The notes beneath the pieces are model-generated. The model was not told the DNA's origin. It searched no databases and worked only from the letters and a program-made list of their open reading frames with translations. 64,000 bases of DNA. Source: Comamonas serinivorans (lineage in GTDB: Bacteria > Pseudomonadota > Gammaproteobacteria > Burkholderiales > Burkholderiaceae_C). The position numbers were made by a program, and so were the translations under genes. Below are positions 1 to 64,000 of the stretch, one piece after another. Every line of letters begins with the position of its first letter. Within the stretch, counting starts at the first letter, position 1. The stretch is taken from contig NZ_CP021455.1 in the NCBI RefSeq assembly GCF_002158865.1, positions 1,096,835 through 1,160,834 on the forward strand, given 5' to 3'.

Positions 1-537
1 GCGCGCTGGGCCAACGTGCAGGACTTCTGCGACTGGATCGTGGGCCGCTGCGGCGGCGAGATCGAGGACGGCACCAACGTGATGAGCGAGCGCCGCAGCG
101 TGCTCGAGGTGGCGCAGACCATCGCCCTCATCACCTCGCTGAAGGAGAAGGAGCAGGACGCCAACCAGATCACGCTGTCCACCCTGCATGCCAGCAAGGG
201 GCTCGAGTGGCCGCACGTGATGCTGGTGGGCGTGGTCGAAGGCCTGCTGCCGTTCCAGAGCGATGCCGAGGGCGCCCCCCCCATGACCGCCCAGCGCGTG
301 GAGGAGGAGCGTCGGCTGATGTACGTGGGCATCACGCGCGCGCAGCGCAGCCTGCAGGTGAGCTGGAGCCGTCAGCGCAAGAAAGGGCGCAGCCACGTGC
401 CGGCCTTGCCCAGCCGCTTCATCGGCGAGATGGCGCTGAACCACGCCACCACCCGCGAAGACCCGCGCGAAAAGCTCAAGGCCTTGCGTGCGGAGTTCGC
501 CAAGCGCGCCGCCAGCGCGCCGCGCGGCAATGCCTGA
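1..537 (+). CDS. ATP-dependent DNA helicase (Rep/UvrD family), C-terminal fragment; 5' end lies outside the window
   Basis: Frame of ORF 16..537 is open from nt 1. Conserved UvrD/Rep C-terminal motifs: LSTLHASKGLEWPHVMLVGVVEGLLPF and MYVGITRAQRSLQVSW. Confidence 0.6.
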   Translation, partial: ARWANVQDFCDWIVGRCGGEIEDGTNVMSERRSVLEVAQTIALITSLKEKEQDANQITLSTLHASKGLEWPHVMLVGVVEGLLPFQSDAEGAPPMTAQRVEEERRLMYVGITRAQRSLQVSWSRQRKKGRSHVPALPSRFIGEMALNHATTREDPREKLKALRAEFAKRAASAPRGNA

Positions 538-594
538 TCAAGGGTATGACTGTGCTTCCGTTGTTTCTACATCGGCAATGAGGCGATACTGCGC

Positions 595-1095
595 ATGATG
601 CATCCCGACGCCACGACCCACACCAATCCCGCTTCGTCGGATGCTCGGGCCACCTTGCGCCTGCACGGCCTGGTGCCTTGCGGGGCCTGGGCGCCCGGCC
701 GCTACGCCAGCGTGAGCCATTTGCGCGACCAATGCGCGTTTGGCCTCGCCTACGAGGTGCAGGCCGATTGGCGCACGCGGCCGCATGTGGTGTACGCCTT
801 CGTCGCCGGCGAGGCGGTGCTCTATGTCGGCGAAACCTCGGCCGGCATGGCGGCGCGCTTTGCCGGTTACCGCTACGGCAACCCCCTGGTCAGCGACACG
901 GACAACCGTGTCAAGCTCGCCCTCACGCGCACCCTGCAGGCGGGCGGCAGCGTGGCCATCTGGGCCACGCAACCGCAGGCCAGCCTCAGCCTGCCGGACG
1001 GCACGGTGTTGACCGTGCCCGCCAGCAAGCCGCTGGAGGAGGTCCTGATCGCGCGGATTCGGCCCGAGCTGAATGTGAAAATGCTCGCTGTCTGA
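595..1095 (+). CDS. hypothetical protein with GIY-YIG-like motif (VVYAFVAGEAVLYVGETS)
   Basis: ORF with high GC3. Motif resembles the GIY-YIG nuclease core. No other homology recognised. Confidence 0.4.
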   Translation: MMHPDATTHTNPASSDARATLRLHGLVPCGAWAPGRYASVSHLRDQCAFGLAYEVQADWRTRPHVVYAFVAGEAVLYVGETSAGMAARFAGYRYGNPLVSDTDNRVKLALTRTLQAGGSVAIWATQPQASLSLPDGTVLTVPASKPLEEVLIARIRPELNVKMLAV

Positions 1096-1112
1096 TTTGC
1101 TGGATCGCCCCC

Positions 1113-1760
1113 ATGCCTCAACCCCACGACACCGCCACGTCCCTGTCTTCGCCCGTCACGTTCACGCGCCTGGTGCGGGCGCGCCTGTGGCGCTGGGCCG
1201 GTTTGATGGGGGTGCTGGGGCTCACGGCCTGCGCCTCGGACGATTTCATGCGGCAGTACCAGGACATCGGCCGCACGACCTTGCCCGCGCTGCCCACGCC
1301 GCGGGCCACGGCCGAACCAGGCACCTGCCGGGACGTGACGCGCATGACCGCCCGCGACCTCTACGGCGAGTGGCGGCTCAGCCTGCTCAAGCCCAACGTG
1401 GGCGGCCACATGCGGCTGTCGCAGCACCCCGAGTTCTCGGAAAGCCTGCGCGGCCACATCGCCTACGGCGACGTGCAGGCCATTGCCTCGGGCGACGTCA
1501 CGGCCGGCCAGTTCGACCTCGACGAGTCTGCGGACGGCAAGCGCATGACCGCCACCTGGTCCGGCAAACTGACGCCCGCCGCCTGTGGCAACGAAATCCG
1601 CGGCACCTGGACCGACCTGGAGCGCGACCAGAGCAGCGCTTTCGTGCTTCGGCGCGTGGGCGGCGCAGCGGCTGCGGCCGACGCCGCCAGCACGCCCGTG
1701 CGCGACGAACTGCCCGATGGCGTGCAGGTGTTGCCGGTGCCCGAACCGTCGCTGAACTGA
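1113..1760 (+). CDS. lipoprotein of unknown function
   Basis: ATG at 1113 in frame of ORF 678..1760. N-terminal signal peptide with lipobox LGLTAC. High GC3. Confidence 0.5.
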   Translation: MPQPHDTATSLSSPVTFTRLVRARLWRWAGLMGVLGLTACASDDFMRQYQDIGRTTLPALPTPRATAEPGTCRDVTRMTARDLYGEWRLSLLKPNVGGHMRLSQHPEFSESLRGHIAYGDVQAIASGDVTAGQFDLDESADGKRMTATWSGKLTPAACGNEIRGTWTDLERDQSSAFVLRRVGGAAAAADAASTPVRDELPDGVQVLPVPEPSLN

Positions 1761-1829
1761 GGCCTCAGCCGGGGCTGCGCGTGGCGCGGCTCCGGGCCGC
1801 GTCGGGCAAACAAACGCGTGGGATGCGGA

Positions 1830-2906
1830 TCAGGCGGCGTGGCCCGTGGCCAGGCTGCTCCGCGTCCTGACCTCGCCCGTTCGCTCGTCGATGGGCAGCA
1901 AGGGCAGGCGATCGCGGTGGTCGCCATACAGGCGCGCCACGCGTTCGTCCAGGCTGGGGTGGCTGGCCAGGCGTTCGCGCCAGCCACTGGCATTCTGTTC
2001 CCACTCGACCAGCAGCAGGTGGGCCATGGGCGCCCACAGCACGTCGCCCAGCGGCAGGCGGTTGGCGCGGCTGACGCTGTGCGTGACCTGCTGCGTCATC
2101 ACCTTGCGCAGCACGCCGCCCAGGCCGTCCACGTCGCGCGTCCACTGCACAGCGTGCGCGTCGGCCAGAAACTCGCGCTCGCGCGAGGCTGCGGCCTGCA
2201 GCAGGCGCGCGCCCAGCCAGCCCACGAAGCCCAGCGCCATGAACAGCCAGCCGATGGCGATCAGCTTGGGCAGCGGCAGGTCTTCGCGGCTGGTGTCGCT
2301 CATCCACTGGCCGTAGGTGTGCACCATGGCCAGGCCGCCCACCATGCCCATGAGCTGCAGGTTGAAGGCGGTGTCGCCCTCGCGCAGGTGGCTGCACTCG
2401 TGCGCCACCAGGCCTTGCAGCTCGCGGCGCGACAGGTGGGTGAGCGCGCCCTGCGTGACCACGATCAGCCAGTCCTTGGGCGTGAGCCCCAGCGCGAAGG
2501 CGTTGATCTCGTCGGCGCGGGGCAGCAGCATGACGCGCGGGCGGCGCATCTGGGCCGACAGCGCCATTTCGCTGACGATGTTGGCCAGCCGCTGCTCGGC
2601 AAAGCTGTGGGCCGTGCGCAGCTCGCGCGCACCCAGCCGCTGCGCCAGGCGCTCGCTGCCCTGGCGGATGACGCCGGCTTCCAGCCACCAGCCGCCCAGC
2701 GTCAGGAACAGCGCAATGCCCACGAAGGGCCAGGCCACCTTGGCGGGCAGGTGAAACGGCTGGCCGCTGACCAGGCTGATGACCCAGGCGCCACCCGCCA
2801 GCACGCCCAGCGGCGCCAGCACCGTGGCGGCGCTGACCAGGGCGAACGCCAGCATCAGCCGGCGCGAGCGTCGGCGGGCGGTGGCCTGGTGATCGAAGAA
2901 GCGCAT
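1830..2906 (-). CDS. M48 family zinc metallopeptidase (HtpX-like)
   Basis: HEXXH motif (HECSHL), N-terminal TM helices, ERVARL C-terminal motif typical of the M48/HtpX family. Confidence 0.8.
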   Translation of the reverse strand: MRFFDHQATARRRSRRLMLAFALVSAATVLAPLGVLAGGAWVISLVSGQPFHLPAKVAWPFVGIALFLTLGGWWLEAGVIRQGSERLAQRLGARELRTAHSFAEQRLANIVSEMALSAQMRRPRVMLLPRADEINAFALGLTPKDWLIVVTQGALTHLSRRELQGLVAHECSHLREGDTAFNLQLMGMVGGLAMVHTYGQWMSDTSREDLPLPKLIAIGWLFMALGFVGWLGARLLQAAASREREFLADAHAVQWTRDVDGLGGVLRKVMTQQVTHSVSRANRLPLGDVLWAPMAHLLLVEWEQNASGWRERLASHPSLDERVARLYGDHRDRLPLLPIDERTGEVRTRSSLATGHAA

Positions 2907-2928
2907 GGCGGCATCAGCAGGTTGTGAT

Positions 2929-2980
2929 GGGGGTATGGGCGAGTTGTCGATTTTGTGTCATCGGAAATATGGCCATACCC
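2929..2980. repeat. small nested-palindromic intergenic repeat (SPR family) copy
   Basis: GGGGGTATGGG...CATCGGAAATATGGCCATACCC. Confidence 0.55.
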
Positions 2981-3122
2981 TGTAAAAAATGGGGTGAAGG
3001 CGTGCCTGGCCGCCGTCACCGGTGCAGGGCCTGGGTGTGTGCCGGGTCCGGCGGAGTCAACGCGTCACCGGCCAGGCGGCCCTGCAGCGTGTGGACCCGC
3101 GCTGCGCAACGGCGCCGCGCCC

Positions 3123-3710
3123 TCAAAACTGCACCTTGACGGGCTGCCGCTCGGCCTCGCTTTGCGTGGCCTGCAGCGCGCTGGCGGGCGTGAAGCCGGC
3201 CAGGCGCGCGACGAGCACCGTGGGCACGACCTGGCTGGCCGTGTTGAAGTCCAGCACGGCATCGTTGAACGCCTGGCGCGCAAAGCCGATGCGGTTTTCC
3301 GTGCTCGTCAGCTCTTCGCTGAGCTCGCGCATGGTCTGGTCCGCTTTCAGGTCGGGGTAGGCCTCGGACACCACCATCAGGCGCCCCAGGGCGCCCCCCA
3401 GCAGGCCATCGGCGGCGGCCAGGCCGGCCATGGCCTGGGCGTTGCCGGGTTCGCGCCGGGCCACCGCGGCGGCCGACTGCGCCTGGCCGCGGGCCGCGAT
3501 GACGGCCTGCAGCGTGTCGTGCTCGTGGCTCAGGTACTTCTTCGCCACCTCGACCAGGTTGGGCACCAGGTCGTGGCGGCGCTTGAGCTGCACGTCGATC
3601 TGGGCGAACGCATTGGCGATGCGGTTGCGCAGCTCGACCAAGCGGTTGTAGGCCATGACGGCCCAGACGATCACGCAAGCCAGCACGGCCGCTGCAATCC
3701 ACCATCCCAT
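3123..3710 (-). CDS. lemA: LemA family protein
   Basis: 195 aa. N-terminal TM helix then the LemA-conserved YNRLVELRNRIANAFAQIDVQLKRRHDLVPNLVE block. ATG confirmed at 3710 on the reverse strand. Confidence 0.8.
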   Translation of the reverse strand: MGWWIAAAVLACVIVWAVMAYNRLVELRNRIANAFAQIDVQLKRRHDLVPNLVEVAKKYLSHEHDTLQAVIAARGQAQSAAAVARREPGNAQAMAGLAAADGLLGGALGRLMVVSEAYPDLKADQTMRELSEELTSTENRIGFARQAFNDAVLDFNTASQVVPTVLVARLAGFTPASALQATQSEAERQPVKVQF

Positions 3711-3775
3711 GTCGCACCTCCTCGATGTCGCCGCACCGTGCGGCGGTTGTGTGTCGGCCTGATGAGTCAGGGTTA

Positions 3776-3800
3776 GACATAACATGACGCATATTATGTC
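3776..3800. promoter_or_regulatory. AT-rich palindrome GACATAA-N11-TTATGTC between lemA and the downstream hypothetical gene
   Basis: Only AT-rich patch in a 350-bp divergent GC-rich intergenic region. Confidence 0.3.
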
Positions 3801-4061
3801 CAGCGAGCCACGCCTGGACAAGCGATTTTCGGGGCAGCCGTCGCGGCAGCGCAGAGCGATCTGTGCGTCACCGCGCGCTCCGTTCATGGCGTCTGGGCAT
3901 CGATGCAGCCGTTTCGCGTTACACGGGTGGTGTCGCGGGCTGTGTGCGCTGCATCGCGGTGCGGCCGCATAGACGCCGTTGGCGGGGTCTGCAGCCGCTC
4001 GGGTTGACCGGAGCCGCCGCCAGGGCCGGTTAGGATGCTGCGCTTTGCACGGACCCGAACC

Positions 4062-4376
4062 ATGAGCTTTGCCGACAACCTGCGTGACCTGCCCGCCATC
4101 GACCACCTGGCCGCCCTCGAGCTGCTGGACGAGGCGGGCCAGGTGGTGGCCTCGATCCCGAACCAGCCCGGCAAGGCGGGTTCGCTCAAGCTGTATGCGG
4201 CCCTGGCCGCCCGCCACGGCGCCATCAACCTGGCCGCCGCCGAAGAAGGCCTGGCCTTGTTCGCCGAACACACCGAGGATGCGCGCCAGCACCCGGGCAG
4301 CCACCCCAACATCGACCGCCTGTTCGAGGTCATCGCCACGGGCAAGCCCCTGTCGGTGCGCCTGTTGCCGGCTTGA
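4062..4376 (+). CDS. hypothetical protein
   Basis: ORF 4035..4376 with good GC3. Internal ATG (MSFADN) chosen. No recognised domain. Confidence 0.35.
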   Translation: MSFADNLRDLPAIDHLAALELLDEAGQVVASIPNQPGKAGSLKLYAALAARHGAINLAAAEEGLALFAEHTEDARQHPGSHPNIDRLFEVIATGKPLSVRLLPA

Positions 4377-4406
4377 GGGGAGCCTCCTCGCGGTGTTTTG
4401 ATTCAA

Positions 4407-4459
4407 GGGGGTATGCGCCCATTTCCGTTTAAAGAAAAACGCAAGTGGATGCATACCCC
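4407..4459. repeat. SPR family copy
   Basis: GGGGGTATGCGCCCATTTCCGTTTAAAGAAAAACGCAAGTGGATGCATACCCC. Confidence 0.6.
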
Positions 4460-4617
4460 ATGCATTGCGTGCGGATAAAGGGTGGCGCCATGCCGTCATG
4501 GCCAGCCATCCCGTCCCGGTGCCTCGGCCCCGCGCATGGGCTCAGGCACTTGGCCAGACGCCGACCCTACGGGCCGCCCGCCAACCGCAGACCCCCCATC
4601 GAGGTGGGTGCCGCCGG

Positions 4618-6603
4618 TCACTCGGGTGAGGGCGTCGGATCAGGGTGCCGCCTGCAGCCGTCAGTCGCCGGCTGCAACAGGTCTTGCACGCGTGCGCGCA
4701 TGGTCTCCAGCGTCTGCGCTTCGGGGGGCATGGCCTCGCCCACGCTCAGGCCCACCGGGCTGAAGGTCCCACGCCGGAATGGCTTGGTCATGGCGCCCGT
4801 GGGTTCGATGCGCGAGAAGTAGCTGCCCCAGAGGTTGGTCAGCGCCATGGGCACCACGGGCACGCTCAGGCCGTCGGCGCGCGCCTGCTCCAGGATCTTC
4901 AGCACCCCGCTCTTGAACGCACCCAGCTCGCCGTCGCGCGTGATGGCGCCTTCGGGGAAGATGGCCAGCAGCTCGCCTTCGCGCAGCACCTGGGCGGCTT
5001 CGACGAAGGCGCGCTCGTAGGCCGCGGGGTCGTCGCGTGCGGGGGCGATGGGGATGGCCTTGGCGAGCTTGAACAGCCAGCCCAGCACGGGCACCTTGAA
5101 GATCTGGTGGTCCATGATGAAGCGGATGGGCCGCGGGCTGGCCGCCATCAGCAGCACGGCGTCGATGAAGCTGACGTGGTTGGCGATGAGCACGGCCGGA
5201 CCGTCGGCCGGGATGTGGTCACGCCCGGTGATGCGGAAGCGGTACACCAGCTTGGTGAGCACCCAGGCGTGAAAGCGCAGCCAGTACTCGGGCACCAGGA
5301 AGAAGATGTAGGCCGCCACCAGCGCATTGGCGATGCCGGTGAACAGGAAGATCTGCGGGATGGAGAAGCCGGCCTGCAGCAGCGCGCCCGCGATCACGGC
5401 CGAGGCGATCATGAACAGCGCGTTGAGGATGTTGTTGGCCGCGATGATGCGCGCGCGGTGCGAGGGCCGGGCGCGCAGCTGGATGAGCGCGTACATGGGC
5501 ACGCTGAACAGGCCGGTGAACATCGACATCAGGCCCAGGTCGGCCATCACGCGCCAGTGCGCGCCCTGTTGCAGAAAGCCGCCCACGTCGAACAGGCCAC
5601 TGGCGGGCGGCGCGGGCAGGCTGCGCGTGGCGAAGAACAGGTCGATGGCGAACACCGTCATGCCGATGGCGCCCACGGGCACCAGCCCGATCTCGACCTG
5701 GTGGCCCGACAGCTTTTCGCACAGCAGCGCCCCCACGCCGATGCCGACCGAGAACACGGCCAGCAGCAGCGAGGCGACGTGGGCGTCGCAGTGCAGCACT
5801 TCTTTGGCAAAGGCCGGAAACTGGCTGAGGAACACAGCGCCGAAGAACCACATCCACGAGATGCCCAGCAGCGAGCGGAACACGGCCAGCTGCTCGTGCG
5901 CCAGGCGCAGGTTGCGCCAGGTTTCGGTCACAGGGTTCCAGTTCACCTGCAAGCCGGGGTCGGTGGCCGGCGACACAGGGATGAACTGCGCCGCAAGCCG
6001 CCCCAGCAGGGCCAGCACCACGCACGAGATGCCCACCCATTCGGGCCCCACCTGCGGCACCACCACCAGCACCCCGCCCACCAGCTGGCCCAGCAAGATG
6101 GCGACGAAGGTGCCCATTTCGACCATGCCGTTGCCGCCCGTCAGTTCGCGCTCGGACAGGTGCTGCGGCAGGTAGGCGAACTTCACCGGGCCGAACAGGG
6201 TGGAGTGCAGGCCCATGAGGAAGGTGCACAGCAGCAGCACCGGCACGTTGGCGCTGAAGAAGCCCCAGGCCGCCAGGGCCATGATGGCCACCTCCAGCCA
6301 TTTGACGAAGCGGATCAGCGCGCGCTTTTCCAGCTTGTCGGCCAGCTGGCCGCTGGTGGCCGAGAACACCAGATAGGGCAGGATGAACAGCGCGCCGATC
6401 ACCAGGCCCGCCATGTCGGCCGGCAGCCAGCTCACCTGCAGCATGTAGGTCACCATCACGGTGAACGCGAACTTGAAGAGGTTGTCGTTCGCGGCGCCGG
6501 CAAACTGGGTCCAAAAAAACGGCGCAAAGCGGCGCTGGCCCAGCAAGGCGAACTGCCCGGAGGGCGCTTGGCCGGCCTGGGCCTGGCGGGTCGATTCGGT
6601 CAT
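4618..6603 (-). CDS. MFS lysophospholipid transporter fused to 1-acyl-glycerol-3-phosphate (PlsC-type) acyltransferase domain
   Basis: 661 aa. N-terminal 12-TM MFS region. C-terminal HVSFIDAV...FPEGAITRDG acyltransferase motifs (HX4D, FPEG). ATG confirmed at 6603 (MTESTRQ). Confidence 0.8.
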   Translation of the reverse strand: MTESTRQAQAGQAPSGQFALLGQRRFAPFFWTQFAGAANDNLFKFAFTVMVTYMLQVSWLPADMAGLVIGALFILPYLVFSATSGQLADKLEKRALIRFVKWLEVAIMALAAWGFFSANVPVLLLCTFLMGLHSTLFGPVKFAYLPQHLSERELTGGNGMVEMGTFVAILLGQLVGGVLVVVPQVGPEWVGISCVVLALLGRLAAQFIPVSPATDPGLQVNWNPVTETWRNLRLAHEQLAVFRSLLGISWMWFFGAVFLSQFPAFAKEVLHCDAHVASLLLAVFSVGIGVGALLCEKLSGHQVEIGLVPVGAIGMTVFAIDLFFATRSLPAPPASGLFDVGGFLQQGAHWRVMADLGLMSMFTGLFSVPMYALIQLRARPSHRARIIAANNILNALFMIASAVIAGALLQAGFSIPQIFLFTGIANALVAAYIFFLVPEYWLRFHAWVLTKLVYRFRITGRDHIPADGPAVLIANHVSFIDAVLLMAASPRPIRFIMDHQIFKVPVLGWLFKLAKAIPIAPARDDPAAYERAFVEAAQVLREGELLAIFPEGAITRDGELGAFKSGVLKILEQARADGLSVPVVPMALTNLWGSYFSRIEPTGAMTKPFRRGTFSPVGLSVGEAMPPEAQTLETMRARVQDLLQPATDGCRRHPDPTPSPE

Positions 6604-6901
6604 GGGGGCTTGGGTCCTGTGACGGCCTGGGGAAATGCGAGTGTGCGGCGCAGATTGTGAAGCCATGGCCGGCCGCACGGCCAGCGCCTGGACAGGCGGC
6701 GACGCCGCCAGGCTTGGTCGGATGCGTCGTCGTCCCCATCGACGCGGCGAACAGCTACGGTGAGTGGAGAGGACCAAGAGGGCAGGCCTGGGGCATTCGC
6801 CTGAGGACAGGGCGGCCACGCCGCCTCGCAGCGTCGCCCGAGGTGCCGGACGCGCGGCGGCCGGTGGACTCGGTGGGCGGCAGCGCGAACGCGACCCGGC
6901 A

Positions 6902-7753
6902 TCAGCGCCGCCGCATGGCCCAGCCGATGGGCACCACCGCCAGCGCCGCCACCGCGTGCTTGAGGCTGTGGCCGGCCACCCAGCCCTGGGTCAGCTCGAA
7001 CACGGCGTGGTCGCCCAGCTCCAGCACCTTGGCGGCGATGTAGGCCAGCACCACCCAAAGCCAGCGCACCCCCAGGCCGTCCGGCCGGTTGGGACTCAGG
7101 CCCAGACCCACCAGCAGCGCCAAGCCGGCGCCTTGCACCAGCGCCCAGGGCGTCATGTTGCCCACCTGCCAAGCCCACAGGGCCGCGCTGGCCGAGGCCA
7201 GCAGCAGCGGCAGCGGCAGCGCGCGACCCAGGCGGGGGCTCACGCGGTCGGCCACAGCCAGGCCGATCACGCCGGCAAAGGCCAGCGACATGCCGAGCCG
7301 GTCCACGGCCAGGCCCGCATCGCCGGGCGCCCAGTGGTAGACGCTGGAGCCCGCGGCCGTGGCGATCAGGCCCAGCACCACCCATCGCACGAGCACCATG
7401 CAAGTATGGTCGGCCATTCGATCATGGATGAAGGTAGATGAACCGATACCCGATGAAAAGATGGCGGCTCGCCGCCACAGCCACAGCGCCGCCAGGACGA
7501 ACGGTGCGTTGCTGAGCACGTCCAGGGCGTGCGGCAGTGCGCCCCAGGCGCGCTGGTCGGCGAAGTCGTGGTAGCCGGCGGGCAAGGGTGCGGCGGGCAG
7601 GCCGGCGGCCAGCACCACGGCGGCCAGCAAGGCCAGCAGCACGAGCCACTCGGCGCGGCGCAAGGGACCGAGGGCAGGGTGGGCGGGTTGGACGACGCCG
7701 GCCACGCCGGTAGACGGGGACGGGCGAGCGGCGGGCGGGCGAGCGTGTGGCAT
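6902..7753 (-). CDS. integral membrane protein (ceramidase-like / unknown)
   Basis: Multiple TM helices, high GC3. Start chosen at ATG 7753 (MPHARPP). Family assignment tentative. Confidence 0.45.
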   Translation of the reverse strand: MPHARPPAARPSPSTGVAGVVQPAHPALGPLRRAEWLVLLALLAAVVLAAGLPAAPLPAGYHDFADQRAWGALPHALDVLSNAPFVLAALWLWRRAAIFSSGIGSSTFIHDRMADHTCMVLVRWVVLGLIATAAGSSVYHWAPGDAGLAVDRLGMSLAFAGVIGLAVADRVSPRLGRALPLPLLLASASAALWAWQVGNMTPWALVQGAGLALLVGLGLSPNRPDGLGVRWLWVVLAYIAAKVLELGDHAVFELTQGWVAGHSLKHAVAALAVVPIGWAMRRR

Positions 7754-7901
7754 TAGGCGCGACAAGGGGTGGACGCAGAAGTGGCCTGCACTGTGCGCAA
7801 GGCGCCGCCAACCGTCGCGTACATTGCGCCTCGGTGGCGCGGCTTCACGCTCAGGGTATCGTCGCACGCGCCCGAACCATCGACACGGAGGGAGGATTTC
7901 G

Positions 7902-8633
7902 ATGAGCACCACGCAGGACCTGGTCACCGCACTCAAACACGAACTGAAGGCCGCGCAGATGACCTATGCGGACCTGGCCAAGGAGCTCGGCATGGCCGAG
8001 TCCAGCGTCAAACGCATGCTGGCCAAAGGCGACATGCCGCTGACCCGCATCGACGCCATCTGCCGTGCGCTCAAGCTCGACTTTGCCGACCTGGCGCGCC
8101 GCGTGGCCGACGCCCAGCCCCTGCTCAGCCAGCTCACGCAGGCCCAGGAGGTGGCCGTGGTGGCGGACAAAAAGCTGCTGCTGTGCGCCATCTGCGTGCT
8201 GAGCCACTGGACGCTGGAGCAGATCTGCGAGGCCTACCGCATCGACGAGCCCGAGTGCATCCGCCACCTGGTGATGCTCGACCGCATCGGCATCATCGAG
8301 CTGCGGCCGCTGAACCGCTACCGCCTGAAGCTGGCCAAGACCTTCCGCTGGCGGCCCAACGGCCCGGTGATGGATTTCTTCCGCGAGAACGTGCTGCTGG
8401 ATTACTACGGCGGCAGCTTCGACCGCGACGACGAGGTGCTGCAGCTGGTGCACGGCACCATCGGCCACAGCATGGGGCCGGTGTTCGTCGAACGCATCCA
8501 GCGCATTGCGCAGGACTTTGCCAAGCAGCACCTGGCCGATCAGAAGCTGCCTGACGACATGCGCGAGGGCTACACCCTGCTGCTGTCCATGCGGCGCTGG
8601 GAATTCGCGGCCTTCACCGCCTTGCGGCGCTGA
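7902..8633 (+). CDS. XRE-family HTH transcriptional regulator
   Basis: N-terminal HTH (TYADLAKELGMAESSVKRMLAKG). ATG 7902 preceded by GGAGGGAGG RBS. Confidence 0.65.
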   Translation: MSTTQDLVTALKHELKAAQMTYADLAKELGMAESSVKRMLAKGDMPLTRIDAICRALKLDFADLARRVADAQPLLSQLTQAQEVAVVADKKLLLCAICVLSHWTLEQICEAYRIDEPECIRHLVMLDRIGIIELRPLNRYRLKLAKTFRWRPNGPVMDFFRENVLLDYYGGSFDRDDEVLQLVHGTIGHSMGPVFVERIQRIAQDFAKQHLADQKLPDDMREGYTLLLSMRRWEFAAFTALRR

Positions 8634-8770
8634 TCGGGGCGCGGCCCTGGACCCGGGTGTGGACCATCCCGCCGGCGGGGGAAGTCGGGCGCCGGGCTGA
8701 CGACCTGCGGGTGCCGCACATCCCGGCAAGGGTGTGAGGTCGCTGCACGGGCCTAGGGTGGAGATGTCGT

Positions 8771-8824
8771 GCAGTATGGGGCGGTCTCCGGTGCAAAGAA
8801 AACGACAGTTGGCGAATACGGGGC
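8771..8824. repeat. SPR family copy (divergent)
   Basis: GCAGTATGGGGCGGTCTCCGGTGCAAAGAAAACGACAGTTGGCGAATACGGGGC. Confidence 0.45.
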
Positions 8825-9263
8825 GAGTGCCGATGAAGCAATCGTGACGGTGGTGGCCCGCAGCTGAGCTGCATTGCAGTCTTGTGGGTCTTGCCCAGTC
8901 GCCCCAGACCAGCGCGGCCGCCAGCGGCCTCGCAGGGCGCTGGCCAGGCCTGCGCGCGGCGTTGAGCATGACGCACCGAGCCGCCAGCGTGTGGTCGCTG
9001 GGGTGTGCCAGAACTGCATTGCAGTCTCATACACAACCTCCAGCCACCGCAAACCGGGTGCGGCCACCTAGACTGGCGCGAGCGGTCAACGGCATGGTGG
9101 GCCCCAGGCCACGTTGAGGTGATACCGGGCCGGCACGAGGGGCTGCATGGCAGTCCCATGAATCGACCCCCAGCACCTGAGCGTGGGCCAGCCCATCGCC
9201 AGACCCAGGTTGCCCGGGCTGCATGCCGGGCGCCCCTCTTTCACCTGTTCCAGCGGAGTTTCC

Positions 9264-9992
9264 ATGAACCCACAGAAAGCTGTGCTCGTCATCGGTGCGG
9301 GCGATGCCACGGGAGGCGCGATTGCCCGCCGCTTTGCGCGCGAGGGCTACATCGCCTGCGTCACGCGCCGCAGCGCCGACAAGCTGCAGCCCCTGGTCGA
9401 GCAGATTCGCGCCGACGGCGGCCAGGCGCATGGCTTTGGCAGCGATGCCCGCCAGGAAGAGGCCATGGCCTCGTTGGTGGCGCACATCGAGCGTGACATC
9501 GCCCCCATCGAGGTGGCGGTGTTCAACATCGGCGCCAACGTGCGCTTTCCCATCACCGAGACCACCGCGCGCGTCTACTTCAAGGTGTGGGAGATGGCCT
9601 GTTTCGCCGGCTTTCTGATGGGACGCGAGGCGGCCAAGGTGATGGTGCCGCGGGGCCGCGGCACCATTCTGTTCACCGGGGCCACGGCCAGCCTGCGGGG
9701 GCGCGACGGGTTCGCGGCCTTTGCCGGCGCCAAGCACGGCTTGCGGGCGCTGGCACAGAGCATGGCGCGCGAGCTGTGGCCGAAGGGCATCCACGTCGCC
9801 CACCCCATCATCGACGGCGCCATCGACACCGACTTCATCCAGAGCAATTTCCCCGAACGCTATGCGACCAAGGCGCAGGACGGCATCGTCAACCCCGAGC
9901 GCATCGCCGAGCTGTACTGGCAGATCCACCAGCAGCCGCGCGACGCCTGGACGCACGAAACCGAGCTGCGGCCCTGGATGGAGCCGTGGTGA
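9264..9992 (+). CDS. SDR family NAD(P)-dependent oxidoreductase
   Basis: TGxxxGxG-like N-terminus (VLVIGAGDATGGAIA) and YxxxK-region motifs. RBS GGAG at 9255. Confidence 0.85.
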   Translation: MNPQKAVLVIGAGDATGGAIARRFAREGYIACVTRRSADKLQPLVEQIRADGGQAHGFGSDARQEEAMASLVAHIERDIAPIEVAVFNIGANVRFPITETTARVYFKVWEMACFAGFLMGREAAKVMVPRGRGTILFTGATASLRGRDGFAAFAGAKHGLRALAQSMARELWPKGIHVAHPIIDGAIDTDFIQSNFPERYATKAQDGIVNPERIAELYWQIHQQPRDAWTHETELRPWMEPW

Positions 9993-10220
9993 GGCCGCGT
10001 GAGCCTGGGTGACGCGCCGATGTGCGCGGGCCGGCGATGATGGCGAACACGGTGGCGTGGCGATCCGCCCATGAGCCTGGACCAGCCCGGCTACGCGGGC
10101 GATGGCCGCGACCGCGTGGCTGTCACCCAGCTGGGCGCGCCGTCTTGGCCGTGGGTGAGGTGGCGTGGTCCACAGGCGCCATCGGCGCGACACCCGTTGT
10201 GATGCAAAGATGAATTAAAC

Positions 10221-10272
10221 GCAGTATGCATGGCTTGCCGTTTGAAGATGAACGGCAATGGCTGCATACTGC
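10221..10272. repeat. SPR family copy
   Basis: GCAGTATGCATGGCTTGCCGTTTGAAGATGAACGGCAATGGCTGCATACTGC. Confidence 0.6.
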
Positions 10273-10293
10273 ACACTGAATGCAGGAGACACC

Positions 10294-10896
10294 ATGAGCA
10301 AGACCGCGGATTTTCTGTTTGACTTCGGCAGCCCCAATGCCTACCTGAGCCACAAGGTGATCCCGCAGATCGAGGCGCGCACGGGCGCGCGGTTCACCTA
10401 CGTGCCCATTTTGCTGGGCGGCTTGTTCAAGGCGGCCAACAACCGCTCGCCCATGGAGGCCTTCGCCGACATCCCGAACAAGCTCGCCTACGAGCGCGTG
10501 GAGCGCGAGCGCTTCGTCAAGCGGCATGCGCTCACCGCCTTCCGCCACAACCCGCACTTTCCGGTCAACACGCTGCAGATCATGCGTGGCGCGGTGGCGG
10601 CGCAGCAGCTCGGCTGCTTCGAGCGCTACGTCGACGTGGTCTACGCCAGCATGTGGGAGCGCGGCGCCAACATGGCCGACGCTGCCGTCATCGCGGCCGA
10701 ACTCACGGCGGGCGGGCTGGACGCGGCGGCCATCCAGGCCGCCTCGCAGGCGCCCGAGGTCAAGGCCGGGCTGCTGGCCAACACGCAGCAGGCCTTCGAG
10801 CGCGGGGCCTTCGGCTCGCCCACCTTCTTCGTCGGCCCGGAGATCTACTTTGGCAAGGACAAGCTGCGCGAGGTCGAAGAGGCGCTGGCGGCTTGA
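10294..10896 (+). CDS. 2-hydroxychromene-2-carboxylate isomerase / DsbA-like thioredoxin-fold protein
   Basis: FLFDFGSPNAYL N-terminus and GSPTFFVG...YFGKDKL C-terminus typical of the HCCA isomerase family. RBS AGGAG at 10283. Confidence 0.8.
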   Translation: MSKTADFLFDFGSPNAYLSHKVIPQIEARTGARFTYVPILLGGLFKAANNRSPMEAFADIPNKLAYERVERERFVKRHALTAFRHNPHFPVNTLQIMRGAVAAQQLGCFERYVDVVYASMWERGANMADAAVIAAELTAGGLDAAAIQAASQAPEVKAGLLANTQQAFERGAFGSPTFFVGPEIYFGKDKLREVEEALAA

Positions 10897-11023
10897 CGCC
10901 GAGCCTTGTTCACGGCCAACGCCGCGGCGTTGGGGCATGGCGCGGCCTGCTGAGGCAGCTCAGCGCCTGCAGCCCCATCACCACGTGCGTGCGACATTCC
11001 ATGAACCCCAAGGAGACACGGAC

Positions 11024-11437
11024 ATGAGCGACATCCATTACCAGGCCGTGCTGCCCGAGGGCTGGCAGCGCCCGCGCGGTTTTTCGCATGGCGTGGTGGC
11101 CCAGGGCAGCAAGCTGCTGCGCATCGCGGGGCAGATCGGCAGCAAGCCGGACGCGCACGGCGTGGAAGCGGGGCTGGATTTCGGCCAGCAGTGGGAGCGC
11201 GCGCTGGGGAATGTGGTGGCCGTGGTGCGCGCCGCTGGCGGCAGCGCGAGCCACCTGGTGGCGCTGCGCGTCTACGTCACCCGCATGGACGACTTTCGCG
11301 AGCACGGCGCCGCGATCGGCGCGGCCTGGTCCACGCACCTGGGCAAGCACTTTCCGGCCATGACGCTGGTGCAGGTGGCGGGCTTGCTCGATGCCCACGC
11401 CACGGTGGAGATCGAAGCCGAGGCCGTGCTGGCCTGA
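11024..11437 (+). CDS. ridA: RidA/YjgF family enamine/imine deaminase
   Basis: 137 aa with conserved YjgF-family blocks (VYVTRMDDF, TLVQVAGL). RBS AGGAG at 11011. Confidence 0.8.
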   Translation: MSDIHYQAVLPEGWQRPRGFSHGVVAQGSKLLRIAGQIGSKPDAHGVEAGLDFGQQWERALGNVVAVVRAAGGSASHLVALRVYVTRMDDFREHGAAIGAAWSTHLGKHFPAMTLVQVAGLLDAHATVEIEAEAVLA

Positions 11438-11929
11438 ACGCTCGCCACGACCGGCGAGGCGCCGACGTGGCGGTTCGTCGCCATCGCGGGAAGCCCCATG
11501 CGCAGCACCAGGTGCCTGGCTGGGCTTGCAGCACTCGGCACCACCGGGTCATTGGCGTCAACGCCAGAGGTGACCGCCACCAGCTGCCTGTGGTTCAGGC
11601 CCTGGCCGTTCACCAGGCCCATACCGGCTTTGCCGGGGCGGTCTGGGCGATGGTGGATGCTGCGGTGGAGCGCCAGCCGGGAAGCGGAACATCACCTTGT
11701 CCCGACTGCTTCGGCGCAGAGCCATGACGACACAGCTGACGTGCGGGGCGGTGATGCGTGACGCGTGACGATGGCCTGTTGGATCAACAGGCAGCCGAAC
11801 TGCAAATCACCACGGCCACCTCCGCCGCTGAGCAACGGAAGTGTTCGTCATGCGGTGAGCGCGTCTGCGTCTGAGATGTCCACGACCTCCCATGCAATCC
11901 GGGGCCGTCGGCCTGGCCCGGGCGACGTG

Positions 11930-12991
11930 TCAGACAGGGGTGCCTGGCGGCCGCTCGCCCTGGCCGTGTGCAGCCTGGGTTGGCGGGATGTGCTGGGCAT
12001 CGGCGGGGGAGTTTGCGCCAGTTTCCGATGATGTTTCGGGTTCATTGACGTAATACTGCTGGCCGCCACCCGACTCGTAGTAAATGCGTGTGAGCAGCTC
12101 GCCAATCAGGCCGGCGGCGACGAAGGTGATGCCCATCAGCACCAGCATCACGCCGACGATGAGCAGCGGGCGCCCGCCGATGTCGTGACCGAACAGCTTG
12201 AGGAGGAACAGCCAGGCCAGGATGAGGAAACCCGGCGTGGCCAGCCACAGGCCCACGCCCCCGAAGGCGTGCAGCGGGCGCTGGCGGTAGCGCATCAGGA
12301 AGACCATGAGGATCAGGTCCAGGATGACGCGGAAGGTGCGGTCGATGCCGTACTTGGACACGCCGCGTGTGCGGGCGTGGTGGCGCACGGGCACCTCGGT
12401 GATGCGGGCGCCGGCATCGCGCGCCAGCGATGGGATGAAGCGGTGCAGTTCGCCATAAAGGTGGATGCGGTCGATGATGTGCCGCCGGTAGGCCTTGAGC
12501 GCGCAGCCATAGTCGTGCAGCTGCACGCCGGTGGCCTGGGAGATCAGGCGGTTGGCGATTTTGGACGGCAGCTTGCGCGAGAGCGCCGCGTCCTGCCGGT
12601 CCTTGCGCCAGCCCGAGACCATGTCCACGTCGGGATCGGTCTCGAGCCGGTTCAGCAGCAGCGGGATGTCGTCGGGCTCGTTCTGCAGGTCGGCATCCAG
12701 CGTGACCACGTAGCGGCCGCGCACGCGGTCGAAGCCCGCCTGCAGGCCGCTGGACTGGCCGTAGTTGCGGGCCAGCAGCACGGGGCGCAGCCAGGGCCGC
12801 GTGCGGGCCAGCTCGAGCAGCAGCTTGCCGCTGCCGTCGCGGGAGCCGTCGTCCACGGCAATCAGCTCGAACGACAGCGGCTGGCTGCGCATGGCGGCCT
12901 CGATGCGCGTGACCAGGTCGGGCAGGTTGTCCACCTCGTTGTAGATGGGGACGACGATGGAGACCTCAGGGGGTGTGGAAATGGGCTGCAT
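11930..12991 (-). CDS. GT2 family polyprenyl-phosphate glycosyltransferase (ArnC/RgtE-like)
   Basis: VSIVVPIYNE...AVDDGSRD...TLDADLQNEPD motifs of ArnC/DPM-synthase-like GT2 enzymes plus two C-terminal TM helices. Start coordinate uncertain by 1 nt. Confidence 0.8.
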   Translation of the reverse strand: MQPISTPPEVSIVVPIYNEVDNLPDLVTRIEAAMRSQPLSFELIAVDDGSRDGSGKLLLELARTRPWLRPVLLARNYGQSSGLQAGFDRVRGRYVVTLDADLQNEPDDIPLLLNRLETDPDVDMVSGWRKDRQDAALSRKLPSKIANRLISQATGVQLHDYGCALKAYRRHIIDRIHLYGELHRFIPSLARDAGARITEVPVRHHARTRGVSKYGIDRTFRVILDLILMVFLMRYRQRPLHAFGGVGLWLATPGFLILAWLFLLKLFGHDIGGRPLLIVGVMLVLMGITFVAAGLIGELLTRIYYESGGGQQYYVNEPETSSETGANSPADAQHIPPTQAAHGQGERPPGTPV

Positions 12992-13159
12992 GGCGGGTGG
13001 ATGAGGCGGGCGATGACGCATGGGCACGCTGGCGAACCGGCGTCCGGTGTCCTGGCGACAGGCCTGGCGCTGCGGGGCAGGTGGATAATCACCGCAAACG
13101 CCGATTGTGCCCATTCCGAGTTCCGTCGCGCGCTGCGCCACCGCCTGCCGCCCACCTCC

Positions 13160-14752
13160 ATGCCCCGTTCGCCCGCTGCTTCCTCAGACGCCGCCCGTCC
13201 GTCCCCTGCGCAGCGGCCCTGGCTGCAAGCCCTGTACGACAACCCCTGGCCCTGGCTGCTGGCCTTTTTGCTGGCCCACGTGGTGTCGCGCGGCGTGATC
13301 TCAACCGGCATGAAATGGGACGAGTCCGAGCAGATTCTCTGGTCGCAGCAGCTGGCCCTGGGCTATGGCGCGCAGCCGCCGCTCTACACCTGGCTGCAGT
13401 GGGCCGTGATCCAGGTGCTGGGGCCGTCGGTGCTGGCGCTGGCGCTGGTCAAGCACGCGGCCATTGGCCTGACCTATGTGCTGGCCTGGCTGGCCGCGCG
13501 GCAGCTGCTCACGGCGCGCGGTGCCTTCTGGGTCGCCAGCGGGCTGCTGCTGATGCCGCCTTTCGGCTGGAACGCGGTGCGCGACCTGACCCACACCGTG
13601 CTCGTCACGGCGATGGCGCTGGGCCTGTGCGGGGCCGTGCTGCGCCTGGTGCAGGCGCCCAGACCGGGCCACTACGCGCTGGTGGGCCTGTTCTGCGGCC
13701 TGGGCATGATGGCCAAGTACAGCTTTGCCCTGAGCATCGGCGCGTTCTTCGTCGCCTGCCTCACGGTGCCGCAGGCGCGGCGCGCCCTGTTTCAGCGCGG
13801 CTGGTGGCTGGCGCCGCTGGTGGGCCTGCTGATCTTCGCGCCCAACGGCTGGTGGGTGCTGAACCATTGGCACGAGGCCACGGCGGCCACCCTGGACAAG
13901 ATGGAGATCTCGCAGCAGGTGTCGGTCTTCACCGGCGCCGCGAACCTGCTGCAGATCACGGCGTCCACGTTGCTGCTGTGGGCCCTGGTGGTGGTGCTGG
14001 CCTTTCGCGGCCAGCTGCGCGCGCCCTTGCCCGCCGACGCCGATGCCCGCTGGCCCTGGCGCAGCTGGGCCTGGCCGCTGCTGGGGCGCTACCTGCTGTT
14101 CGTCGGCCTGGCCATGGTGGCCATGGTCGTGCTGGGCGATGTGAGCAACTTCAAGGAGCGCTGGCTGCTGCCCCTGGTGGCCGTGGTGCCGTTGGCGTTC
14201 TTCGTCTGGCGCCCGTCGCTGCAGGCCGACGACAACCCGCGCGGCGGCCTGTACACCGGGGCGGTGCTGGTGTTCGCGCTGATCTTCTTCGCCATGGCGA
14301 CGGCGCGGCCCTGGGTGGCCGGTGCACGCAACCAGGACAAGCCCGGCGAGGCCGACGAGCTGACTTTTCCGGTGCCCGAGCTGGCGGCCCGGCTGCGCCA
14401 GGCGGGCTACGACGGGCGTGGCGACATCGTGGGCGCCGACCACATGCTGGCGGCCATGATGCGGTCCGAGTTTCCCCAGGTGCAGGCGCGCGGCTGCGCG
14501 CCTTTGCCAGGTCGCACGCCGGCGGCCTGCGTGGCCCAGGCCCTGCAGCAGGCGCGTGCCACAGGGCGGGGCCTGCTGCTGGTGTCGCGTGCCCGTGACG
14601 CGGGCTGGTGGGCCGCAGTATTGCCCCAGACTGGTTACAAAGAGTACGAGAGCATGGCCATACCTTCTTCCAAAATGCCTGTTGACGCGGCACCGATGCC
14701 GTTCCATTTCGTGTGGGTGCCCCCGCAGACCGTGCCGGGGGCGCAGCCATGA
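13160..14752 (+). CDS. GT39/GT-C family glycosyltransferase (ArnT/RgtA-D-like; lipid A/core glycosylation)
   Basis: Around 530 aa polytopic membrane protein with PMT_2/ArnT-like N-terminus ([17 protein letters not shown]...[12 protein letters not shown]). Divergent from the GT2 gene. Confidence 0.75.
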
Positions 14753-15768
14753 GCACGGTGCTGGTCACCGGCGTGGCGGGCTTCATCGGCATGCATTGCG
14801 CGCGCGAGCTGCTGGGCCAGGGCCACCAGGTCGTGGGCATCGACAACCTCAACGCCTACTACGAGGTCTCGCTCAAGCAAGCGCGGCTGGCCCAGCTGCA
14901 GGCGCACCCGCATGCCGCGAACTTCCGCTTCGAGCGGCTGGACGTGGCCGACCGCGACGGCATGGCCCGGTTGTTCGACGCCACGCGCCCCACGCGCGTG
15001 CTGCACCTGGCCGCCCAGGCCGGCGTGCGCTACTCCATCGACCAGCCCGACGACTACACCGACGCCAACCTGCTGGGCTTTGGCAACGTGCTGCAGAACG
15101 GCCGCCGCCACGCCGTGCAGCACCTGGTGTATGCCAGCAGCTCCAGCGTCTACGGCGGCAACGCCAAGATGCCCTATGCCGAGCGCGATGCCGTCGACCA
15201 CCCCATCAGCTACTACGCGGCCACCAAGAAGGCCAACGAGCTGATGGCGCACACCTACGCCCACCTTTACGGCATGCCGACGACGGGCTTGCGCTTCTTC
15301 ACCGTCTATGGGCCCTGGGGCCGGCCCGACATGGCCTTGTTCAAGTTCACGCGCGCCATGCTGGCGGGCGAGGCCATCGACGTCTACGGCCAGGGCCAGC
15401 TGGTGCGCGACTTCACCTTCATCGACGACATCGTCCAGGGGGTGCTGCGCGTGCTGGACAAACCCGCCACGCCCGATGCCCAGTACGACGCCATGGTGCC
15501 CAATCCGGGAACGAGCACGGCCCCATACCGCATCTTCAACATCGGCAACAGCCAGCCCACGGTGCTGATGGACTACATCGCCGCCATCGAGCGCGCCCTG
15601 GGCGTCACCGCCAACAAACGCATGCTGCCCATTCAGCCGGGCGACATGCAGGCCACTTCGGCCGACACGCGTGCCCTGCGCGACTGGGTCGGCTTCGAGC
15701 CCGGCACGCCCGTGACCGTCGGCGTGCAGCGCTTCGTGGATTGGTACAGGGAGTTTTTCCGCACATGA
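14749..15768 (+). CDS. NAD-dependent epimerase, UDP-glucuronate 4-epimerase family
   Basis: GFIG Rossmann motif and [10 protein letters not shown] (YxxxK). Similar to Cap1J/LpsL-type UDP-GlcA 4-epimerases. ATGA start/stop overlap with upstream GT39 gene. Confidence 0.8.
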
Positions 15769-17135
15769 AAGTCACCGTATTTGGCACCGGCTACGTGGGC
15801 CTGGTGCAGGGGGCCGTGCTGGCCGATGCCGGCCACCACGTGCTCTGCGTGGACGTGGACGCCGACAAGGTGGCGGGCCTCCAGGCCGGCCGCATGCCCA
15901 TCCACGAGCCTGGCCTGGAGGCGCTGGTGCACCGCACCCAGCAGCTCGGCCGGCTGGACTTCACCACCGATGCCGCCGAGGGCGTGCGCCGCAGTCCCGT
16001 CATCTTCCTGGCCGTGGGCACGCCGCCCGACGAGGACGGCAGCGCCGACCTGCAGTACGTGCTGGCCGTCGCGCGCACCATCGCCACGCACATGGATGGC
16101 CCCCGCACCGTCATCAACAAATCGACGGTGCCCGTGGGCACGGCCGACAAGGTGGCGCAGGTGTTGCGCCAGGTGCTGGCCGAGCGCGGTGCCGACCACG
16201 TGTTCGACGTCGTCTCCAACCCCGAATTCCTCAAGGAGGGCGCCGCCGTGGCCGATTGCCAGCGGCCGGACCGCATCATCGTCGGCACCGACAGCCCGCG
16301 GGCCGAAGCCCAGCTGCGCGAGCTGTACGCGCCCTTCAACCGCAACCACGACAAGATCGTGGTGATGGACGTGAAGAGCGCCGAGCTGACCAAGTACGCC
16401 GCCAACGCCATGCTGGCGACCAAGATCAGCTTCATGAACGAGATCGCCAACATCGCCGAGCGCATGGGGGCCGACATCGAGGCCGTGCGCCGCGGCATCG
16501 GCAGCGATCCGCGCATCGGCTACCACTTCATCTACCCCGGGGTGGGCTATGGCGGCAGCTGCTTTCCCAAGGACGTGAAGGCCCTCATCCACACCGCACA
16601 AGAGGCCGGCTTCGAGCCCACGCTGCTCGACGCCGTGGAGGCACGCAACCGCGCCCAGCGCGAGGTGCTGTTCTCGAAGATCAGTGCGCATTACGCGGCC
16701 CGGGGCGGGTCGCTGGCCGGCAAGACCGTCGCCGTCTGGGGCCTGGCCTTCAAGCCCAACACCGACGACATGCGCGAAGCGCCCAGCCGCAACCTGCTGC
16801 AGGCCCTGTGGCAGGCCGGCGCCACCGTGCAGGCGCATGACCCCGTGGCCATGGCCGAGGCCCGCCGCATCTTCGGCGAGCGCCCCGACCTGCGCCTGGT
16901 GGACAGCCCCATGGCCGCGCTGCAGGGGGCCGACTGCCTGGCCATCGTGACCGAGTGGCAGAGCTTTCGCGTGCCCGATTTCGACGAGCTGGCCCAGGCC
17001 CTGACAGACCGCATCGTGTTCGACGGCCGCAACCTGTACGACCCCGCCGTGGTCGCCCGCCACGGGCTGACCTACGTGTCGATCGGTCGGCCGGTGCGCG
17101 GTGAGCCCGCCGGAGACTGGCTGAATCCGGTTTGA
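15765..17135 (+). CDS. ugd: UDP-glucose 6-dehydrogenase
   Basis: [15 protein letters not shown]-terminus, GGSCFPKDV catalytic Cys motif. ATGA overlap with epimerase stop. Confidence 0.9.
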
Positions 17136-17143
17136 ACATCAGC

Positions 17144-17196
17144 CAGTATGGGTTGGTTGCCGTTGATGAAAAAACGGCAATGAGCTTATACCCCCA
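17144..17196. repeat. SPR family copy
   Basis: CAGTATGGGTTGGTTGCCGTTGATGAAAAAACGGCAATGAGCTTATACCCCC. Confidence 0.55.
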
Positions 17197-17219
17197 TTCA
17201 AGATGACACAAGGCAAGCC

Positions 17220-18149
17220 ATGAGCATCGGCCGCAGCATTCGCCTGTTCCTGGTGGACGGGTCTTCCAATGGCCTGCTGACCGCAGAAATCATGAACTGG
17301 ACCGGCCACGTGCTGACCGGTCCGCGCAGCAAGCTGGCCGAGGTGGTGCGGCGGCCCGAGTGCGCGCGCACCGGCATCTACTTCCTGATCGGCCCCGATC
17401 CCGACAACGCCTTGCTGACGCGCGTCTACATCGGTGAATCCGACGATGTGGCGGAGCGCCTCAAGCAGCACAACCGGCCCGAAACCCCGGACGGCAGGGG
17501 CGGCAAGGACTTCTGGGAGCGCGTGTGCCTGGTCACCAGCAAGGACATGAACCTGACCAAGGCGCACGCCAAGTACCTGGAGAGCAAGCTCATCGGCATC
17601 GCCACGGCTGCGGGGCGCTGCGTGGTGTCCAACGGCACGGCGCACGACTACGGGGCGCTGCCCGAGTCCGACCGCGCCGACATGGCGTACTTCCTCGACC
17701 AGATCCGCACCGTGCTGCCCGTGCTGGGCTTCGACTTTCTGCACGAGGCGCGACGGGCGCCGTCCACCTTGCCCGTCCCGCCGGTGGCCGACGCGCAAGG
17801 CTTCGAGATGAGCGTGCCGCGCCATGGCATCCAGGCCTTCGCCAAAGAGGTGGATGGCGAGTTCGTGGTGCAGCAGGGCTCGCGCGCACGCGGCAGCTGG
17901 ATCGGCGGCATCAGCGGCTACCAGGGGCTGTTTGAACAGCTGGTGGCCAGCGGCATCCTGCAGGCCGACGGGGCCGACCACTGCCGGTTTGCCGAGGACC
18001 ACGCCTTCAGCAGCCCCAGTGCCGCCGCGTCGGTGGTGTGCGGCCGCATCGCCAACGGCCGCACCAGCTGGCTGGTGCAAGGCAGCTTGCAAACCTATGC
18101 CGATTGGCAGGACGCCCAGCTCAAGGCCGACGGGGCGCCAGCCGAGTGA
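17220..18149 (+). CDS. GIY-YIG nuclease family protein (DUF4357-type)
   Basis: TGIYFLIG...RVYIGESDDVAERLKQH GIY-YIG core. 309 aa. Confidence 0.7.
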   Translation: MSIGRSIRLFLVDGSSNGLLTAEIMNWTGHVLTGPRSKLAEVVRRPECARTGIYFLIGPDPDNALLTRVYIGESDDVAERLKQHNRPETPDGRGGKDFWERVCLVTSKDMNLTKAHAKYLESKLIGIATAAGRCVVSNGTAHDYGALPESDRADMAYFLDQIRTVLPVLGFDFLHEARRAPSTLPVPPVADAQGFEMSVPRHGIQAFAKEVDGEFVVQQGSRARGSWIGGISGYQGLFEQLVASGILQADGADHCRFAEDHAFSSPSAAASVVCGRIANGRTSWLVQGSLQTYADWQDAQLKADGAPAE

Positions 18150-18518
18150 CGCGCGACTGGCTGTGAGGACGCGCTGACGCGCTGGGCAAACGCAGCCATT
18201 GGTGCGCCCCTCACCGCCGGCCGTTCAGGGGGTGCACCGTGTTGCCAACTTGGCGCCTCGCCTTTTTGCCGCGACCGCGCGGAGCAGCTTCCTTCACGGT
18301 CACTTTGCTTCGGCGTCCCGTGACAAGTATGCGCAGGCGAATGGCGCACGCGAGGACACGCGTAGGCGGTACACAGGCCGTGTCAACACAAACCGCGTGG
18401 TCACCTGCGACCACCCCGAGCCGCCGGTGAGGGCTGCGCATCGGCTGCGTGGCCCGCGGGGGCCACGCCGGTTCGCGCCCCGCGGCGGGTGCCAGGCTGG
18501 CGCAGACCCTGGGCCGAC

Positions 18519-19406
18519 TCAGCGCCCGAAGGCGAACACGGCCGGGTCGTGCTTGCTGGGCAGGGCCACGGCATTCGCCTCGGCGTTCGCCCCGCTGGCG
18601 CGCAGCCAGCTGCGCCACTGGCTCACGCTGCCGCTGCGCGTGTGGCCGCCCGGCAGGGTCAGGCCCCAGCTCAGCGACAGCCGCGTGTTGGGCTGCAAGC
18701 CTTGCACCAGCGCCTGCAGCAGCGCGGCGTTGCGGAACGGGGTTTCGATGGCGATCTGCGTTTGCCCGGTTTTGAGCGCGTGCGCCTCCAGCTGCTTGAT
18801 GCGCGTGCTGCGTTGGCTGGCGTCCTGCGGCAGGTAGCCGATGAAGGCAAAGCTCTGCCCGTTCAGGCCGCTGGCGGCCAGCGCCAGCAGCAGCGACACC
18901 GGGCCGGGCAGGACGACCACGGGCACGCCCAGGGCATGTGCGGCCCGCACCACGGCGCTGCCGGGGTCGGCAATCGCGGGCATGCCGGCCTCGCTGATCA
19001 GGCCCACGTCCAGGCCTTGCTGGGTGGGGGCCAGCCAGGCGCGGGCCGCGGCCTCGGTCTGGCGGCCGGCCTCGTGGGTGCCGTCGTGGTCGCCCTGCTT
19101 GTGCGCGGCGCGCGGCAGTTCGCTGATCTGCATCTGCTGCAGCGGCACGGCCAGCGGGCAGACCTCGCCGATGCGTTTGAGCACGGCCCGGGCCGTCTTG
19201 GCGTTTTCGCACACCCAGTGCGTGATCTGCGAGGCGGTGTGCAGCACGCCGTGGGGCAGCACCTCGGTGATGGGCACACCCGCTTCGCAGCCGAAGTCCA
19301 GCGGCGCCGGCACCAGCACCAGGCGCCCCGGCGCACGCGGGCTTGGTTGCTCGCTGGGGGATGAAGAAACTTCGGCAGTATCGGGATTTTCCGTTGAGTG
19401 CGTCAT
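18519..19406 (-). CDS. SAM-dependent tetrapyrrole-methylase-family methyltransferase (RsmI-like)
   Basis: GLISEAGMPAIADPG and VVVLPGPVSLLLALAASG blocks typical of the TP_methylase/RsmI family. ATG confirmed at 19406. Long antisense/overlapping ORFs in the track rejected. Confidence 0.6.
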   Translation of the reverse strand: MTHSTENPDTAEVSSSPSEQPSPRAPGRLVLVPAPLDFGCEAGVPITEVLPHGVLHTASQITHWVCENAKTARAVLKRIGEVCPLAVPLQQMQISELPRAAHKQGDHDGTHEAGRQTEAAARAWLAPTQQGLDVGLISEAGMPAIADPGSAVVRAAHALGVPVVVLPGPVSLLLALAASGLNGQSFAFIGYLPQDASQRSTRIKQLEAHALKTGQTQIAIETPFRNAALLQALVQGLQPNTRLSLSWGLTLPGGHTRSGSVSQWRSWLRASGANAEANAVALPSKHDPAVFAFGR

Positions 19407-19426
19407 CGGTAATGCTAGATACTGGG

Positions 19427-20047
19427 TCAGATGGGCATGCCGACGGCACGCAGCAAGCGGCAGGTGCGGATCAGCGGCAGGCCGATGAGGGCCGTGGGGT
19501 CGTCGTTGTCGATGGCGTCGAGCAGGCTGATGCCCAGGCCTTCGCTCTTGGCGCTGCCGGCGCAGTCGTAGGGCTGCTCGGCGTGCAGGTAGTGCTCGAT
19601 CTCGGCCTCCGTCAGCGTGCGAAAGCGCACGGCCACCTCCGCCACCTCGTGCTGCACAAAGCCGATGTCCTGGCAGACCACGGCCACGGCGGTGTGAAAC
19701 CGCACGGTCTGCCCGCTCATGCGCGTGAGCTGCGCCACCGCACGCTCGTGCGTGCCAGGCTTGCCCAGCGGCTCGCCATGCAGGTCGGCCACCTGGTCCG
19801 ACCCGATGACCGCGGCGTCGGGCCGCTGGCGCGCGACCGCCTGGGCCTTGGCCACCGCCAGGCGCAGCGCCAGGGCGCCGGGCAGCTCGCCCGCCAGCGG
19901 CGTCTCGTCCACCTCGGGCCCGATCACCTCGAAGGGCAAGCGCAGCCGGTGCATCAGCTCGGCCCGGTAGCGCGAGGTGGAGCCCAGCACCAGCGGACGC
20001 GGCAGGTTGAGGGACGAATTGAGGGAGATTTCGTGGACGTGCGACAT
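19427..20047 (-). CDS. maf: Maf-like nucleoside triphosphate pyrophosphatase
   Basis: LVLGSTSRYR, AVIGSDQV, GKPG blocks of the Maf family. Confidence 0.75.
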   Translation of the reverse strand: MSHVHEISLNSSLNLPRPLVLGSTSRYRAELMHRLRLPFEVIGPEVDETPLAGELPGALALRLAVAKAQAVARQRPDAAVIGSDQVADLHGEPLGKPGTHERAVAQLTRMSGQTVRFHTAVAVVCQDIGFVQHEVAEVAVRFRTLTEAEIEHYLHAEQPYDCAGSAKSEGLGISLLDAIDNDDPTALIGLPLIRTCRLLRAVGMPI

Positions 20048-20229
20048 GTGGCGATTGTGCCGCTGAGCGGTGCCGCCGCGCGGTAACGCCACGCGGTAAC
20101 GCCGTGTCGTGCTGTCGAGCCAGCCTGGGGGCGGTTTGCACCCACGCGTGTGGCCCGCGACCGTTCGGCGCCAGGCCCGGCCGCCACGTCCAGCCGGGAC
20201 TACACTGCGGGCCGCGCCCTGGAGGCCCC

Positions 20230-20862
20230 ATGCCCGACACCCACCACCTGATTGCCTTCGCCCTGCTGTCGCTGGGCATGGCCCTGACCCCGGGGCCCAA
20301 CATGATCTACCTGATCTCGCGCTCGATCAGCCAGGGCCACCGCGCCGGCTTGATCTCGCTGCTGGGCGTGGCCGTGGGTTTCCTGTTCTACCTGCTGTGC
20401 GCGGCGCTGGGCATCACGGCCTTGCTGATGGCCGTGCCCTTTGCCTATGACGCGCTGCGCCTGGGCGGCGCGGCCTACCTGCTGGTGCTGGCCTGGCAGT
20501 CGCTGCGGCCCGGCGGCAGCTCGCCGTTTCAGGTGCGCCGGCTGCCTGCCGACAGCCCGCGCAAGCTGTTCCTCATGGGGTTGGTGACGAACTTGCTCAA
20601 CCCCAAGATCGCCATCATGTACCTGTCGCTGTTGCCGCAGTTCATCGCGCCAGGCCAGGGCCACGTGCTGGCGCAGTCGCTGGTGCTGGGGGCCGTGCAG
20701 ATCGTGTTCAGCATCGCCATCAATGGCCTGGTCGTGTTCACGGCCGGCGGCATTGCCGTGTTCCTGGCCACGCGGCCGCGCTGGCAGCTGGTGCAGCGCT
20801 GGGTCATGGGCACGGCGCTGGCCACGCTCGCGGTGCGCATCGCGCTCGATGGCAAGCGCTGA
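20230..20862 (+). CDS. LysE/RhtB family amino-acid exporter
   Basis: 210 aa, 6 TM. LTPGPN motif near N-terminus, NPK motif (LLNPKIAIMY). RBS GGAGG at 20221. Confidence 0.8.
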   Translation: MPDTHHLIAFALLSLGMALTPGPNMIYLISRSISQGHRAGLISLLGVAVGFLFYLLCAALGITALLMAVPFAYDALRLGGAAYLLVLAWQSLRPGGSSPFQVRRLPADSPRKLFLMGLVTNLLNPKIAIMYLSLLPQFIAPGQGHVLAQSLVLGAVQIVFSIAINGLVVFTAGGIAVFLATRPRWQLVQRWVMGTALATLAVRIALDGKR

Positions 20863-20870
20863 CTGGCAAG

Positions 20871-20924
20871 CCAGTATGGGGTGTTGACCGATCTGAAATT
20901 GATCGACGACGGCTGATACCTCGG
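20871..20924. repeat. SPR family copy (degenerate)
   Basis: CCAGTATGGGGTGTTGACCGATCTGAAATTGATCGACGACGGCTGATACCTCGG. Confidence 0.4.
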
Positions 20925-21265
20925 TCCATGGCGGTGCTTGCGAGGGCCATTTGCGCGGACCTCGGTGCTGCTGTCGCTGTGTCGATCAGGCCCCAGCTTC
21001 TGCAGCAGGGCGCGCCAGCTGACGCGGCCGCGGCGCTCGGACCCGCTGTCGGCTTGGCACCAGACCCTGGCCGGATGCGACCTCGAAGCACGGGCGCAGG
21101 GTGCATGAACGGTTGGCCGCCTGGGCGAGCGACACCCCGATGTGCCTCCACCCCTTCGCACTTTGCGCCTGCCATGGCGTGCCCGTCGTGTGGCAAACCG
21201 GCGCCCGGCGTTTGCGGCATGGCGGGCCTGCGGTCGCATCCGGGGCGCCGCCGGAGTGAGGCACT

Positions 21266-21898
21266 TCAGCCGGCCGGATCGGCCTCGCGCCAGGCGCCGG
21301 GGGCCAGGCCGGCCAGCGTGTGCGGCCCGATGGCCGCGCGCACCAGGCGCAGCGTGGGGTGGCCCACGGCGGCCGTCATGCGGCGCACCTGGCGGTTGCG
21401 GCCCTCGCGGATGACCAGCTCCAGCCAGCAGTCGGGGATGTGCTGGCGCACGCGGATGGGCGGGTTGCGGGGCCACAGCGCCGGCGCCTCGGGCAGCAGG
21501 CGCGCCTGCGCGGGCAGGGTGGGGCCGTCGTTCAGCAGCACGCCGTTGCGCAGCGCCTGCAGCGCGGCCTCGCTGGGCACGCCCTCCACCTGCGCCCAGT
21601 AGGTCTTGGCCATCTTGTGGCGCGGGTCGGCGATGCGCGCCTGCAGTGCGCCGTCGTTGGTCAGCAGCAGCAGGCCTTCGCTGTCGGCGTCGAGCCGGCC
21701 GGCCACGTAGACGCCGGGCATGGCGATGAAATCCTGCAGCCCCTGCCAGCGGCCTTCGGGCGTGAACTGGCTCAGCACGCCATAGGGCTTGTTGAAGCAC
21801 AGCAGCCGCGTGGGCTCGCGCGAGGCCGGGCTGGCGCGGCGGGGTGTGCGCGGGCTGCGGGGGGCGTGGCGCGAGGGTGAGGGAGGACGAGCGGGCAT
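21266..21898 (-). CDS. rluE: RNA pseudouridine synthase (RluE/RsuA family)
   Basis: [17 protein letters not shown] catalytic-Asp motif and KTYWAQV block. Arg/Pro-rich N-terminal extension. Confidence 0.75.
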
Positions 21899-22235
21899 GG
21901 TGGGCTCGGTAGCAAGCAAAGGCGGGCCGCGTGCGAGGGCGAAGGCCGTGGCCACGGCCCATGCGGCAGGGGGCCGATCATAGGCGGGGAGGACCTGGCG
22001 GTGTGGCGGCGAGCCGAGCAGGTGTTCGAGCACTGAGCGGACAACGGCAGCGCCCCCGACTTGGCCAGCGGGTCCGTAGGCCGCGCCGGCCTTGGGCTGC
22101 TGGGGTGACCGCACCCAGCGCCTGATGAGCGGTGCGGTGCGACAATCGCAGATTGCCTTGCCCACTGCACCGCGGCAGGCGGCGCCGGCGCTGCATGCGC
22201 TGTCCTGCGCTCGCCCACGCCCGCACCGCCAGACC

Positions 22236-23612
22236 ATGACCCTGACCGCCTTGCCCCTGCGTTTGTCCACCACCCAGGCTGATTTCGAGCAGCGTTTTGC
22301 CGAACGCCTGCACTGGAGCGCCGACCAGGACGCCGCCATCGAGCAGCGCGTGGCCGACATCCTGGCCGACGTGCAACAGCGCGGCGACGCCGCCGTGCTG
22401 GACTACACGGCGCGCTTCGACGGCCTGCAGGCCCAGGCCATGGCCGATCTGGAGCTGACCCAGGCCGACTTCAAGCAAGCGTTCGACAGCCTGCCGGTGG
22501 AGCAGCAGCGCGCGCTGCAGGCCGCGGCCGACCGCGTGCGCCGCTACCACGAGGCGCAGAAAAAAGCCAACGGCGAGAGCTGGAGCTACCGCGACGAAGA
22601 CGGCACGCTGCTGGGCCAGAAGGTGACGCCGCTGGACCGCGTGGGCATCTACGTGCCGGGCGGCAAGGCCGCCTACCCCAGCAGCCTCATCATGAACGCC
22701 GTGCCGGCCCACGTGGCCGGCGTGGCCGAAATCATCATGGTGGTGCCCACGCCGGCCAAGGGCAGCGTGGCCACCGGCGGCAGCGGCGAGACCGGCTCGG
22801 CCGCCCCGCAGCGCGGCGAGCGCAACCCGCTGGTGCTGGCCGCGGCCCACGTGGCGGGCGTCACGCGCGCCTTCACCATCGGCGGCGCCCAGGCCGTGGC
22901 CGCGCTGGCCTATGGCACGGCCACCATCCCCAAGGTGGACAAGATCACCGGGCCGGGCAACGCCTACGTGGCCAGCGCCAAGAAGCGCGTGTTTGGCCAG
23001 GTGGGCATCGACATGATCGCCGGCCCGAGCGAAATCCTGGTGCTGGCCGACGGCAGCACGCCGCCCGACTGGGTGGCCATGGACCTGTTCTCGCAGGCCG
23101 AGCACGACGAGCTGGCGCAGTCCATCCTGCTGTGCCCCGATGCGGCCTACATCGACGCCGTGCAGCGCGAAATCGACCGCCTGCTGCCCGAGATGCCGCG
23201 CCGCGACATCATCGCCAAGAGCCTCAATGGGCGCGGCGCGCTCATCCTGACGCGTGACATGGACGAAGCCTGCGCCATCAGCAACCGCATCGCCCCCGAG
23301 CACCTGGAGGTCAGCAGCCGTGACCCGCACCGCTGGGAGCCGCTGCTGCGGCACGCGGGCGCGATCTTCCTCGGCGCCTACACCAGCGAAAGCCTGGGCG
23401 ACTACTGCGCCGGCCCCAACCACGTGCTGCCCACCAGCGGCACGGCGCGCTTTTCGTCGCCGCTGGGCGTGTACGACTTCCAGAAACGCTCCAGCCTGAT
23501 CGAGGTCAGCGAAGCCGGCGCGCAGGTGCTGGGCCAGACGGCCGCCGTGCTGGCCTATGGCGAGGGCCTGCAGGGCCACGCGCGCGCCGCGGAGATGCGC
23601 CTGAAGCGTTGA
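22236..23612 (+). CDS. hisD: histidinol dehydrogenase
   Basis: Full-length HisD homology including the QAEHD and [13 protein letters not shown] blocks. Confidence 0.9.
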
Positions 23613-23613
23613 G

Positions 23614-23667
23614 GGTAGTACGGGTCAATTCCCGTTGAAAATATAACGATAATGGATGCATACCCCT
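23614..23667. repeat. SPR family copy
   Basis: GGGTAGTACGGGTCAATTCCCGTTGAAAATATAACGATAATGGATGCATACCCC. Confidence 0.55.
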
Positions 23668-23964
23668 TGATGATTTGCCTCTGAATGCCGTTTTGGCGTC
23701 ACAAGCCCGGATGTTCACAGGAGCGGCCTGTCGAAGCCGACGCCTGCTGGCGGGGTGTTCACGCCAACGTTGGGTGGGCCAGGCGCGCTGTCGGTCCTGG
23801 TGCCCGTGGCTGGGCGCGGGTTGCATGGCGCGGGTTGTCGTCGCCAGCCAGCTTGGGCCAGCGGCCCATTCACCCGCAGGGCGCGGGAGATGCGGGGCCG
23901 GGCCATCCGGCCCGGGCGCATCCGTTTTAGGCTTGTGCTTTCCCTGCTGCGACAAGGACTGGCC

Positions 23965-24360
23965 ATGCCCACTCTGCCACGACGCCGTTTCCACACCCAA
24001 CTGCTGGGGGCCGCGGGGCTGGCTGCCCTGCTGACCAGCGCCGCCGCCTGGGCGCATCACGGCTGGTCCTGGGCCGACGGTGACCAGACCACGCTGACCG
24101 GCACCCTCGAAGCCATTGCCATGGCGCCGCCGCACCCCATGCTCCTGGTCAAGGCCGACGGCGTCACCTGGCAAGTCGACCTGGGCAACCCGTCGCAGAC
24201 CGAGCGGTCCGGCTTCACCGGACAGTCGGCCAAGGTCGGCGATGCCATCACCGTGCTGGGCAACCGCTCCAAGGACCACAGCCAGCGCCACATGAAGGCT
24301 GTGCGCATCACGCTGGACGGCAAGCACTACGACATGTACCCCGAACGCCTGGGCCGGTGA
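23965..24360 (+). CDS. secreted hypothetical protein
   Basis: Signal peptide MPTLPRRRFHTQLLGAAGLAALLTSAAAWA. 131 aa. High GC3. Confidence 0.5.
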   Translation: MPTLPRRRFHTQLLGAAGLAALLTSAAAWAHHGWSWADGDQTTLTGTLEAIAMAPPHPMLLVKADGVTWQVDLGNPSQTERSGFTGQSAKVGDAITVLGNRSKDHSQRHMKAVRITLDGKHYDMYPERLGR

Positions 24361-24387
24361 GCCGCGCACCCGCGCACGAGCCTGTCC

Positions 24388-24882
24388 ATGGACGACCTGC
24401 TGAACCTGCTGGCAGCGTGGCCCGGTGCGCGCTGGCTGCAGGGCTCGGGCACCGCCTACCTGGTCGTGAACGCGGCGCACATCCTGGGTCTGGGGCTGCT
24501 GATCGGCGCCATCGTGCCGCTGGACGTGGCCGTGCTGCGCCACAAGCCGCCGGCTGCTGCCGGCACGGCTGCCGAGCGCCTGCGCGTGCTGCTGGACGTG
24601 TTGCCGCGCGCCGCGGCGCAGGGGCTGGTGCTGGCGCTGCTCACCGGCGTCTGGCTGTTCAGCGTGCGGCCGCACGACTACCTGGGCAATGCGGCCTTCC
24701 TGGCCAAGCTGGCGCTGCTGACCCTGGCCCTGCTCAACGTGGCCTGGCAACACCGCGGTCCCGCCTGGGCGGCGCTGCGGCGTGGGGCGCCGTCCACGGC
24801 CGGCCAGCGCCTGCGTGCGGCCCTGTCGCTGCTGCTGTGGGGAGCGGTGCTGCTGGCGGGGCGGTGGATCGGGTTCGTGTGA
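24388..24882 (+). CDS. hypothetical membrane protein
   Basis: Four predicted TM helices. Likely co-transcribed with the preceding secreted protein. Confidence 0.5.
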   Translation: MDDLLNLLAAWPGARWLQGSGTAYLVVNAAHILGLGLLIGAIVPLDVAVLRHKPPAAAGTAAERLRVLLDVLPRAAAQGLVLALLTGVWLFSVRPHDYLGNAAFLAKLALLTLALLNVAWQHRGPAWAALRRGAPSTAGQRLRAALSLLLWGAVLLAGRWIGFV

Positions 24883-25444
24883 GCGACCGGACCCGCCGCG
24901 CGTGATCTGCGGCAGTGGGGACCGGGGTGCCGCCGCGTGAACCGCAGCCGTTCCCGCGGCAAGGCGGGCAACACCCGGCAGCAGGGGAACTCGCCGATTC
25001 ACGAAGGTGCTGCCTGAGCGGCGCCAATGGCTTGCCTGGCGCGGCGGGCGCAGAAGGCACCCGGGGCGCATCCACCGACAACCCCGCGAATCCCTCGCGC
25101 GGCGGCTTGGGAGACGAGCCTGTGCCGACAGGACTGGCACTGCCCAGTCCGGTGGACGACAACGCGACGGCCACCCATCCCCCGAGCCCTTTGCTGGCGC
25201 GAGGTGGCGTCGGCGACGGCGTGCGCCTGGACGCACAGGCCGTCAAGCCGGGGCCTCCTCAGTGCGCCCGATACCGCCCCCTTACGGGCGCGCTGGCATC
25301 ACCTCGACCCCTCGCCAACGGTGGCACGCTGCAGGCCGAGCCCGGCGCAGGGTGGAGACCCGCCACGCGGCCTGTGCCTCGGCGGGAGGGGCAACAGTCC
25401 TGAGGGTTTGATTCACTCTGAACCTGCTGGAGCAGACGCAGACA

Positions 25445-25497
25445 GAGGTATGAGGCTGTGTCCGTTTCAAGGTAAACGGACAGATGGTCATACTCGG
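25445..25497. repeat. SPR family copy
   Basis: GAGGTATGAGGCTGTGTCCGTTTCAAGGTAAACGGACAGATGGTCATACTCGG. Confidence 0.6.
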
Positions 25498-25617
25498 AAT
25501 CCGAACGTATGGTGGCCAGCATCTGATGACCGGGTTGGCGCGCGGGCAGGGCTGCAGCGACCGGGCCTCATGCGGTGGATGTACCCCCGCTACCCCGTCA
25601 ACCCGCGGGGCAGTGGG

Positions 25618-26385
25618 TCAACGCGGGTTGGTGGCGGCGGACGCAGCGGGCAGCGCAGGCGTGGCTGGCGCCGAAGGCGTCGGCGCGGTGCCGGTTGGCC
25701 TGGCGCTGGGCGCGGGCTCGGTGGGCACGTCGGTCACCACGGTCTGCACGCCGGCGGCGGCGTTCGGAAAGTCCTTCAACGCCGCGTTCAGCATGGCCGC
25801 GAAGATGGCGTCGTTGAGCCCGCTGGGGCTTTCGTTGCGGGCGCGGGTTTCGTACACCGTCTGGCCGGTGCTCAGGTTCTGGATCGCCACGCGCAGCTCG
25901 CGCAGGTAGGTGCTGGGCGGCATGTAGGCGCCGCCCCAACCCCATCCCGGGTAGCCGTAGCCCAGGCCAAACCGCCAGCCGGGACGCCACGGTCCCCAGG
26001 GGCCCCAGCCACCCGGGCCCCAGTCGTCGACCCAGGCGGTGCGCAGGCTGGCCGACACCTGCACCGCGAGGCTGGCCGACGCGTCGTCGCGCACGAGGCC
26101 GTGGCGGTCCAGCGCGGCCTGGGTCATGGCCTGCAGCGGCGCGAGGTCCAGCCGCGATTGCGACGGCAGCACGTCGAAACGGTAGCGAGCCCCTTGCCAC
26201 TGCATCGGGGCCGCGGTGCCCGCAGGGGCGCTGAAGGCCTGTACCTCGGTGTTCACACGCAGGGGGCCGCTGGCGCAGCCGGCCAGAACCAGCGCCGCCA
26301 CGAGGGCGCCGGCGCGGACACAGGTGCGCGCGCCCGCGCCCAGGGCGCGCAGCGGAAGCGGGGGGGAAATCGTCAGGGTGACCAT
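25618..26385 (-). CDS. lipoprotein (DUF4136-like), Gly/Trp/Pro-rich
   Basis: Lipobox LAGCAS, WGPGGWGPWGPW repeats. ATG confirmed at 26385. Confidence 0.55.
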   Translation of the reverse strand: MVTLTISPPLPLRALGAGARTCVRAGALVAALVLAGCASGPLRVNTEVQAFSAPAGTAAPMQWQGARYRFDVLPSQSRLDLAPLQAMTQAALDRHGLVRDDASASLAVQVSASLRTAWVDDWGPGGWGPWGPWRPGWRFGLGYGYPGWGWGGAYMPPSTYLRELRVAIQNLSTGQTVYETRARNESPSGLNDAIFAAMLNAALKDFPNAAAGVQTVVTDVPTEPAPSARPTGTAPTPSAPATPALPAASAATNPR

Positions 26386-26546
26386 GGGATGAAGGCGTGA
26401 AGCGGGGCGCAAGGCTGTGTTGGATGGCGCAGTGTGGCCGCAGTTCCACCGTCGTGTCGACAACAGGGTGAACGAGACCGCCGGGCGCGCGAGCCGGCCC
26501 ACCGGAAGTGGGCGTGGTCGCGCAGCGGGTTGGGACAGGCCGTGGC

Positions 26547-27512
26547 TCAGCTTTTCTGTGTCAGCGCGGCCATCTTCTGGTAGCGGGCCAGCTCGCGGCG
26601 CTGGAACTGCAGCATGTCGGCCGGGCCGTAGTCCAGCGTGGTGCCGGGCTTGCCCTGCATCTGCCGCTGCACCGTGGGCGACTTCAGGGCCTGCGCCGTG
26701 GCGCGCGAGAGGGCGTCGACGATGGGGGCCGGCGTGCCAGCCTTGGCCGACAGCGAGCTCCAGACGTAGGACTCGAGCTCGGCGTAGCCCAGCTCCTTCA
26801 TGGTGGGCACATCGGGCGCTTGCGCATCGCGCGTGGCGCCGGTCTGTACCAGGGCTTTGACCTTGCCGGCCTTGATCAGCTCCACGGCGCTGGTGGCGTC
26901 GCACAGGCCCAGGTCCAGCCGGCCGCCAACGAGGTCGATCATCATGTTGGCCGGGCCTTTGTAGGTGATGTGGGTGGCGGGCGCGCCCTCCAGCGAGGTC
27001 ACCCAGGTGGCGAGCAGCTTGTAGCCCTCGGTGTAGTTGCCGATGTTGAGCGGCCGGCCTGCGGCCTTGGCCTGTTGCAGCGCCTGCTTGAGGCCGGCAA
27101 ACGCCGTGTTGGCCGGGGCGACGATGAACGGGGCCGAGATGTTCAGACCATGGACGGGCGTCAGGTCCCTGAAGGGGTCGTAGCTCAGGTCCTTGACGGT
27201 CACGAGGTTGACGACCAGCACCGAGGTCGGCGCCACCAGCAGCGTGTAGCCGTCGGCGGGCTGAGCGATGACGTGGCTGGCGGCGATGGCACCCACCGCG
27301 CCGGGCCGGTTTTCGACCACCACGGGCACCTTGAGGATGCGCTGCAGTTCATCGGCCACGGCGCGGGCGTTTTCGTCGGCGCCGCCACCGGGGGTGTAGG
27401 GCATGACGACCTTGATGGATTTGCTGGGCCAGCCCGATTCGGCGGCCTGCAGGGCGGGGTGGAGCAGGCCGGCACCCAGGGCGGTGCAGGCTTGGCGGCG
27501 AGTGAGGCTCAT
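26547..27512 (-). CDS. Bug/TctC family tripartite tricarboxylate transporter substrate-binding protein
   Basis: Twin-Arg-like signal sequence then Bug-family blocks ([20 protein letters not shown]). Confidence 0.8.
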
Positions 27513-27883
27513 GGCGAGGTCCTTGGCAAAAACCGACGGCTGACGAGGGACGGGCACGGCGGGCATGCCGTGCGCGGGTTCACTGCCCGGCCAGCTTTGC
27601 AAGCCTGGGCGGCCGAGGCTGTGCTTTAGGCGTCAGCGCAGGCCGCAGATGCCGTGCCTGGCCGGTGGCGAACGCCCGCCTGCGGCCGCGGAGCGCGCGG
27701 CGGCCAGGCGGACTAAAATCACCGGCTTCGCACCAAGGAGCGCTGCAGTTGGCCCAGGCCTTGCCTGGCCGGGCCTGTCAGGCTTGGTGCGGAACGTGTC
27801 GCGCCGGCCACGCCTGCGCTGGCGCGTGGTGTCAACGGCGCTCACCTGTTGTGTTGCTTGTCGGTTTTTTGCAGGTGAGTGTG

Positions 27884-30652
<2,769 letters not shown>

Positions 30653-30657
30653 GGTGA

Positions 30658-30712
30658 GGAGTATGGAGTGTTTATCGATGATTCTTCATCGGAAATGGCT
30701 GCATACTCCATG
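30658..30712. repeat. SPR family copy
   Basis: GGAGTATGGAGTGTTTATCGATGATTCTTCATCGGAAATGGCTGCATACTCCATG. Confidence 0.6.
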
Positions 30713-30722
30713 TAGATGATGC

Positions 30723-31343
30723 TCAATCGCTGCGGCCGAATCCGGCGACAGGGTGTCGCAGGCGATCGTGGCGGTAGTCCTCGGCGACCTGTGCCCGCAG
30801 CACCTGCCAGTGCGCGCGGGACACATGCTGGCCCAGCGGCTGCCAGGCCGGGTAAGGGTTGTAGACCGCCACGTCGTCGGGGTACAGAAACGGCTGGAAC
30901 TTGAACGGGATGGGCAGCTGCGGTGCGGGCCCCAGGTTCAGCAGGGCCAGCAGACGCGCACAGCGGCCGCGAATGCGCTGCCAGTGTTCGCCCTCCACAA
31001 AGCCGCGGTGCGAGGTGTGCCAGGCCAGCTCGCGCACCACCTCGCGTTTCAAGGCTGGCGGAAAACGGTGCGCGTCGATCAGCCCATGCAGGCGCGGGTC
31101 GTCCAGCACGGCATCGGCCAGGTTCATCAGCTCGAAGTCCTGCAGCACCAGGGCGCAGAACAGCTGGTAGGCCGGGTTGCTGATGCGGTAGCCATGCTCC
31201 TCATCCAGCGTGATGGCGGCTTGGTGCGCGCCGGGGCTCACTGGCGTCAGCGTGCAGGTGTAGAAGTGCGCGAGCTGGGTGGCTGCTGGCAACTGGCCGA
31301 AGTGCAGCAACGCGTGCAGGTGGTTCAGGTCAAGCATCGGCAT
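30723..31343 (-). CDS. hypothetical protein (206 aa), downstream gene of the SPFH operon
   Basis: Good GC3. No recognised domain. 77 bp downstream of the SPFH gene on the same strand. Confidence 0.5.
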   Translation of the reverse strand: MPMLDLNHLHALLHFGQLPAATQLAHFYTCTLTPVSPGAHQAAITLDEEHGYRISNPAYQLFCALVLQDFELMNLADAVLDDPRLHGLIDAHRFPPALKREVVRELAWHTSHRGFVEGEHWQRIRGRCARLLALLNLGPAPQLPIPFKFQPFLYPDDVAVYNPYPAWQPLGQHVSRAHWQVLRAQVAEDYRHDRLRHPVAGFGRSD

Positions 31344-31420
31344 CCCCAGTCAGCGTCGCGCACAAAGCGTGGCAACTTGAGCGGCACGGTTCACGGTGCC
31401 GCTCATCCAGTGCTCGGCGC

Positions 31421-32581
31421 TCACCCTGGCTGGCGCAGCGTCACCAGGCCGTTCAGCACCTGATCGAGCCCGCCGACGACGGAGATCTTGTCGATGCGCT
31501 CGGCCACGCGCTCCAGCGTTTCCAGCTCCTTCATGCGCAGGGCGACGGGGTTGCCCTCCATCACCTTGGCGGTGTTCAACAGCGAACGCGTGGCCGCCGT
31601 TTCCTCGCGGCGGCGGATCACGTTGGCCTGGGCCGACTTTTCGGCCTCCACGACCTGGGCGAGGATGGTCTTCATCTCGCCGGGCAGGATGATGTCTTTC
31701 ACGCCCACGCTGTCCAGCGCCACGCCCGATTCAGCCAGGCGCTCGCGCACCTGGGCCAGCACGGCGCCATCGATGGCGGCCTTGTTTTCCAGCAACGCAT
31801 CCAGGTTCTGTTCGCCCACGGCGGCGCGCAGGCCGAATTGCAGCTCGCGGTAGACGTGGTCGGCTGGCTTGGGCATGCGCGCCAGCGCGCGCTGCACGTC
31901 GGTGAAGTGCCACACGGCCGAGAGGTTCAGTCGCAGGCCCACCTTGTCACGGGTCAGGATTTCCTGGCCATTCACCTCGGCGATCTGCGCTCGCAGGTCC
32001 ACGGTGCTCACGCTCACCTGACGGTTGAAGCGCCAGAAGCCATGCACGCCTGCCGGCAGCAGCGCTTGCATCTGGCCGTCCAGCGTGAGCACGCCAGCGT
32101 GGAACTCGGGCACCTGCACCAGCAGCACGCCGTCCAGGCCGCGCACGGCGCGCGGGCGCAGTGCCACGCTGTGCAGCTTGGCCAGCAACTCGGCGGGCAG
32201 GCGCGCGTCGGCGCTCAGGTCGACCACGTCCACGCGCTGTTCGCGCAGGCCGCGCCAGAACAGCTGGCGCGTGGACGGCGGCAGGATCTCGACCAGCACG
32301 CCGTCTTCGTGGCGCAGGCCGACCTCGGTTTCGCCCAGCACCACCTGCACGAACTCGCGGGCCAGCAGGGCCGGCTCGTGGGCTACGAAGTAGTCGGCCA
32401 GCTCGTGCTCAAAGCGCGCCGGCGCGTCCGGTTTGCCCAGCGAAAAGCGTTCCAGCGTCACATCGTCCAGGCCTGTGAACACGCGGTGCTTGCCCGGGCC
32501 AAACAGGCCGGCGAAATCGCCATCGCGCAGCAGCAGCGCGCGTTCGTGCTTTTTGACGGTGAAAATGGTGAATCCCAGCAT
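31421..32581 (-). CDS. SPFH/band-7 (slipin-like) domain protein
   Basis: C-terminal half carries the SPFH signature (VGVKDIILPGEMKTILAQVVEAEKSAQANVIRRREETAAT). ATG at 32581 with GGGAGAG RBS. Confidence 0.75.
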   Translation of the reverse strand: MLGFTIFTVKKHERALLLRDGDFAGLFGPGKHRVFTGLDDVTLERFSLGKPDAPARFEHELADYFVAHEPALLAREFVQVVLGETEVGLRHEDGVLVEILPPSTRQLFWRGLREQRVDVVDLSADARLPAELLAKLHSVALRPRAVRGLDGVLLVQVPEFHAGVLTLDGQMQALLPAGVHGFWRFNRQVSVSTVDLRAQIAEVNGQEILTRDKVGLRLNLSAVWHFTDVQRALARMPKPADHVYRELQFGLRAAVGEQNLDALLENKAAIDGAVLAQVRERLAESGVALDSVGVKDIILPGEMKTILAQVVEAEKSAQANVIRRREETAATRSLLNTAKVMEGNPVALRMKELETLERVAERIDKISVVGGLDQVLNGLVTLRQPG

Positions 32582-32609
32582 GTTGCTCTCCCGGTGTGTT
32601 GTTGGTCAT

Positions 32610-32659
32610 GGGTATGGCCGTGTCGTCATTGATGATCAGTCGCAAAAATTGCCATACCC
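32610..32659. repeat. SPR family copy (in 5' leader of SPFH gene)
   Basis: GGGTATGGCCGTGTCGTCATTGATGATCAGTCGCAAAAATTGCCATACCC. Confidence 0.55.
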
Positions 32660-32930
32660 AAGTTCTGTTCAAGGTGCCCAGCTCGCACAGGCTGCGGGCG
32701 ATCGGCGGGGTGCCGGCGCGCGTGGTCGTGCTCCCGGTTGTGTTGCTGGCACTGGCCTGGGCCAGGTGCACGGCCGCACAACCGCGATGGCGGCTGGCGC
32801 GCCAGGCACCGAAGCGCGAGGCACAGGCAGCCTGTGCGGGCAAGGTGCGCCGGGCGGCAGGACCAAGCCATTCGCCAAGCGCCGCCTTGCCAGGGCGGGT
32901 GGGGCTTTCGCCCCCATCCAAGCGGTGCAA

Positions 32931-33045
32931 GCACCGCGGCAATGGGCGGGAATCGAACCCGCAGCCGCCACCGAAGTCGCGGTGTTCAACCATGAACAAG
33001 TCTTGGACCGAAACCAAGCGTCACCTCAGCCCATCCGCGGCATAC
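32931..33045 (-). ncRNA. second tRNA-like structured element (canonical T-arm GCGGG-TTCGATT-CCCGC, anticodon-like hairpin CTTGG-TTTCGGT-CCAAG, extra hairpins, closing CCGCGG stem)
   Basis: Read on the minus strand. Lies about 80 nt downstream of the minus-strand sigma-54 promoter. No CCA or canonical acceptor, so it is not a standard tRNA gene. Confidence 0.45.
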
Positions 33046-33134
33046 CGCCCACCCAAGAACGGGTCTGGCGGGCGGCACCGGGCCGCATGCATGCGGCACC
33101 TCGTGCGGATGACTGCGTCCGACAGCAGGTGTCT

Positions 33135-33150
33135 TGCAGACGCCGTGCCA
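33135..33150 (-). promoter_or_regulatory. sigma-54 promoter on minus strand (TGGCAC-GGCGT-CTGCA), divergent from rtcR
   Basis: Reverse complement of plus-strand tgcagacgccgtgcca. Points toward the second tRNA-like element and the SPFH operon. Confidence 0.6.
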
Positions 33151-33280
33151 ACTTCCGGCCCAGGCCGTTTCCGCGTGGAGGCCGCTGCGCCAATGCCTTG
33201 ATTTGCAAGCGGTTCGGTGCCCCTGGCCCGCTGACCTGCGTGTCAGCGGGCGATCGTCGGTGTTTGCTAGACTGAGGACC

Positions 33281-33312
33281 CTTGATTCATCCGGCGCGTT
33301 CTTGATTCAGCC
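33281..33312 (+). promoter_or_regulatory. two direct copies of CTTGATTCA(T/G)CC upstream of rtcR ATG: candidate RtcR UAS / autoregulatory site
   Basis: cttgattcatcc at 33281-92 and cttgattcagcc at 33301-12. The same motif recurs upstream of the two plus-strand sigma-54 promoters. Confidence 0.4.
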
Positions 33313-34965
33313 ATGAAACCCATTCACGTCATCACCTTCCTGGGCACCCAGCTGGACAGCGGCAACGGTGCCGGCCGCTGGGAGAAGTGGCGGCCCACCG
33401 TGGCGCTGACCCAGCACGAGGACATGGAGGTCGCGCGGCTGGACCTGCTGCTGACCGGGCCCAGCCACCGGGCGCTGGCCGAGCGCGTGCGCGCCGACAT
33501 CGGCACGGTGTCGCCCGCCACCGAGGTCGTGCTGCACGAGTTGGCCGTGGACGATCCCTGGGACTTCGACGTCGTCTACACGCAGCTGTTCGATTGGGCC
33601 CGCGCGCAGGCCTTCGATACCGAGGCCGCGCAGTACTGGGCGCACATCACCACCGGCACGCATGTGGCGCAGATCTGCCTGTTCCTGCTGACCGAGTCGC
33701 GCGTGCTGCCCGGGGTGCTGTGCCAGACCTCGCCGCCCAAGCGGCAGCGCGAGGGCGCGGCCGGTGCCTACACGCTGATCGACCTCGACCTCTCGCGCTA
33801 CGACGCCATCGCCCAGCGCCATGCGGCCGACCAGCGCGATGCAGTGGCCTTCCTGAAAAGCGGCATCGCCACGCGCAATGCGCGCTTCAACGCGCTCATC
33901 GACGAGGTCGAGCGCGTGGCCGTGCGCTCCACCGCGCCGGTGCTGTTCGTGGGGCCCACGGGCGCGGGCAAGTCCTTCCTGGCCCGGCGCATGCACGAGC
34001 TGAAGAAATCGCGCCACCAGATCAACGGCGCCTTCGTCGAAGTCAACTGCGCCACGCTGCGTGGCGACGGCGCGGCCTCGACGCTGTTCGGCCACAAGCG
34101 CGGTGCTTTCACCGGCGCCGCCACCGACCGGCCCGGCCTGCTGCGCGCCGCCGATGGTGGGCTGCTGTTCCTCGACGAAATCGGCGAGCTGGGGGCCGAC
34201 GAGCAGGCCATGCTGCTCATGGCCATCGAAGACAAGCGCTTCTACCCCCTGGGTTCGGACCGCGAGGTGACCAGCGACTTTCAGCTGGTGGCGGGCACCA
34301 ACCGCGACCTGCGCGCCGAGGTCGCCGCGGGGCGGTTTCGCGAAGACCTGTTCTCGCGCATCAACCTGTGGACCTACGAGCTGCCTGGCCTGGCGGGCCG
34401 GCCTGAGGACATCGAACCCAACGTCGACTACCTGCTCACCCGCCATGCGCAAGCCTCGCGCCGCGCGGCCCGCTTCAACGTCGAAGCGCGCCGCGCCTAC
34501 CTGCGCTTTGCGCAAAGCGGCGAAGCGCTGTGGCGCGGCAATTTCCGCGACCTGTATGCCAGCGTGACGCGCCTGGCGACCCTGGCCGAGGGCGGGCGCA
34601 TCACCGAGCCGCTGGTGGTGGCTGAGATCAAACGGCTGCGCTGGATGTGGACGCGCGACAGCGCGGTGGCGGCGCCCGGCGCGCGCGCCTCGGGGGGCTC
34701 GCCGGGGGCGATGGCGGTCGATGCGGCGAGCGTGGACCTGGCCGACTTCTACGACGAAGCGGCCCTGGAGCAGATCGACCTGTTCGACCGCGTGCAGCTG
34801 CAGGGCGTCATCGCGGTGTGCCAGCGCTCGCGCACGCTGTCGGACGCGGGGCGCCAGCTGTACCAGGCCTCGCGGGCGCAACGCGCGGCGTTGAACGATT
34901 CGGACCGCCTGCGCAAGTACCTGGCCAAGTTCAACCTGAGCTGGGACCGCGTCAGCACACGATGA
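33313..34965 (+). CDS. rtcR: sigma-54-dependent transcriptional regulator RtcR (N-terminal CARF-like domain + AAA+ sigma-54 activator + C-terminal HTH)
   Basis: Walker A GPTGAGKS, GAFTGA sigma-54 contact motif, RtcR-specific N-terminal domain (VITFLGTQLD...WRPTVAL), C-terminal HTH. Confidence 0.9.
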   Translation: MKPIHVITFLGTQLDSGNGAGRWEKWRPTVALTQHEDMEVARLDLLLTGPSHRALAERVRADIGTVSPATEVVLHELAVDDPWDFDVVYTQLFDWARAQAFDTEAAQYWAHITTGTHVAQICLFLLTESRVLPGVLCQTSPPKRQREGAAGAYTLIDLDLSRYDAIAQRHAADQRDAVAFLKSGIATRNARFNALIDEVERVAVRSTAPVLFVGPTGAGKSFLARRMHELKKSRHQINGAFVEVNCATLRGDGAASTLFGHKRGAFTGAATDRPGLLRAADGGLLFLDEIGELGADEQAMLLMAIEDKRFYPLGSDREVTSDFQLVAGTNRDLRAEVAAGRFREDLFSRINLWTYELPGLAGRPEDIEPNVDYLLTRHAQASRRAARFNVEARRAYLRFAQSGEALWRGNFRDLYASVTRLATLAEGGRITEPLVVAEIKRLRWMWTRDSAVAAPGARASGGSPGAMAVDAASVDLADFYDEAALEQIDLFDRVQLQGVIAVCQRSRTLSDAGRQLYQASRAQRAALNDSDRLRKYLAKFNLSWDRVSTR

Positions 34966-34966
34966 T

Positions 34967-35019
34967 GGGGTATGGTGTGAATGCCGTTTTCCATGAAACG
35001 GAAATGGCCTGATACTGCC
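34967..35019. repeat. SPR family copy (2 nt after rtcR stop)
   Basis: GGGGTATGGTGTGAATGCCGTTTTCCATGAAACGGAAATGGCCTGATACTGCC. Confidence 0.6.
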
Positions 35020-35133
35020 AAGGCTAAGCATTCCACAATGGGATGATCAACAGCGCGCCCGCCGGCTTGCACGGTGGGGCGCATGCAGCGGCTGGCCCAA
35101 GGCCGGGTGCACGACATGGAGAGGGAGACGCAC

Positions 35134-35802
35134 ATGGCGCAGTACATCGAGGTCATTGGACAGGCCAGCGTGAGCGAAGTGGCCGTGGAGCAGCGCGTGG
35201 CGCTGACGGTGTCGCACCGCGGCAAGGGCGGTGGCATGTCGGACAAGGTGGTGGCGCACAAGGCCACGCAGCAGCGTGAGCGGGTGATCGCCACGCTGCT
35301 GGCCCACGGCATGCGGGAGCACGAATTGCATGAGGGCGGCATGGACAGCGGCACCTGGCACTTCAAGCGCAAGCGCGAGGTGCACCACAGCCACCGCATC
35401 CTGCTGATCTGCGAGGACGACGCGCGCCTGTTTGCGGCCCTCGAGGCCCTGGCGCCGCTGCAGGACGAGGGCGAGCTTGACTTGCAACTGGACATGCTGG
35501 ACGCCCGCTACGAGGTGCCGGCCGGTGCGCTGAGCGGGGCGCAGCAGGCGGCGGTGGCGCATGCCCGTGAGCATGCGAATGGCCTGGCGCAGGCTGCCGG
35601 CGTGGCGCTGGGCGCGGTGGTGCAGGTGCAAGAGCTGGCGCCGGCGCGGGAGCGTTCGGGTGCCTATGGCGAGTCCTGGTATGGCTTGGCCGCCGCAGGC
35701 GGCGCGGCTGCGGCACCGGCCATGACCCTCTTGGCGAGTAACCAGCGCACGCGCACCTTGAGCTACCGCGTGCGCTTTGCGCTGCAGCGGGCTGTGCCCT
35801 GA
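35134..35802 (+). CDS. SIMPL/DUF541-like protein without signal peptide
   Basis: IEVIGQASVSEVAVEQRVALTV repeat-like start. RBS GGAGAGGGAG. Confidence 0.45.
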   Translation: MAQYIEVIGQASVSEVAVEQRVALTVSHRGKGGGMSDKVVAHKATQQRERVIATLLAHGMREHELHEGGMDSGTWHFKRKREVHHSHRILLICEDDARLFAALEALAPLQDEGELDLQLDMLDARYEVPAGALSGAQQAAVAHAREHANGLAQAAGVALGAVVQVQELAPARERSGAYGESWYGLAAAGGAAAAPAMTLLASNQRTRTLSYRVRFALQRAVP

Positions 35803-35882
35803 CGCGCGTCGTTCGCCGCAACGCCTGGGCCGCGGTGGCCTGAATGTCGGTCCGACCGTGCACTGGGCAGGACGTGGGGCCA

Positions 35883-35917
35883 GTGAATCGCCTGCAACGC
35901 CCCTGCAGACGATTCAT
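35883..35917 (+). promoter_or_regulatory. inverted repeat TGAATCGCCTGCA-N7-TGCAGACGATTCA, candidate enhancer (UAS) about 110-140 bp upstream of the sigma-54 promoter at 36026
   Basis: 13-bp arms. Contains GATTCA as in the CTTGATTCAT motif. Confidence 0.4.
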
Positions 35918-36025
35918 GGGCGGGCGTAGAGTTCGCATCGAAAGCGATACAGTGGGATCGTGTTCGGCGGTCATGGTGGCGTGCAGCCCTGCTGTCGCCC
36001 TGGGGTGAAGCGGGATGGGCCGAAC

Positions 36026-36041
36026 TGGCACGGCCGTTGCG
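36026..36041 (+). promoter_or_regulatory. sigma-54 (-24/-12) promoter TGGCAC-GGCCG-TTGC
   Basis: Perfect match to TGGCAC-N5-TTGC. Lies 224 bp downstream of the SIMPL-like gene and immediately upstream of the tRNA-like element. Confidence 0.7.
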
Positions 36042-36058
36042 AAGGATGAGGTGAACGT

Positions 36059-36146
36059 GGGCCCAGGTCTGGGGTGGCGCAAAGCGAGCGCGTCGGACTT
36101 GAATCCGAAGGGTGCTGGTGCAAGTCCAGCCCCCAGACCTGGGCCC
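36059..36146 (+). ncRNA. tRNA-like (Y-RNA-like) structured element with 16-bp acceptor-like stem
   Basis: GGGCCCAGGTCTGGGG (36059-74) pairs perfectly with CCCCAGACCTGGGCCC (36131-46). Interior folds as TG / D-arm GCGC-AAAGCGA-GCGC / G / anticodon-like TCGGA-CTTGAA-TCCGA / variable AGGGT / T-arm GCTGG-TGCAAGT-CCAGC. No CCA. Confidence 0.6.
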
Positions 36147-36422
36147 GCGAAACCCGGGGGCGCGACGGCGCGAGGCAGGCCTTGACGCGGCGGCCGTGTC
36201 GGCAAGGGTGCAGCGAGAAGCGGCTACCAGGCCGGTTGCCACGCATCGCAGCCCGTCGGCCAGCCCGACCGGCAGGGGATGAGGTCAGGTGTGCAACGGT
36301 CTGGCGCAGTTCAAGGAGAACGCCCGACCATGCATCGGGAAGGTGCTGGACAAGCCAGCCGCCAGACCGTTGCGCATGGGCCAGTCCCCGTCCCGATCCA
36401 CACGAACACAGGGAGAGCGGCC

Positions 36423-39320
36423 ATGGGCCAGCACGACGAAGAGCACTCACCGGACGCCGGTGAGCACCCGGTGCCGCCGGCGCATGCGGCATCCGGGCTT
36501 GCCCAGGCGAACCCGGGCTGGGCAGCCGGCCAGCTTGCACGCGCCCGTGCGGCTTTGGCACAGGCACAGGTACAGCGGGACCCGTCAGGGCCCGACGCGG
36601 CCGGCGCTGCGTCATCCGCGGATACCGACGCTGCAGGCCACGCCGTGGCGCGTGCGCTGGCCAAGGTGAATGCCTGGCGCCAGGCCTTGGCCGGCATGGC
36701 CAGTGGCGAGCTGCAGGTGGGGTCGCGCACGCCGCTGCGCAACGTGGCGGCCTGGCTCACGCCGAATGTGTTGCACGGCGGATTCGCCTCGGGCCAGCTG
36801 ATGGCCGGGGGGCGCGCGCAAGCACACGAGACGCACTGGCTGGCGCAACTGGCGGCCGGTCAGCCGCTGGGCAGCACGCCGACCGACTGTGCCCGGATGG
36901 CCACGCTGGCGGCACAGCCCGTGGACCGCAGCACGCTGCCCCAGAAGCTGGACCGCACGCCGCTGAACGACTGGTTCCTGACCGAGGCGGGCCTGCAGCA
37001 GCTGATGCAGTGGCTGGACGACGGCCGCTGGCGCATCGCCGTGCCCGAGGAGGGCGCCTTGCTGGTGGTGGCCTGGCTGCTGAGGCAGGGGCATGACACC
37101 TCGGCGGCCCGCCTGTTGGACACCCTGTCGCCCTACTGGCACCGCGTTCGCTTTTACCCGCAGCCCGCTGCGACGCCCATGCCGGCGCTCGACCGCGTGA
37201 GCCTGCGCAGCGCGCAGGACGTGATGGCGCAGTTGAACCAGCTGCAGACGCCGCCCGCGGTGCTGGCCCAGCACCAAGCCATCCACGTGTGGCGCCCCTT
37301 GCTCGACGAGCTGGTGCTGCTGTGGCTGCAGGCCGTGCCCGGCGCGCTGCACGGCCCTGACGCTGCCGCGGCCCATGGCGAATCCGGGCGAGGTGCCGAC
37401 GGCGCCGTGACGGATGCGCTGCCGCGCCTGCGTGCCGGCACGCGCGAGGCCGAAGGCGGCTTGCCCCTGGCCGAGCCCGACGCCGACTGGCGGCAGCAGG
37501 CGGCGGCCTGGCGCCTGCGGGCGCGCGAGGCCGAGGCGCAGCACACGCGCAGCCGGGCGCACCGCAAGCCCGGCTCGCACGTGGCGCAGTTGTGGGCCAT
37601 GCTGGACCAGGTGCTGCAAGGTCAGGCCCTGAGCGAGGCACAGCGCCGCCGGCTGCGCTTTGTGCTGGCGTGCCAGGTCAGCGCCCATGGCGTGCCAGGC
37701 GATGCGAGGCACCACACCTGGCGCGCCGCGCAACGGGCGCAGACCGACACCGTGTGGCGCGCCCACTGGGCGTACGCACTGGCCGCGCGCGTGCAGGCGC
37801 AGGGCCCCTACGCGCTGGGCGATGGCCTGCCGGATCTGGACACCGCGCTGCAAGCTGCCACGGCGCAAGAGGCACAACAACATGCGCACCTGCCCGAAGG
37901 CACCGTGGTCTGGCCCAGCCTGCGCCGCAAGCTGCGCCGCGCCCACTTGGCCACCGTGCCGCAGCTGGTGCAAGCCGGCATCGTGCCGTCGAGCGAGGTG
38001 CTGGCCAGCGTGCTGCCCGGCACCACGGGCGCACAGCTGGCGCGCACCATGCCCGATGCGGCCAGCGCGCGGCTGCTGGGCGCGCTGTGGCGTGCGTTTC
38101 GCGGGCGACGCTCGGTGCTGCTGCTGAACCACGAGTCGCAGGTGCGCTTTCACGAGCTGCCCTGGGTGCTGCGCTTGCAGCAGCACGCCTGCGTGCCGGC
38201 GACGGCCGCCGGGACCGAGGGCGATTCGGCACATCGCTGGGACATGGCCGGCCTGGCGCGCAGCCAGGCGTTGGCGCAGCTGGATGCGGCCGCGCGCCTG
38301 GCGCTGACGCAATTCCCGCAATCGGCCTTCCCGAACCCGCTGCTGTGGGAGCTTCGCGCGCTGGCCGAGCAGGGTGGCTGGCAGCCGCCGTGGGTCGAAG
38401 ACATCGCGGCCGACATCTTCATGGGCAGCTTTGGGCCCAAGTTCGGGCAGGCCGTGCACGACGCGCTGCCCTGGTTGCAGGGCAGCCTGTATGCGCAGCA
38501 TTTCCAGCTCGACCTGGAGGCGCTGCGCCTGGCCATGGCGCCGGCCGTGGCCTGCCACGCGGCCTTTCAGCGTTACGCCGAAACGCCAGCGGGCTCACCC
38601 GGCAACCCCGCGGCCAAGCGCGAACAACAGGCCTTGCTGCAGCGCTATCACGCGGCGCCCGACCTGCTGGTGGCGCACCTGCGTGCGCGCACGGGCTGGT
38701 CGGCCGACGCCCGCGGCGTGGGCGCGAATGGCGCCGTCATCGAGCAGATGGGCCTGGTCAGCACGGCCAACTTCGCGCCGCTGGCGCAGCGCTTTGGCTG
38801 GGGCGTGGCCGGTGCCGGTTTGCGCGATGCCACGGCCCAGGCGCGCGAGCTCCAGGGGTGGGCGCAGGCCGCACGCACGGGCTTCGAGCGGCTGTGCGCG
38901 GGGCTGGACCTGGGCGTGCGCGAAGCCGGCGCCATGCTGGACAAGCCGCCAACCCAGATCCAGGCGACAAACCCGGCGGATGCCCATGCGGCAGCGACAG
39001 AAGCCCAGGCCGCCGACCGCCTGCTGGCCGAGCGCGTGCGCCGGGCCGCCACCAGCTGGCGCCAGGTCGTGCTGCTGCTGAGCCTGCTGCCCGCCGAGCA
39101 GCAGCGCGCCAACCTGCTGGGCATGCAGCGCCACCTCGCGGCCTGTGACACCCCCGCCAGCCGGGGCGTGACGCGCGCCCTGGCGCCCCAGCTGGCCGAC
39201 CTGATGGCCTGTGTGCAAGGCCAGGCGCGCGACGCCGGTCGGCCACCGTTCCACGGCTGGACCCAGCCAGGGCAGCGGGGCGTGCTGTTCACCCTGCGCC
39301 AGGGCCTGAAGGCCGGGTGA
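36423..39320 (+). CDS. large (about 965 aa) Ala/Leu/Arg/Trp-rich protein of unknown function in the rtc locus
   Basis: Uninterrupted frame with strong GC3 bias throughout. The antisense 648-aa ORF is rejected. Possible starts at 36279, 36330 and 36423; 36423 has the best RBS (AGGGAGAG). No catalytic motif recognised. Confidence 0.6.
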   Translation: MGQHDEEHSPDAGEHPVPPAHAASGLAQANPGWAAGQLARARAALAQAQVQRDPSGPDAAGAASSADTDAAGHAVARALAKVNAWRQALAGMASGELQVGSRTPLRNVAAWLTPNVLHGGFASGQLMAGGRAQAHETHWLAQLAAGQPLGSTPTDCARMATLAAQPVDRSTLPQKLDRTPLNDWFLTEAGLQQLMQWLDDGRWRIAVPEEGALLVVAWLLRQGHDTSAARLLDTLSPYWHRVRFYPQPAATPMPALDRVSLRSAQDVMAQLNQLQTPPAVLAQHQAIHVWRPLLDELVLLWLQAVPGALHGPDAAAAHGESGRGADGAVTDALPRLRAGTREAEGGLPLAEPDADWRQQAAAWRLRAREAEAQHTRSRAHRKPGSHVAQLWAMLDQVLQGQALSEAQRRRLRFVLACQVSAHGVPGDARHHTWRAAQRAQTDTVWRAHWAYALAARVQAQGPYALGDGLPDLDTALQAATAQEAQQHAHLPEGTVVWPSLRRKLRRAHLATVPQLVQAGIVPSSEVLASVLPGTTGAQLARTMPDAASARLLGALWRAFRGRRSVLLLNHESQVRFHELPWVLRLQQHACVPATAAGTEGDSAHRWDMAGLARSQALAQLDAAARLALTQFPQSAFPNPLLWELRALAEQGGWQPPWVEDIAADIFMGSFGPKFGQAVHDALPWLQGSLYAQHFQLDLEALRLAMAPAVACHAAFQRYAETPAGSPGNPAAKREQQALLQRYHAAPDLLVAHLRARTGWSADARGVGANGAVIEQMGLVSTANFAPLAQRFGWGVAGAGLRDATAQARELQGWAQAARTGFERLCAGLDLGVREAGAMLDKPPTQIQATNPADAHAAATEAQAADRLLAERVRRAATSWRQVVLLLSLLPAEQQRANLLGMQRHLAACDTPASRGVTRALAPQLADLMACVQGQARDAGRPPFHGWTQPGQRGVLFTLRQGLKAG

Positions 39321-39710
39321 GCAGGTCGGGTGAGGTCAGGTGAAGCCAGCGGGGCCATGGGGCCCCATCTTCCAGGTTGGCCCGAATGGTGACCGTGGGT
39401 CTGGGTGCCGGTGCTGCCGCCCCAGGCGTTCGCTGTGGGCGCCTGGCGGACTGGCGCCGAGGAACGGAGGAGCTTGCGCGACAATCCGGCATCCGGTCCG
39501 GGCGAGGCTCGCTAGGACATGGCCATGGCGCGCGGCGGTCAGCACGCGGCGGTGTCGGCCCCGCAGCCGCGCGATCCCGGTGGTCGGGTGCAAGTGCCCT
39601 GTCGGCTTGCGTTCCACGCCAACAGGCCTGCTGCCGTGCCTCGTGCCATGTCAACCGTTGCTTGACGGTCGGCGGGCCCCGTGCCCACGCCGTGTTGTTC
39701 AGAAGTACCC

Positions 39711-40454
39711 ATGCCTTTACGCATCGACGAAGCCATCACCCAGCTGGATCACGGCTGGCTCAGCCATTTGAAATCGCAGGGTTACGGCGGCGATGCCTTG
39801 CGCCAGGCGATCGACCTGGTGCTGTACGCCCAACAGCAGGCGGCGGCGCGCAACAGCGCCGAGTTCAAGGCCGCCATCGCGCGCGTCAACCACCTGGTGG
39901 GGGCGGGCATCGCGTGTGACAACAACGGCGACTACCTGTACACGGCCGAGTGGCGCGACCCGGCTTGCGCCGGGCTGGGCTTCGCCATCGAATACGCGGC
40001 CGACCCGGCCAGCTGGCGGGCCGAGTTCCGCATGCCCGGCTGCTGGCCGCACACCGTGGACAACCTCGACATCACCGACACCCGCGCTGTGGACCACGAC
40101 TTTGCGCTCTGGCTGGCGCGCGCCAGTGCCCGCCATTTCACGCACCTGATCGAACGCCAGCTGCCCGAAGGCGAAGCACTGCGCGCGCCCTGTACGGCGG
40201 CCGTGCGGGCCGGCACCTGGGCCGAATTCGTGTGCCTGCACCCACTGCAACCCGTGGCCCGCCTGGGGCACGAGCGGCTGGAGCAGGCCGCCTGGTCGGC
40301 CCAATACCCCAGTGCCGCCCAGCGCGAGTTGCAGGCCCGCTTCGATGTGCAGAGCGCCTTGCTGCTGCGCTTGATCGTGGTTCAGCAGGCAGCATGGGCT
40401 TGGCATGAAGAGTATGGCGACAATCGCGATGACGATTCAACGGGAAGGCATTGA
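39711..40454 (+). CDS. hypothetical protein (248 aa)
   Basis: Good GC3. C-terminus and stop are supplied by an inserted palindromic repeat unit. Confidence 0.45.
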   Translation: MPLRIDEAITQLDHGWLSHLKSQGYGGDALRQAIDLVLYAQQQAAARNSAEFKAAIARVNHLVGAGIACDNNGDYLYTAEWRDPACAGLGFAIEYAADPASWRAEFRMPGCWPHTVDNLDITDTRAVDHDFALWLARASARHFTHLIERQLPEGEALRAPCTAAVRAGTWAEFVCLHPLQPVARLGHERLEQAAWSAQYPSAAQRELQARFDVQSALLLRLIVVQQAAWAWHEEYGDNRDDDSTGRH

Positions 40455-40462
40455 TACTCCAT
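40408..40462. repeat. SPR family copy (overlaps 3' end of the 248-aa ORF)
   Basis: GAAGAGTATGGCGACAATCGCGATGACGATTCAACGGGAAGGCATTGATACTCCAT. Confidence 0.55.
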
Positions 40463-40814
40463 TTGATGTGGCGCTTGCTGAGGGCTGCTTGCCCGACACC
40501 GGAAGGCTGGCGTCGACGCAGGGACATGACGCGTGGCCAGCGGTGCATGGGCTCGCCAGCCGCCCGCACAGCGCCCCCAACCCGCTGACTGGGCGTCCTG
40601 ATGCAGCAGGCCTGGCTCGACCTGCCCGTGCTCTTTCGCCTGCATGCGCAGGCGCGTGGCCAACAGGTGGCGCAGCCCGAGCGGGCCGATGGGGTGTTCG
40701 CCATCCAGGGCACGGCCAGCGCGCAGCCTCACACCGTCCGAGACGGACCGCATCCGGGCCGATTGCCTGTGAAGGCGGGCTTGCAAGGGGCGCTGCATGG
40801 ATCGCTGGCGCGCT

Positions 40815-40828
40815 GGATGAATCAAGCC
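40815..40828 (+). promoter_or_regulatory. GGATGAATCAAGCC (reverse complement GGCTTGATTCATCC), candidate UAS about 110 bp upstream of the rtcA sigma-54 promoter
   Basis: Exact reverse complement of the CTTGATTCATCC copy at 33281. Confidence 0.4.
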
Positions 40829-40934
40829 AGTTTGGCTTGCGGTGGCTGAGCCGTGGCGAGGCGCAGGCGCCCTCGACGCCAAGTGCTTGATCCGGCAAGG
40901 GTTTGCGCGGCTCGCCTGTTGATTTGGCGGGGCC

Positions 40935-40950
40935 TGGCACGCCGCGTGCA
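40935..40950 (+). promoter_or_regulatory. sigma-54 promoter TGGCAC-GCCGC-GTGCA upstream of rtcA
   Basis: GG/GC spacing correct, one mismatch at -14. About 38 bp upstream of the rtcA ATG. Confidence 0.6.
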
Positions 40951-40987
40951 ACGAGGATGGCCACACACAACTCAACTGGGAGCACAC

Positions 40988-42193
40988 ATGCCAACCGACG
41001 ACCAGGTGGAGGCGAAGCCGCGTCACCGTGACCCAGCTCGCACGGCCACCGCCGCAGACACCAAAAGCGTGACCGGCGCAGCGCAGACGGGCCGTGGCGC
41101 AGCCATCGAGATCGATGGCTCGCAGGGCGAGGGCGGCGGGCAGATCCTGCGCACGGCGCTGGCCTTGTCCATGATCACCGGCCAGCCGCTGCACCTGCGC
41201 GCCATCCGCGCCAAGCGGCCCAAGCCCGGGCTCATGCGCCAGCACCTGATGTGCGTGCAGGCGGCCGCGCAGGTCAGCGGGGCCCACATCAGCGGGGCCG
41301 AGCTGGGGGCCACCGAGTTGCGCTTCGCGCCGGGCCCGGTGCGGGCGAGCGCCTACGAATTTGCCATGGCCAGCGCAGGCAGCTGCATGCTGGTGCTGCA
41401 GACCGTGCTGCCGGCGTTGATGCTGGCCGATGCCCCCAGCACGCTGGTGCTGCGGGGCGGCACGCACAACCCCATGGCGCCCAGCTTCCACTTTGTGCGC
41501 GATGCCTTTGCGCCGCTGGTGCAGCGCCTGGGCGCCGGCCTGACGCTGCAGCTGCAGCGGCTGGGCTTTTACCCCGCAGGCGGTGGCGAGGTCACGGCCA
41601 CCATCACGCCTGCGGCCCGCCTGACCCCGTTCGACCTGACCGAGCGTGGCGAGCTGCAGCAGGGCGATGCTCTGTGCCTGACGCCGGGGCTGTCGGGGTC
41701 GATCGCGCGCCGCGAGCTGACGGCGCTGGGCCAGGCCATGGGCTGGGGCGAGGACCGCTTGCGCTTTGGCGAGGCCAGGCAGCACGAGGGGCCGGGCAAT
41801 GCCTTGATCGCCCGCCTGCGCTACGCCCACGTGACCGAGGTGTTCGTCGAGCTTGGGGCCCGCAACCTGTCGTCGGAGCAGGTGGCCGGCAAGCTGGTGC
41901 AGGCCATCCGGGCGTTTCAACGCCGGCCAGGTGCCGCGGTGGGCCCACACTTGGCCGACCAGCTGGTGCTGCTGCAGGCCCTGGCCGTGTGGCAGGCCGG
42001 ACGGACCGGCAGCCAGGCGGATGCGCCCCACGCCGATGTGCCCCAGGCGGATGTGCCGCAAGCACGCTTCTCGTGCAGCGAGGTGACCGAGCACTTGCGC
42101 ACCAACTGCGTGGTGATCGAACGCTTTCTGCCCGTGCGCTGCACGCTGACCCAGGGCCCTGTGTCCCGGGTGACGGTGCGCTGGGCGGGGTGA
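40988..42193 (+). CDS. rtcA: RNA 3'-terminal phosphate cyclase
   Basis: IEIDGSQGEGGGQILRTALALSMITGQP, GSAGSC and FYPAGGGEV RtcA signature blocks. About 37-aa N-terminal extension and an internal ADVPQADVPQ duplication. RBS GGGAG at 40977. Confidence 0.85.
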   Translation: MPTDDQVEAKPRHRDPARTATAADTKSVTGAAQTGRGAAIEIDGSQGEGGGQILRTALALSMITGQPLHLRAIRAKRPKPGLMRQHLMCVQAAAQVSGAHISGAELGATELRFAPGPVRASAYEFAMASAGSCMLVLQTVLPALMLADAPSTLVLRGGTHNPMAPSFHFVRDAFAPLVQRLGAGLTLQLQRLGFYPAGGGEVTATITPAARLTPFDLTERGELQQGDALCLTPGLSGSIARRELTALGQAMGWGEDRLRFGEARQHEGPGNALIARLRYAHVTEVFVELGARNLSSEQVAGKLVQAIRAFQRRPGAAVGPHLADQLVLLQALAVWQAGRTGSQADAPHADVPQADVPQARFSCSEVTEHLRTNCVVIERFLPVRCTLTQGPVSRVTVRWAG

Positions 42194-42365
42194 GTCCCGC
42201 GCGCCAGTCGGGGCACTGAGGCGGGCTGGCGGGGCCCCTGGCCTCGCCGGCCGGGCCCATGCCATCCCGCGCAAGGCCCGCCGGCGCCGAGGTGCCCGGC
42301 GCCGCGCAACGGACGATGCGCGGAGCTAGGGCCGGGGTGAGCGGGATGGGCGACAATCGCGCGCC

Positions 42366-43250
42366 ATGACTGCAGCCAACCCCTCTGCGGATTCGACCGT
42401 GAATTCCAACGCCTACATCCTGACCCTGTCTTGCCCCGACCGCACGGGCATCGTCCATGCCGTTTCGGGCTTTCTGCTGGAGCAGGGCGGCAACATCGAA
42501 GAAGCCGCGCAATTCAACGACCCGGGCACCGGCCTGTTCTTCATGCGCGTGCGTTTTGCCAGTGCCAGCGCGGACTACGAGGCCCTGCGCGCCAAGCTGA
42601 CCGACTTCGCCAAGCCGCTGGACATGAAGCTGCGCCTGTATTCGACCAGCGAGCCCATGCGCACGGTGATCTTCGTCAGCAAGGAAGGCCACTGCCTCAA
42701 CGACCTGCTGTTCCGCTGGAAGTCGGGCCTGCTGCCCATCGACATCCGCGCCATCGTCAGCAACCACCGCGACTTCTACCAGCTGGCCGCGAGCTACAAC
42801 ATCCCGTTCCACCACCTGCCCATGACCCGGGACAACAAGGCCGAGGTCGAGGCCAAGCAGTTCGAGATCATCAAGCAGGAAAGCGCCGACCTGGTGGTGC
42901 TGGCGCGCTACATGCAGATCCTGTCGGATGACCTGTGCCGCAAGCTGGCGGGGCGGGCCATCAACATCCACCACAGCTTCCTGCCCAGCTTCAAGGGCGC
43001 ACGCCCCTACTACCAGGCGCACGAGCGCGGGGTGAAGCTCATCGGCGCCACGGCGCACTACGTGACGGCCGACCTCGACGAGGGGCCCATCATCGAGCAG
43101 GACGTGGCGCGCGTGGACCACTCGCGCACCGTGGAAGACCTGACCGCCATCGGCCGCGACACCGAGAGCCAGGTGCTGGCCCGCGCCGTGAAGTGGCACA
43201 GCGAGCACCGCGTGCTGCTCAATGGCCACAAGACCGTGGTGTTCCGCTGA
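42366..43250 (+). CDS. purU: formyltetrahydrofolate deformylase
   Basis: ACT domain then formyltransferase core (HHSFLPSFKGARPY). Confidence 0.9.
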   Translation: MTAANPSADSTVNSNAYILTLSCPDRTGIVHAVSGFLLEQGGNIEEAAQFNDPGTGLFFMRVRFASASADYEALRAKLTDFAKPLDMKLRLYSTSEPMRTVIFVSKEGHCLNDLLFRWKSGLLPIDIRAIVSNHRDFYQLAASYNIPFHHLPMTRDNKAEVEAKQFEIIKQESADLVVLARYMQILSDDLCRKLAGRAINIHHSFLPSFKGARPYYQAHERGVKLIGATAHYVTADLDEGPIIEQDVARVDHSRTVEDLTAIGRDTESQVLARAVKWHSEHRVLLNGHKTVVFR

Positions 43251-43385
43251 GCGCCTGAACGGGCGTCGTTCGCGGGTTTTGGGGAGTGCGCCGGCACGCC
43301 GGATGCCGGGTGCTCAACGGGGCCTGCATCGCACGCCGCAGCGCCAGCGGTGCGTGTCGTGTCTGGACGAGGTTGATGGGTGTGT

Positions 43386-43440
43386 GACGGGGTATTGGGT
43401 CAGCCCCGTTCATATATCAACGGCGAGTAAGCCATACCCC
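43386..43440. repeat. SPR family copy
   Basis: GACGGGGTATTGGGTCAGCCCCGTTCATATATCAACGGCGAGTAAGCCATACCCC. Confidence 0.55.
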
Positions 43441-43599
43441 TGATTGATTCGGGTGTGGCATTCACGCCATCCAGCGCCGAGGATGAGGCGCTCAAGAGGA
43501 GCACCACCACTGACGCCTGGCCACCCGCGCATCCCGCATGGCGGCGCGTGCAATCGGCCACGCGGCCACGCCGTCGACCTGCCGCGTTGGGCACGCGAC

Positions 43600-44067
43600 T
43601 CAGCGTGCGCTGGATTCGCCGGCCGCGGGCTGCACCGGCCTGGGGCTTGCGCTGTTGGCCGCCGGCACCACGGCAGGCTGCGCGGGCTTGCGTGCGGGTG
43701 CTGGGGCCGTCGCAGCGCGGGCGGCGGGGCGCGTGCCGCCAACCGGCAACTCGGCATACGGGCGCGACAAGCCGTTGGCCAGGCAGTTGCGCATGGCCTC
43801 GCGGCGCAGCTGCGTCGTGTGCTTGGTCGACTCCCCCTGCACGGCGTTCGAGCTGCGGCGGCAATCGCGCTCGATCGCGGCTTCGGCCTTGGCGCGTCGT
43901 TGCAGGCAGGCCTTGAACTCGCTGGGGCGCTGTTCGGCTGGCAGGGCTTGCAACTCGTGTTGGCACATCTGCATGCGCGTGGGCACGTGCCCGGCGGCGA
44001 CGCCGTCGGCCTGGGCGGCGGACCAGGGCAGCGTCAGGACCAACAGAAGCGGGGTGAGGGGTTTCAT
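43600..44067 (-). CDS. secreted Cys-containing protein (PsiF-repeat-like)
   Basis: Signal peptide MKPLTPLLLVLTLPWSAAQA. Two Cys-pair repeats. Confidence 0.5.
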   Translation of the reverse strand: MKPLTPLLLVLTLPWSAAQADGVAAGHVPTRMQMCQHELQALPAEQRPSEFKACLQRRAKAEAAIERDCRRSSNAVQGESTKHTTQLRREAMRNCLANGLSRPYAELPVGGTRPAARAATAPAPARKPAQPAVVPAANSASPRPVQPAAGESSAR

Positions 44068-44729
44068 GGTGACCGCATTGTCTCCGAGTCCCTGGCCGGC
44101 CCGCGTGACGATGCTGGCCGGTGTGGCGTGATGGAAACGGTGCAGGCGGCGCCCGCGCGTGGCCTGTAGATCCAGTGCGAATGCGCGTCGCGGGTCGCTG
44201 CGTGCGCCTCATGCCGACACGCGCGGCCACACAGGCTGTGTGGCTTGTCCTGCGGCTTCAGAGCGCTCAGGTGCATGCGCCGACGCTGATCGCCGGCTTC
44301 CACCGCCTGCGGCTTGGCCCATGCCCCTTAGACCGCGTGGCGCCGATGTGGCCAGCCGTGGGCATTCGACTGGGCAGCCGTTGGCGAGCGGTGCTTGGCG
44401 CGCCGGATGCGATCGTGTGGCTGAGCAGGACCAGTTCGGCAAAGGCGAGTGGCTTGGCACGCCGGTTTGGCATGCTGATTTGCAAAACAGTTGTGAGCAC
44501 GCGCCTGGGGCCTGGCCCTGGGGCAAGATCGGGCGTTTGGCGCGCATGGCCGCGGCGCGTGGGCCCGTGCGGTCATCGCAATGGCTTCGCGGCCGGCTGG
44601 TGTGCCAGCGCGGCGTGGTTCGCTGGGACCGGCGAGGCTGGCGCGGGCAGGCTGCCTGCGACGCCTTGCACTACGTGCGACTTGCGCATGCGGCCGCAGG
44701 CGCGGGTGAATGGGACGAAGGATGTGGGC

Positions 44730-45134
44730 ATGCAGGCCTTGATGGGGTTGATGTGGTTGCTGGTGTTTCAGGCGGGGGGCGAGTTGCTGGCCCAGAGCCT
44801 GGGACTGGCCTTGCCGGGGGCGGTGCTGGGCATGGCCCTGCTGGTGGTGGCCTTGCGCTGGCGCGCGGTGCGCGAGCCGGTGGCGGCCTGTGCCGACTTC
44901 CTGCTCACGCACCTGTCGCTGCTGTTCGTACCGGCCGGCGTGGGGGTCCTGGCCCACATGGGGCTGGTGACGCAGCATGGCCTGGTGCTGCTGGTCATCC
45001 TGCTGGTGTCCACCGCCATCGGGCTGGTGGTGACTGCCGTGCTGCTGAACTGGCTCACGCGCCATGAAGCCGCTCCATCGGCCGTCCCGCCTGGCGCGGC
45101 GTCGCTCCCTTCGTCGACGGAGCAGGGCGGATGA
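44730..45134 (+). CDS. CidA/LrgA family holin-like protein
   Basis: 134 aa, 4 TM. ATGA overlap with the following LrgB gene. Start is one of two adjacent in-frame candidates, uncertain by 1 nt. Confidence 0.65.
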   Translation: MQALMGLMWLLVFQAGGELLAQSLGLALPGAVLGMALLVVALRWRAVREPVAACADFLLTHLSLLFVPAGVGVLAHMGLVTQHGLVLLVILLVSTAIGLVVTAVLLNWLTRHEAAPSAVPPGAASLPSSTEQGG

Positions 45135-45880
45135 CGGCGCTCTCTGCCTGGGCCGGCCAGGCCGCAGCGCTGTGGCACAGCTGGGCGGCCACGCCGCTGT
45201 TCGGGCTCACGCTCACGCTCATGGTGTACCTGGCGGTGCAAACCGTGTACCGGCGCCTGGGCAACCTGACCTGGGCCAACCCCGTGTTCTGGTCGGTGCT
45301 GGTGGTGGCCGTGGTGCTCAGCGTCACCGGCGTGCCCTATGCGCGCTATTTCGCCAGCGCGCAGTTCATCCACCTGTTGCTGGGCCCGGCCGTGGTGGCC
45401 ATGGCCTGGCCGCTGTGGCAGCGCCGCGCGGCCTTGCGCCAGCGCGGCGTCAAGCTGTTGGCCGTGGCGATGGTGGGCGGCGCATGCGCCGCCGGCTCGG
45501 CCGTGCTCATGGCCTGGTGGTGGGGGCTGCCGCGCGAGGTGATCCTCTCGCTGGCGCCCAAGTCGGTCACCACGCCGGTGGCCATGGGCGTGGCCGACGC
45601 GATCGGTGGCATCCCGGCCCTGTCGGCGGTGTTCGCGGTGCTGACCGGCATGATCGGCGCCATTGGCGGCAAGACCGTGTTTGCCCTGCTGCGCCTGCCG
45701 GCCACCAGCCGCGGCGACATGGTGCGCGGCTTTGCCATGGGCACGGCGGCGCATGGCATCGGCTCGGCGCGCGCGCTGCAGGTCAACGCCGAGGCGGGCG
45801 CCTACGCCGGCCTGGCCATGGGGCTGCAATCGCTGCTGGCGGCCCTGCTGATTCCGCTGCTGGTGCAACTGTGGCCGTGA
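45131..45880 (+). CDS. lrgB: LrgB/CidB family protein
   Basis: Polytopic. LrgB-conserved block APKSVTTPVAMGVA. Confidence 0.8.
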   Translation: MTALSAWAGQAAALWHSWAATPLFGLTLTLMVYLAVQTVYRRLGNLTWANPVFWSVLVVAVVLSVTGVPYARYFASAQFIHLLLGPAVVAMAWPLWQRRAALRQRGVKLLAVAMVGGACAAGSAVLMAWWWGLPREVILSLAPKSVTTPVAMGVADAIGGIPALSAVFAVLTGMIGAIGGKTVFALLRLPATSRGDMVRGFAMGTAAHGIGSARALQVNAEAGAYAGLAMGLQSLLAALLIPLLVQLWP

Positions 45881-46192
45881 AGGCGGGTGGTCGGGCGGCC
45901 AGGCGAGCGCGTTCACCGTGGCCGACGTGGCGCGCGGCCATGGCGTCTGCCCCACGCCACTGAACACCACGCCCGCAACCGGGGTGGTGCTTTGATGGCC
46001 CAGGGCGGCGCTGCGCGCAGCATGCGCTCTGCCGCGGTTCGCGTGGGATGCCGCGCCGCCACGAATGCAATTGAGAATGCATGGCATGTGCATGCAGAGC
46101 GCCAATCAGGGGACATTGCGCCGCCGCTTTGTGGACGGCCCTGGGGGCGGGGATACTCTGGGCATTCGGATGAACCCTGAGGAGAATCGACC

Positions 46193-46669
46193 ATGCAAGG
46201 CGACGCCCAAGTTGTGGACTGCCTGATCGCGCTGCTGCGCGGCGAGCTTGCCGCACGCGACCAGTATTTCGTGCATTCGCGCACCTACGAGGACCAGGGC
46301 TTCACCAAGCTCTACGAGCGCCTCAACCACGAAATGGAAGAGGAAACGCAGCACGCCGACGCCATCCTGCGCCGCATCCTCATGCTGGGGGCGCGACCCG
46401 ACATGCGGCCCACCGCCTTCGAGCCGGGCCTGACGGTGCCCGACATGCTGCGCAAGGACCTGGCCACCGAGTACGAGGTGCGCGCCAACCTGCAGGCCGG
46501 CATTGCGCTGTGCGAGGCGCAGCGTGACTTCGTCACGCGCGACATCCTGCTCGCGCAGCTCCGCGACACCGAGGAAGACCACGCTTACTGGCTCGAAAAG
46601 CAGCTCGGCCTGATCGACAAGGTGGGCCTGCAGAACTACCTGCAGTCGCAGACCAGCGCTGGCGTGTGA
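46193..46669 (+). CDS. bfr: bacterioferritin
   Basis: Full-length Bfr homology including haem-ligand Met and di-iron Glu/His residues. Confidence 0.9.
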
Positions 46670-46986
46670 CAGCGCGGCGGGCCTTGGCTGGCTCGGCCAG
46701 CGGGTGACTGGTTGGCGGCGGGGCTTTGTCCCTGACCGCGGGCACTCGACCTTGGCGCGCCGCCGTTCCCTCCACCCGTTCGCTTGTTCAGCGGTGCGCC
46801 ACAGCTGCCGGCGAACACGGTGTTGCCACCTCCGTCAAGGGCAGACTCACCGCCAACACCTCACAGCCCACACCAACCATCTGACCTGTGCAGCCCTTGG
46901 CCATCCGCCACCCGGTGGTTGACGAGCTGTCAGCGTTTGCAACCAGCCATGACACATGTGGGTGCAGTGTATGGCTTTAGGTGTGA

Positions 46987-47039
46987 CCAGTATGGGTTGA
47001 TTGTCGTTGTTCAAAAAACGGAAATGGCCGCATACTGGG
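46987..47039. repeat. SPR family copy (with a partial upstream duplication GTGTATGGCTTTAGG)
   Basis: CCAGTATGGGTTGATTGTCGTTGTTCAAAAAACGGAAATGGCCGCATACTGGG. Confidence 0.6.
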
Positions 47040-47158
47040 TCAGCTGTTGAATGACCTGCGGCATGCCAGACGACCAACCGGTCCATCGCAGCCCGCGCGT
47101 GGGGCCACCCCAGGTGGTCATAATGGCCCCCGTCTCAACTGACCTGGATGCCCTTCGA

Positions 47159-47626
47159 ATGACCAAGTTCCATGTGCCCTTGCTCGCCGCCCTGATGGCC
47201 ACCGCGTTGACCGCCTGTGCGGGCAACCCCGGTGACAAGTCCGCCGCTGCCGCGCAGCCGCAGCCGGCCGCAGCGCCCGCCGCGCCGGGCAAGGCCGTGA
47301 CCACCGCGAGCGGCCTGACCTACCAGAGCCTGAAGGACGGCACGGGCGCATCGCCCAAGGCCACCAACACCGTGCGCGTGCACTACCACGGCACCCTGGC
47401 GGACGGCAAGGTCTTCGACAGCTCGGTGCAGCGCGGCCAGCCGGCCGAATTCCGCCTGAACCAGGTCATCCCCTGCTGGACCGAAGGCGTGCAGATGATG
47501 AAGGTCGGCGGCAAGGCCAAGCTGACCTGCCCGCCGCAGATCGCCTACGGTGCCCGCGGCGCCGGCGGCGTGATCCCGCCCAACGCCACGCTGACCTTCG
47601 AGGTCGAGTTGCTCGACGTCAAGTGA
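47159..47626 (+). CDS. FKBP-type peptidyl-prolyl cis-trans isomerase, lipoprotein
   Basis: Lipobox ALTAC. FKBP core (VRVHYHGTLADGKVFDSS...ATLTFEVELLDV). Confidence 0.8.
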   Translation: MTKFHVPLLAALMATALTACAGNPGDKSAAAAQPQPAAAPAAPGKAVTTASGLTYQSLKDGTGASPKATNTVRVHYHGTLADGKVFDSSVQRGQPAEFRLNQVIPCWTEGVQMMKVGGKAKLTCPPQIAYGARGAGGVIPPNATLTFEVELLDVK

Positions 47627-47909
47627 CGCCTGGCCTGCAAGCGGCAGGCCATGACACAGCCGACCTCAGGGTCGGCTTTTTTGTGGGCGAGCCGGGCGGT
47701 GACGCTGGCTTCGGGTGTGATGCGGTGAGCGCCCTGTGTCACCTCGCCCACGGCTTGCCATGGCGGTGCAGCGGGACTGACCCATCGGCGTCGGGGCTGC
47801 GGCCGTGAAGCGATGGCGGTTGCTGCACCACCGCCTGTGCGCCAGGGGGCGGCTGAGTGGCGGCCCGATGGCCCGGCGCGGGCGGGAACGGGGTTATCCT
47901 CCGCGTCCC

Positions 47910-49190
47910 ATGTCATTTCACTCTCTGGGCTTGAGCCCCGCGCTGGCGCGCGCCGCCGCCGACCTGGCCTTTGACCAGCCCACGCCGATTCAGGCCGAGG
48001 CGGTGCCCGTCATCCTGCGCGGGGCCGACCTGCTGGCGCGCGCGCAGACGGGCTCGGGCAAGACGGCGGCGTTTGCGCTGCCGCTGCTGCAGGCCTTCGA
48101 GATCTCGCCAGACCAGGGCCCGCGCCGCGTGCAGGCGCTGGTGCTGGCACCCACGCGCGAGCTGGCGGCCCAGATCGGCGAGACGCTGCGCAGCCTGGCG
48201 CGGCACCTGGCGCGGGCGCCGCGCATCGCGGTGGTGTTCGGCGGGGCGTCCATCAACCCCCAGATGATGCGGCTGCGCGGTGGCGCCGACATCGTGGTGG
48301 CCACGCCGGGGCGGCTGCTCGACCTGGTGGACCACAACGCGCTGCGTCTCGCCGAGGTGCGCACGCTGGTGCTCGACGAAGCCGACCGTTTGCTCGACCT
48401 GGGCTTTGCCGACGAGCTGGGCCGTGTGCTGGCGCTGTTGCCGGCGCGGCGGCAGAACCTGCTGTTCTCGGCCACGTATGGCGGCGCGGTGCAGGCGCTG
48501 GCCGAGCGCCTGTTGCACGAGCCGGTGCAGGTCACGATCGCAGCGCCTGCAGTGGCTGACGCGCTGGTGCAGCAACGCGCCATCGCCGTCGATGCGGCCC
48601 AGCGCGCACCGCTGTTGCGCCACCTGCTGCGCCATGCGGGCTGGAGCCGGGTGCTGGTGTTCGTGGCCACGCAACATGCGACGGAGCACCTGGCTGCCAA
48701 GCTGCGCAGCCACGGCATCGCCGCCGCGCCGCTGCACGGGCAATTGAGCCAAGGCGCACGCACGCAGGCGCTGGAGGCCTTCAAGGCCGCGCAGGTGCAG
48801 GTGCTGGTGGCCACCGACCTGGCCGCGCGCGGCATCGACATCGCCCAGCTGCCCGTGGTACTGAACTACGACCTGCCGCGCTCCACCGTCGACTACACGC
48901 ACCGCATCGGCCGCACCGCGCGGGCCGGGCAGGCCGGGCTGGCGGTGAGTTTCGTCAGCGCCGAGACCGAGGCCCATTTCGCGCTGATCGAAAAGCGCCA
49001 GGGCCTGAGCCTGACGCGCGAGCAGATTGCCGGCTTTGAACCCACGCAGACCGACGCGCTACCGCTGGCATTGGTCGATGGCACGGGCGGCATCAAGGGC
49101 AAGCGGCCGAGCAAGAAGGACAAGCTGCGGGCCGCCGCCGCCGCCGCAGCAGCAGCAGCCGCCGCCGACAGCCCGCACCAGGCGGACTGA
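47910..49190 (+). CDS. rhlE: DEAD-box ATP-dependent RNA helicase (RhlE-like)
   Basis: Q motif, AQTGSGKT, DEAD (VLDEADR), SAT, HRIGRTARAG motifs. C-terminal poly-Ala tail. Confidence 0.85.
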   Translation: MSFHSLGLSPALARAAADLAFDQPTPIQAEAVPVILRGADLLARAQTGSGKTAAFALPLLQAFEISPDQGPRRVQALVLAPTRELAAQIGETLRSLARHLARAPRIAVVFGGASINPQMMRLRGGADIVVATPGRLLDLVDHNALRLAEVRTLVLDEADRLLDLGFADELGRVLALLPARRQNLLFSATYGGAVQALAERLLHEPVQVTIAAPAVADALVQQRAIAVDAAQRAPLLRHLLRHAGWSRVLVFVATQHATEHLAAKLRSHGIAAAPLHGQLSQGARTQALEAFKAAQVQVLVATDLAARGIDIAQLPVVLNYDLPRSTVDYTHRIGRTARAGQAGLAVSFVSAETEAHFALIEKRQGLSLTREQIAGFEPTQTDALPLALVDGTGGIKGKRPSKKDKLRAAAAAAAAAAAADSPHQAD

Positions 49191-49251
49191 CGCGTAGCGA
49201 GCGTCAGGCCTGCGCGGGCCGGATGTCTGTGTCCAGGCTGGCGCATTGCAT

Positions 49252-49305
49252 GCCAGTATGGGGAAGATGCCGTTGTTAAAAAAACGGGAGGGGCTAGATA
49301 CTGCC
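49252..49305. repeat. SPR family copy
   Basis: GCCAGTATGGGGAAGATGCCGTTGTTAAAAAAACGGGAGGGGCTAGATACTGCC. Confidence 0.6.
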
Positions 49306-49372
49306 TGCTCGCTGCGCCTGCGTGGCATCACGCCGTGCAGCGGTCCGGCGCTTGGCTTGCGATGGCGCCTCG

Positions 49373-50305
49373 TCAGTCGTCCACGTCATCGTCGGGTGCA
49401 ACGCCTTGCGCCGCGGCCTGCGGGTAGATGGCCTGCACGCACGCCAGCCAAGCACGGGCGGCGCGCGAGAGGCGACCGCGCCGCCACAACAGGACCACGT
49501 CCCAGGCCAGCTCGGGCTCGATGAGCGGGCGGCTGGCCACGCGGGCGGGGTCGAAGCGCGCGATGACGTGCTCGAACATGACGCCCACGCCCAGGTTGGC
49601 GGCCACGAGGTCGCCGAGGAAATCCCAGTAACGCGTCTGCAGCTTCACCTCGGGCGTGAAGCCGGCTGCGGCGCAGGCGTCGAGCACGGCCTGGTGCAGG
49701 TGAAAGTCGGACGTGTAGAGGACGAAGGGCTGATCGGCCAGCTCGCGCCAGCGCACGGGCTGGTGGGGGTCGGCAACGGCCGCGGCCGGGAAGACCGCGC
49801 GCGTGACCTGGTGGGCGAGCACCCACTGCTGCAGCTCGGGATCGCGTTCGCCCCCGGGCTCGTCCCCCAGGCCCACCGTCATGTCGACCTCGCCGTCGAT
49901 CACCGCCTGACGCAGGCCGCGCGCGCCCAGCTCGGCCACCTGCAGCGTGACGCCCGGATGCAGCCGGGCAAAGCGCGCCAGCACCGGGGCCATGTAGTGG
50001 CCGCTGGTGGGCATGACGCCGACGGTGAGGGTGCCGCGTGCCATGCCGTCGACCTCGGCCACCTCCTGCTGCAGGCGCTGTGCATCGGCCAGCAGCTGCT
50101 GGCCGCGCGCGAACACGACCTGGCCGGCGTCGGTCAGCCGCACGCCACGGCCCTGGCGCACCAGCAGCGGGCCGCCCAGCTCGTCTTCGAGTGCGCGCAC
50201 CATCTTGCTGATGGTGGGCTGGGTGACGAACACGGCCTGGGCAGCGCGCGAGAAGCTGTTGTGGTTGACGACTTCGACGAAGTAGCGGAGCGCGCGCAAG
50301 TCCAT
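49373..50305 (-). CDS. LysR-family transcriptional regulator (CidR-like; divergent from the cidA-like gene)
   Basis: N-terminal LysR HTH (FSRAAQAVFVTQPTISKMVRALE) plus substrate-binding domain. Confidence 0.8.
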   Translation of the reverse strand: MDLRALRYFVEVVNHNSFSRAAQAVFVTQPTISKMVRALEDELGGPLLVRQGRGVRLTDAGQVVFARGQQLLADAQRLQQEVAEVDGMARGTLTVGVMPTSGHYMAPVLARFARLHPGVTLQVAELGARGLRQAVIDGEVDMTVGLGDEPGGERDPELQQWVLAHQVTRAVFPAAAVADPHQPVRWRELADQPFVLYTSDFHLHQAVLDACAAAGFTPEVKLQTRYWDFLGDLVAANLGVGVMFEHVIARFDPARVASRPLIEPELAWDVVLLWRRGRLSRAARAWLACVQAIYPQAAAQGVAPDDDVDD

Positions 50306-50310
50306 GGTGG

Positions 50311-50336
50311 ATCAATCATTCGTAGGGTGAATTGAT
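50311..50336. promoter_or_regulatory. LysR-type box ATCAAT-N14-ATTGAT in the cidR-like/cidA-like divergent intergenic region
   Basis: Perfect 6-bp inverted arms. AT-rich island in the 85-bp intergenic region. Confidence 0.4.
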
Positions 50337-50389
50337 TTCATGAAAATAAGTCATTTTGAGAATATCAGCGTAAACCCTAGGATGGGGCC

Positions 50390-50899
50390 ATGTCTCAGCC
50401 CCTGCAGAACGCGGACTTGTCGCACACCCACGCCGCACGCGCCGCCAAGGCCGCCCGGGCGCTGACCGGCGTGGTGGCGCAGGTGGCGGTGCTCAGCGCC
50501 ATCTGGGTGGCCATGGAGCAGCTGCGGCTGCTCCTGGGCTGGCGCATGCCGGCGGGCTTGCTGGGCCTGGCGCTGCTGGCCCTGGGCCTGTTCGCAGGCT
50601 GGGTGAAGGCCGATTGGCTGCGGCGGGGCACCAACTGGCTGTTGGCCGACATGCTGCTGTTCTTCGTGCCCGCCATGCTGGTGGTCACCGACTACCCCGA
50701 TCTGGTGCGCGCGCAGGGCTGGCGCATCCTGGCGGTGATCGTGCTGTCCACGGCGTGCGTGCTGGCCGTCACCGCGGTGGCGGTGGACCGGGTGTACCGC
50801 CTGGAGCTGGCGTGGGCGCGCCGCCGGTCCACCCGGCGTGCGCGGCTGAAGGTGCATGGGTATCAGGCTGCATCGATCGATCAACAAACGCAAAGCTGA
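50390..50899 (+). CDS. CidA/LrgA family protein
   Basis: 4 TM small membrane protein immediately upstream of an LrgB-family gene. Confidence 0.65.
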   Translation: MSQPLQNADLSHTHAARAAKAARALTGVVAQVAVLSAIWVAMEQLRLLLGWRMPAGLLGLALLALGLFAGWVKADWLRRGTNWLLADMLLFFVPAMLVVTDYPDLVRAQGWRILAVIVLSTACVLAVTAVAVDRVYRLELAWARRRSTRRARLKVHGYQAASIDQQTQS

Positions 50900-50939
50900 A
50901 GTACTGCGCCATGATGAAACCAAACACCGAGGGCGTGCC

Positions 50940-51644
50940 ATGCTGACCGCCGTGTCCCCGGAAGCGGTCGCCCTGGGCTCGCTGCTGGTCACGGTGGCTT
51001 GCTATGTGCTGAACAAACGCCTCTACCGCGCCTGCCCGCATGTGCTGCTGATGCCGTTGATCGCCACGCCCGCGCTGCTCATCGCGCTGGCCTGTGCGTT
51101 GCAGGTGAGCCATGGGCAGTACATGACCCACACGCACTGGCTGGTCTGGCTGCTGGGCCCCACCACGGTGGCGTTTGCCCTGCCGCTGTACGACCACCGG
51201 CAGGTGCTGGCGCGGCACGGGCTGTCCATCGGCACCGGGGTGGTGGTGGCCAGCGCCGTGTCGATCTGCACCACGGTGTGGCTGGCGCGTTGGCTGGGGC
51301 TGCCGGTGGCGGTGCAAAAAGGCCTGGCTGTGCGCTCGGTCACGACGCCGTTCGCCATCGAGGCCGAGCGCGCACTGGGCGGCCCGACCGACCTGGCCGC
51401 GCTGTTCGTGCTGTTGACGGGGGTGGCCGGCATGTTGCTGGGCGGGTTGGCCCTGCGCGGGCTGCCCCGCGTGCGCGAGCGCCTGGCCGGCGGCGCGGTG
51501 TTGGGCGCGGCGGCCCACGGCACGGGCGTGGCCACGGCGCGCCAGCTGGGCGAGGTGCAGGCGGTGGTCGCGTCGCTGGTGATGATGATCGCCGGGGCGG
51601 TGAACGTGCTGATCGCGCCGTGGGTGCGCCTGGTGTTCTTCTGA
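50940..51644 (+). CDS. LrgB/CidB family protein
   Basis: Polytopic. LrgB-like blocks (RSVTTPFAIEA). Confidence 0.75.
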   Translation: MLTAVSPEAVALGSLLVTVACYVLNKRLYRACPHVLLMPLIATPALLIALACALQVSHGQYMTHTHWLVWLLGPTTVAFALPLYDHRQVLARHGLSIGTGVVVASAVSICTTVWLARWLGLPVAVQKGLAVRSVTTPFAIEAERALGGPTDLAALFVLLTGVAGMLLGGLALRGLPRVRERLAGGAVLGAAAHGTGVATARQLGEVQAVVASLVMMIAGAVNVLIAPWVRLVFF

Positions 51645-51770
51645 CCCGTGTCGGCGTCGGCGCGATGCCGGCAGAGGTGACCGGCAGCTGGCTTTGGCAG
51701 CTTCGCGCTCGACACGGCGGCATGCGCCCCCCCAAAATGTTGTCGTTTGTAACGAAGCGAGGAGGCCGAC

Positions 51771-52634
51771 ATGGGCAACAGGGCATGCGCAAGCGGGGGC
51801 CGGTGCGGCGTGTTGGTCATCGGCGCCTGGCTGGCGGGCAGTGCCGCGGCGGCGGTGGTCACCACGCCGGCCGGGGTGCTGGTGGGGCCGGCCGGCGATG
51901 CGCCGGTGGCCGAGGTCTGGCAGCGCACCAACGTGCGCGTCGGGTCGTCGGCGGGCATCACGGCGGACTACCCGAACGCCAGCACGGCGTCGGGCCTGTT
52001 GACCTCGGACAGCGTGAACGGCAAGGCCGACTGGCAGTACCTGGCCGCCACCCCCTTGGGCCCCCTGAGCAGCTTCCGCTCGGCCACCTACCAGTGGTAC
52101 CGCGACGGCGCCAGCACCGTGGCGGGGCATTTCAGCCCGTTGCTGCGCATGCTGGTCGATGTGGATGGCAACCCGGCCACCACAGACCTGGCCTGGGTCA
52201 TTTACGAACGCGGCGCCATCGATGCCGTGACCCCGGTGCCAACCGACACCTGGGTCACCGAAACCATCGACGGCGACACGCGGGTGTGGGTGCATCAGGT
52301 GGGCTCGACCAACAACCAGGTGCCCTACACGCGGATGGCGGACTTCGCCGCCGGCACGCATGTGCCCGAAGCCGGCGGCACCCAGATCACGGGCGCCAGC
52401 CTGATCCTGGGCTTGCAGGCGGGCATCGGCTCGGGCTGGGACGGCGTGTTTCGCGGCGCGGTCGACCACATCGGCCTGGTGGCCCAGCGCAGCCTGGGGC
52501 CGGACAACTTCGAGCTGGCGCCCCCACCGCCGAGTCCCGCGCCCGCGGCCGTGCCGGCCGCATCGTGGTGGAGCCTGCTGGGACTGGGCAGCCTGCTGGT
52601 CTGCTGGGGCGCGTGGCGCCGCCGCAGGGCTTGA
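51771..52634 (+). CDS. secreted protein with C-terminal IPTL-CTERM-like sorting signal
   Basis: N-terminal signal peptide. C-terminus VPAASWWSLLGLGSLLVCWGAWRRRRA (motif, TM helix, Arg cluster). Confidence 0.5.
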   Translation: MGNRACASGGRCGVLVIGAWLAGSAAAAVVTTPAGVLVGPAGDAPVAEVWQRTNVRVGSSAGITADYPNASTASGLLTSDSVNGKADWQYLAATPLGPLSSFRSATYQWYRDGASTVAGHFSPLLRMLVDVDGNPATTDLAWVIYERGAIDAVTPVPTDTWVTETIDGDTRVWVHQVGSTNNQVPYTRMADFAAGTHVPEAGGTQITGASLILGLQAGIGSGWDGVFRGAVDHIGLVAQRSLGPDNFELAPPPPSPAPAAVPAASWWSLLGLGSLLVCWGAWRRRRA

Positions 52635-52901
52635 TGCACACGGGCTTGGCGTGGCTGGACGATGGCCTGGCCCACCAAGCCGCGCAGGACCTGGCCTCGG
52701 GCGGCGCGGCGTGCGCCCGCGCGCTCGCGTTGGTTCGGCCTCGCGTCCAACCGCCTGGTGCCCGCAGCACCCACCGCACGGCGGGCACAGGCCCGGCGAA
52801 AGCCTGGCCGGATCGGCACGGGAGCCGGCCGCGGCCGCACGCATACCCGTGAAGGCTGGATGAGGGCTGCATTCACTCCCGGGCGTCGTGACCGCCCGGG
52901 C

Positions 52902-53345
52902 TCACGCCAGGTACTGCGCGGCGAACTCGGCGCTGGGGGCAATGGGCGTGATCACGTCGATCAGCGTGCCCTCGGGCCCCTGGGCGATGAAGTGGCGCTG
53001 GCCAAAGGCCTCGCTGCGCAGCGGCAGCAGGATGGGCAGCACCTCGCGCAGGCGCGCCCACTCGGCGTCCACGTCCGCCACCTCCAGGTTCAGCAGCAGG
53101 CCGTGCGCCCGGGCGCCGCGCTGGGCTGCGGGCACGGTGTCGTGGCTGGCGTCCAGCACGGCCAGGTTGGCCTGAGGATTGCCCGCGGACTGCAGGTGCA
53201 CGTACCAGCTGCTCTCGAACAGGGCCTGAAAGTCGAAGTGGGTGCGGAAGAAGGTGGCGGTCTGCGCCACGTGGGCGGTCATCAGCACCGGGTAGAACGA
53301 GCGGATGGGCGACGCGGTGACAGGGCTGGCAGCAGGGGAGGGCAT
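52902..53345 (-). CDS. VOC (glyoxalase/bleomycin-resistance) family protein
   Basis: Paired beta-alpha-beta-beta-beta module pattern. ATG at 53345. Divergent from the TetR gene. Confidence 0.65.
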
Positions 53346-53354
53346 GGCGATTCC

Positions 53355-53400
53355 TTCAAAACATACAATCTGCATGTCTAAAGATTAAAACATACAGGCT
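53355..53400. promoter_or_regulatory. direct repeat AAACATACA-N2-CTGCA x2, candidate TetR operator between VOC and TetR genes
   Basis: aaacatacaatctgca and aaacatacaggctgca in an AT-rich 60-bp divergent intergenic region. Confidence 0.3.
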
Positions 53401-53406
53401 GCACGC

Positions 53407-54000
53407 ATGCAAGACAAGCCCACCCGAACCAACGCCGAACGCACGCAGGCCACGCGCGGTGCCCTCCTCACCGCGGCCCGCGCGCTGTTTGTGCAGCGCG
53501 GGTATGCCGACACCAGCACGCCCGAGATCGTGGCCGCCGCCGAGGTCACGCGCGGCGCGCTGTACCACCACTTCGCGGACAAGCGGGCGCTGTTCCTGGC
53601 CGTGGCGCAGGCTTCGGCGTTCGAGGTGGCCGAGGCCGTGGCGCACGCGAGCGACGGGGCCCCCGATGCCGTGCAGGCCCTGAACCGGGGCGCGCAGGCC
53701 TACCTGCAAGCCATGGCCGAGGCCGGGCGCGCGCGCGTGCTGCTCGTCGAGGCGCCGGCGGTGCTGTCGGCACCCGAGCTGCTGGCCCTGAGCGACCAGG
53801 CGGGTGCCCAGGCCTTGGCGCAGGGCCTGGGCGAGTTGTTTGGCGAGCGGGGCGTGGCGGTGCCCGCCGACGAACTGCATGCGCTGGCCCAGCTGTTGTC
53901 GGCCGCGTTCGACCGCATGGCCCTGGCGCTGGCGCGGGGCGAGGCGGTCGAACCCTATGCGGCCGCCATGCAGCGCCTGCTGGCGGGCTTGGCGGGCTGA
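53407..54000 (+). CDS. TetR/AcrR family transcriptional regulator
   Basis: N-terminal TetR HTH (TRGALLTAARALFVQRGYADTSTPEIVAAAEVTRGALYHHF). Confidence 0.8.
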   Translation: MQDKPTRTNAERTQATRGALLTAARALFVQRGYADTSTPEIVAAAEVTRGALYHHFADKRALFLAVAQASAFEVAEAVAHASDGAPDAVQALNRGAQAYLQAMAEAGRARVLLVEAPAVLSAPELLALSDQAGAQALAQGLGELFGERGVAVPADELHALAQLLSAAFDRMALALARGEAVEPYAAAMQRLLAGLAG

Positions 54001-54052
54001 GGAAGGCCTTTGGCGCGGGGCCGCTGCAGAAGCCGTGCTGCGCCGTTGTGGA

Positions 54053-54108
54053 GGATGAGTATCAGCCCATTGCCGTTCATCAACAAACGGTGATGGGGTG
54101 ATACGGTC
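54053..54108. repeat. SPR family copy
   Basis: GGATGAGTATCAGCCCATTGCCGTTCATCAACAAACGGTGATGGGGTGATACGGTC. Confidence 0.55.
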
Positions 54109-54127
54109 TGAAAATGGTTGAGGCCTG

Positions 54128-55264
54128 TCAAACGCCCATCTGGTCGAGTGCGGCCTGAAGCTGTGCCACGCTGCGGTCCACGTTGCCCCACTTGTCCAGG
54201 CCGAACAACCCGAGGCGGAAGGTCCGGAAGTCCGGCCCTTCGCCGCATTGCAGCGGCACGCCGGCGGCGGCCTGAACGCCCACGGCTGCGAACTTGCGCG
54301 TGTTCTGGATGTCCGGGTCGCTGGTGTAGCTCACCACCACGCCGGGCGACTGGAAGCCCGCGGCTGCCACGCTGGGGAAGCCGCGTGATTCGAGCAGGGC
54401 CCGCACCTGCGTGCCCAGCGCGATCTGCTGGTCGCGCAGCGTGGCCAGGCCGCGGTCGCGCGCTTCGAGCATGGTGTCGCGCACCTGGGCCAGTGCATCC
54501 GTGGGCATGGTGGTGTGGTAGGCGTGCTGGCCATTCACATAGCCTTCGGCGATCTGCAGCCACTTCTTCAGATCGCAGGCAAAGCTGGAACTGGTGGTGC
54601 CGTCGATGGCGGCGCGGGCACGCTCGTTCAGCATGACGAAGGCGCCGCAGGGCGAGGCGCTCCAGCCCTTTTGCGGGGCGCTGATGAGCACGTCGACGCC
54701 GGTTGCCGCCATGTCCACCCAGATCGCGCCCGAGGCGATGCAGTCCAGCACGAACAGCGCACCCACCTCGTGCGCGGCGTCGGCCACCGTGCGCAGGTAG
54801 TCGTCGGGCAGCAGGATGCCGCTGGCGGTTTCGCAATGCGGGGCGAACACGACCTTGGGCTTTTCGGCGCGGATGGTGGCCGCCACCTCGTCCGCCGGCA
54901 TGGGTGTCCAGGGCGCCTGCGGGCCGCTGCCGACCTGGCGGGCCGCGCAGACGGTGGCGCCGCCATTCAGGCCGAAATGGCCCATGTCGAAGATCTGCGA
55001 CCAGCGGAAGCTGAAGAAGCCGTTGCGCACGATGAGCACCTTTTCGCCGTTGGCGAACTGGCGGGCCACGGCCTCCATGCCGAAGGTGCCGCTGCCGGGC
55101 ACGATGGCTGCGGTGTGGGCGTTGTAGGTGGTCTTCAGCGTGGCCAGGATGTCCTGCATGACGCCGATGAAGCGCTGGGACATGTGGTTGAGCGCGCGGT
55201 CGGTGTACACGACCGAGAACTCGAGCAGGCCATCGGGGTCGACGTGGGGCAGCAGGGCGGGCAT
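54128..55264 (-). CDS. class V (AGXT-family) pyridoxal-phosphate aminotransferase
   Basis: Homology to serine-pyruvate/alanine-glyoxylate aminotransferases, including the SAPQKGW PLP-lysine region. Confidence 0.75.
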   Translation of the reverse strand: MPALLPHVDPDGLLEFSVVYTDRALNHMSQRFIGVMQDILATLKTTYNAHTAAIVPGSGTFGMEAVARQFANGEKVLIVRNGFFSFRWSQIFDMGHFGLNGGATVCAARQVGSGPQAPWTPMPADEVAATIRAEKPKVVFAPHCETASGILLPDDYLRTVADAAHEVGALFVLDCIASGAIWVDMAATGVDVLISAPQKGWSASPCGAFVMLNERARAAIDGTTSSSFACDLKKWLQIAEGYVNGQHAYHTTMPTDALAQVRDTMLEARDRGLATLRDQQIALGTQVRALLESRGFPSVAAAGFQSPGVVVSYTSDPDIQNTRKFAAVGVQAAAGVPLQCGEGPDFRTFRLGLFGLDKWGNVDRSVAQLQAALDQMGV

Positions 55265-55706
55265 GGGGGTCTCCGGGTGTGGGGTGGGCAATCGGCGTGC
55301 GGACGGTGCGACCGTGCGCGGTCTGCGCCGCAGGGCGCGCGGTGCGGGAACCTGGGGCCACCGGTTGGTGGCAGCGGCCCGATTCTAGGGCGTGCCTTCA
55401 GGTGCAGCGGCGGCCCGGCTGGGCGGGTTGGGCGGCATGGCTGCGGGCGGGTGCCGCTGTGCAAGGCATCGCCCGGGCGGTCGAGGCATCTTGGCCAGAG
55501 ATGGGTCGGGGCGGTCAGGTCGCGGCGGCTGAGCGATGGCGCCACGCTGGCGATGCTGCACGCCTTTTTCCGTCTCACCTGGGCTGTGCGCGGCCCGACG
55601 TGCTTGCCGCCATGGCGTTCAGCGTGGTGGGCCATTTCGCATCGCCGGCATCGGCGGTATGGGTGGGACGTGTGTGGCGTGAATGGCCAGTTCTGAGGTT
55701 TTGATG

Positions 55707-55760
55707 TGAGTATGGCCTCATTCCCGTTGTTCATTGAACGGGAACGAGGCCATACTCATG
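55707..55760. repeat. SPR family copy (near-perfect 54-bp palindrome)
   Basis: GTGAGTATGGCCTCATTCCCGTTGTTCATTGAACGGGAACGAGGCCATACTCATG. Confidence 0.65.
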
Positions 55761-55796
55761 TGCCATGATTCGCGCCACGCGTCAGCGCGCCGCTGC

Positions 55797-57044
55797 TTAC
55801 AGCCCGGTTTCCAGCGCCAGCAGGTCGTCCACGGTCTGGCGGCGGCGAATCAGCCGCGCCTGGCCGCCATCGACCAGCACCTCGGCCGCCAGCGGGCGCG
55901 TGTTGTAGTTGCTGGACATGCTGGCGCCATACGCGCCGGTGTCGTGAATCACCAGCAAGTCGCCGACCTGCGCGGCCGGCAGCATGCGCGGCAGCACCAC
56001 GCCGCCTTCGCCCTGGGTGAACACGTCCCCCGATTCGCACAGCGGGCCCGCCACCACGCTGGCCACCTCGGCGGCCTGGCTGCCATCCCGGCGCAGCAGG
56101 CCCATGGCGTGGTAGCTGCCGTACATGGAGGGGCGCATCAGTTCGTTGAAGCCCGTGTCGACCAGCACGAAATGCGAGCGGCCCTGGTTCTTGACGGCGC
56201 GCACCTGGCCCAGCAGCACGCCCGATTCGGCCACGAGGAAACGGCCGGGCTCGATCTCCAGGTGCAGGGCATGGCCCACGATGGCCTCGGCCTGCTGACG
56301 CGCGGCATGCCACAGGCTGAAGTAGTGCGCGGTGTCGATGCGATCGCCCCCCGCCTGGTAGGGGATGGACAGCCCGCCGCCGGCCGACAGGGCCTGCAGG
56401 TCCATGCCCGCGGCGCGGGTTTGCTCGACCAGGCCGACCATGGCGCCGCAGACGTTCTGCAGGTGGGCGTAGTCCACGCCCGAGCCGATGTGCATGTGCA
56501 GGCCGACCAGCGTCAAGCCATTGCGCTGCACGGCGGCCAGGGCCGCGGCCAGGTCGCCGTGCCAGATGCCGTGCTTGCTGTGCTCGCCGCCGGTGTTGGT
56601 CTTGTTGCTGTGGCCGTGGCCGAAGCCGGGGTTGATGCGCAGCCACACGGCATGGCCGGGCGAGGCCGCGCCGAGCTGGTCCAGCATGTCGATGGAGCCG
56701 GCGTTCACGGGCACGCGGTGTTCGACCACGGTGGCGAGCGTGGCCGGGTCGAACACGTCGGCCGTGAAGACGATGGGGGCGGGCTCGTCAAACCCGGGCT
56801 GGTAGCCGGCGGCCAGCGCGCGCAGGATCTCGCCGCGCGAGACGGCATCGACCCGGACGCCGCGCTCGCGCATCAGCGACAGGATGTGGATGTTGGAGCA
56901 GGCTTTTTGCGCAAAGCGCACGGTGTCGAAGGCCTGCAGCTGGGCGATGCGCTCGCGGATGGTGGCGGCGTCATACACCCACAGCGGGGTGCCGAACTCG
57001 TCGGCCAGGGCCCAGAGCTGGGCGGCAGAAAAAGGATTGGACAT
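55797..57044 (-). CDS. lysA: diaminopimelate decarboxylase
   Basis: Full-length LysA homology (FAQKACSN PLP-Lys region, GGGLSIPY, EPGRFLVAESG). Confidence 0.85.
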   Translation of the reverse strand: MSNPFSAAQLWALADEFGTPLWVYDAATIRERIAQLQAFDTVRFAQKACSNIHILSLMRERGVRVDAVSRGEILRALAAGYQPGFDEPAPIVFTADVFDPATLATVVEHRVPVNAGSIDMLDQLGAASPGHAVWLRINPGFGHGHSNKTNTGGEHSKHGIWHGDLAAALAAVQRNGLTLVGLHMHIGSGVDYAHLQNVCGAMVGLVEQTRAAGMDLQALSAGGGLSIPYQAGGDRIDTAHYFSLWHAARQQAEAIVGHALHLEIEPGRFLVAESGVLLGQVRAVKNQGRSHFVLVDTGFNELMRPSMYGSYHAMGLLRRDGSQAAEVASVVAGPLCESGDVFTQGEGGVVLPRMLPAAQVGDLLVIHDTGAYGASMSSNYNTRPLAAEVLVDGGQARLIRRRQTVDDLLALETGL

Positions 57045-57232
57045 GGGCAGGTGGCGTGGCGTCGGCCGGTGCAAGGCTGCGTGGCCGGTGAACCCGCGAT
57101 TGTCGCCGCAACGGCGCCAGGGGGCGCCGTGCGGGTGTGTCATTGAGGCGATGCAACAGGCGCCGGTGGCCTGCAGGCCATGGGCGGCATCGGCGGCCTT
57201 GCGCCGTGCGGGCTTGCCTGGGTGTCAGCCCC

Positions 57233-58801
57233 TTATCCGTTGTCGTCGCCGCCCTCGGGCAGGCGCTCGATCCGCACGGTCTTGATGCGCTGGGGATCCA
57301 CCTCGTCCACCGTGAACGCGTAGCCCTGGTGAACCGTGCTGGCGCCGCGCGCGGGCAGCTCACCAAACACGCGCAGCAGGTAGCCGGCCAGCGAATAGGC
57401 CTCGCTGCCCTGCACCAGGCCGTCCACGCCGAGGGTGCTTTCCAGCTGGTGCAGGTCAGCCGTGCCGGCCACGCGCCAGCGCCCGTCGCCGGCCGGCTGG
57501 ATCTCCAGCTGTTCGTCCTCGTCGGGGAATTCGCCGGCAATCGCTTCCAGCACGTCGATGGGGGTGACGATGCCCTTGAGGGTGCCGTCCTCGTCGTTGA
57601 CCAGCACCAGTTGGCCCTTGGCGCTTCGCAACACGCCGATCACGTCGATGACCAGCATGGATTCGGGCACGAACACGGGCTGGCGCAGGTAGCCGTTGGG
57701 CTCCAGCCGGCCCCTCTCTTCGATGGCGCCGAGCAGGTCCTTGGCGCGGGCCACGCCCAGCACCTGGTCCAGCGAGCCCTGGCACACCGGGTACATGCCG
57801 TGCGGCGCGGCCAGCAGCTTGCGTCGGTTCACGGCGCCATCGTCATCGACGTCCACCCACGAGATGTTGGAGCGCAAGGTCATGATGGAGCGCACGTTGC
57901 GCTCGGCCAGGCGCAGCACGCCGCCCACCATGTGGCGCTCTTCGGCCGCGAAGGCCGGTTCCGGGGCATCCGGCTCGGCTCCGCCACCCGCGGTGGCCGC
58001 CTGGGTGGCCTGCGCCGTCGTGCGGTGCCCCAACAGGCTCAGCACGCGCTCGGCCGTGCGTTGGCGCAGTGGCAGGCGCGCCTCGTGCTTGGCCGCGTTG
58101 CGGTTGGCCAGCTGGTTGAAGAACTCGATCAGGATGGAGAAACCGATCGCCGCGTACAGGTAGCCCTTGGGCAGGTGGAAGCCCAGGCCCTCGGCCACCA
58201 GCGACAAGCCGATCATGAGCAGGAAGCTCAGGCACAGCACGACGACGGTGGGGTGCGCGTTGACGAAGCGCGTGAGCGGCTTGGAGGCCAGCAGCATCAC
58301 GCCGATGGAGATGACCACGGCGGCCATCATCACGGGCAGCTGGTCCACCATGCCGACGGCGGTGATCACGGCGTCGAGCGAGAACACCGCGTCGAGCACC
58401 ACGATCTGCGCCACCACGAGCGAGAAGCTCGAGTAGGCGACTGTGGCGGTGGCCTGGTGCTGCACGCCTTCCAGCCGCTCGTGCAACTCCGAGGTGGCCT
58501 TGAACAGCAGGAACAGGCCGCCAAAGAGCAGGATCAGGTCGCGTCCCGAGAACGGATGGCCGAACACGTGGAACAGCGGTGACGTGAGCGTCACCAGCCA
58601 GGAGATCACCGACAGCAGGCCCAGGCGCATGATCAGCGCGAGGCTCAGTCCGATCACGCGGGCGCGGTCACGCTGGTGCGGCGGCAGCTTCTCGGCCAGG
58701 ATGGCGATGAAGATCAGGTTGTCGATGCCCAGGACGATTTCCAGGACGACGAGCGTGGCCAGGCCGACCCAGACGGCCGGGTCGGTCAGTAATTCAAGCA
58801 T
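57233..58801 (-). CDS. TerC-family membrane protein with CBS pair and CorC/HlyC C-terminal domain
   Basis: N-terminal TerC TM region ([16 protein letters not shown]). C-terminal CBS plus transporter-associated domain. Confidence 0.85.
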
Positions 58802-59112
58802 GGTGGGGATGGGTTAGGCGCGAGACCGGCCAGGCCGGCAAGGGCTGCCGGCAGCGGTGCGCACAAGAAGATGGGGGACGACCAGCACGGGATGCTGGCG
58901 GGTGGTGTCGAGCAAGGCCGTCGACTGGGGGGCTCGGCGTCGCTTGACGCAGAAGGAGAGTCCATGCGCAAAATTTTATCGGGGCCTCGAATGTCCCCGA
59001 GAGGCCCGGGCCGAAGGGGGCTTTAGCGGGCCGCCGAAGGCTGGTGCCATCGACCGGATGTCCGACAGGCATGGTCGGTCCTTCTATGCTTGGCCGTTTG
59101 AGCGGATCTCGC

Positions 59113-59703
59113 ATGCACCTTTTTCCACCGGCACACCCCTTGCTCACGCCGCGGCTGCAACTGCGGCGTTTTCGCGACACCGACTTCGCCGCGTATGCCG
59201 CCTACCACGGTGACCCGCAGGTGTACCGCTTTCTGTACCAGGCCGCACCCGAGGCCGACCGGCTGGGAACGCAGTTCGCCGAGGTGTTGCGCGCACCGTT
59301 CGACGGCGATGGGCACGCCTTGCGCCTGGCGGCCGTGCGCCAGGCCGATGAGGCCGTTGTCGGTGAGGTGCTGCTCAAGATCGCCAGCCTCGCGGCCTTG
59401 CAGCTGGAGGTGGGCTACATCTTCAACCCGCGCTTTGGCGGCCAGGGCTATGCGACTGAGGCGGTGCGCGCCCTGCTGAATTGGGGCTTCGAGGGCATGG
59501 GCGCCCACCGGATCTTTGCGCGGCTGGATGCGCTCAACACGGCCTCTGTCAAGGTGGTGGAGCGCCTGGGCATGCGCCGGGAAGCCCACTTGATCCAGAA
59601 CGACCGGTTCAACGGTGTCTGGGGAGACGAGTACATCCATGCGTTGTTGCGGTCCGAGTGGCCGCAGGTGGCTGTGTGCCCTGGCCAGGGCCCAGCAGGA
59701 TGA
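59113..59703 (+). CDS. GNAT family N-acetyltransferase (RimJ/RimL-like)
   Basis: Acetyl-CoA binding motif region (RFGGQGYATEAVRALLNWGF). Confidence 0.7.
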   Translation: MHLFPPAHPLLTPRLQLRRFRDTDFAAYAAYHGDPQVYRFLYQAAPEADRLGTQFAEVLRAPFDGDGHALRLAAVRQADEAVVGEVLLKIASLAALQLEVGYIFNPRFGGQGYATEAVRALLNWGFEGMGAHRIFARLDALNTASVKVVERLGMRREAHLIQNDRFNGVWGDEYIHALLRSEWPQVAVCPGQGPAG

Positions 59704-60055
59704 GGTGTTCGGCCTGGGGCAGGCCAGATGCCGGTCGAGCGACCCGGCCTCGGTCCCGATGATGGGGTGGCGAGGCATCGCAGCGCCATCTTGGGTGACT
59801 ACGCGATGGCATCGCCCATGGCGAACACCCTCTGCATGACGTGGGCGGCCACGGGTGTGAGGCTGCGTCTTGCCTGCGCGACCTGGCCGGGGGTCTGCTG
59901 ATGGATGCCATCGGCGTCGTGGCCTTCGCGCCGGTGCTGCTGGCGCGGCGCTGCTGGGCGTGGCCCTGCTGCTGCAACGCAGATCGCCCGCTCACCCGGC
60001 GCTGCAAGCCTGCTGGGCCGTTGTCCAGCCATCCACATCGCAGTGCAATTCTTGT

Positions 60056-60109
60056 GCAGTATGGGTCAACTTCCGTTTGATTGACATCGGATATGCGGGT
60101 ATACCCATG
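60056..60109. repeat. SPR family copy
   Basis: GCAGTATGGGTCAACTTCCGTTTGATTGACATCGGATATGCGGGTATACCCATG. Confidence 0.55.
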
Positions 60110-60149
60110 TTGATGTGGCGTTTGCGGTGCCCGCCCCGAAGTCGGGTGA

Positions 60150-61547
60150 TCAGTCGCGTGCCGGGGCACCGCCTGCAGCCGGCTCCCCCGTGTCAGCGGC
60201 CCCAGCCTGGGGACCACCGGGCTCGGCATCCATGGAGAAGCCGATCGTCGTGCGGCCCTGGGCGGAATGGGCCGACGCCTGCCCGCCGTGCATGCGCGCA
60301 ACGGCGCTGACGATGGCCAGACCCAGGCCGTGGTGGCGGGCGGCGTCGGTGCGCGCGGCATCCACGCGGTAGAAGCGGTCGAACAGGTGCGGCAGGTGGC
60401 TGGCATCCAGGGGCGCGCCCTGGTTGCTCACCGCCAGCGTCACCTGGCCGTTGCCAGGGACGATGTCGATGCAGAGGTCGGAGCCCGCATCGGCATGGCG
60501 CACGGCATTCGACAGCAGGTTGGACAGGGCGCGCTCCACCAGCGGCTGGTCCAAGGCGCCGACGTGGTCGCCCCGAATCCGCAGGCCCAGACCGGCCTCG
60601 GCCAACTCGGCTTCGTGGTAGCTGGCGACCCGCTGTGCCACCGCAGCCAGGCTGGCGGGTGGGCCGCGCCGTGCGAGCGCCCCGCGGTCGGCCCGGGACA
60701 GGAACAACATGTCCTGAACGATGCTGGCCATGCGGTGCAGCTCTTCGAGGTTGGCGCCCAGCGTGTCGCGCAGGGTGCCCGCATCGCGTTGCCGCCGCAG
60801 GGCAATCTCGGTGCCGCCGATGAGGTTTGCCAACGGGGTGCACAGCTCATGCGCCACGTCGGCGTTGAAGCCCTCCAGCTGCTGGTAGGCGTGCTCCAGG
60901 CGCTCCAGCAGCGCGTTGAACTGCTCGACCAGGGGCCGCAGCTCGTCGGGCTGGCCGGCGAGCAGAAGGCGTTGGTGCAGGGTGTCGGCGCTGAGCTGGC
61001 GTGCCTGGTCGGTCAGCAGCCGCAAGGGGCGCAGGCCCTGCCGCACCAGGACAAAGCCGCCGGCCGAGATCAGCGCGGCCCCGATCACGCTCGCCAGCAC
61101 CAGGATCCAGGCGATGCGGGCCAGCAGCACTTGGTCGTCGTCGATCGACAGGCCGAGTTGGCCGCTCACCCGGGGTCGGCCTGCACCCGGCACACCCGGC
61201 AGGGCGCTCTCGATGGCCCGGGTGCGTTGGGCACGGCGGGGCACGTCGCCCGCTGGCGGGCGTGCATAGAACACCGTGCCGTCGGCGTGGCGCAGCACCA
61301 GCGACATGTCGCCATGCCCGAGCAGGAACTCATCGAGCCGATGGCGCAGGTCCGCCGCGCTGGACTCCGCGAACAGGTGCGCGAGCAGGGTGGTTTTCTC
61401 GTCGAGGAAGCGCGTCTGCCGCGATTCCAGCCCCATCGCAATCGCGGCATAGATGGCGAGGCAGATGGCGGCCAGGCCGGCCAGGCTTTGCAACGCCAGC
61501 CACATCGACAGGCGTCGGCCCAGGGAATGAGGGCTGTGCGCTGTCAC
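60150..61547 (-). CDS. heavy-metal-type sensor histidine kinase (CusS/CzcS-like)
   Basis: Two TM, HAMP, H-box (ADVAHELCTPLA), N/G1/G2 ATPase motifs. GTG start overlapping the response regulator stop. Confidence 0.85.
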   Translation of the reverse strand: MTAHSPHSLGRRLSMWLALQSLAGLAAICLAIYAAIAMGLESRQTRFLDEKTTLLAHLFAESSAADLRHRLDEFLLGHGDMSLVLRHADGTVFYARPPAGDVPRRAQRTRAIESALPGVPGAGRPRVSGQLGLSIDDDQVLLARIAWILVLASVIGAALISAGGFVLVRQGLRPLRLLTDQARQLSADTLHQRLLLAGQPDELRPLVEQFNALLERLEHAYQQLEGFNADVAHELCTPLANLIGGTEIALRRQRDAGTLRDTLGANLEELHRMASIVQDMLFLSRADRGALARRGPPASLAAVAQRVASYHEAELAEAGLGLRIRGDHVGALDQPLVERALSNLLSNAVRHADAGSDLCIDIVPGNGQVTLAVSNQGAPLDASHLPHLFDRFYRVDAARTDAARHHGLGLAIVSAVARMHGGQASAHSAQGRTTIGFSMDAEPGGPQAGAADTGEPAAGGAPARD

Positions 61548-62233
61548 GTCGAACGGGGCTCCAGGACGTAGCCCATGCCGCGAACCGTGTGCAACAGGGG
61601 GTGCGAAAACGGCTCGTCTATCTTGCTGCGGAGTCGGCGCACGGCCACGTCGATCACGTTCGTGCCATGGTCGAAGTTCACGTCCCAGACCTGCTCGGCG
61701 ATCTCGGTGCGCGACAAGACCTCGCCCGTGCGCCGCATCAGCAACGACAGCAGCTGGAACTCCTTGGCCGACAGGTCCAGCCGCCTGCCGTTCCGCGTGG
61801 CGCGCCGGCGGACCAGGTCCAGGTGCAGATCGGCCACGGTCAGCTGCAGCGTGTCGGCCAGGCCCGGCGCGGTCGCGCGCCGCAGCAGCACCTCGATGCG
61901 GGCCAGCAGCTCGGTGAACGCAAACGGCTTGACGAGGTAGTCGTCGGCGCCGGCCTTGAGCCCCTGCACGCGGTCTTCGACCTGGCCCCGTGCGGTCAGC
62001 ATCAGGATGGGGATGTGGGCCCGCGGTGACTGCCGGAGCGCCGCCAGCACCCCCAGGCCATCGATGCCGGGCAGCATGCCGTCCAACACGATGAGGTCGT
62101 GGTGGCCTTCGGTCGCAAGGTGCAGGCCATCGATGCCGTTGTGCGTCACCTCCACCACATAGCCTTCTTCGCCCAGCCCCTTGCGCAGGTAATCGGCCAG
62201 CTTGACCTCGTCTTCGACCACCAGGATCTTCAT
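61544..62233 (-). CDS. OmpR-family response regulator (CusR/CzcR-like)
   Basis: Receiver domain (MKILVVEDE...DLIVLDGMLPG) plus winged-helix output domain. Confidence 0.85.
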   Translation of the reverse strand: MKILVVEDEVKLADYLRKGLGEEGYVVEVTHNGIDGLHLATEGHHDLIVLDGMLPGIDGLGVLAALRQSPRAHIPILMLTARGQVEDRVQGLKAGADDYLVKPFAFTELLARIEVLLRRATAPGLADTLQLTVADLHLDLVRRRATRNGRRLDLSAKEFQLLSLLMRRTGEVLSRTEIAEQVWDVNFDHGTNVIDVAVRRLRSKIDEPFSHPLLHTVRGMGYVLEPRST

Positions 62234-62392
62234 GGCGCGATCCGATCCGTGGCGCGCCTCTGACATGACAGAACTGTCATCTGCCGGACCCGTTCCTGTT
62301 GGGTGCGGCTTCCTACAGTGGCCCCCATGCCTCGTGGCATGCGAGACGCGTTGAGAACACGTCCGCAATTTCCGCTGACAGGAGTGATCACC

Positions 62393-62716
62393 ATGAACAA
62401 GACTTTTTCCATTTTGACCATTGTCGCTGGCGTGCTGTCGGCCCCGGTGGCCGCGCATGCCGCATCGGCCTGGCACGAGGGCAACGGCAACGTGGTTCAG
62501 TTCACGCCCCACCACATCGGCTCCCAGCCGCGGGCCGAAGTGCAGGCCGACACCCGTGCGGCGCGCGAAGGCGGCACCCTGAGCACCTACCAGAGAGCGA
62601 TTCCCGTGCCGGGCAAAAGTTCGGCCAGCCCCAAGACGCGCGCCGAGGTGATCGAGGAGATGCGCACCCAGTCGCCGGAAGCCCGCCAGGCGTACAAGGC
62701 GCTGTACGGCGGCTGA
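62393..62716 (+). CDS. DUF4148-like small secreted protein
   Basis: Signal peptide. Conserved C-terminal KTRAEV...AYKALYGG. RBS AGGAG. Confidence 0.55.
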   Translation: MNKTFSILTIVAGVLSAPVAAHAASAWHEGNGNVVQFTPHHIGSQPRAEVQADTRAAREGGTLSTYQRAIPVPGKSSASPKTRAEVIEEMRTQSPEARQAYKALYGG

Positions 62717-62808
62717 TCGCCGCCGGGGGGGCGCCGACGCGCGCCGCGCTCGCATCGTCCAGGCCTGGCAGACGGCCTGAGACGATCTCCCTACAATCGC
62801 CCTCGCTC

Positions 62809-63246
62809 ATGAACCAGGCATCCCTTCGCAGCGCATCGAGCGGCGGCTCCGCCGCCGCGATGCCGGCTCGCCGTCAGCGGCTGGCCGGCTGGCTGCTGCT
62901 GGCCTTGCTGTGCCTGATGCCGCTGCAATTCAGTTGGGCGGCCGTGGCCCGCTATTGCCAGCACGAGGCCGTGGCCCCGGCTCAGCAGCCCCATGCCGGG
63001 CACCACAGCCACGAGCACCGGGCGCAGGTGGCGGGCGTGGTGTCCAGCCTGCCCGATGCGGATTGCCACTACTGCCATGCCTCGGTGGCGCCGTTCGTGA
63101 TCTCGCAGTACGCGCAGCAGGCGCCCAGTGTGCCGCCCCAGCAGCGGCTGCAGTCCCCCAACCCCGCTTTCCCTGGCTGGATTCCGCCCGGCATCGACCG
63201 CCCCAATTGGCCTTGGACCGACCGTTCCGGCATGGCGGAGGCTTGA
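62809..63246 (+). CDS. CzcI-like His/Cys-rich periplasmic metal-resistance accessory protein
   Basis: Signal peptide. HxxH/CxxC (HHSHEH, CHYCH) metal-binding-like motifs. Directly upstream of an outer-membrane efflux gene. Confidence 0.45.
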   Translation: MNQASLRSASSGGSAAAMPARRQRLAGWLLLALLCLMPLQFSWAAVARYCQHEAVAPAQQPHAGHHSHEHRAQVAGVVSSLPDADCHYCHASVAPFVISQYAQQAPSVPPQQRLQSPNPAFPGWIPPGIDRPNWPWTDRSGMAEA

Positions 63247-63306
63247 GCTTGCTTTGACCTTGGCCATGTCGGATTCACGTTGGTTCGAGACTGAACGGAG
63301 AATTCG

Positions 63307-64000
63307 ATGGGCAAAGTTCGTGTGCCGCTCGCCTGGTTGGCGTGTGCGGCCTTGGCCGGCAATGCGCTGGCGGATGAGGGTCGGCTGGGGGATGCAGCAC
63401 CCCCTGTGCGAGGCGGGTTGAGCGAGCCCGCCCCTGCGCCCGCGACGGGCGCAGGGCTGGACCTGGCGACGGCGTTGCACCGCGCCGAGGCGCGCAGCCC
63501 CGACATGGCGGCCTCACAGCTGGAGGCGGAGGCGACGCGCCACGAGCTGGCGCAGGCGGGTGTTCGGCCCAACCCTGAACTGGGGGTGGACGTGGAGGAC
63601 GCGAACCGTCGCCAGCGCACGACCACCGTGCTGCTGAGCCAGCGCATGGAGCTGGGCGGCAAGCGCGACGCGCGGGTGCAGGCCGCGCGCAAGGCCAGCG
63701 AGCTGGCCACCGTTCAGACGCAGCAGCAGCGCGTGGAAACGCGTGCGGCGGTGACCCGCGCGTTCTTCGACACCCTGATCGCGCAGGAGCGCGTCCAGCT
63801 GGCGCAAGAGGCCTTGAACCTGGCGCAGCTCGGCGCCGCGGTGGCCGACAAGCGCGTGCAGGCGGGCAAGGTGTCGCCGGTCGAGCTGACCCGGGCCCGT
63901 GTGGCCCAGGCGCAGACGCGCATGGCGCTGACCCAGGCGCAGGGCGAGCTGCAGACCAGCCTGCACGCGCTGCATGCGGCGCTGGGCGGCGACACCCGCG
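63307..64000 (+). CDS. TolC-family outer-membrane efflux protein (CzcC/CusC-like), 3' end outside the window
   Basis: Signal peptide and coiled-coil OMF repeats. No stop before the window end, so it is absent from the ORF track. Confidence 0.7.
   Translation, partial: MGKVRVPLAWLACAALAGNALADEGRLGDAAPPVRGGLSEPAPAPATGAGLDLATALHRAEARSPDMAASQLEAEATRHELAQAGVRPNPELGVDVEDANRRQRTTTVLLSQRMELGGKRDARVQAARKASELATVQTQQQRVETRAAVTRAFFDTLIAQERVQLAQEALNLAQLGAAVADKRVQAGKVSPVELTRARVAQAQTRMALTQAQGELQTSLHALHAALGGDTR

What the first reader, a model, noticed from the sequence alone, without database searches (positions are those of the whole stretch)
2929..60109. Abundant family of 52-58 bp nested-palindromic intergenic repeats (at least 18 copies in 64 kb)
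Eighteen copies were found, at about 2929, 4407, 8771, 10221, 17144, 20871, 23614, 25445, 30658, 32610, 34967, 40408, 43386, 46987, 49252, 54053, 55707 and 60056. All are intergenic, often within a few nt of a stop codon. One supplies the stop of the 248-aa ORF. They share the architecture (G/C)(A/G)GTATGG - about 8-12 nt - CCGTT - 6-12 nt loop - AACGG - about 5-10 nt - (C)CATAC(T/C)(C/G). The termini are inverted repeats of each other and the CCGTT/AACGG pair forms an internal hairpin. The copy at 55707 is a near-perfect 54-bp palindrome. One copy per 3.5 kb implies on the order of a thousand copies genome-wide, comparable to REP/BIME, ERIC or Neisseria Correia-type elements. I do not recognise it as a named family. 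Copies could act as transcript-stabilising hairpins or terminators, or be a MITE mobilised by a transposase encoded elsewhere.
Basis: seen in the sequence. Interest (0 to 1): 0.72.

Follow-up and report, generated by a model that had tools for sequence, protein, structure and literature searches.

The report
Replication-oriented 50-bp palindromic intergenic repeat family
A Comamonas serinivorans chromosome segment carries about 20 copies of a rigid 50-bp near-palindrome between its genes; it resembles the known REP repeats, but nearly all copies point the same way along the chromosome, and close relatives carry altered versions.

Summary
All 18 listed copies exist, and the scans add 542 and 19376, plus a half copy at 12009 and a degenerate one at 7402. 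Spacing is fixed, not variable: nAGTATG-N6-ATTGCCGTT-N8-AACGGCAAT-N6-CATACTn. GTAT-N38-ATAC occurs 20 times, against about 0.05 at other spacings.

The window is Comamonas serinivorans. The family occurs only in this species and in uncultured relatives, which keep the frame and ends but change the inner box to CCGCC or CCGCT with matching partners. About 1.8 Mb of other Burkholderiales has none.

Copies favour gene 3' ends: 8 of 12 convergent gaps, 11 of 30 tandem, 1 of 12 divergent. They have no T tract, no target-site duplication and no Rfam match.

Its G-rich strand is the window's + strand in 19 of 20 copies, whatever the gene direction. Polarity is reversed in relatives' contigs with opposite replication skew, including one copy between the same two genes.

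Best reading (confidence 0.45): an atypical REP-like element handled as a single-strand hairpin on the lagging-strand template, probably by a trans-acting HUH-type enzyme that I could not look for. It is a new variant of a known kind. Interest is moderate.

The parts
   Evidence: Weight-matrix score 51.4. Covariance model 38 bits. Both arms score above 22. G-C in spacers +3.
2931..2980 (+). full copy between two minus-strand genes
   Evidence: Spacer G-C is +5 on the + strand although both neighbouring genes are on the minus strand.
4409..4458 (+). full copy in a convergent gap, just after a terminator-like hairpin at 4374-4390
   Evidence: 17 Watson-Crick pairs of 21; folding z = -7.0.
7402..7451 (.). 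degenerate copy in a stretch without coding periodicity, inside the 344-codon ORF 6902-7936(-)
   Evidence: Weight-matrix score 26 and 28.8 bits, but neither arm passes the half-site threshold. The frame plot shows loss of codon periodicity at 7340-7460. Doubtful.
8772..8821 (+). full copy, partly decayed, in a tandem + gap
   Evidence: Spacer G-C +6.
10222..10271 (+). full copy, 22 nt upstream of a DsbA-like gene
   Evidence: Folding z = -6.1.
12009..12058 (.). half copy (left arm only) fused to the 3' tail of the GT2 glycosyltransferase gene; orthologous half copies exist in two relatives
   Evidence: Only the left arm scores. The right 'box' is the native codons for QYY, also present in the outgroup L160. 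The orthologues L158:414 and L159:6361 each carry their own genome's inner box.
17144..17193 (+). full copy between the UDP-glucose dehydrogenase and DUF4357 genes; a relative has a copy between the same two genes in the opposite polarity
   Evidence: Spacer G-C is +6 here and -7 in L159:11374, which has the same neighbours.
19376..19424 (+). 49-nt variant with one base missing from each arm spacer, between two minus-strand genes
   Evidence: Sequence; 17.2 bits. The stop of the right-hand gene is 1 nt away. The spacers are G-rich on the + strand (+3, counted by eye from the sequence).
20872..20921 (+). full copy with a decayed right arm, in a convergent gap, 9 nt after a stop
   Evidence: Spacer G-C +7.
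23616..23665 (+). full copy 3 nt after the hisD stop (GTAC instead of GTAT)
25446..25495 (+). full copy in a convergent gap
   Evidence: Spacer G-C +5.
30659..30708 (+). full copy filling the 70-nt convergent gap after metH
32610..32659 (+). decayed copy; the only one in a divergent gap (gltS / rtcR)
34968..35017 (+). full copy 2 nt after the rtcR stop
40410..40459 (+). full copy whose right box supplies the TGA stop of ORF 39711-40454
   Evidence: The coding frame of the ORF is confirmed by the codon-position GC profile.
43390..43439 (+). full copy in a convergent gap
46988..47037 (+). best-scoring, consensus-like copy, 13 nt upstream of an FKBP gene
   Evidence: Weight-matrix score 65.1 and 49.2 bits. 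Closest to the other copies at the variable columns.
49254..49303 (+). full copy in the convergent gap after rhlE
   Evidence: Spacer G-C +11.
54057..54106 (+). nearly symmetric copy in a convergent gap, nearest to the stop of a minus-strand gene
   Evidence: Folding z = -7.0.
55708..55757 (.). near-perfect palindrome 39 nt after the lysA stop
   Evidence: 20 of 21 pairs, -35.9 kcal/mol, z = -10.3. Spacer G-C -1, so it has no polarity.
60057..60106 (+). full copy in a convergent gap, 43 nt from the stop of a minus-strand sensor kinase gene

Best explanation
The repeats are an atypical REP-like family: short, non-coding, non-autonomous elements confined to the Comamonas serinivorans lineage.

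Each unit is one 50-nt imperfect hairpin, made of:
- a 6-7 bp outer stem, AGTATG/CATACT;
- a 6+6 internal region that is usually unpaired;
- an 8-9 bp inner stem, ATTGCCGTT/AACGGCAAT;
- an 8-nt A/T-rich loop.

I propose that the element is recognised and copied or maintained as folded single-stranded DNA on the lagging-strand template. The agent would be an enzyme encoded elsewhere in the genome, most likely a Y1 HUH nuclease of the RAYT / IS200-IS605 kind. That enzyme would read the hairpin together with the invariant GTAT/ATAC tetranucleotides.

New copies survive mainly downstream of genes, then decay everywhere except at the contact positions. Each lineage amplifies its own inner-stem variant.

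Shown here: the anatomy, the abundance, the fixed frame, the gene context, the strand polarity, the inner-box variants between species, the narrow distribution, and the absence of target duplications.

Inferred: the single-stranded DNA form, mobility, and the identity of the enzyme.
For: 1. Real, abundant and rigid family.

2. Hairpin register. 67.5% of cells are paired in register, against about 40% when the register is slid. 12 of 22 copies fold at z <= -3. Arms almost never occur alone: 19 pairs and 1 solo arm. One copy has matching 1-nt deletions in both arms. 7 of 52 copies are fully symmetric in the otherwise unconstrained spacer (null 1.8%, P = 4e-5).

3. Between species the inner stem changes on both sides together, CCGTT/AACGG to CCGCC/GGCGG or CCGCT/AGCGG, while the outer box and the frame stay the same.

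4. Polarity. Spacers are G-rich on the + strand in 18 of 19 copies plus 19376, whatever the gene direction (binomial 4e-5). Spacer skew is about +0.42, against +0.05 to +0.13 in other non-coding DNA. The + strand is the G-rich strand, with a replication component of third-codon-position skew of +0.036. Contigs of relatives with the opposite component (-0.12) carry reversed copies. The copy between the UGDH and DUF4357 genes is +6 in the window and -7 in L159. The G-rich strand folds better in 18 of 22 copies with RNA parameters and 14 of 19 with DNA parameters.

5. In Proteobacteria, strong replication-linked orientation bias is reported for only three IS families, IS200, IS91 and IS110. For IS200 it is explained by transposition of single-stranded DNA at the lagging strand (PMC3971601).

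6. No target-site duplication, as expected for that mechanism.

7. Turnover. The lineage-specific inner boxes are one sign. A copy follows UGDH in the window and in L159 but not in L158. The family is absent from about 1.5 Mb of other Burkholderiales and from 305 kb of other Comamonadaceae.

8. Gene-end bias typical of REPs: 8 of 12 convergent gaps against 1 of 12 divergent, Fisher P = 0.009.

9. REPs are described as 21-65 nt hairpins with a tetranucleotide at the foot. Some Y1 classes use non-GTAG feet and weak hairpins (PMC6006769). TnpA-REP needs a mismatch in the stem to bind (PMC3333891).
Against: - No Y1/HUH or any other transposase gene is in the window or in about 190 kb of family-positive DNA. 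The rest of the genome could not be read, so the enzyme is pure inference.
- The canonical REP tag GT[AG]G at one end is absent. Here GTAT sits at the 5' end and its complement at the 3' end.
- No two copies in the window are close relatives. Identity at variable columns is 32%, against 26% for random. No family word of 9-12 nt is among the commonest words in the window. So there is no sign of recent copying here.
- The near-invariance of GTAT/ATAC in old copies looks like selection at each site, which a purely selfish, decaying element would not show.
- Covariation within copies is weak: 67.5% paired against 64.0% in shuffles.
- The direction of replication is inferred from skew alone. In the relatives the reversal rests on 3 negative, 1 positive and 2 neutral copies.
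- No clean filled-versus-empty site was found.
Confidence: 0.45

Rival explanations
1. A host-selected protein-binding site on double-stranded DNA. An abundant, lineage-specific DNA-binding protein (nucleoid-associated or architectural) binds as a dimer or tetramer to four boxes at fixed spacing: AGTATG-6-ATTGCCGTT-8-AACGGCAAT-6-CATACT. The hairpin potential is a by-product of dyad symmetry.
For: - The frame is rigid and gap-free, with nearly invariant 4-6 nt boxes, while the spacers are close to random.
- Spacer complementarity is at the null level in about 80% of copies.
- The boxes stay conserved in copies that are otherwise saturated with changes, which implies selection at each site.
- The outer boxes are 42 bp apart, which is four helical turns.
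- The inner-box variants could follow a change in the protein's specificity.
Against: - A dyad-symmetric site on duplex DNA has no reason to carry a strand polarity that follows replication.
- It also has no reason to avoid divergent promoter regions, unless binding there is harmful.
- Matching 1-nt deletions in both arms (19376) and the excess of fully symmetric copies point to arm-to-arm templating in a folded form.
- No candidate protein is known, and changing more than a thousand sites in step with a protein is hard to picture without turnover.
Confidence: 0.2
2. An RNA-level element: a 3'-end hairpin that protects upstream mRNA from exonucleases, or acts as a weak factor-dependent terminator or processing site, as shown for some REPs.
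For: - Strong bias to gene ends: 8 of 12 convergent gaps, and 8 of 20 copies within 10 nt of a stop.
- Canonical T-tract terminators are scarce in the window, at the chance level, so something else must define many 3' ends.
- About half the copies fold well.
Against: - There is no T/U tract after the hairpin.
- Polarity follows the chromosome strand, not the direction of transcription. Copies in minus-strand operons (2931, 19376) and those nearest to minus-strand gene stops (54057, 60057) have the same polarity as those in plus-strand operons.
- Many copies fold no better than shuffles.
- Sequence-specific boxes are not needed for a protective hairpin.
- Several copies lie just upstream of start codons (10222, 46988, 2931).
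Confidence: 0.15
3. A miniature inverted-repeat element (MITE) made of two bipartite terminal inverted repeats back to back, moved by a DDE transposase of a full-length IS elsewhere in the genome.
For: - Each 21-nt arm has two conserved blocks about one helical turn apart, as in some transposase-binding ends.
- The family is lineage-specific and dispersed.
Against: - No target-site duplication for any length from 2 to 9 or any boundary offset.
- At 50 bp it is far below known MITE sizes.
- No IS with such ends is in the window or in related contigs.
- No similar sequence was found in plasmids or viral contigs.
- Replication-linked polarity is not expected for most DDE families in Proteobacteria (PMC3971601).
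Confidence: 0.05

Closest known systems
REP / BIME elements with their RAYT (TnpA-REP) nuclease (E. coli, Pseudomonas, Stenotrophomonas)
   Same: - Short imperfect palindrome, highly repeated and extragenic.
- Enriched downstream of genes.
- A conserved tetranucleotide at the foot of the hairpin, and a stem interrupted by mismatches.
- Species-specific sequence variants.
- The size lies within the 21-65 nt quoted for REPs (PMC6006769, PMC3333891, PMC3733652).
   Different: - The tag is GTAT, not GT[AG]G or CGTC. It sits at both ends as a base-paired GTAT/ATAC rather than at one end.
- Copies are always single, never in BIME-like clusters.
- The frame is gap-free, with a second conserved box inside.
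- Copies have a uniform polarity along the chromosome.
- Linkage to a RAYT gene is untested.
REPINs (REP doublets forming hairpins; Bertels and Rainey)
   Same: A hairpin-forming, non-autonomous unit of similar overall length, vertically inherited, with lineage-specific sequence populations (PMC3116915, PMC3337134).
   Different: - A REPIN is two REPs, each a palindrome in its own right, in inverted orientation around a spacer. Here the arms are not self-complementary and the unit is a single hairpin.
- REPIN populations have a master sequence and abundant exact 16-mers. This family shares no long exact word, so word-based REPIN finders would miss it.
Ends of IS200/IS605-family elements and their miniature derivatives (single-strand 'peel and paste' transposition)
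   Same: No target duplication. A hairpin plus nearby tetranucleotides as the recognition unit. Orientation bias tied to the lagging-strand template (PMC3971601, PMC5027513 abstract).
   Different: Those elements have two different ends, each with its own hairpin, and carry or derive from a tnpA gene. Here one 50-nt hairpin is the whole unit, and no tnpA has been seen.
Integron attC sites
   Same: The folded architecture matches: an outer paired box, an unpaired central spacer, an inner paired box and a variable loop. Both have a strand-specific folded form linked to replication (PMC3458562 and PMC5371416 abstracts).
   Different: - The boxes do not match RYYYAAC/GTTRRRY.
- Copies are not arrayed next to an integrase. 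They separate ordinary housekeeping genes in both orientations.
Neisseria Correia elements, ERIC, and the Bordetella/Comamonadaceae BRE
   Same: Dispersed intergenic repeats with inverted-repeat character in Proteobacteria.
   Different: - These are 90-155 bp.
- Correia elements have TA duplications and functional promoter and RNase III sites.
- BRE is tandem and variable in number (PMC3110155).
- No sequence similarity, and no Rfam hit.

Membership tests
REP (RAYT-associated repetitive extragenic palindrome) | Short (about 21-65 nt) imperfect palindrome, many copies, extragenic | tested here: met
   A 50-nt frame and about 20 copies in 64 kb, all in stretches without coding periodicity.
REP (RAYT-associated repetitive extragenic palindrome) | Conserved GT[AG]G (or CGTC) tetranucleotide at one end, 5' of the hairpin foot (PMC3733652, PMC3333891, PMC6006769) | tested here: not met
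   The invariant tetranucleotide is GTAT. Its complement ATAC is equally invariant at the other end and pairs with it.
REP (RAYT-associated repetitive extragenic palindrome) | A single-copy Y1 (RAYT) gene flanked by copies (REPtron) | not testable with these tools
   None in the window or in about 190 kb of family-positive contigs.
REP (RAYT-associated repetitive extragenic palindrome) | Preference for the 3' ends of genes and convergent gaps | tested here: met
   Convergent 8 of 12, tandem 11 of 30, divergent 1 of 12; Fisher P = 0.009 (the script missed 40410, which overlaps its gene's end, so I added it to the tandem class by hand).
REPIN | Two REP units, each itself a palindrome, in inverted orientation around a spacer | tested here: not met
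   The minimum-energy folds show one long hairpin. The arms do not fold on themselves.
REPIN | Sequence population with a master sequence and abundant exact 16-mers | tested here: not met
   No family word is among the commonest 9- to 12-mers of the window. Pairwise identity at the variable columns is 32%, against 26% for random.
MITE moved by a DDE transposase | Target-site duplication flanking the terminal inverted repeats | tested here: not met
   Flank matches are 20-30% for every length from 2 to 9 and every boundary offset, in 48 copies.
MITE moved by a DDE transposase | A full-length IS with the same ends in the genome | not testable with these tools
   None in the window. No similar sequence in plasmids or viral contigs.
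Intrinsic (Rho-independent) terminator | G+C-rich stem followed directly by a T run | tested here: not met
   No copy appears among the terminator-like sites. Columns 51-58 carry no T enrichment.
Integron attC site | Outer boxes RYYYAAC / GTTRRRY, in arrays of like orientation next to intI | tested here: not met
   The outer boxes are AGTATG/CATACT. Copies separate housekeeping genes of both orientations, and no integrase is present.
DNA uptake sequence (DUS/USS) | Short core found at high density in coding as well as non-coding DNA | tested here: not met
   Half-site and full-site scans find true copies only outside coding sequence. The two hits inside coding sequence are native codons conserved in an outgroup.
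IS200/IS605-type single-strand elements | Orientation bias relative to replication, and no target duplication | tested here: met
   19 of 20 copies have one polarity in the window, and polarity is reversed on contigs with opposite skew. No duplication. The direction of replication is inferred from skew only.
IS200/IS605-type single-strand elements | Two distinct ends, each with a subterminal hairpin, and a tnpA (Y1) gene in the autonomous members | tested here: inconclusive
   The unit is a single hairpin with symmetric ends. No tnpA was seen in the DNA available.
Any Rfam family | Match to a curated covariance model | tested here: not met
   No hit at gathering score. At E <= 5 the only hit is a chance miRNA match (25 bits against a gathering score of 100) on copy 55708.

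The most novel reading that the evidence does not exclude
The copies are not decaying selfish DNA but a selected, replication-oriented chromosomal signal. Under this reading they are folded single-strand sites, exposed on the lagging-strand template about once every 3 kb. A lineage-specific protein reads them, and its specificity co-evolves with the inner stem, giving species 'dialects'. That would make them a structured counterpart of polar oligomers such as KOPS or Chi, or a domesticated HUH system acting in replication or repair rather than in transposition.

Three observations would fit:
- the near-invariance of the GTAT/ATAC and CG boxes in copies that are otherwise saturated with changes;
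- the rigid frame;
- the polarity.
Probability: 0.15. Interest if true: 0.8.

Novelty: new variant of a known kind. Interest (0 to 1): 0.5.

Why it matters
If the reading is right, this lineage offers a compact and unusually regular example of a hairpin repeat whose orientation is set by replication. The whole unit is 50 nt, has two separate recognition boxes, shows a clear strand polarity, and differs between sister lineages by paired changes in one stem.

That combination makes several open questions about REP-like DNA testable:
- whether such elements are handled as single strands at the fork;
- which positions the partner enzyme reads;
- whether individual copies are under selection.

It also has a practical side. 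The family shares no long exact word, so word-count repeat finders and REPIN tools would miss it. It occupies roughly a third of the intergenic gaps here, which matters for annotating gene ends. At least three ORFs run into copies.

If it is merely one more REP family, it is of local interest only.

Tried and rejected
1. Promoter. The right box plus TTG at columns 20-22 can be read as -35/-10 with an 18-nt spacer. However, G22 is present in only half the copies, the relatives have CC at 20-21, the strongest conservation (C18, G19, G3, C48) is unexplained, and copies avoid divergent gaps. Rejected.

2. Target-site duplications, including a TA-target model with AGTA|TACT as the empty site. No signal.

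3. Intrinsic orientation by expectation-maximisation on weight matrices. This was unstable, with many optima of equal likelihood, so I dropped it in favour of the orientation-free G-minus-C count in the spacers.

4. Background mutational skew as the cause of polarity. Spacer skew (about +0.42) far exceeds that of other non-coding DNA (+0.05) and of the 30-nt flanks (+0.13). Cytosine deamination alone would raise T, not G. Not sufficient.

5. Orthologous empty sites in other genera. The 80 loci around metH share no synteny with the window. Even 87-91% relatives have different neighbours around rtcR and lysA. No clean filled/empty pair was obtained.

6. A Y1 transposase between closely spaced copies in contigs L141 and L124. 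By the look of their translations (not run through a family search) the ORFs there are a small cysteine-rich protein and an FMN-reductase-like protein. That is a weak test.

7. Exact-protein look-up of the window's RtcR, to fetch the rest of the genome. Not on record.

8. Plasmid and viral collections. Only chance hits, or none.

9. Hits at 14616, 15481 and L158:3856. They looked like copies inside genes, at up to 35 bits. Alignment with an outgroup shows native, conserved codons and no insertion. The covariance model therefore gives false positives in G+C-rich coding DNA.

10. Neisseria DUS resemblance (GCCGTTTGAA against GCCGTCTGAA, the latter recalled from memory). It is seen in only one or two copies. 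Coincidence.

Full report
**What the window is**

The window has about 70% G+C and a steadily positive GC skew. Its RtcR protein is 100% identical to that of Comamonas serinivorans, from a 4,522,913-bp contig (lineage).

It is ordinary chromosome. Genes identified include metH behind an SAH riboswitch, hisD, lysA, rhlE, an arn-like glycosyl-transfer operon, and rtcR/rtcA. No transposase is present.

**Checking the observation**

- Trimmed from two bases before GTAT to two bases after ATAC, every copy is exactly 50 nt. The set aligns without a gap.
- G3, T4, A5, C18, T21 and A45-C48 are invariant in the 18. T6, G19, C32 and G33 are nearly so.
- A strict pattern gives 6 hits against 0 in shuffles.
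- A symmetrised weight matrix separates the 18 copies (scores 24-65) from simulated sequence (maximum 3.8). It also finds 542, 7402, 12009, 14616 and a 49-nt variant at 19376. A covariance model agrees.
- GTAT-N38-ATAC occurs 20 times, against 0.05 for other spacings.
- Information vanishes outside columns 0 and 51.

So the element is 50-52 bp with fixed geometry, not 52-58 bp with variable spacers.

Codon-periodicity plots put 7402 and 12009 in non-coding-like stretches. Alignment with an outgroup (L160) shows that 14616 and 15481 are native coding sequence that merely resembles the motif.

A half-site scan finds the two arms always together, apart from one solo arm at 12009.

My count is 20 solid copies, one half copy and one degenerate copy in 64 kb.

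**Anatomy**

The consensus is nAGTATG(G) - 6 nt - ATTGCCGTT - 8 nt A/T-rich - AACGGCAAT - 6 nt - CATACTn.

As a single strand it draws as an outer stem, a 6+6 internal region, an inner stem and an 8-nt loop.

- In register, 67.5% of cells pair, against about 40% when the register is slid. Shuffling partners among copies still gives 64.0%. Most of the pairing therefore comes from a palindromic consensus rather than from compensation within copies.
- The 6+6 spacer is complementary at only the null level in about 80% of copies. However, 7 of 52 copies are symmetric there, each with its own private sequence (null 1.8%, P = 4e-5).
- Copy 19376 has lost one base from each arm spacer.
- About half the copies fold far better than shuffles, and the rest do not.
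- Variable columns are nearly saturated (32% identity against 26% for random), while the boxes are 71% identical.
- No family word of 9-12 nt is among the commonest words of the window.

**Context**

Using a gene map built from codon-position G+C and family hits:
- copies occupy 8 of 12 convergent gaps, 11 of 30 tandem gaps and 1 of 12 divergent gaps (Fisher P = 0.009 for convergent against divergent; the script missed 40410, so I added it to the tandem count by hand);
- eight of 20 copies lie within 10 nt of a stop;
- some fill almost the whole gap (542, 17144, 30659);
- three ORFs run into a copy (40410, 12009, and possibly 7402).

No copy has a T tract. Terminator-like sites in the window are at the shuffled expectation.

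**Distribution**

- Uncultured relatives from ENA metagenomes carry the same 50-nt frame and the same AGTATG/CATACT ends at a similar density. Their identities to the window are RtcR 87%, LysA 87-91% and UGDH 84-89%. Their inner box is CCGCC/GGCGG, CCGCT/AGCGG or GCGCT.
- A pattern scan of JGI metagenomes found 66 stretches. About 17 copies, most from one sample (Ga0116169), are clear members of the CCGCC type. The rest are unrelated palindromes or chance matches.
- Eighty loci around metH from other Burkholderiales (64-84% identity, about 1.5 Mb) have essentially none.
- 305 kb of other Comamonadaceae, including contigs of the C. aquatilis and C. suwonensis kind, have none at E <= 1.
- None was found in viral contigs or plasmids, and there is no Rfam match.

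The family is not confined to this window, and its structure is far beyond chance. The C. serinivorans genome itself was not scanned.

**Orthologous sites**

The arn-like operon is syntenic in the window, L158, L159 and the outgroup L160.

1. Between the UGDH and DUF4357 genes there is a copy in the window (17144) and in L159 (11374). L158 has other genes after UGDH and no copy there.
2. At the 3' end of the GT2 gene all three family-bearing genomes have a half element. It is fused to native codons (QYY, also present in the outgroup). The ORF tails beyond it are unrelated and longer than in the outgroup, and each half element carries its own genome's inner box.
3. Two near-identical contigs (L001 and L002, 98%) differ by a 0.7-kb indel 23 nt from a copy, and lose homology 56 nt to its other side.

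**Polarity (new)**

- In the spacer columns, G exceeds C on the + strand in 18 of 19 solid copies, and also in 19376. Only the perfect palindrome 55708 is neutral (binomial 4e-5).
- This holds for copies inside minus-strand operons (2931, 19376) and for those nearest to minus-strand gene stops (54057, 60057). Polarity therefore does not follow transcription.
- Spacer skew is about +0.42 (98 G to 40 C, from the counts). Other non-coding DNA has +0.05 and the 30-nt flanks +0.13.
- Splitting third-codon-position skew by gene strand gives a replication component of +0.036 for the window, -0.118 for L152 and -0.121 for L159. L001 and L158 are not significantly different from zero, judged by my own rough standard errors.
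- Copies on L152 and L159 score 0, -2, -4, +2 and 0, -7.
- The copy between UGDH and DUF4357 is +6 in the window and -7 in L159. When reverse-complemented, the L159 left arm matches the window's left arm at 18 of 21 positions (my count from the two sequences printed).
- The G-rich strand folds better in 18 of 22 copies with RNA parameters and in 14 of 19 with DNA parameters.

By the usual reading of skew, which is established knowledge, the G-rich strand has the leading-strand sequence. That is the parental strand used as the lagging-strand template.

**Interpretation**

The following fit an element handled as a single-stranded hairpin at the replication fork:
- the narrow range;
- the lineage-specific inner stem with paired changes;
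- presence or absence at one operon;
- the lack of target duplications;
- the gene-end bias;
- the hairpin register;
- the replication-linked polarity.

In Proteobacteria only IS200, IS91 and IS110 show strong replication-linked orientation bias. For IS200 this is attributed to single-strand transposition at the lagging strand (PMC3971601).

REPs are 21-65 nt hairpins with a tetranucleotide at the foot. TnpA-REP needs both the tetranucleotide and a stem mismatch. Some Y1 classes are associated with non-GTAG, weakly folding repeats (PMC3333891, PMC6006769).

I therefore file this family as REP-like in how it probably works. It fails the membership tests for canonical REP (no GT[AG]G tag at one end), REPIN, MITE, terminator, attC and uptake sequence.

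The partner enzyme is inferred, not seen.

The main rival is a selected binding site on duplex DNA. It explains the rigid frame and the box conservation in old copies better than the mobile-element reading does. It does not explain the polarity or the signs of arm-to-arm templating.

**Limits**

- Only 64 kb of the genome was available.
- Gene starts are approximate.
- The direction of replication is inferred from skew.
- The reversal in relatives rests on few copies.
- The covariance model gives false positives in coding DNA.

Noticed in passing
window 5794-5915 (-): An Rfam Bcj11 ('Burkholderia RNA 11') match at 69 bits lies inside, and on the same strand as, the coding sequence of a lysophospholipid transporter/acyltransferase-like gene (4618-6819, minus). 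The 'sRNA' family may be conserved coding sequence.
   Followed up: no
window 27729-27850 (+): An SAH riboswitch (48 bits) lies directly upstream of metH (27935-30652). Copy 30659 fills the 70-nt gap after the gene.
   Followed up: partly
window 33313-43250: rtcR (33313-34965) and rtcA (41069-42193) are separated by a SIMPL-family gene, a tRNA (36068-36138), a roughly 1,000-codon ORF with no family hit (36279-39320) and a 248-aa ORF. This is an unusual layout for an rtc locus. Relatives have a Ro60 (TROVE) gene near rtcR instead.
   Followed up: no
window 6902-7936 (-): A 344-codon ORF with no Pfam hit has a central stretch of about 120 nt without codon periodicity. That stretch holds a terminator-like hairpin (7461-7478, minus) and the degenerate copy 7402. 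It may be two genes fused by loss of a stop after an insertion.
   Followed up: partly
window 10900-11930: Relatives and the outgroup have an intact LPG_synthase_TM gene downstream of GT2. The window has only two overlapping minus-strand ORFs (10910-11398 and 11272-11691) with no Pfam hit. This may be a disrupted or replaced gene.
   Followed up: partly
window 15877-15922: A palindromic stretch inside the UDP-glucose dehydrogenase gene gives weak Rfam hits to a viral frameshift element on both strands (E 0.5-0.9). Almost certainly chance.
   Followed up: no
window 15481-15530; L158:3856-3905: Codons for ...YDAM..PNPG.S.APYR... of the epimerase mimic the repeat (GTA-N-ATAC in register and box-like centre) and score up to 35 bits with the covariance model. 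An outgroup has the same codons, so this is a false positive and a warning for genome-wide scans.
   Followed up: yes
window versus L001-L005, L152-L157: Gene order around rtcR and lysA differs completely between the window and relatives at 87-91% protein identity, and gltS is inverted next to rtcR. In both genomes a copy sits between gltS and rtcR. Repeats may mark rearrangement joints, but 3 of 5 joints carrying a copy is not above expectation.
   Followed up: partly
L001:2203-2353 versus L002:413-1270: Two 98%-identical contigs differ by a 0.7-kb indel 23 nt from a copy, and lose homology 56 nt on its other side. This is structural variation clustered at one repeat.
   Followed up: partly
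window 47658-47677 (+): One textbook intrinsic terminator (8-bp G+C stem followed by TTTTT) follows the FKBP gene. It is one of very few convincing ones in 60 kb, since terminator-like sites overall are at the chance level.
   Followed up: no
L088/L103, L100/L137, L112 (JGI/ENA metagenome contigs): Other long G+C-rich palindromes from unrelated metagenomes match the search pattern (18-21 of 21 pairs) but lack the family's boxes. They may be different hairpin repeats or terminators in other organisms.
   Followed up: no
window 17220-18149 (+); L159:11434-12369: The gene after copy 17144 encodes a GIY-YIG plus DUF4357 protein, a nuclease-like fold. It is present in L159 and absent from L158. I did not test any link between it and the repeats.
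   Followed up: no

Follow-up and report, generated by a model that had tools for sequence, protein, structure and literature searches.

A conserved Comamonadaceae gene cluster in Comamonas serinivorans predicted to put lipid-carried uronic acid on the cell envelope

Analysis of a 64-kb window (the whole stretch of DNA that was analysed) from Comamonas serinivorans identified a cluster of four genes that is probably a conserved Comamonadaceae module for putting lipid-carried uronic acid, namely galacturonic acid (GalA), on the cell envelope. The genes encode an ArnC-like GT2 polyprenyl-phosphate glycosyltransferase, a GT-C membrane glycosyltransferase, a UDP-glucuronate 4-epimerase and a UDP-glucose 6-dehydrogenase (Ugd). 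Genomes of other Comamonadaceae had the same gene order at about 70 loci, a recurrence that supports a functional link among the four genes. The cluster is most likely a sensible but unproven relative of systems already known.

Gene layout and conservation

The GT2 gene (353 aa) is located on the reverse strand at 11930-12991. The other three genes are on the forward strand: GT-C (530 aa) at 13160-14752, the epimerase (an SDR protein of 339 aa) at 14749-15768 and Ugd (456 aa) at 15765-17135. These four genes had been proposed at the same coordinates in an earlier note made from the DNA letters, and they were confirmed by domain matches and by a strong third-position GC (0.87-0.98) in the correct frames of all four. 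The start of the GT-C gene annotated in the database is too short. Also the divergent orientation of GT2 and GT-C held, the two genes lying 168 bp apart. The region between them (12992-13159) includes the presumed promoters, a role that we only infer from the divergent layout, and no match to the sigma-70 consensus was found in it.

The three forward genes are joined by ATGA start/stop overlaps, the epimerase ATG overlapping the GT-C stop codon at 14749-14752 and the Ugd ATG the epimerase stop codon at 15765-15768. The earlier count of three such overlaps is thus to be corrected to two junctions joining three genes. Judging from the sequence, GT-C, epimerase and Ugd are translationally coupled through the two overlaps, and the same two are present in one relative (locus L087). 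No other LPS genes were found near the cluster.

The four-gene arrangement recurs far beyond chance. Divergent GT2 was found in 70 of the 79 related loci, and among the 59 loci with room downstream the epimerase was present in 55, Ugd in 53 and both in 50. Five syntenic loci are without an adjoining Ugd and three without the epimerase, and the locus of Acidovorax soli is without both. Three loci (L057, L063 and L067) include two to three tandem GT-C paralogs. Identities across genera were 67-88% for GT2, epimerase and Ugd (68-88% for GT2 across the about 70 syntenic loci) and 42-58% for GT-C, which points to selection on all four genes.

Assignment of the four enzymes

Ugd has all three UDPG_MGDP_dh domains (PF03721, PF00984 and PF03720), and it scored 458 bits against TIGR03026 (cut-off 189.8 bits) and 546 bits against the solved Burkholderia UDP-glucose dehydrogenase. 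Its best PDB matches were the UDP-glucose dehydrogenase structures 2y0e/2y0c (E 6.7e-163 for 2y0e), compared with 2.9e-58 for GDP-mannose dehydrogenase and about 1e-42 for UDP-ManNAc dehydrogenases. The epimerase matched PF01370 with 189.5 bits and PDB entry 5u4q with 478 bits (E 1.7e-142). When aligned to the Bacillus cereus UGAepi (6zl6), it has kept S/T126-S127-S128, Y149, K153, T178 and R185, so that the catalytic Y-x3-K residues, the carboxylate pocket of Thr/Ser and the counterpart of Arg185 are all in place. In BcUGAepi, Arg185 holds the GalA carboxylate and the Thr/Ser network forms the carboxylate pocket (PMC12338863). R185 of the C. serinivorans epimerase lies in a 'GRPDMA' motif, and the UDP-GlcNAc 4-epimerases WbgU and 10ke are without the 'RPDMA' motif. 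The identities suggested earlier for Ugd and for the UDP-GlcA 4-epimerase were both upheld by these matches.

The GT2 protein matched PF00535 with 100.5 bits. Its best NCBIfam match was ArnC (NF007986) with 226.5 bits, under the cut-off of 529 bits, and its top PDB matches were the ArnC structures 9hwj, 9bhc and 8vxh. Residues 1-317, with the C-terminal membrane helices among them, were 38% identical to E. coli ArnC, so that the ArnC-likeness claimed in the earlier note extends over the full length. This identity and the shared architecture, together with the score below the NF007986 cut-off, make the protein a predicted polyprenyl-phosphate GT2 and not ArnC itself.

The description of the GT-C protein as 'ArnT-like GT39' stood for the fold and failed for the sequence. 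The sole Pfam match was PF13231 PMT_2 (67.8 bits). There was no match to PF02366, against which E. coli ArnT scores 211 bits, and none in the NCBIfam search, and neither phmmer nor a 26-sequence family profile found ArnT among the PDB sequences. The hhalign match to E. coli ArnT was weak (probability 75.5%, E 2.4e-5), the remote homology being located in the catalytic N-terminal half. By sequence, then, GT-C is not a true ArnT (PF02366, CAZy GT83) or GT39 enzyme, and its database annotation as an Ara4N transferase is to be corrected. Among solved structures, the closest fold to the predicted structure was ArnT (Foldseek E 8.4e-8), and the protein has the membrane domain and the small C-terminal periplasmic domain of the ArnT fold. 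The Foldseek matches to PMTs were orders of magnitude behind in E-value (Chaetomium thermophilum Pmt4 4.6e-4, Pmt1-Pmt2 2.2e-3), in agreement with the earlier ArnT-like reading of GT-C. The protein O-mannosyltransferases (GT39 proper) were rejected as an assignment, no PF02366, MIR or PMT_4TMC domain being found in the GT-C protein.

Invariant in the GT-C family are an acidic motif of the first loop and a pair of Cys residues in the C-terminal domain, the pair being consistent with a periplasmic location of that domain. The wider family includes 2634 representatives at E <= 1e-10, present in varied gene contexts, and about 1200 cluster representatives belong to the GT-C branch at E <= 1e-30. 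Experiments on any member were not found in the literature. Since GT-C is too diverged from ArnT for detection in PDB and NCBIfam sequence searches, homology does not reveal which acceptor it uses.

Proposed pathway and acceptor

In the proposed pathway, Ugd would convert UDP-glucose to UDP-glucuronate, as its strong homology suggests, and the SDR epimerase would convert this further to UDP-galacturonate, as suggested by strong homology and the conserved specificity residues. Based on its full-length similarity to ArnC and its gene neighbourhood, GT2 would load GalA onto undecaprenyl phosphate on the cytoplasmic face. After flipping of the lipid-linked sugar, GT-C would, on the evidence of its fold, hand GalA over to its acceptor at the periplasmic side of the membrane. 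Enzymes of the GT2 and GT-C types each invert the configuration, so that an alpha linkage would result at the end.

The same predicted logic appears in RgtE/RgtA-D of Rhizobium leguminosarum (and RgtF of Mesorhizobium) with LpsL as UDP-GlcA 4-epimerase. In the Rgt system, Ugd and an epimerase produce UDP-GalA, a GT2 produces polyprenyl-phosphate-GalA, and a GT-C transfers the sugar to LPS on the periplasmic face. The UDP-GalA supply of this system, Ugd with a UDP-GlcA 4-epimerase, is present also in the C. serinivorans cluster, and the several GT-C paralogs of some Comamonadaceae recall the several GalA transferases of Rhizobium served by one donor. The systems have also several differences: the Rhizobium genes are scattered while those of the Comamonadaceae form one compact cluster, the host is here a beta-proteobacterium, and most Comamonadaceae relatives add a flippase-like gene of the PF03706 family. 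Bordetella LgmA/LgmB and Francisella FlmF2/FlmK seem alike in combining an ArnC-like GT2 with an ArnT-like GT-C for a sugar other than Ara4N, and they put hexosamine on lipid A phosphates. However, these systems depend on a deacetylase, and the sugar that they add is a cationic amino sugar, whereas the C. serinivorans cluster is without a deacetylase and its nucleotide-sugar genes point to uronic acid.

The acceptor would most likely be LPS, with the Kdo region of the inner core or a phosphate of lipid A preferred over dephosphorylated lipid A. For lipid A, which the earlier note had named among its acceptors, nothing was found in support, and the core or a different position on LPS is the more probable target. 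The lipid A GalA transferases of Rhizobium work with the phosphatases LpxE/LpxF, whereas no PAP2 genes of the LpxE/LpxF type were found near the cluster in the 64-kb window or in the 79 related loci. Furthermore, the cluster is present also in C. testosteroni, whose published lipid A is described without GalA. This was the single description found, no uronic acid is reported on Comamonas lipid A in it, and no structure of a Comamonas LPS core was found in the literature. One would expect the extra carboxylates to give stronger cation bridging of the outer membrane, not polymyxin resistance.

The same lipid-carrier chemistry could also serve an acceptor other than LPS, such as a side branch of O-antigen or capsule, glucans of the periplasm, or a protein there or on the surface, for example pilin. 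GT2 and GT-C pairs serve many different acceptors, and the large GT-C family with its varied contexts, the lack of an adjoining LPS gene in C. serinivorans and the C. testosteroni lipid A all fit such a target. We nevertheless consider it unlikely, though not far-fetched, as the sole characterised polyprenyl-phosphate uronic acid systems (Rhizobium Rgt) act on LPS and the nearest solved GT-C fold, ArnT, is a lipid A enzyme. In addition, a distant member of the GT-C family carries a fused PAP2 lipid phosphatase, and the gene of another adjoins one with a 'lipid A biosynthesis N-terminal domain'. Against a strain-specific antigen, the presence of the cluster in nearly all Comamonadaceae examined is a better fit to a core envelope feature.

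The transferred sugar could also be GlcA or a mixture, the epimerase then mainly feeding UDP-GalA to other, cytoplasmic glycosyltransferases. The donor specificity of GT2 cannot be read from its sequence, and in three loci (L053, L055 and L066) Ugd comes straight after GT-C without an intervening epimerase. Transfer of GlcA is nevertheless improbable, given that 55 of the 59 loci have the epimerase placed between GT-C and Ugd, that start and stop codons overlap in C. serinivorans and L087, and that the Extensimonas loci have kept the epimerase and not Ugd.

If GalA decoration of LPS is confirmed, the lipid-carrier-dependent form of it would extend from alpha-proteobacteria and Aquifex to a beta-proteobacterial family, and a branch of PMT_2 GT-C proteins that is sizeable and so far uncharacterised would obtain its first function. 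The Comamonadaceae are a large family, common in water, soil and wastewater.

Flippase gene and comparison with other systems

Directly after GT2, 60 of the 61 relatives' loci include a flippase-like gene of the PF03706 (UPF0104) family; in relatives it is translationally coupled to GT2. The earlier note overlooked this gene, which is absent from the C. serinivorans window. For gpgSDF and hexSDF, and also for MprF, the flippase predicted to move the glycolipid belongs to PF03706. In nearly all relatives, the protein encoded beside GT2 would be the obvious candidate for flipping the lipid-linked sugar, a step for which the Arn pathway has the small ArnE/ArnF pair. In C. serinivorans the locus is without this candidate. 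A fuller reading is a five-gene Comamonadaceae module (PF03706 flippase, GT2, GT-C, epimerase and Ugd) that adds GalA to LPS, at a position new for beta-proteobacteria, with PF03706/PplT flipping the undecaprenyl-phosphate sugar and the C. serinivorans lineage having lost only the flippase gene from the locus, with the other four intact, which would imply a substitute flippase or spontaneous translocation. Taken as a whole this is tentative and rather doubtful. To our knowledge, flipping of undecaprenyl-phosphate sugar has not been demonstrated for stand-alone PF03706/PplT proteins, and the cluster, if confirmed, would offer a clean genetic setting for whether they flip polyprenyl-phosphate sugars.

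Also gpgSDF of Pseudomonas aeruginosa and hexSDF of Clostridioides difficile have a gene for a stand-alone, predicted UPF0104 flippase beside a lipid-glycosylating transferase, and the known UPF0104-linked systems make terminal glycolipids. Together with the coupling to GT2 in the relatives, this would fit a GT2 making an end-product glycolipid (uronosyl phospholipid or diacylglycerol) flipped by the UPF0104 protein, GT-C having a separate role. Such a product is very improbable, since GT2 is over its full length closest to ArnC, an enzyme acting on undecaprenyl phosphate, since GT-C and GT2 have been conserved together in 70 loci, and since the donors of GT-C enzymes are polyprenyl-phosphate-linked. 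Moreover, gpgSDF and hexSDF differ in having a GT4 synthase (GpgS is a GT4 enzyme, not GT2) and a deacetylase and no GT-C, and the PF03706 gene is absent from the C. serinivorans window.

The enterobacterial ArnC/ArnT/ArnE-ArnF system resembles the GalA module favoured here in its GT2, in the structural match and remote N-terminal homology of its GT-C, and in starting from Ugd-derived UDP-GlcA. However, its product is cationic while that of the C. serinivorans cluster would be anionic, and the C. serinivorans GT-C is outside the Pfam family of ArnT. In tblastn searches with E. coli ArnA, B, D, E, F and T, none was found in the 64-kb window or the 79 related loci, the single signal coming from the epimerase, whose similarity to ArnA is that of SDR proteins in general; ArnA, ArnB and ArnD are thus missing, as had been noted earlier, and with them Ara4N. 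With these genes missing, the low ArnC score of GT2, the Pfam and Foldseek results of GT-C and no mannose-donor genes present, it is hardly credible that the cluster modifies lipid A with Ara4N or is a true GT39 system for protein O-mannosylation.

The GIY-YIG (DUF4357) gene reported downstream of Ugd was recovered by its domain match at 17220-18149. It is outside the uronic-acid pathway and matches the candidate phage-defence family PDC-S14.

Gene layout and nucleotide-sugar enzymes

The window has a G+C content of about 70%, and a third-position GC of 0.87–0.98 in the expected frames supports five real genes within positions 11930–18149. The GT2 gene (11930–12991, minus strand), supported by frame-specific third-position GC and Pfam, is separated by 168 bp from the divergent GT-C gene (13160–14752, plus strand). 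The latter is followed on the plus strand by the SDR epimerase gene (14749–15768), the UDP-glucose dehydrogenase (Ugd) gene (15765–17135) and, after a gap of 84 bp, the GIY-YIG/DUF4357 gene (17220–18149). The gene set and coordinates of the cluster in the earlier note, including a GIY-YIG gene directly downstream, agree with the ORFs, third-position GC and Pfam matches. Of the three ATGA start/stop overlaps that it had reported, two were found, at 14749 between GT-C and epimerase (...GCCATGAGC...) and at 15765 between epimerase and Ugd (...CACATGAAA...); there is no third junction of this kind. The promoter and terminator scan of the cluster gave no signal exceeding the shuffled background, and the Rfam scan no element in the cluster. 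The neighbours are unrelated to LPS both on the left (MFS-acyltransferase, HTH, SDR, DsbA-like and RidA genes) and on the right (tetrapyrrole-methylase-family protein, Maf, LysE and histidinol dehydrogenase).

The GIY-YIG product matched the candidate phage-defence family PDC-S14 in PADLOC (E 1.1e-125). A GIY-YIG gene lies directly 3' of ugd also in the related loci L087 and L088 (67% identity) and in Ottowia flava (L037; 70%), and the other syntenic loci have none after ugd. Because of the PDC-S14 match and the synteny in few lineages only, membership in the pathway was rejected and the gene was treated as a neighbour.

Ugd includes all three UDPG_MGDP_dh domains (Pfam) and passes the TIGR03026 cut-off. 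Its best solved relative in the PDB sequence search was the UDP-glucose dehydrogenase 2y0c/2y0e (E 6.7e-163), with GDP-mannose and UDP-ManNAc dehydrogenases ranking far behind. The epimerase matched 5u4q of Klebsiella pneumoniae, which we take to be the UDP-galacturonate epimerase Uge/Gla, with an E value of 1.7e-142, all other structures being at 1e-42 or worse. When aligned to the Bacillus cereus UDP-GlcA 4-epimerase (6zl6), it keeps the S/T-S-S pocket (126–128), Tyr149, Lys153, Thr178 and also Arg185, the last within a 'GRPDMA' motif that the UDP-GlcNAc 4-epimerases among the same structure matches do not have. In the B. cereus enzyme, Arg185 and a Thr/Ser network hold the substrate carboxylate (PMC12338863). 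The predicted roles of Ugd as the maker of UDP-GlcA and of the SDR protein as a UDP-GlcA 4-epimerase are well supported by these homologies.

The two glycosyltransferases

In the GT2 protein a PF00535 domain precedes membrane helices at the C-terminus; across residues 1–317 the protein is 38% identical to E. coli ArnC. Its best PDB matches were ArnC structures, followed by cyanobacterial sll0501 (5ekp), presumably a GtrB-type polyprenyl-phosphate glucose synthase, and dolichol-phosphate mannose synthase. Its score of 226 bits against the equivalog model for ArnC is below the cut-off of 529, but its architecture is ArnC-like, and its sequence is best read as that of an ArnC-type synthase of polyprenyl-phosphate sugars, though not ArnC itself.

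The only family match of the GT-C protein was PF13231 (PMT_2; 67.8 bits), whereas E. coli ArnT is a member of PF02366 with 211 bits. No NCBIfam model matched it, and the PDB sequence search found no match either with the protein or with a profile of 26 family members. The profile-sequence comparison between the GT-C family and ArnT gave a weak match (probability 75.5%, E 2.4e-5), pairing the first periplasmic loop and a 'GxxCGxGxMxK' segment. Also in architecture the protein resembles ArnT: it is of similar size, has no MIR domain and ends in a small alpha/beta domain. The description of this protein as ArnT-like in the earlier note is consistent with the architecture and the weak profile match, but its placement in GT39 (PF02366) did not hold.

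In the family alignment the first loop is highly conserved (S48, W53, D54, E55, Q58 ... G68-Y69-G70, Q72-P73-P74), a second conserved motif comprises G136-W137 ... D142, T144 and H145, and two cysteines in the C-terminal domain are invariant. Such a pattern is compatible with a putative active site of the GT-C kind and with a disulfide-bonded domain in the periplasm. Public annotation of C. serinivorans (P0001, 480 aa, 100% identical) starts the protein at 13310, which would cut off the first membrane helix. We placed the start at 13160 because homologs span 96–98% of the resulting 530-aa form, invariant positions occur within residues 33–48 and the structure model has a confident helix at 30–47. 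The family is large, with 5818, 2634 and 1197 cluster representatives at E ≤ 1e-3, 1e-10 and 1e-30, respectively, and its database names are generic ('ArnT family', 'Ara4N transferase-like', 'family 39'); the protein is part of a large uncharacterised branch of PMT_2.

Synteny among relatives and the flippase-like gene

The genome scan with the GT-C family alignment yielded 79 loci from Comamonas, Extensimonas, Ottowia, Diaphorobacter, Acidovorax and related metagenome bins, and GT2 is divergent from GT-C in 70 of them. Among the 59 loci with enough downstream sequence, the epimerase was present in 55, Ugd in 53 and both in 50. The epimerase occurs without Ugd in five loci, of which four are from Extensimonas or a close relative, and Ugd without the epimerase in three; at the Acidovorax soli locus both are missing. 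Identities to the window proteins are 67–88% for GT2, epimerase and Ugd, and 42–58% for GT-C. The conserved order and these identities across Comamonadaceae loci show that the genes have long been linked and that selection has kept them together.

In three bins the cluster holds not one GT-C gene but a tandem array of two or three paralogs (L057 6419–9500, L063 6380–9419, L067 6774–11279). Unlinked GT-C paralogs with 37–45% identity lie amid housekeeping genes at nine loci (L065, L068, L071, L074–L079), in several genomes as an extra copy (L075–L079; 37–39%). The neighbourhoods of these and of distant family members were mostly housekeeping and gave no clue to the acceptor. Just 3' of ugd, loci of the C. 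testosteroni group have genes for a sensor histidine kinase and a response regulator of the OmpR type (clusters c27 and c20) on the opposite strand (L001 11903–14102; also L002, L006, L008, L012, L014, L026 and L027). The pair is not present in the window; it may regulate the cluster, or its position may be coincidental.

Of the 61 loci with room for it, 60 have, directly after GT2 and in the same orientation, a gene for a protein of about 310 aa that belongs to PF03706, the LPG_synthase_TM or UPF0104 family; its codons often overlap those of GT2. MprF has a flippase domain of this family, to which the flippase predicted for the gpgSDF and hexSDF glycolipid operons also belongs. In the relatives, the family member encoded after GT2 is the obvious choice for a protein that would carry the GT2 product across the membrane. 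No remnant of the gene was found in 11437–11930 or elsewhere in the window. It is also missing from the closest relative found (L089 1–430; GT-C 80% identical), where GT2 is followed by an HTH gene, the counterpart of the window HTH gene at 7824–8633, whereas L087 (64% identity) has it at 4994–5923. It has therefore been lost from this locus in the C. serinivorans lineage, and the question of the flippase is the most interesting loose end of the cluster.

Proposed pathway, acceptor and other elements of the window

In the proposed pathway, Ugd would oxidise UDP-Glc to UDP-GlcA and the epimerase would convert this to UDP-GalA, both steps being based on strong homology. The GT2 would then make undecaprenyl-phosphate-GalA, as its ArnC-like architecture and linkage suggest; the lipid-linked sugar would be flipped across the membrane, a step proposed for the relatives; and the GT-C protein, judged by its fold, would move GalA onto a periplasm-facing acceptor. 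The cluster looks like the Rhizobium Rgt system in predicted function but is built from Arn-like parts, with proteins that fall outside ArnT, ArnC and GT39 proper by sequence. The prediction of a GalA cluster is reasonable and testable.

The acceptor is the weak point of this reading. The only polyprenyl-phosphate uronic acid system known to us is Rhizobium RgtE with RgtA-D, and by analogy with it LPS is the most likely target. An acceptor other than LPS is rather unlikely. The literature search on uronic acids in Comamonadaceae LPS found nothing relevant. According to the Rhizobium literature, GalA directly on the lipid A backbone requires earlier dephosphorylation by LpxE/LpxF, and neither the window nor any related locus has a PAP2 phosphatase gene close to the cluster. 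C. testosteroni, which carries the cluster (L006, L010, L012), has lipid A described without GalA. Because of the missing phosphatase gene and this GalA-free lipid A, the inner core or a labile phosphate-linked position is favoured over the lipid A backbone.

Two distant GT-C members give weak hints that the wider family acts on lipid A-type substrates: the metagenome protein P0210 carries a PAP2 lipid phosphatase domain fused at its N-terminus, and the gene at L083 (4635–7503) shares its operon with one for a short GT2 and one for a PF07578 'lipid A biosynthesis N-terminal domain' protein.

That the transferred sugar is GlcA, as the few loci with Ugd and no epimerase might suggest, is improbable beside the predicted 4-epimerase of the window. 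A GT2 product that is itself a terminal glycolipid would recall the gpgSDF and hexSDF operons; next to the frequent pairing with GT-C, it is very improbable. There is hardly any chance of an Ara4N pathway, which the earlier note had considered unlikely, or of protein mannosylation: homologs of ArnA, B, D, E, F and T were absent from the window and related loci, so Ara4N was rejected, and a true GT39 protein mannosyltransferase was rejected as PF02366, MIR and PMT_4TMC are all absent from the GT-C protein.

Elsewhere in the window, a tRNA-like element (36068–36139, plus strand; Rfam tRNA 52.8 bits, ARAGORN 'tRNA-???' with abnormal anticodon) lies between the genes for the RtcR regulator (33313–34965) and RNA 3'-phosphate cyclase (40853–42193), and may be a tRNA-like or Y-RNA-type part of an rtc RNA-repair operon. 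The Burkholderia sRNA Bcj11 match (5794–5915, minus strand; Rfam, 69 bits) is within an ORF (4618–6819, minus strand) encoding an MFS transporter-acyltransferase domain fusion and may be a coding-sequence artefact. Just 5' of the B12-dependent methionine synthase gene there is a SAH riboswitch (27729–27850, plus strand; Rfam, 48 bits); it falls within the longest ORF (27665–30652), so the true start of the methionine synthase is further downstream.

Follow-up and report, generated by a model that had tools for sequence, protein, structure and literature searches.

A predicted tRNA-like leader RNA of the band-7-associated family upstream of an SPFH operon in Comamonas serinivorans

Introduction

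Bacterial Y RNAs such as YrlA (Rfam RF02553) are the partners of Ro60/Rsr. YrlA is encoded within the rsr-yrlBA-rtcBA operon, and in Salmonella the signal that activates RtcR consists of 5' tRNA halves with a 2',3'-cyclic phosphate end, which RtcR binds (PMC7790460). Another tRNA look-alike, the band-7-associated tRNA-like RNA (b7a-tRNA), was predicted in 2016 by Burroughs and Aravind (Nucleic Acids Res) upstream of band-7 genes in RNA-repair loci. Passages of a preprint state that it "strongly resembles an authentic tRNA" and propose that it is equivalent to YrlA (bioRxiv 10.1101/312249). Going by these passages, tRNA mimics in RtcR-inducible operons are not new: they are b7a-tRNA. There is no Rfam family for b7a-tRNA, and our literature search found no experimental study of it.

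Here, we analyze a stretch of 64,000 nucleotides from Comamonas serinivorans (the window), in which an earlier sequence-only reading had flagged positions 32931 to 33150. We are highly confident that this interval holds the RtcR/sigma-54-dependent promoter of an SPFH operon together with part of a structured 5' leader about 540 nt long. Sequence comparison also leads us to assign the flagged element, with high confidence, to the b7a-tRNA family, of which it would be a derived single-copy member. The best explanation as a whole is a b7a-tRNA-type leader that serves as a non-coding RNA partner of the SPFH protein, and we give this explanation a probability of slightly more than one half (about 0.55).

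The locus and its promoters

The following genes surround the flagged interval:

30723-31343, minus strand: 206-aa ORF, which sits where related loci have rtcB
31421-32581, minus strand: SPFH/band-7 ("slipin") protein of 386 aa, locus tag CCO03_04730; about 150 mostly beta residues at the N-terminus are followed by an SPFH domain and, at the C-terminus, long helices
33313-34965, plus strand: rtcR, matching Pfam RtcR (6e-76, CARF-like) and Sigma54_activat (5e-49, sigma-54 activator AAA+)

The SPFH protein has no recognisable RNA-binding domain. The 206-aa ORF has no Pfam, NCBIfam or PADLOC match, is absent from all 160 of 160 related loci and has three homologues among 5.8 billion proteins, all of them on short contigs. 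rtcR and rtcA are present in the window. rtcB, found in 70 of 80 related genome loci, is absent across the 64 kb (tblastn, E>0.7). PADLOC returned zero matches to known defence systems, and there is no TROVE/Ro60 homologue in the window.

The locus has the following promoters and associated elements:

33135-33150, minus strand: sigma-54 promoter TGGCACGGCGTCTGCA, with TGGCAC at -24 and CTGCA at -12
33309-33301 and 33289-33281, minus strand: TGAATCAAG in two exact copies, each a candidate upstream activating site for RtcR (repeat search)
36026-36041, plus strand: second sigma-54 promoter TGGCACGGCCGTTGCG, conserved in the metagenomic relatives L161-L163
36064-36143, plus strand: a second, different tRNA-like RNA with an 11-bp acceptor and a 6-nt anticodon loop (Rfam tRNA, 52.8 bits)
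40935-40950, plus strand: third sigma-54 promoter TGGCACGCCGCGTGCA, 35 nt 5' of the likely rtcA start at 40985

The pattern TGGCAC-N5-YTGCW has a single match in 64 kb, namely TGGCACGGCGTCTGCA at 33150-33135 on the minus strand, where 0.46 are expected by chance. The minus-strand promoter TGGCAC-N5-CTGCA proposed by the sequence-only reading hence holds up: it is the sole strict match in the window and is conserved in 79 of 83 rtcR-linked loci. It has GG at -24 and GC at -12 at exact spacing, and one deviation from TGGCAC-N5-TTGCW (C replaces the first T of TTGC). Transcription of the SPFH operon is predicted to start near 33124, going by the spacing that sigma-54 promoters usually have.

Across related loci, a sigma-54 promoter lies at a constant distance from the T-arm in those 79 of 83 loci with divergent rtcR versus 3 of 58 loci without rtcR (Fisher p=2e-30, for loci that are not phylogenetically independent). 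In the window rtcR is divergent from the promoter and 163 bp away. The comparison supports the prediction that this is a sigma-54 promoter tied to RtcR. The two copies of TGAATCAAG, spaced 20 bp, lie about 130-170 bp 5' of the promoter. Only three exact copies exist in the whole window; the third (40818-40826, plus strand) is found about 110 bp 5' of the rtcA sigma-54 promoter and has the 12-mer GGATGAATCAAG in common with the sites upstream of the SPFH promoter. An inverted TGAATCG pair occurs upstream of the promoter at 36026, and TGAATC-type sites lie upstream of all three sigma-54 promoters. RtcR probably binds the TGAATCAAG repeats.

The promoter at 36026-36041 is located about 27 nt 5' of the second tRNA-like RNA, and promoter and RNA are both kept in L161-L163. 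ARAGORN labels this RNA tRNA-???, and 7 of its 25 pairs are compensatory (three sequences compared). A covariance model of the SPFH-linked RNAs (R1, see below) gives no match on it. The claim that both units flanking rtcR begin with a tRNA-like RNA is thus borne out, and this second, unrelated RNA is predicted to head an RtcR-dependent operon of large unknown proteins. The regulon had also been called bipartite. A shared regulon agrees with our results; the count of two does not, as a separate, conserved sigma-54 promoter serves rtcA and raises the number of parts to at least three. L161 and L162 have equivalent sigma-54 promoters about 50 nt ahead of rtcA.

The leader and its tRNA-like element

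Read along the minus strand, the leader contains the following parts:

33027-33116, minus strand: conserved 5' leader domain P1-P3, from an alignment of 76 distinct leaders
33115-33105 with 33038-33027, minus strand: long-range helix P1
33097-33082, minus strand: hairpin P2
33081-33075, minus strand: invariant CCGGUGC (leader alignment)
33075-33045, minus strand: hairpin P3
33045-33037, minus strand: invariant GUAUGCCGC (leader alignment)
33002-33026, minus strand: linker AGGUGACG and hairpin A, CUUGG-UUUCGGU-CCAAG, remnant of an upstream tRNA-like unit #1
32983-32998, minus strand: D-arm equivalent, U-GUUC-AUGGUU-GAAC-A
32965-32982, minus strand: anticodon-arm equivalent, CCGCGAC-UUCG-GUGGCGG, a tetraloop and no anticodon
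32946-32962, minus strand: T-arm, GCGGG-UUCGAUU-CCCGC
32937-32922, minus strand: 3' hairpin P5, GCGGUG-CUUG-CACCGC, where the clade has one compensatory change plus one wobble
32914-32901, minus strand: 3' hairpin P6, GGGGC-GAAA-GCCCC, GNRA-capped and following the tRNA-like part in most loci
32898-32882, minus strand: 3' hairpin P7, CCGCC...GGCGG, an RNAalifold prediction only

The stretch of about 80 nt from promoter to element is no spacer; it is a conserved structured domain. Among the 76 distinct leaders the junction of the 5' domain is invariant, and the hairpins vary in sequence yet keep their pairing. P1, P2 and P3 each show at least one compensatory pair within the window clade. For P1 this is one pair only, with modest energy support: across 72 leaders the mean duplex energy is -22.6 versus -17.7 kcal/mol for shuffled sequences (median z -1.3), which we regard as moderate backing. 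A local hairpin, GGAYG/CAUCC at 33119-33105, was tried in place of P1. We prefer P1 because the local hairpin is broken without compensation in the window and in L098. In P6, a possible GNCGAA Ro60-binding motif was rejected in favor of a GNRA tetraloop, since GCAA variants exist.

A terminator scan found no convincing terminator between the promoter leader and the SPFH gene or the 206-aa ORF. It flagged an intrinsic terminator at hairpin A, which we reject: the U-run is missing in relatives and the number of flags equals the chance expectation. The lack of a convincing terminator makes it most likely that, as had been proposed, the transcript goes on through the SPFH gene and the 206-aa ORF.

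A leader that is continuous with the mRNA, without a terminator before the SPFH start, is equally compatible with a purely cis-regulatory role. The 5' domain and the tRNA-like fold could stay on the mRNA and control elongation, stability or translation of SPFH (in other loci rtcB), for example through a tRNA-recognising protein or feedback from an operon product. The fixed position of the RNA relative to promoter and gene would fit, as would the acceptor-less form of the window clade, an unlikely RNase P substrate, and RtcA and RtcB are known to feed back on RtcR (PMC9650030). We nevertheless think this explanation unlikely, if worth serious attention. About 300 poorly conserved nucleotides lie between the structured part and the ribosome-binding site, and there is neither a conserved terminator/anti-terminator alternative nor a pairing that sequesters the ribosome-binding site. 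Furthermore, in loci without rtcR the RNA is internal to an operon, where an HNH gene and tRNA arrays of the same orientation precede it; this looks more like an embedded small-RNA gene than a leader.

The tRNA-like element itself (33026-32942, minus strand) lies on the same strand as the SPFH gene, 360 nt upstream of its start at 32581. Its T-arm is real, as the sequence-only reading had maintained: GGTTCRANTCC occurs once in the window, exactly at 32962-32946 on the minus strand (0.10 expected), family-wide covariation is seen in the stem, and the loop UUCGAnU hardly varies. Two hairpins on its 5' side (32998-32983 and 32982-32965) had been described as extra. They exist and covary, but R1 aligns them to the D-arm (GCUC...GAGC in the family) and the anticodon-arm, to which they are homologous. 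The D-arm loop retains the GG that meets the T-loop; its stem carries a double compensatory change from C-G to U-A, and a fifth pair covaries between UA and CG. The anticodon-arm helix covaries strongly in the family.

Hairpin A (helix proper 33018-33002, minus strand) had been read as an anticodon-like hairpin. The hairpin stands and covaries (pair 116-124 is GC versus AU in a ratio of 11 to 10), but the label does not. Linker and hairpin are homologous in position and sequence to the GGUGAC-type linker and central hairpin of unit #1 in loci with two units; hairpin A is hence the central hairpin of a lost upstream unit and not the anticodon arm of the unit with the T-arm.

Comparison gives no support to the proposed closing CCGCGG stem (33040-33035 with 32936-32931) and its ATGG/CCAT extension. 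Tried as an explicit structure, this acceptor-like stem is energetically good in C. serinivorans (-23.4 kcal/mol) but unsupported in relatives. First, ATGG/CCAT pairs in the window sequence only and the outer four pairs of the stem never covary. Second, the sole informative substitution disrupts the stem, whereas the same change is compensated in the competing downstream hairpin P5. Third, the 5' half of the stem overlaps two other features, the GYAUGCCGC that is invariant throughout the family and the 3' strand of P1.

Covariation in orthologous loci had been suggested as a check. In the 21 distinct Comamonas and Variovorax sequences of the window clade, all four helices are maintained with compensatory changes and the T-arm is conserved: 99.4% of positions in the 57 pairs are paired, and 9 pairs show compensatory changes. 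The acceptor positions of R1 are unpaired in the window element and there is no CCA. ARAGORN makes no tRNA call on it, the Rfam tRNA model (RF00005) does not find it at E<=1, and its best Rfam match is tRNA-Sec (22 bits, E=0.035). We agree that it is not a canonical tRNA. We also reject a genuine tRNA or a tRNA pseudogene, as both programs are negative while the element is conserved with covariation. A tmRNA fragment is rejected too, because the lone match of the first Rfam scan covers 17 nt of a beta-tmRNA T-arm (E=0.91), a generic T-arm. Set against the resemblance of b7a-tRNA to an authentic tRNA, the D, anticodon and T arms align and the acceptor is absent.

One-unit and two-unit loci

R1 was built from 117 sequences of other genera only, excluding the window clade. 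Its top match in the window is 33017-32934 on the minus strand (28.8 bits, E=7e-8); Variovorax relatives score 41-45 bits. In the 117 sequences the cloverleaf is 94% paired versus 36-46% when partners are slid, with a covariation score of 0.41 versus less than 0.09.

Most relatives (Acidovorax, Burkholderia, Pseudomonas, with PA4581-PA4582 of Pseudomonas aeruginosa as an example, and others) have two abutting tRNA-like units, while C. serinivorans and the Variovorax clade have a single fused unit without an acceptor stem. The distance from promoter to T-arm is 191-193 nt in the fused form versus 227-296 nt in two-unit loci, a gap of about one unit. We are highly confident that the ancestral order was promoter, P1-P3, unit #1, unit #2, GNRA-capped hairpins, SPFH gene, rtcB and rtcA. 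With the same high confidence, about 50-70 nt went missing in the C. serinivorans/Variovorax lineage: unit #1 lost its T-arm and its acceptor on both strands, and unit #2 lost the 5' strand of its acceptor. Hairpin A was retained, along with the D-arm, the T-arm and an anticodon arm capped by a tetraloop.

Processing punctuation is the role of mascRNA-type and tRNA-linked elements. One could argue that the units here do no more than attract RNase P, RNase Z or RNase E, so that the polycistronic transcript is cleaved and the mRNA downstream is stabilized. Unit #1 does resemble mascRNA (19-31 bits, below threshold), the units abut without spacers, and the same-orientation tRNA arrays precede them in loci without rtcR. 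We consider this improbable all the same. The acceptor stem of unit #2 has merely 4-5 bp in the family and is missing in the window clade, which makes for poor RNase P substrates, and the conserved 5' domain and GNRA hairpins would be superfluous.

Of the 148 loci that offer at least 600 nt of sequence 5' of the SPFH gene, 143 contain the tRNA-like element, as do 79 of 80 species genomes. A relative is encoded by one of 2.9 million viral contigs, and we reject a phage origin. D-loop and T-loop are nearly invariant across the family. The equivalent of the anticodon loop is the least conserved part: the 117 sequences have at least 60 loop types, many are GNRA or UUCG tetraloops, and the window has UUCG.

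This distribution bears on the proposal that the mimics are decoys or sensors for RtcR. They could be cut by tRNA-cutting stress or toxin nucleases, and would then either absorb these nucleases or give cyclic-phosphate 5' halves to the CARF domain of RtcR. Such halves bind RtcR (PMC7790460), the mimics would be produced solely when RtcR is on, and in the window each of two units that depend on RtcR begins with a tRNA-like RNA of its own, different from the other. The proposal is poorly supported nonetheless, and we give it little credence. The usual target of tRNA nucleases is the anticodon loop, which is unconserved here and often a nuclease-resistant tetraloop. The RNA is kept beside the SPFH gene in about 55 loci without adjacent rtcR and without a sigma-54 promoter, and the gene to which it is most tightly linked is that for SPFH, not rtcR. 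Because of these loci, signalling to RtcR cannot be the core role of the RNA.

Discussion

We return to the reading we prefer, in which the RNA is a partner of the SPFH protein. The leader is probably non-decoding, given an acceptor of 4-5 bp in the family that is absent here, no CCA, and hypervariable or tetraloop anticodon loops. Once RtcR is activated, sigma-54 RNA polymerase would transcribe leader and SPFH gene together. The leader would neither decode nor be aminoacylated; the selected feature would be the tRNA "elbow", in which the GG of the D-loop docks on the UUCGA of the T-loop. As a non-coding partner, the RNA would work with the RNA-repair enzymes and with the cytosolic SPFH protein encoded on the same transcript. 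By analogy with Ro60 and Y RNA, the 5' domain may be the module that binds protein, and the tRNA-like part the module that acts as effector or mimics a substrate. We have moderate confidence in this mechanism, a non-decoding, operon-encoded mimic of the tRNA elbow that would partner the SPFH protein.

The linkage of RNA and SPFH gene holds in loci without rtcR and in the window without rtcB. Since the genome retains RNA and SPFH without rtcB in the locus, we suggest that this pair is the functional core. In the window clade a free small RNA may not form; excision by RNase P and RNase Z is unlikely because the acceptor stem is missing. The fused form could also be a decaying remnant in a locus that is already without rtcB. 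Against decay, it is conserved with compensatory changes in Variovorax loci that still have rtcB.

A more far-reaching version takes the whole leader (P1-P3, elbow module and GNRA hairpins) as a modular Y-RNA-like RNA that joins a soluble, ring- or cage-forming SPFH protein in an RtcR-induced ribonucleoprotein capturing damaged tRNAs or ribosomes. The particle would be the conserved core, and RtcB and RtcA exchangeable accessories, as suggested by the loss of RtcB here and by the second tRNA-like RNA heading an RtcR-dependent operon. We regard this version as speculative and rather doubtful. If true, bacteria would have in the SPFH-leader particle an analogue of two known particles, Ro60-Y RNA and vault-vault RNA.

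What was an odd cluster of hairpins is now a defined family: it spans more than 140 loci, is described by a working covariance model, and has a mapped promoter as well as a 5' domain that is conserved and for which Rfam has no family. Acceptor stem, anticodon, second unit and rtcB at the locus are dispensable; the elbow of D-loop and T-loop and the linkage to the SPFH gene are indispensable. This division narrows the range of plausible mechanisms. The C. serinivorans/Variovorax form is a compact, natural "minimal" version for testing. A single genome would, moreover, offer an RtcR regulon of three sigma-54 promoters, two of them followed by different tRNA mimics.

Comparison with known systems

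Canonical tRNA (RF00005) shares with the window element U8, A14, G18, G19, the T-loop UUCGAUU and the normal order of D-stem, anticodon stem and T-stem, and unit #2 of other genera passes the gathering score (33-69 bits). Unlike a canonical tRNA, the window element fails RF00005, has no 7-bp acceptor stem and no CCA or discriminator, and has a variable region of 2 nt and an anticodon loop of 4 nt (UUCG).

Unit #1 of two-unit relatives has the acceptor, short hairpin and T-arm of mascRNA/MEN-beta (Rfam RF01684) and likewise no D-arm. It scores under the threshold of 42.5 bits, and unit #1 of the window has neither T-arm nor acceptor. mascRNA is a eukaryotic family and the likeness is therefore one of shape only.

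YrlA, too, is non-coding, carries a tRNA-like module and is encoded within an RNA-repair operon under RtcR/sigma-54 control, and it is modular in the same way, with a conserved non-tRNA module beside the tRNA-like one. Two-unit relatives give YrlA matches that span T-arm #1 to D-arm #2 (17-32 bits, below the gathering threshold of 69). The window leader, in contrast, has no YrlA match at E<=5 and no Ro60/TROVE gene in the window, its arms follow normal tRNA order and are not permuted, and its GNCGAA-like sequence in P6 acts as a GNRA tetraloop.

From the usual b7a-tRNA, the window element differs in being one fused unit and not an abutting pair, in having no acceptor stem and a UUCG tetraloop for the anticodon loop, and in being missed by ARAGORN and the Rfam tRNA model. 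The missing rtcB is a feature of the context and not of the RNA. What it has in common with b7a-tRNA is its place directly 5' of an SPFH/band-7 gene with rtcR and rtcA nearby, a set of tRNA-like arms (D, anticodon and T), and homology, shown by the covariance model, to the tRNA-like RNAs of more than 140 such loci.

Locus and promoter of the leader RNA

Comparison with related loci establishes, at the level of sequence, that the RNA in front of the SPFH/band-7 gene is structured, that it is conserved and that its linkage to this gene is fixed. The sequence-only reading was right that there is a real feature here. Its interpretation largely rediscovers a class that had already been predicted, one structural detail is unsupported and the proposed mechanism is not favoured by the comparison. 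The element lies among the following genes.

Genes around the leader RNA (position, strand, feature)
27665-30652, plus: metH
31343-30723, minus: 206-aa orphan ORF, in the place of rtcB in related operons
32581-31421, minus: SPFH/band-7 'slipin' gene
between the SPFH gene and rtcR: intergenic region of 731 bp
33313-34965, plus: rtcR, with Pfam RtcR and Sigma54_activat domains
35074-35802, plus: SIMPL/DUF541 gene
36068-36139, plus: tRNA-like element
ending at 39320, plus: large ORF without assigned function, then a 257-aa ORF likewise
about 40985-42193, plus: rtcA, likely start codon 40985

No rtcB is detectable across the whole 64-kb window. The 206-aa ORF has no homologue in the 160 related loci and just three in a set of 5.8 billion proteins. 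The window is from Comamonas serinivorans, and its SPFH protein matches CCO03_04730 at 100% identity. The predicted structure of this protein combines a beta-rich N-terminal region with an SPFH domain and long helices; it is closest to those of HflK, stomatin and prohibitin, which form rings or cages.

The sigma-54 promoter proposed for the minus strand is borne out: TGGCACGGCGTCTGCA sits exactly at 33150-33135, and nothing else in the window matches TGGCAC-N5-YTGCW (chance expectation 0.46). Of the 83 loci that have a divergent rtcR, 79 carry TGGCAC-N5-xxGC at the expected place, versus 3 of the 58 without one (Fisher p=2e-30, for loci that are not phylogenetically independent). By this co-occurrence, the promoter of the SPFH leader is linked to rtcR. 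Upstream of it, TGAATCAAG is repeated exactly twice (33309-33301 and 33289-33281). The third and last exact copy in the window, at 40818-40826, lies 110 bp upstream of the rtcA sigma-54 motif and has the 12-mer GGATGAATCAAG in common with the SPFH-promoter repeats. We infer that these repeats are candidate RtcR binding sites.

Two tRNA-like units in related loci

The related loci comprise 80 from species-representative genomes (L001-L080) and 80 from metagenomes (L081-L160), all with SPFH relatives. Their usual order runs from a divergent rtcR through an intergenic region of about 700 bp to the SPFH gene, with rtcB and rtcA following on the strand of the latter; certain loci also encode a zinc-ribbon protein, a HEAT-repeat protein and an RlaP nucleotidyltransferase. 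Pseudomonas aeruginosa is reported to have PaFlo8 inside its rtc locus in the same arrangement (PMC13086221). In 143 of the 148 loci with enough upstream sequence, a tRNA-type T-arm with a preceding D-arm lies about 270-440 nt ahead of the start of the SPFH gene, and 79 of the 80 species genomes carry this element upstream of the SPFH gene. About three quarters of the element-bearing loci have two T-arms, 70-75 nt apart, which ARAGORN often calls as two abutting 'tRNAs' with about 3 nt of overlap. The pairs called have odd anticodon loops, 2-nt 'anticodons' and a nominal identity that differs genus by genus.

The downstream unit (unit #2) was aligned from 117 distinct sequences, with the window and its closest clade deliberately excluded. 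It forms a clean cloverleaf, with 94.2% of cells paired and a covariation score of 0.41, against 36-46% and less than 0.09 with slid partners. The acceptor stem has only 4-5 bp. Acceptor, anticodon and T stems each carry many double-sided changes, and the GCUC/GAGC D-stem does not vary. The D-loop (A-GU-x-GGUA) and T-loop (UUCGAnU) are near-invariant, and the least conserved part is the anticodon loop: the 117 sequences have at least 60 different versions of it, among them many GAAA, GCAA and UUCG tetraloops. Selection thus appears to act on the elbow and body of the leader RNA and not on the anticodon or acceptor, which points to a non-decoding tRNA mimic. The upstream unit (unit #1) differs by genus: it is a full cloverleaf in Pseudomonas, and Burkholderia, Acidovorax and others have a version without a D-arm, made up of acceptor, linker, short hairpin and T-arm. 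Rfam has no family for either unit or the rest of the leader; the one part that it recognises is unit #2, which in some genera scores above the generic tRNA threshold.

Some loci hold further elements. In Variovorax (L001, at 8150-8410, L002 and L082) the intergenic stretch from the SPFH gene to rtcB contains a near-identical element of about 250 nt. Its last part is a T-arm (GCGGGTTCGAATCCCGC) with CGTGTCCACCA after it; the latter resembles the 3' strand of an acceptor with an encoded CCA, and a complementary GACACG is present near the 5' end of the element. The element has no Rfam match and is absent from the window. In an Acidovorax genome (L014, 2115-2466, minus strand) an RNase P RNA gene directly adjoins the 3' end of rtcR.

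The fused form

The T-arm that had been noticed in the window, GCGGG-UUCGAUU-CCCGC at 32962-32946 (minus strand), is present and is the only GGTTCRANTCC there (0.10 expected); in a first Rfam scan it showed up only through a 17-nt piece of the beta-tmRNA T-arm. The three other hairpins also exist as described, although their labels need correction. The covariance model of unit #2 (R1), made from the 117 sequences above, has its best window match at 33017-32934 on the minus strand (28.8 bits, E=7e-8). D-arm, anticodon arm and T-arm align to it, so that the two hairpins labelled 'extra' are the first two of these.

Arms placed by the R1 alignment
32998-32983, minus: D-arm, U-GUUC-AUGGUU-GAAC-A, a double compensatory change relative to GCUC/GAGC
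32982-32965, minus: anticodon arm, CCGCGAC-UUCG-GUGGCGG

The supposed anticodon-like hairpin at 33018-33002, with the preceding AGGUGACG, is instead the counterpart of unit #1's central hairpin and its GGUGAC-type linker. The element is indeed not a canonical tRNA: ARAGORN makes no tRNA call, and the acceptor positions are unpaired in the R1 alignment. Single-sequence folding is mildly better than for shuffles (z = -2.1 and -2.8), and the case for structure therefore rests on comparison with relatives.

By alignment, the clade with this fused form (the window, L001, L002 and L081-L103) has lost the unit #1 T-arm, both unit #1 acceptor strands and the unit #2 5' acceptor strand. The promoter-to-T-arm spacing, 191-193 nt in this C. 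serinivorans/Variovorax clade versus 227-296 nt elsewhere, is consistent with these losses. The fused form does not appear to be decaying, since in 21 distinct clade sequences its 57-pair structure is 99.4% paired and 9 pairs have compensatory changes, with at least one such pair each in hairpin A (the unit #1 remnant), the D-arm, the anticodon arm, helices P1, P2 and P3 of the 5' domain and the 3' hairpin P5.

The 80 nt from the promoter to the tRNA-like part are also conserved and structured. A long-range helix, P1, encloses in order P2, an invariant CCGGUGC, P3 and an invariant GYAUGCCGC. With one compensatory pair plus wobble changes in the clade, and a mean duplex energy over 72 leaders of -22.6 versus -17.7 kcal/mol for shuffles, P1 is moderately supported. 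On the 3' side follow the variable P5, the GNRA-capped P6 and one more hairpin.

The closing CCGCGG stem (33040-33035 with 32936-32931, extended by ATGG/CCAT) is the detail that found no comparative support, despite its good energy in this genome (-23.4 kcal/mol versus -18.2 for the competing P1). We reject it as a family feature because the ATGG/CCAT pairing is confined to the window, the outer pairs do not vary and the sole informative change, G to A in the metagenomic L096, breaks the stem and is compensated inside P5. Its 5' half overlaps GYAUGCCGC, which is invariant family-wide and lacks a matching downstream GCGG in other genera. In C. serinivorans the stem might still form as a genome-specific alternative fold.

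A second tRNA-like RNA

The suggestion of a tRNA-like RNA at the start of each of the two units next to rtcR proved correct.

Features on the rtcA side
36026-36041, plus: second sigma-54 promoter, TGGCACGGCCGTTGCG
36064-36143, plus: second tRNA-like RNA, about 27 nt after this promoter
36298-36368, plus: second, more degenerate tRNA-like copy, about 160 nt further on, inside the over-extended ORF
36279-39320, plus: 1013-aa ORF, 5' end over-extended across the degenerate copy
40935-40950, plus: third sigma-54 promoter, TGGCACGCCGCGTGCA, 35 nt before the likely rtcA start

TGGCACGGCCGTTGCG has a G after TTGC and hence falls outside the YTGCW pattern. The RNA at 36064-36143 has an acceptor of 11 bp and an anticodon loop of 6 nt, shows compensatory changes in 7 of 25 pairs (three sequences only) and has no R1 match; judged by sequence, it is a family distinct from the leader element. 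Promoter and RNA are both kept in three metagenomic relatives (L161-L163), in the order rtcR, promoter, tRNA-like RNA, large-protein homologue, two further uncharacterised proteins, sigma-54 promoter and rtcA; the rtcA promoter is kept in L161 (6867) and L162 (12366). The 1013-aa ORF probably starts at the ATG at 36423, with GGGAGAG just before it; in the NCBI annotation the protein has 891 aa. It matches nothing in Pfam, NCBIfam or PADLOC. Only 38 homologues exist, and the nearest of them again adjoin rtcR and rtcA.

The 36026 unit is an operon of large uncharacterised proteins with rtcA as its last gene and without rtcB. An inverted repeat, TGAATCG ... CGATTCA (35884-35916), lies some 110-140 bp ahead of its promoter; the core of this repeat recurs in the TGAATCAAG copies at the SPFH and rtcA promoters. 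In L162 a Ro60/TROVE-vWA gene (351-1919, minus strand) lies 1.8 kb upstream of rtcR, which ties the second-type operon to the Ro60 world.

Function and known systems

The leader RNA is kept without rtcR in about 55 loci and without rtcB in the window, so the SPFH gene is its tightest partner. This favours a role together with the SPFH protein, in which the leader would serve as partner RNA of the protein encoded beside it. The main rival is a cis-regulatory leader role; no convincing terminator was found between leader and SPFH gene. RtcR turns on transcription by sigma-54 once 5' tRNA halves with a cyclic-phosphate end are bound to its CARF domain (PMC7790460), and the leader had been proposed as a decoy or sensor of such tRNA damage. 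This proposal fits the data least well, given the apparent selection on elbow and body instead of the anticodon and the persistence of the RNA in rtcR-less loci.

The leader RNA belongs to a class already predicted in the literature. As Wang et al. relate in the passage concerned, Burroughs and Aravind (2016) described RtcB beside a Band-7 protein and a predicted RNA, b7a-tRNA, in some bacteria; it strongly resembles authentic tRNA, is possibly functionally redundant with YrlA and was at that time not validated (bioRxiv 10.1101/312249). We found no later experimental work on b7a-tRNA in the literature searched. The window holds a structurally reduced variant of this class in a rearranged locus. 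YrlA itself is a tRNA-like RNA inside an RtcR-controlled operon and is bound by Ro60 (PMC4201824). In lenient Rfam scans it weakly matches the junction from T-arm #1 to D-arm #2 (17-32 bits), and unit #1 resembles mascRNA (19-31 bits), both below threshold.

Loci with neither rtcR nor the sigma-54 promoter can instead carry an array of ordinary tRNA genes, up to about 10 in number, and a gene for an HNH endonuclease of about 190 aa (L005-L009, L011-L013, L015, L017, L029, L032, L044 and L050). Array and HNH gene share the strand of the SPFH gene and lie about 1-4 kb upstream of it, directly before leader RNA, SPFH gene and rtcB. This layout echoes the TrcR regulon of Anabaena, in which a tRNA operon and an HNH gene are found together with rtcB and a slipin (PMC10272220).
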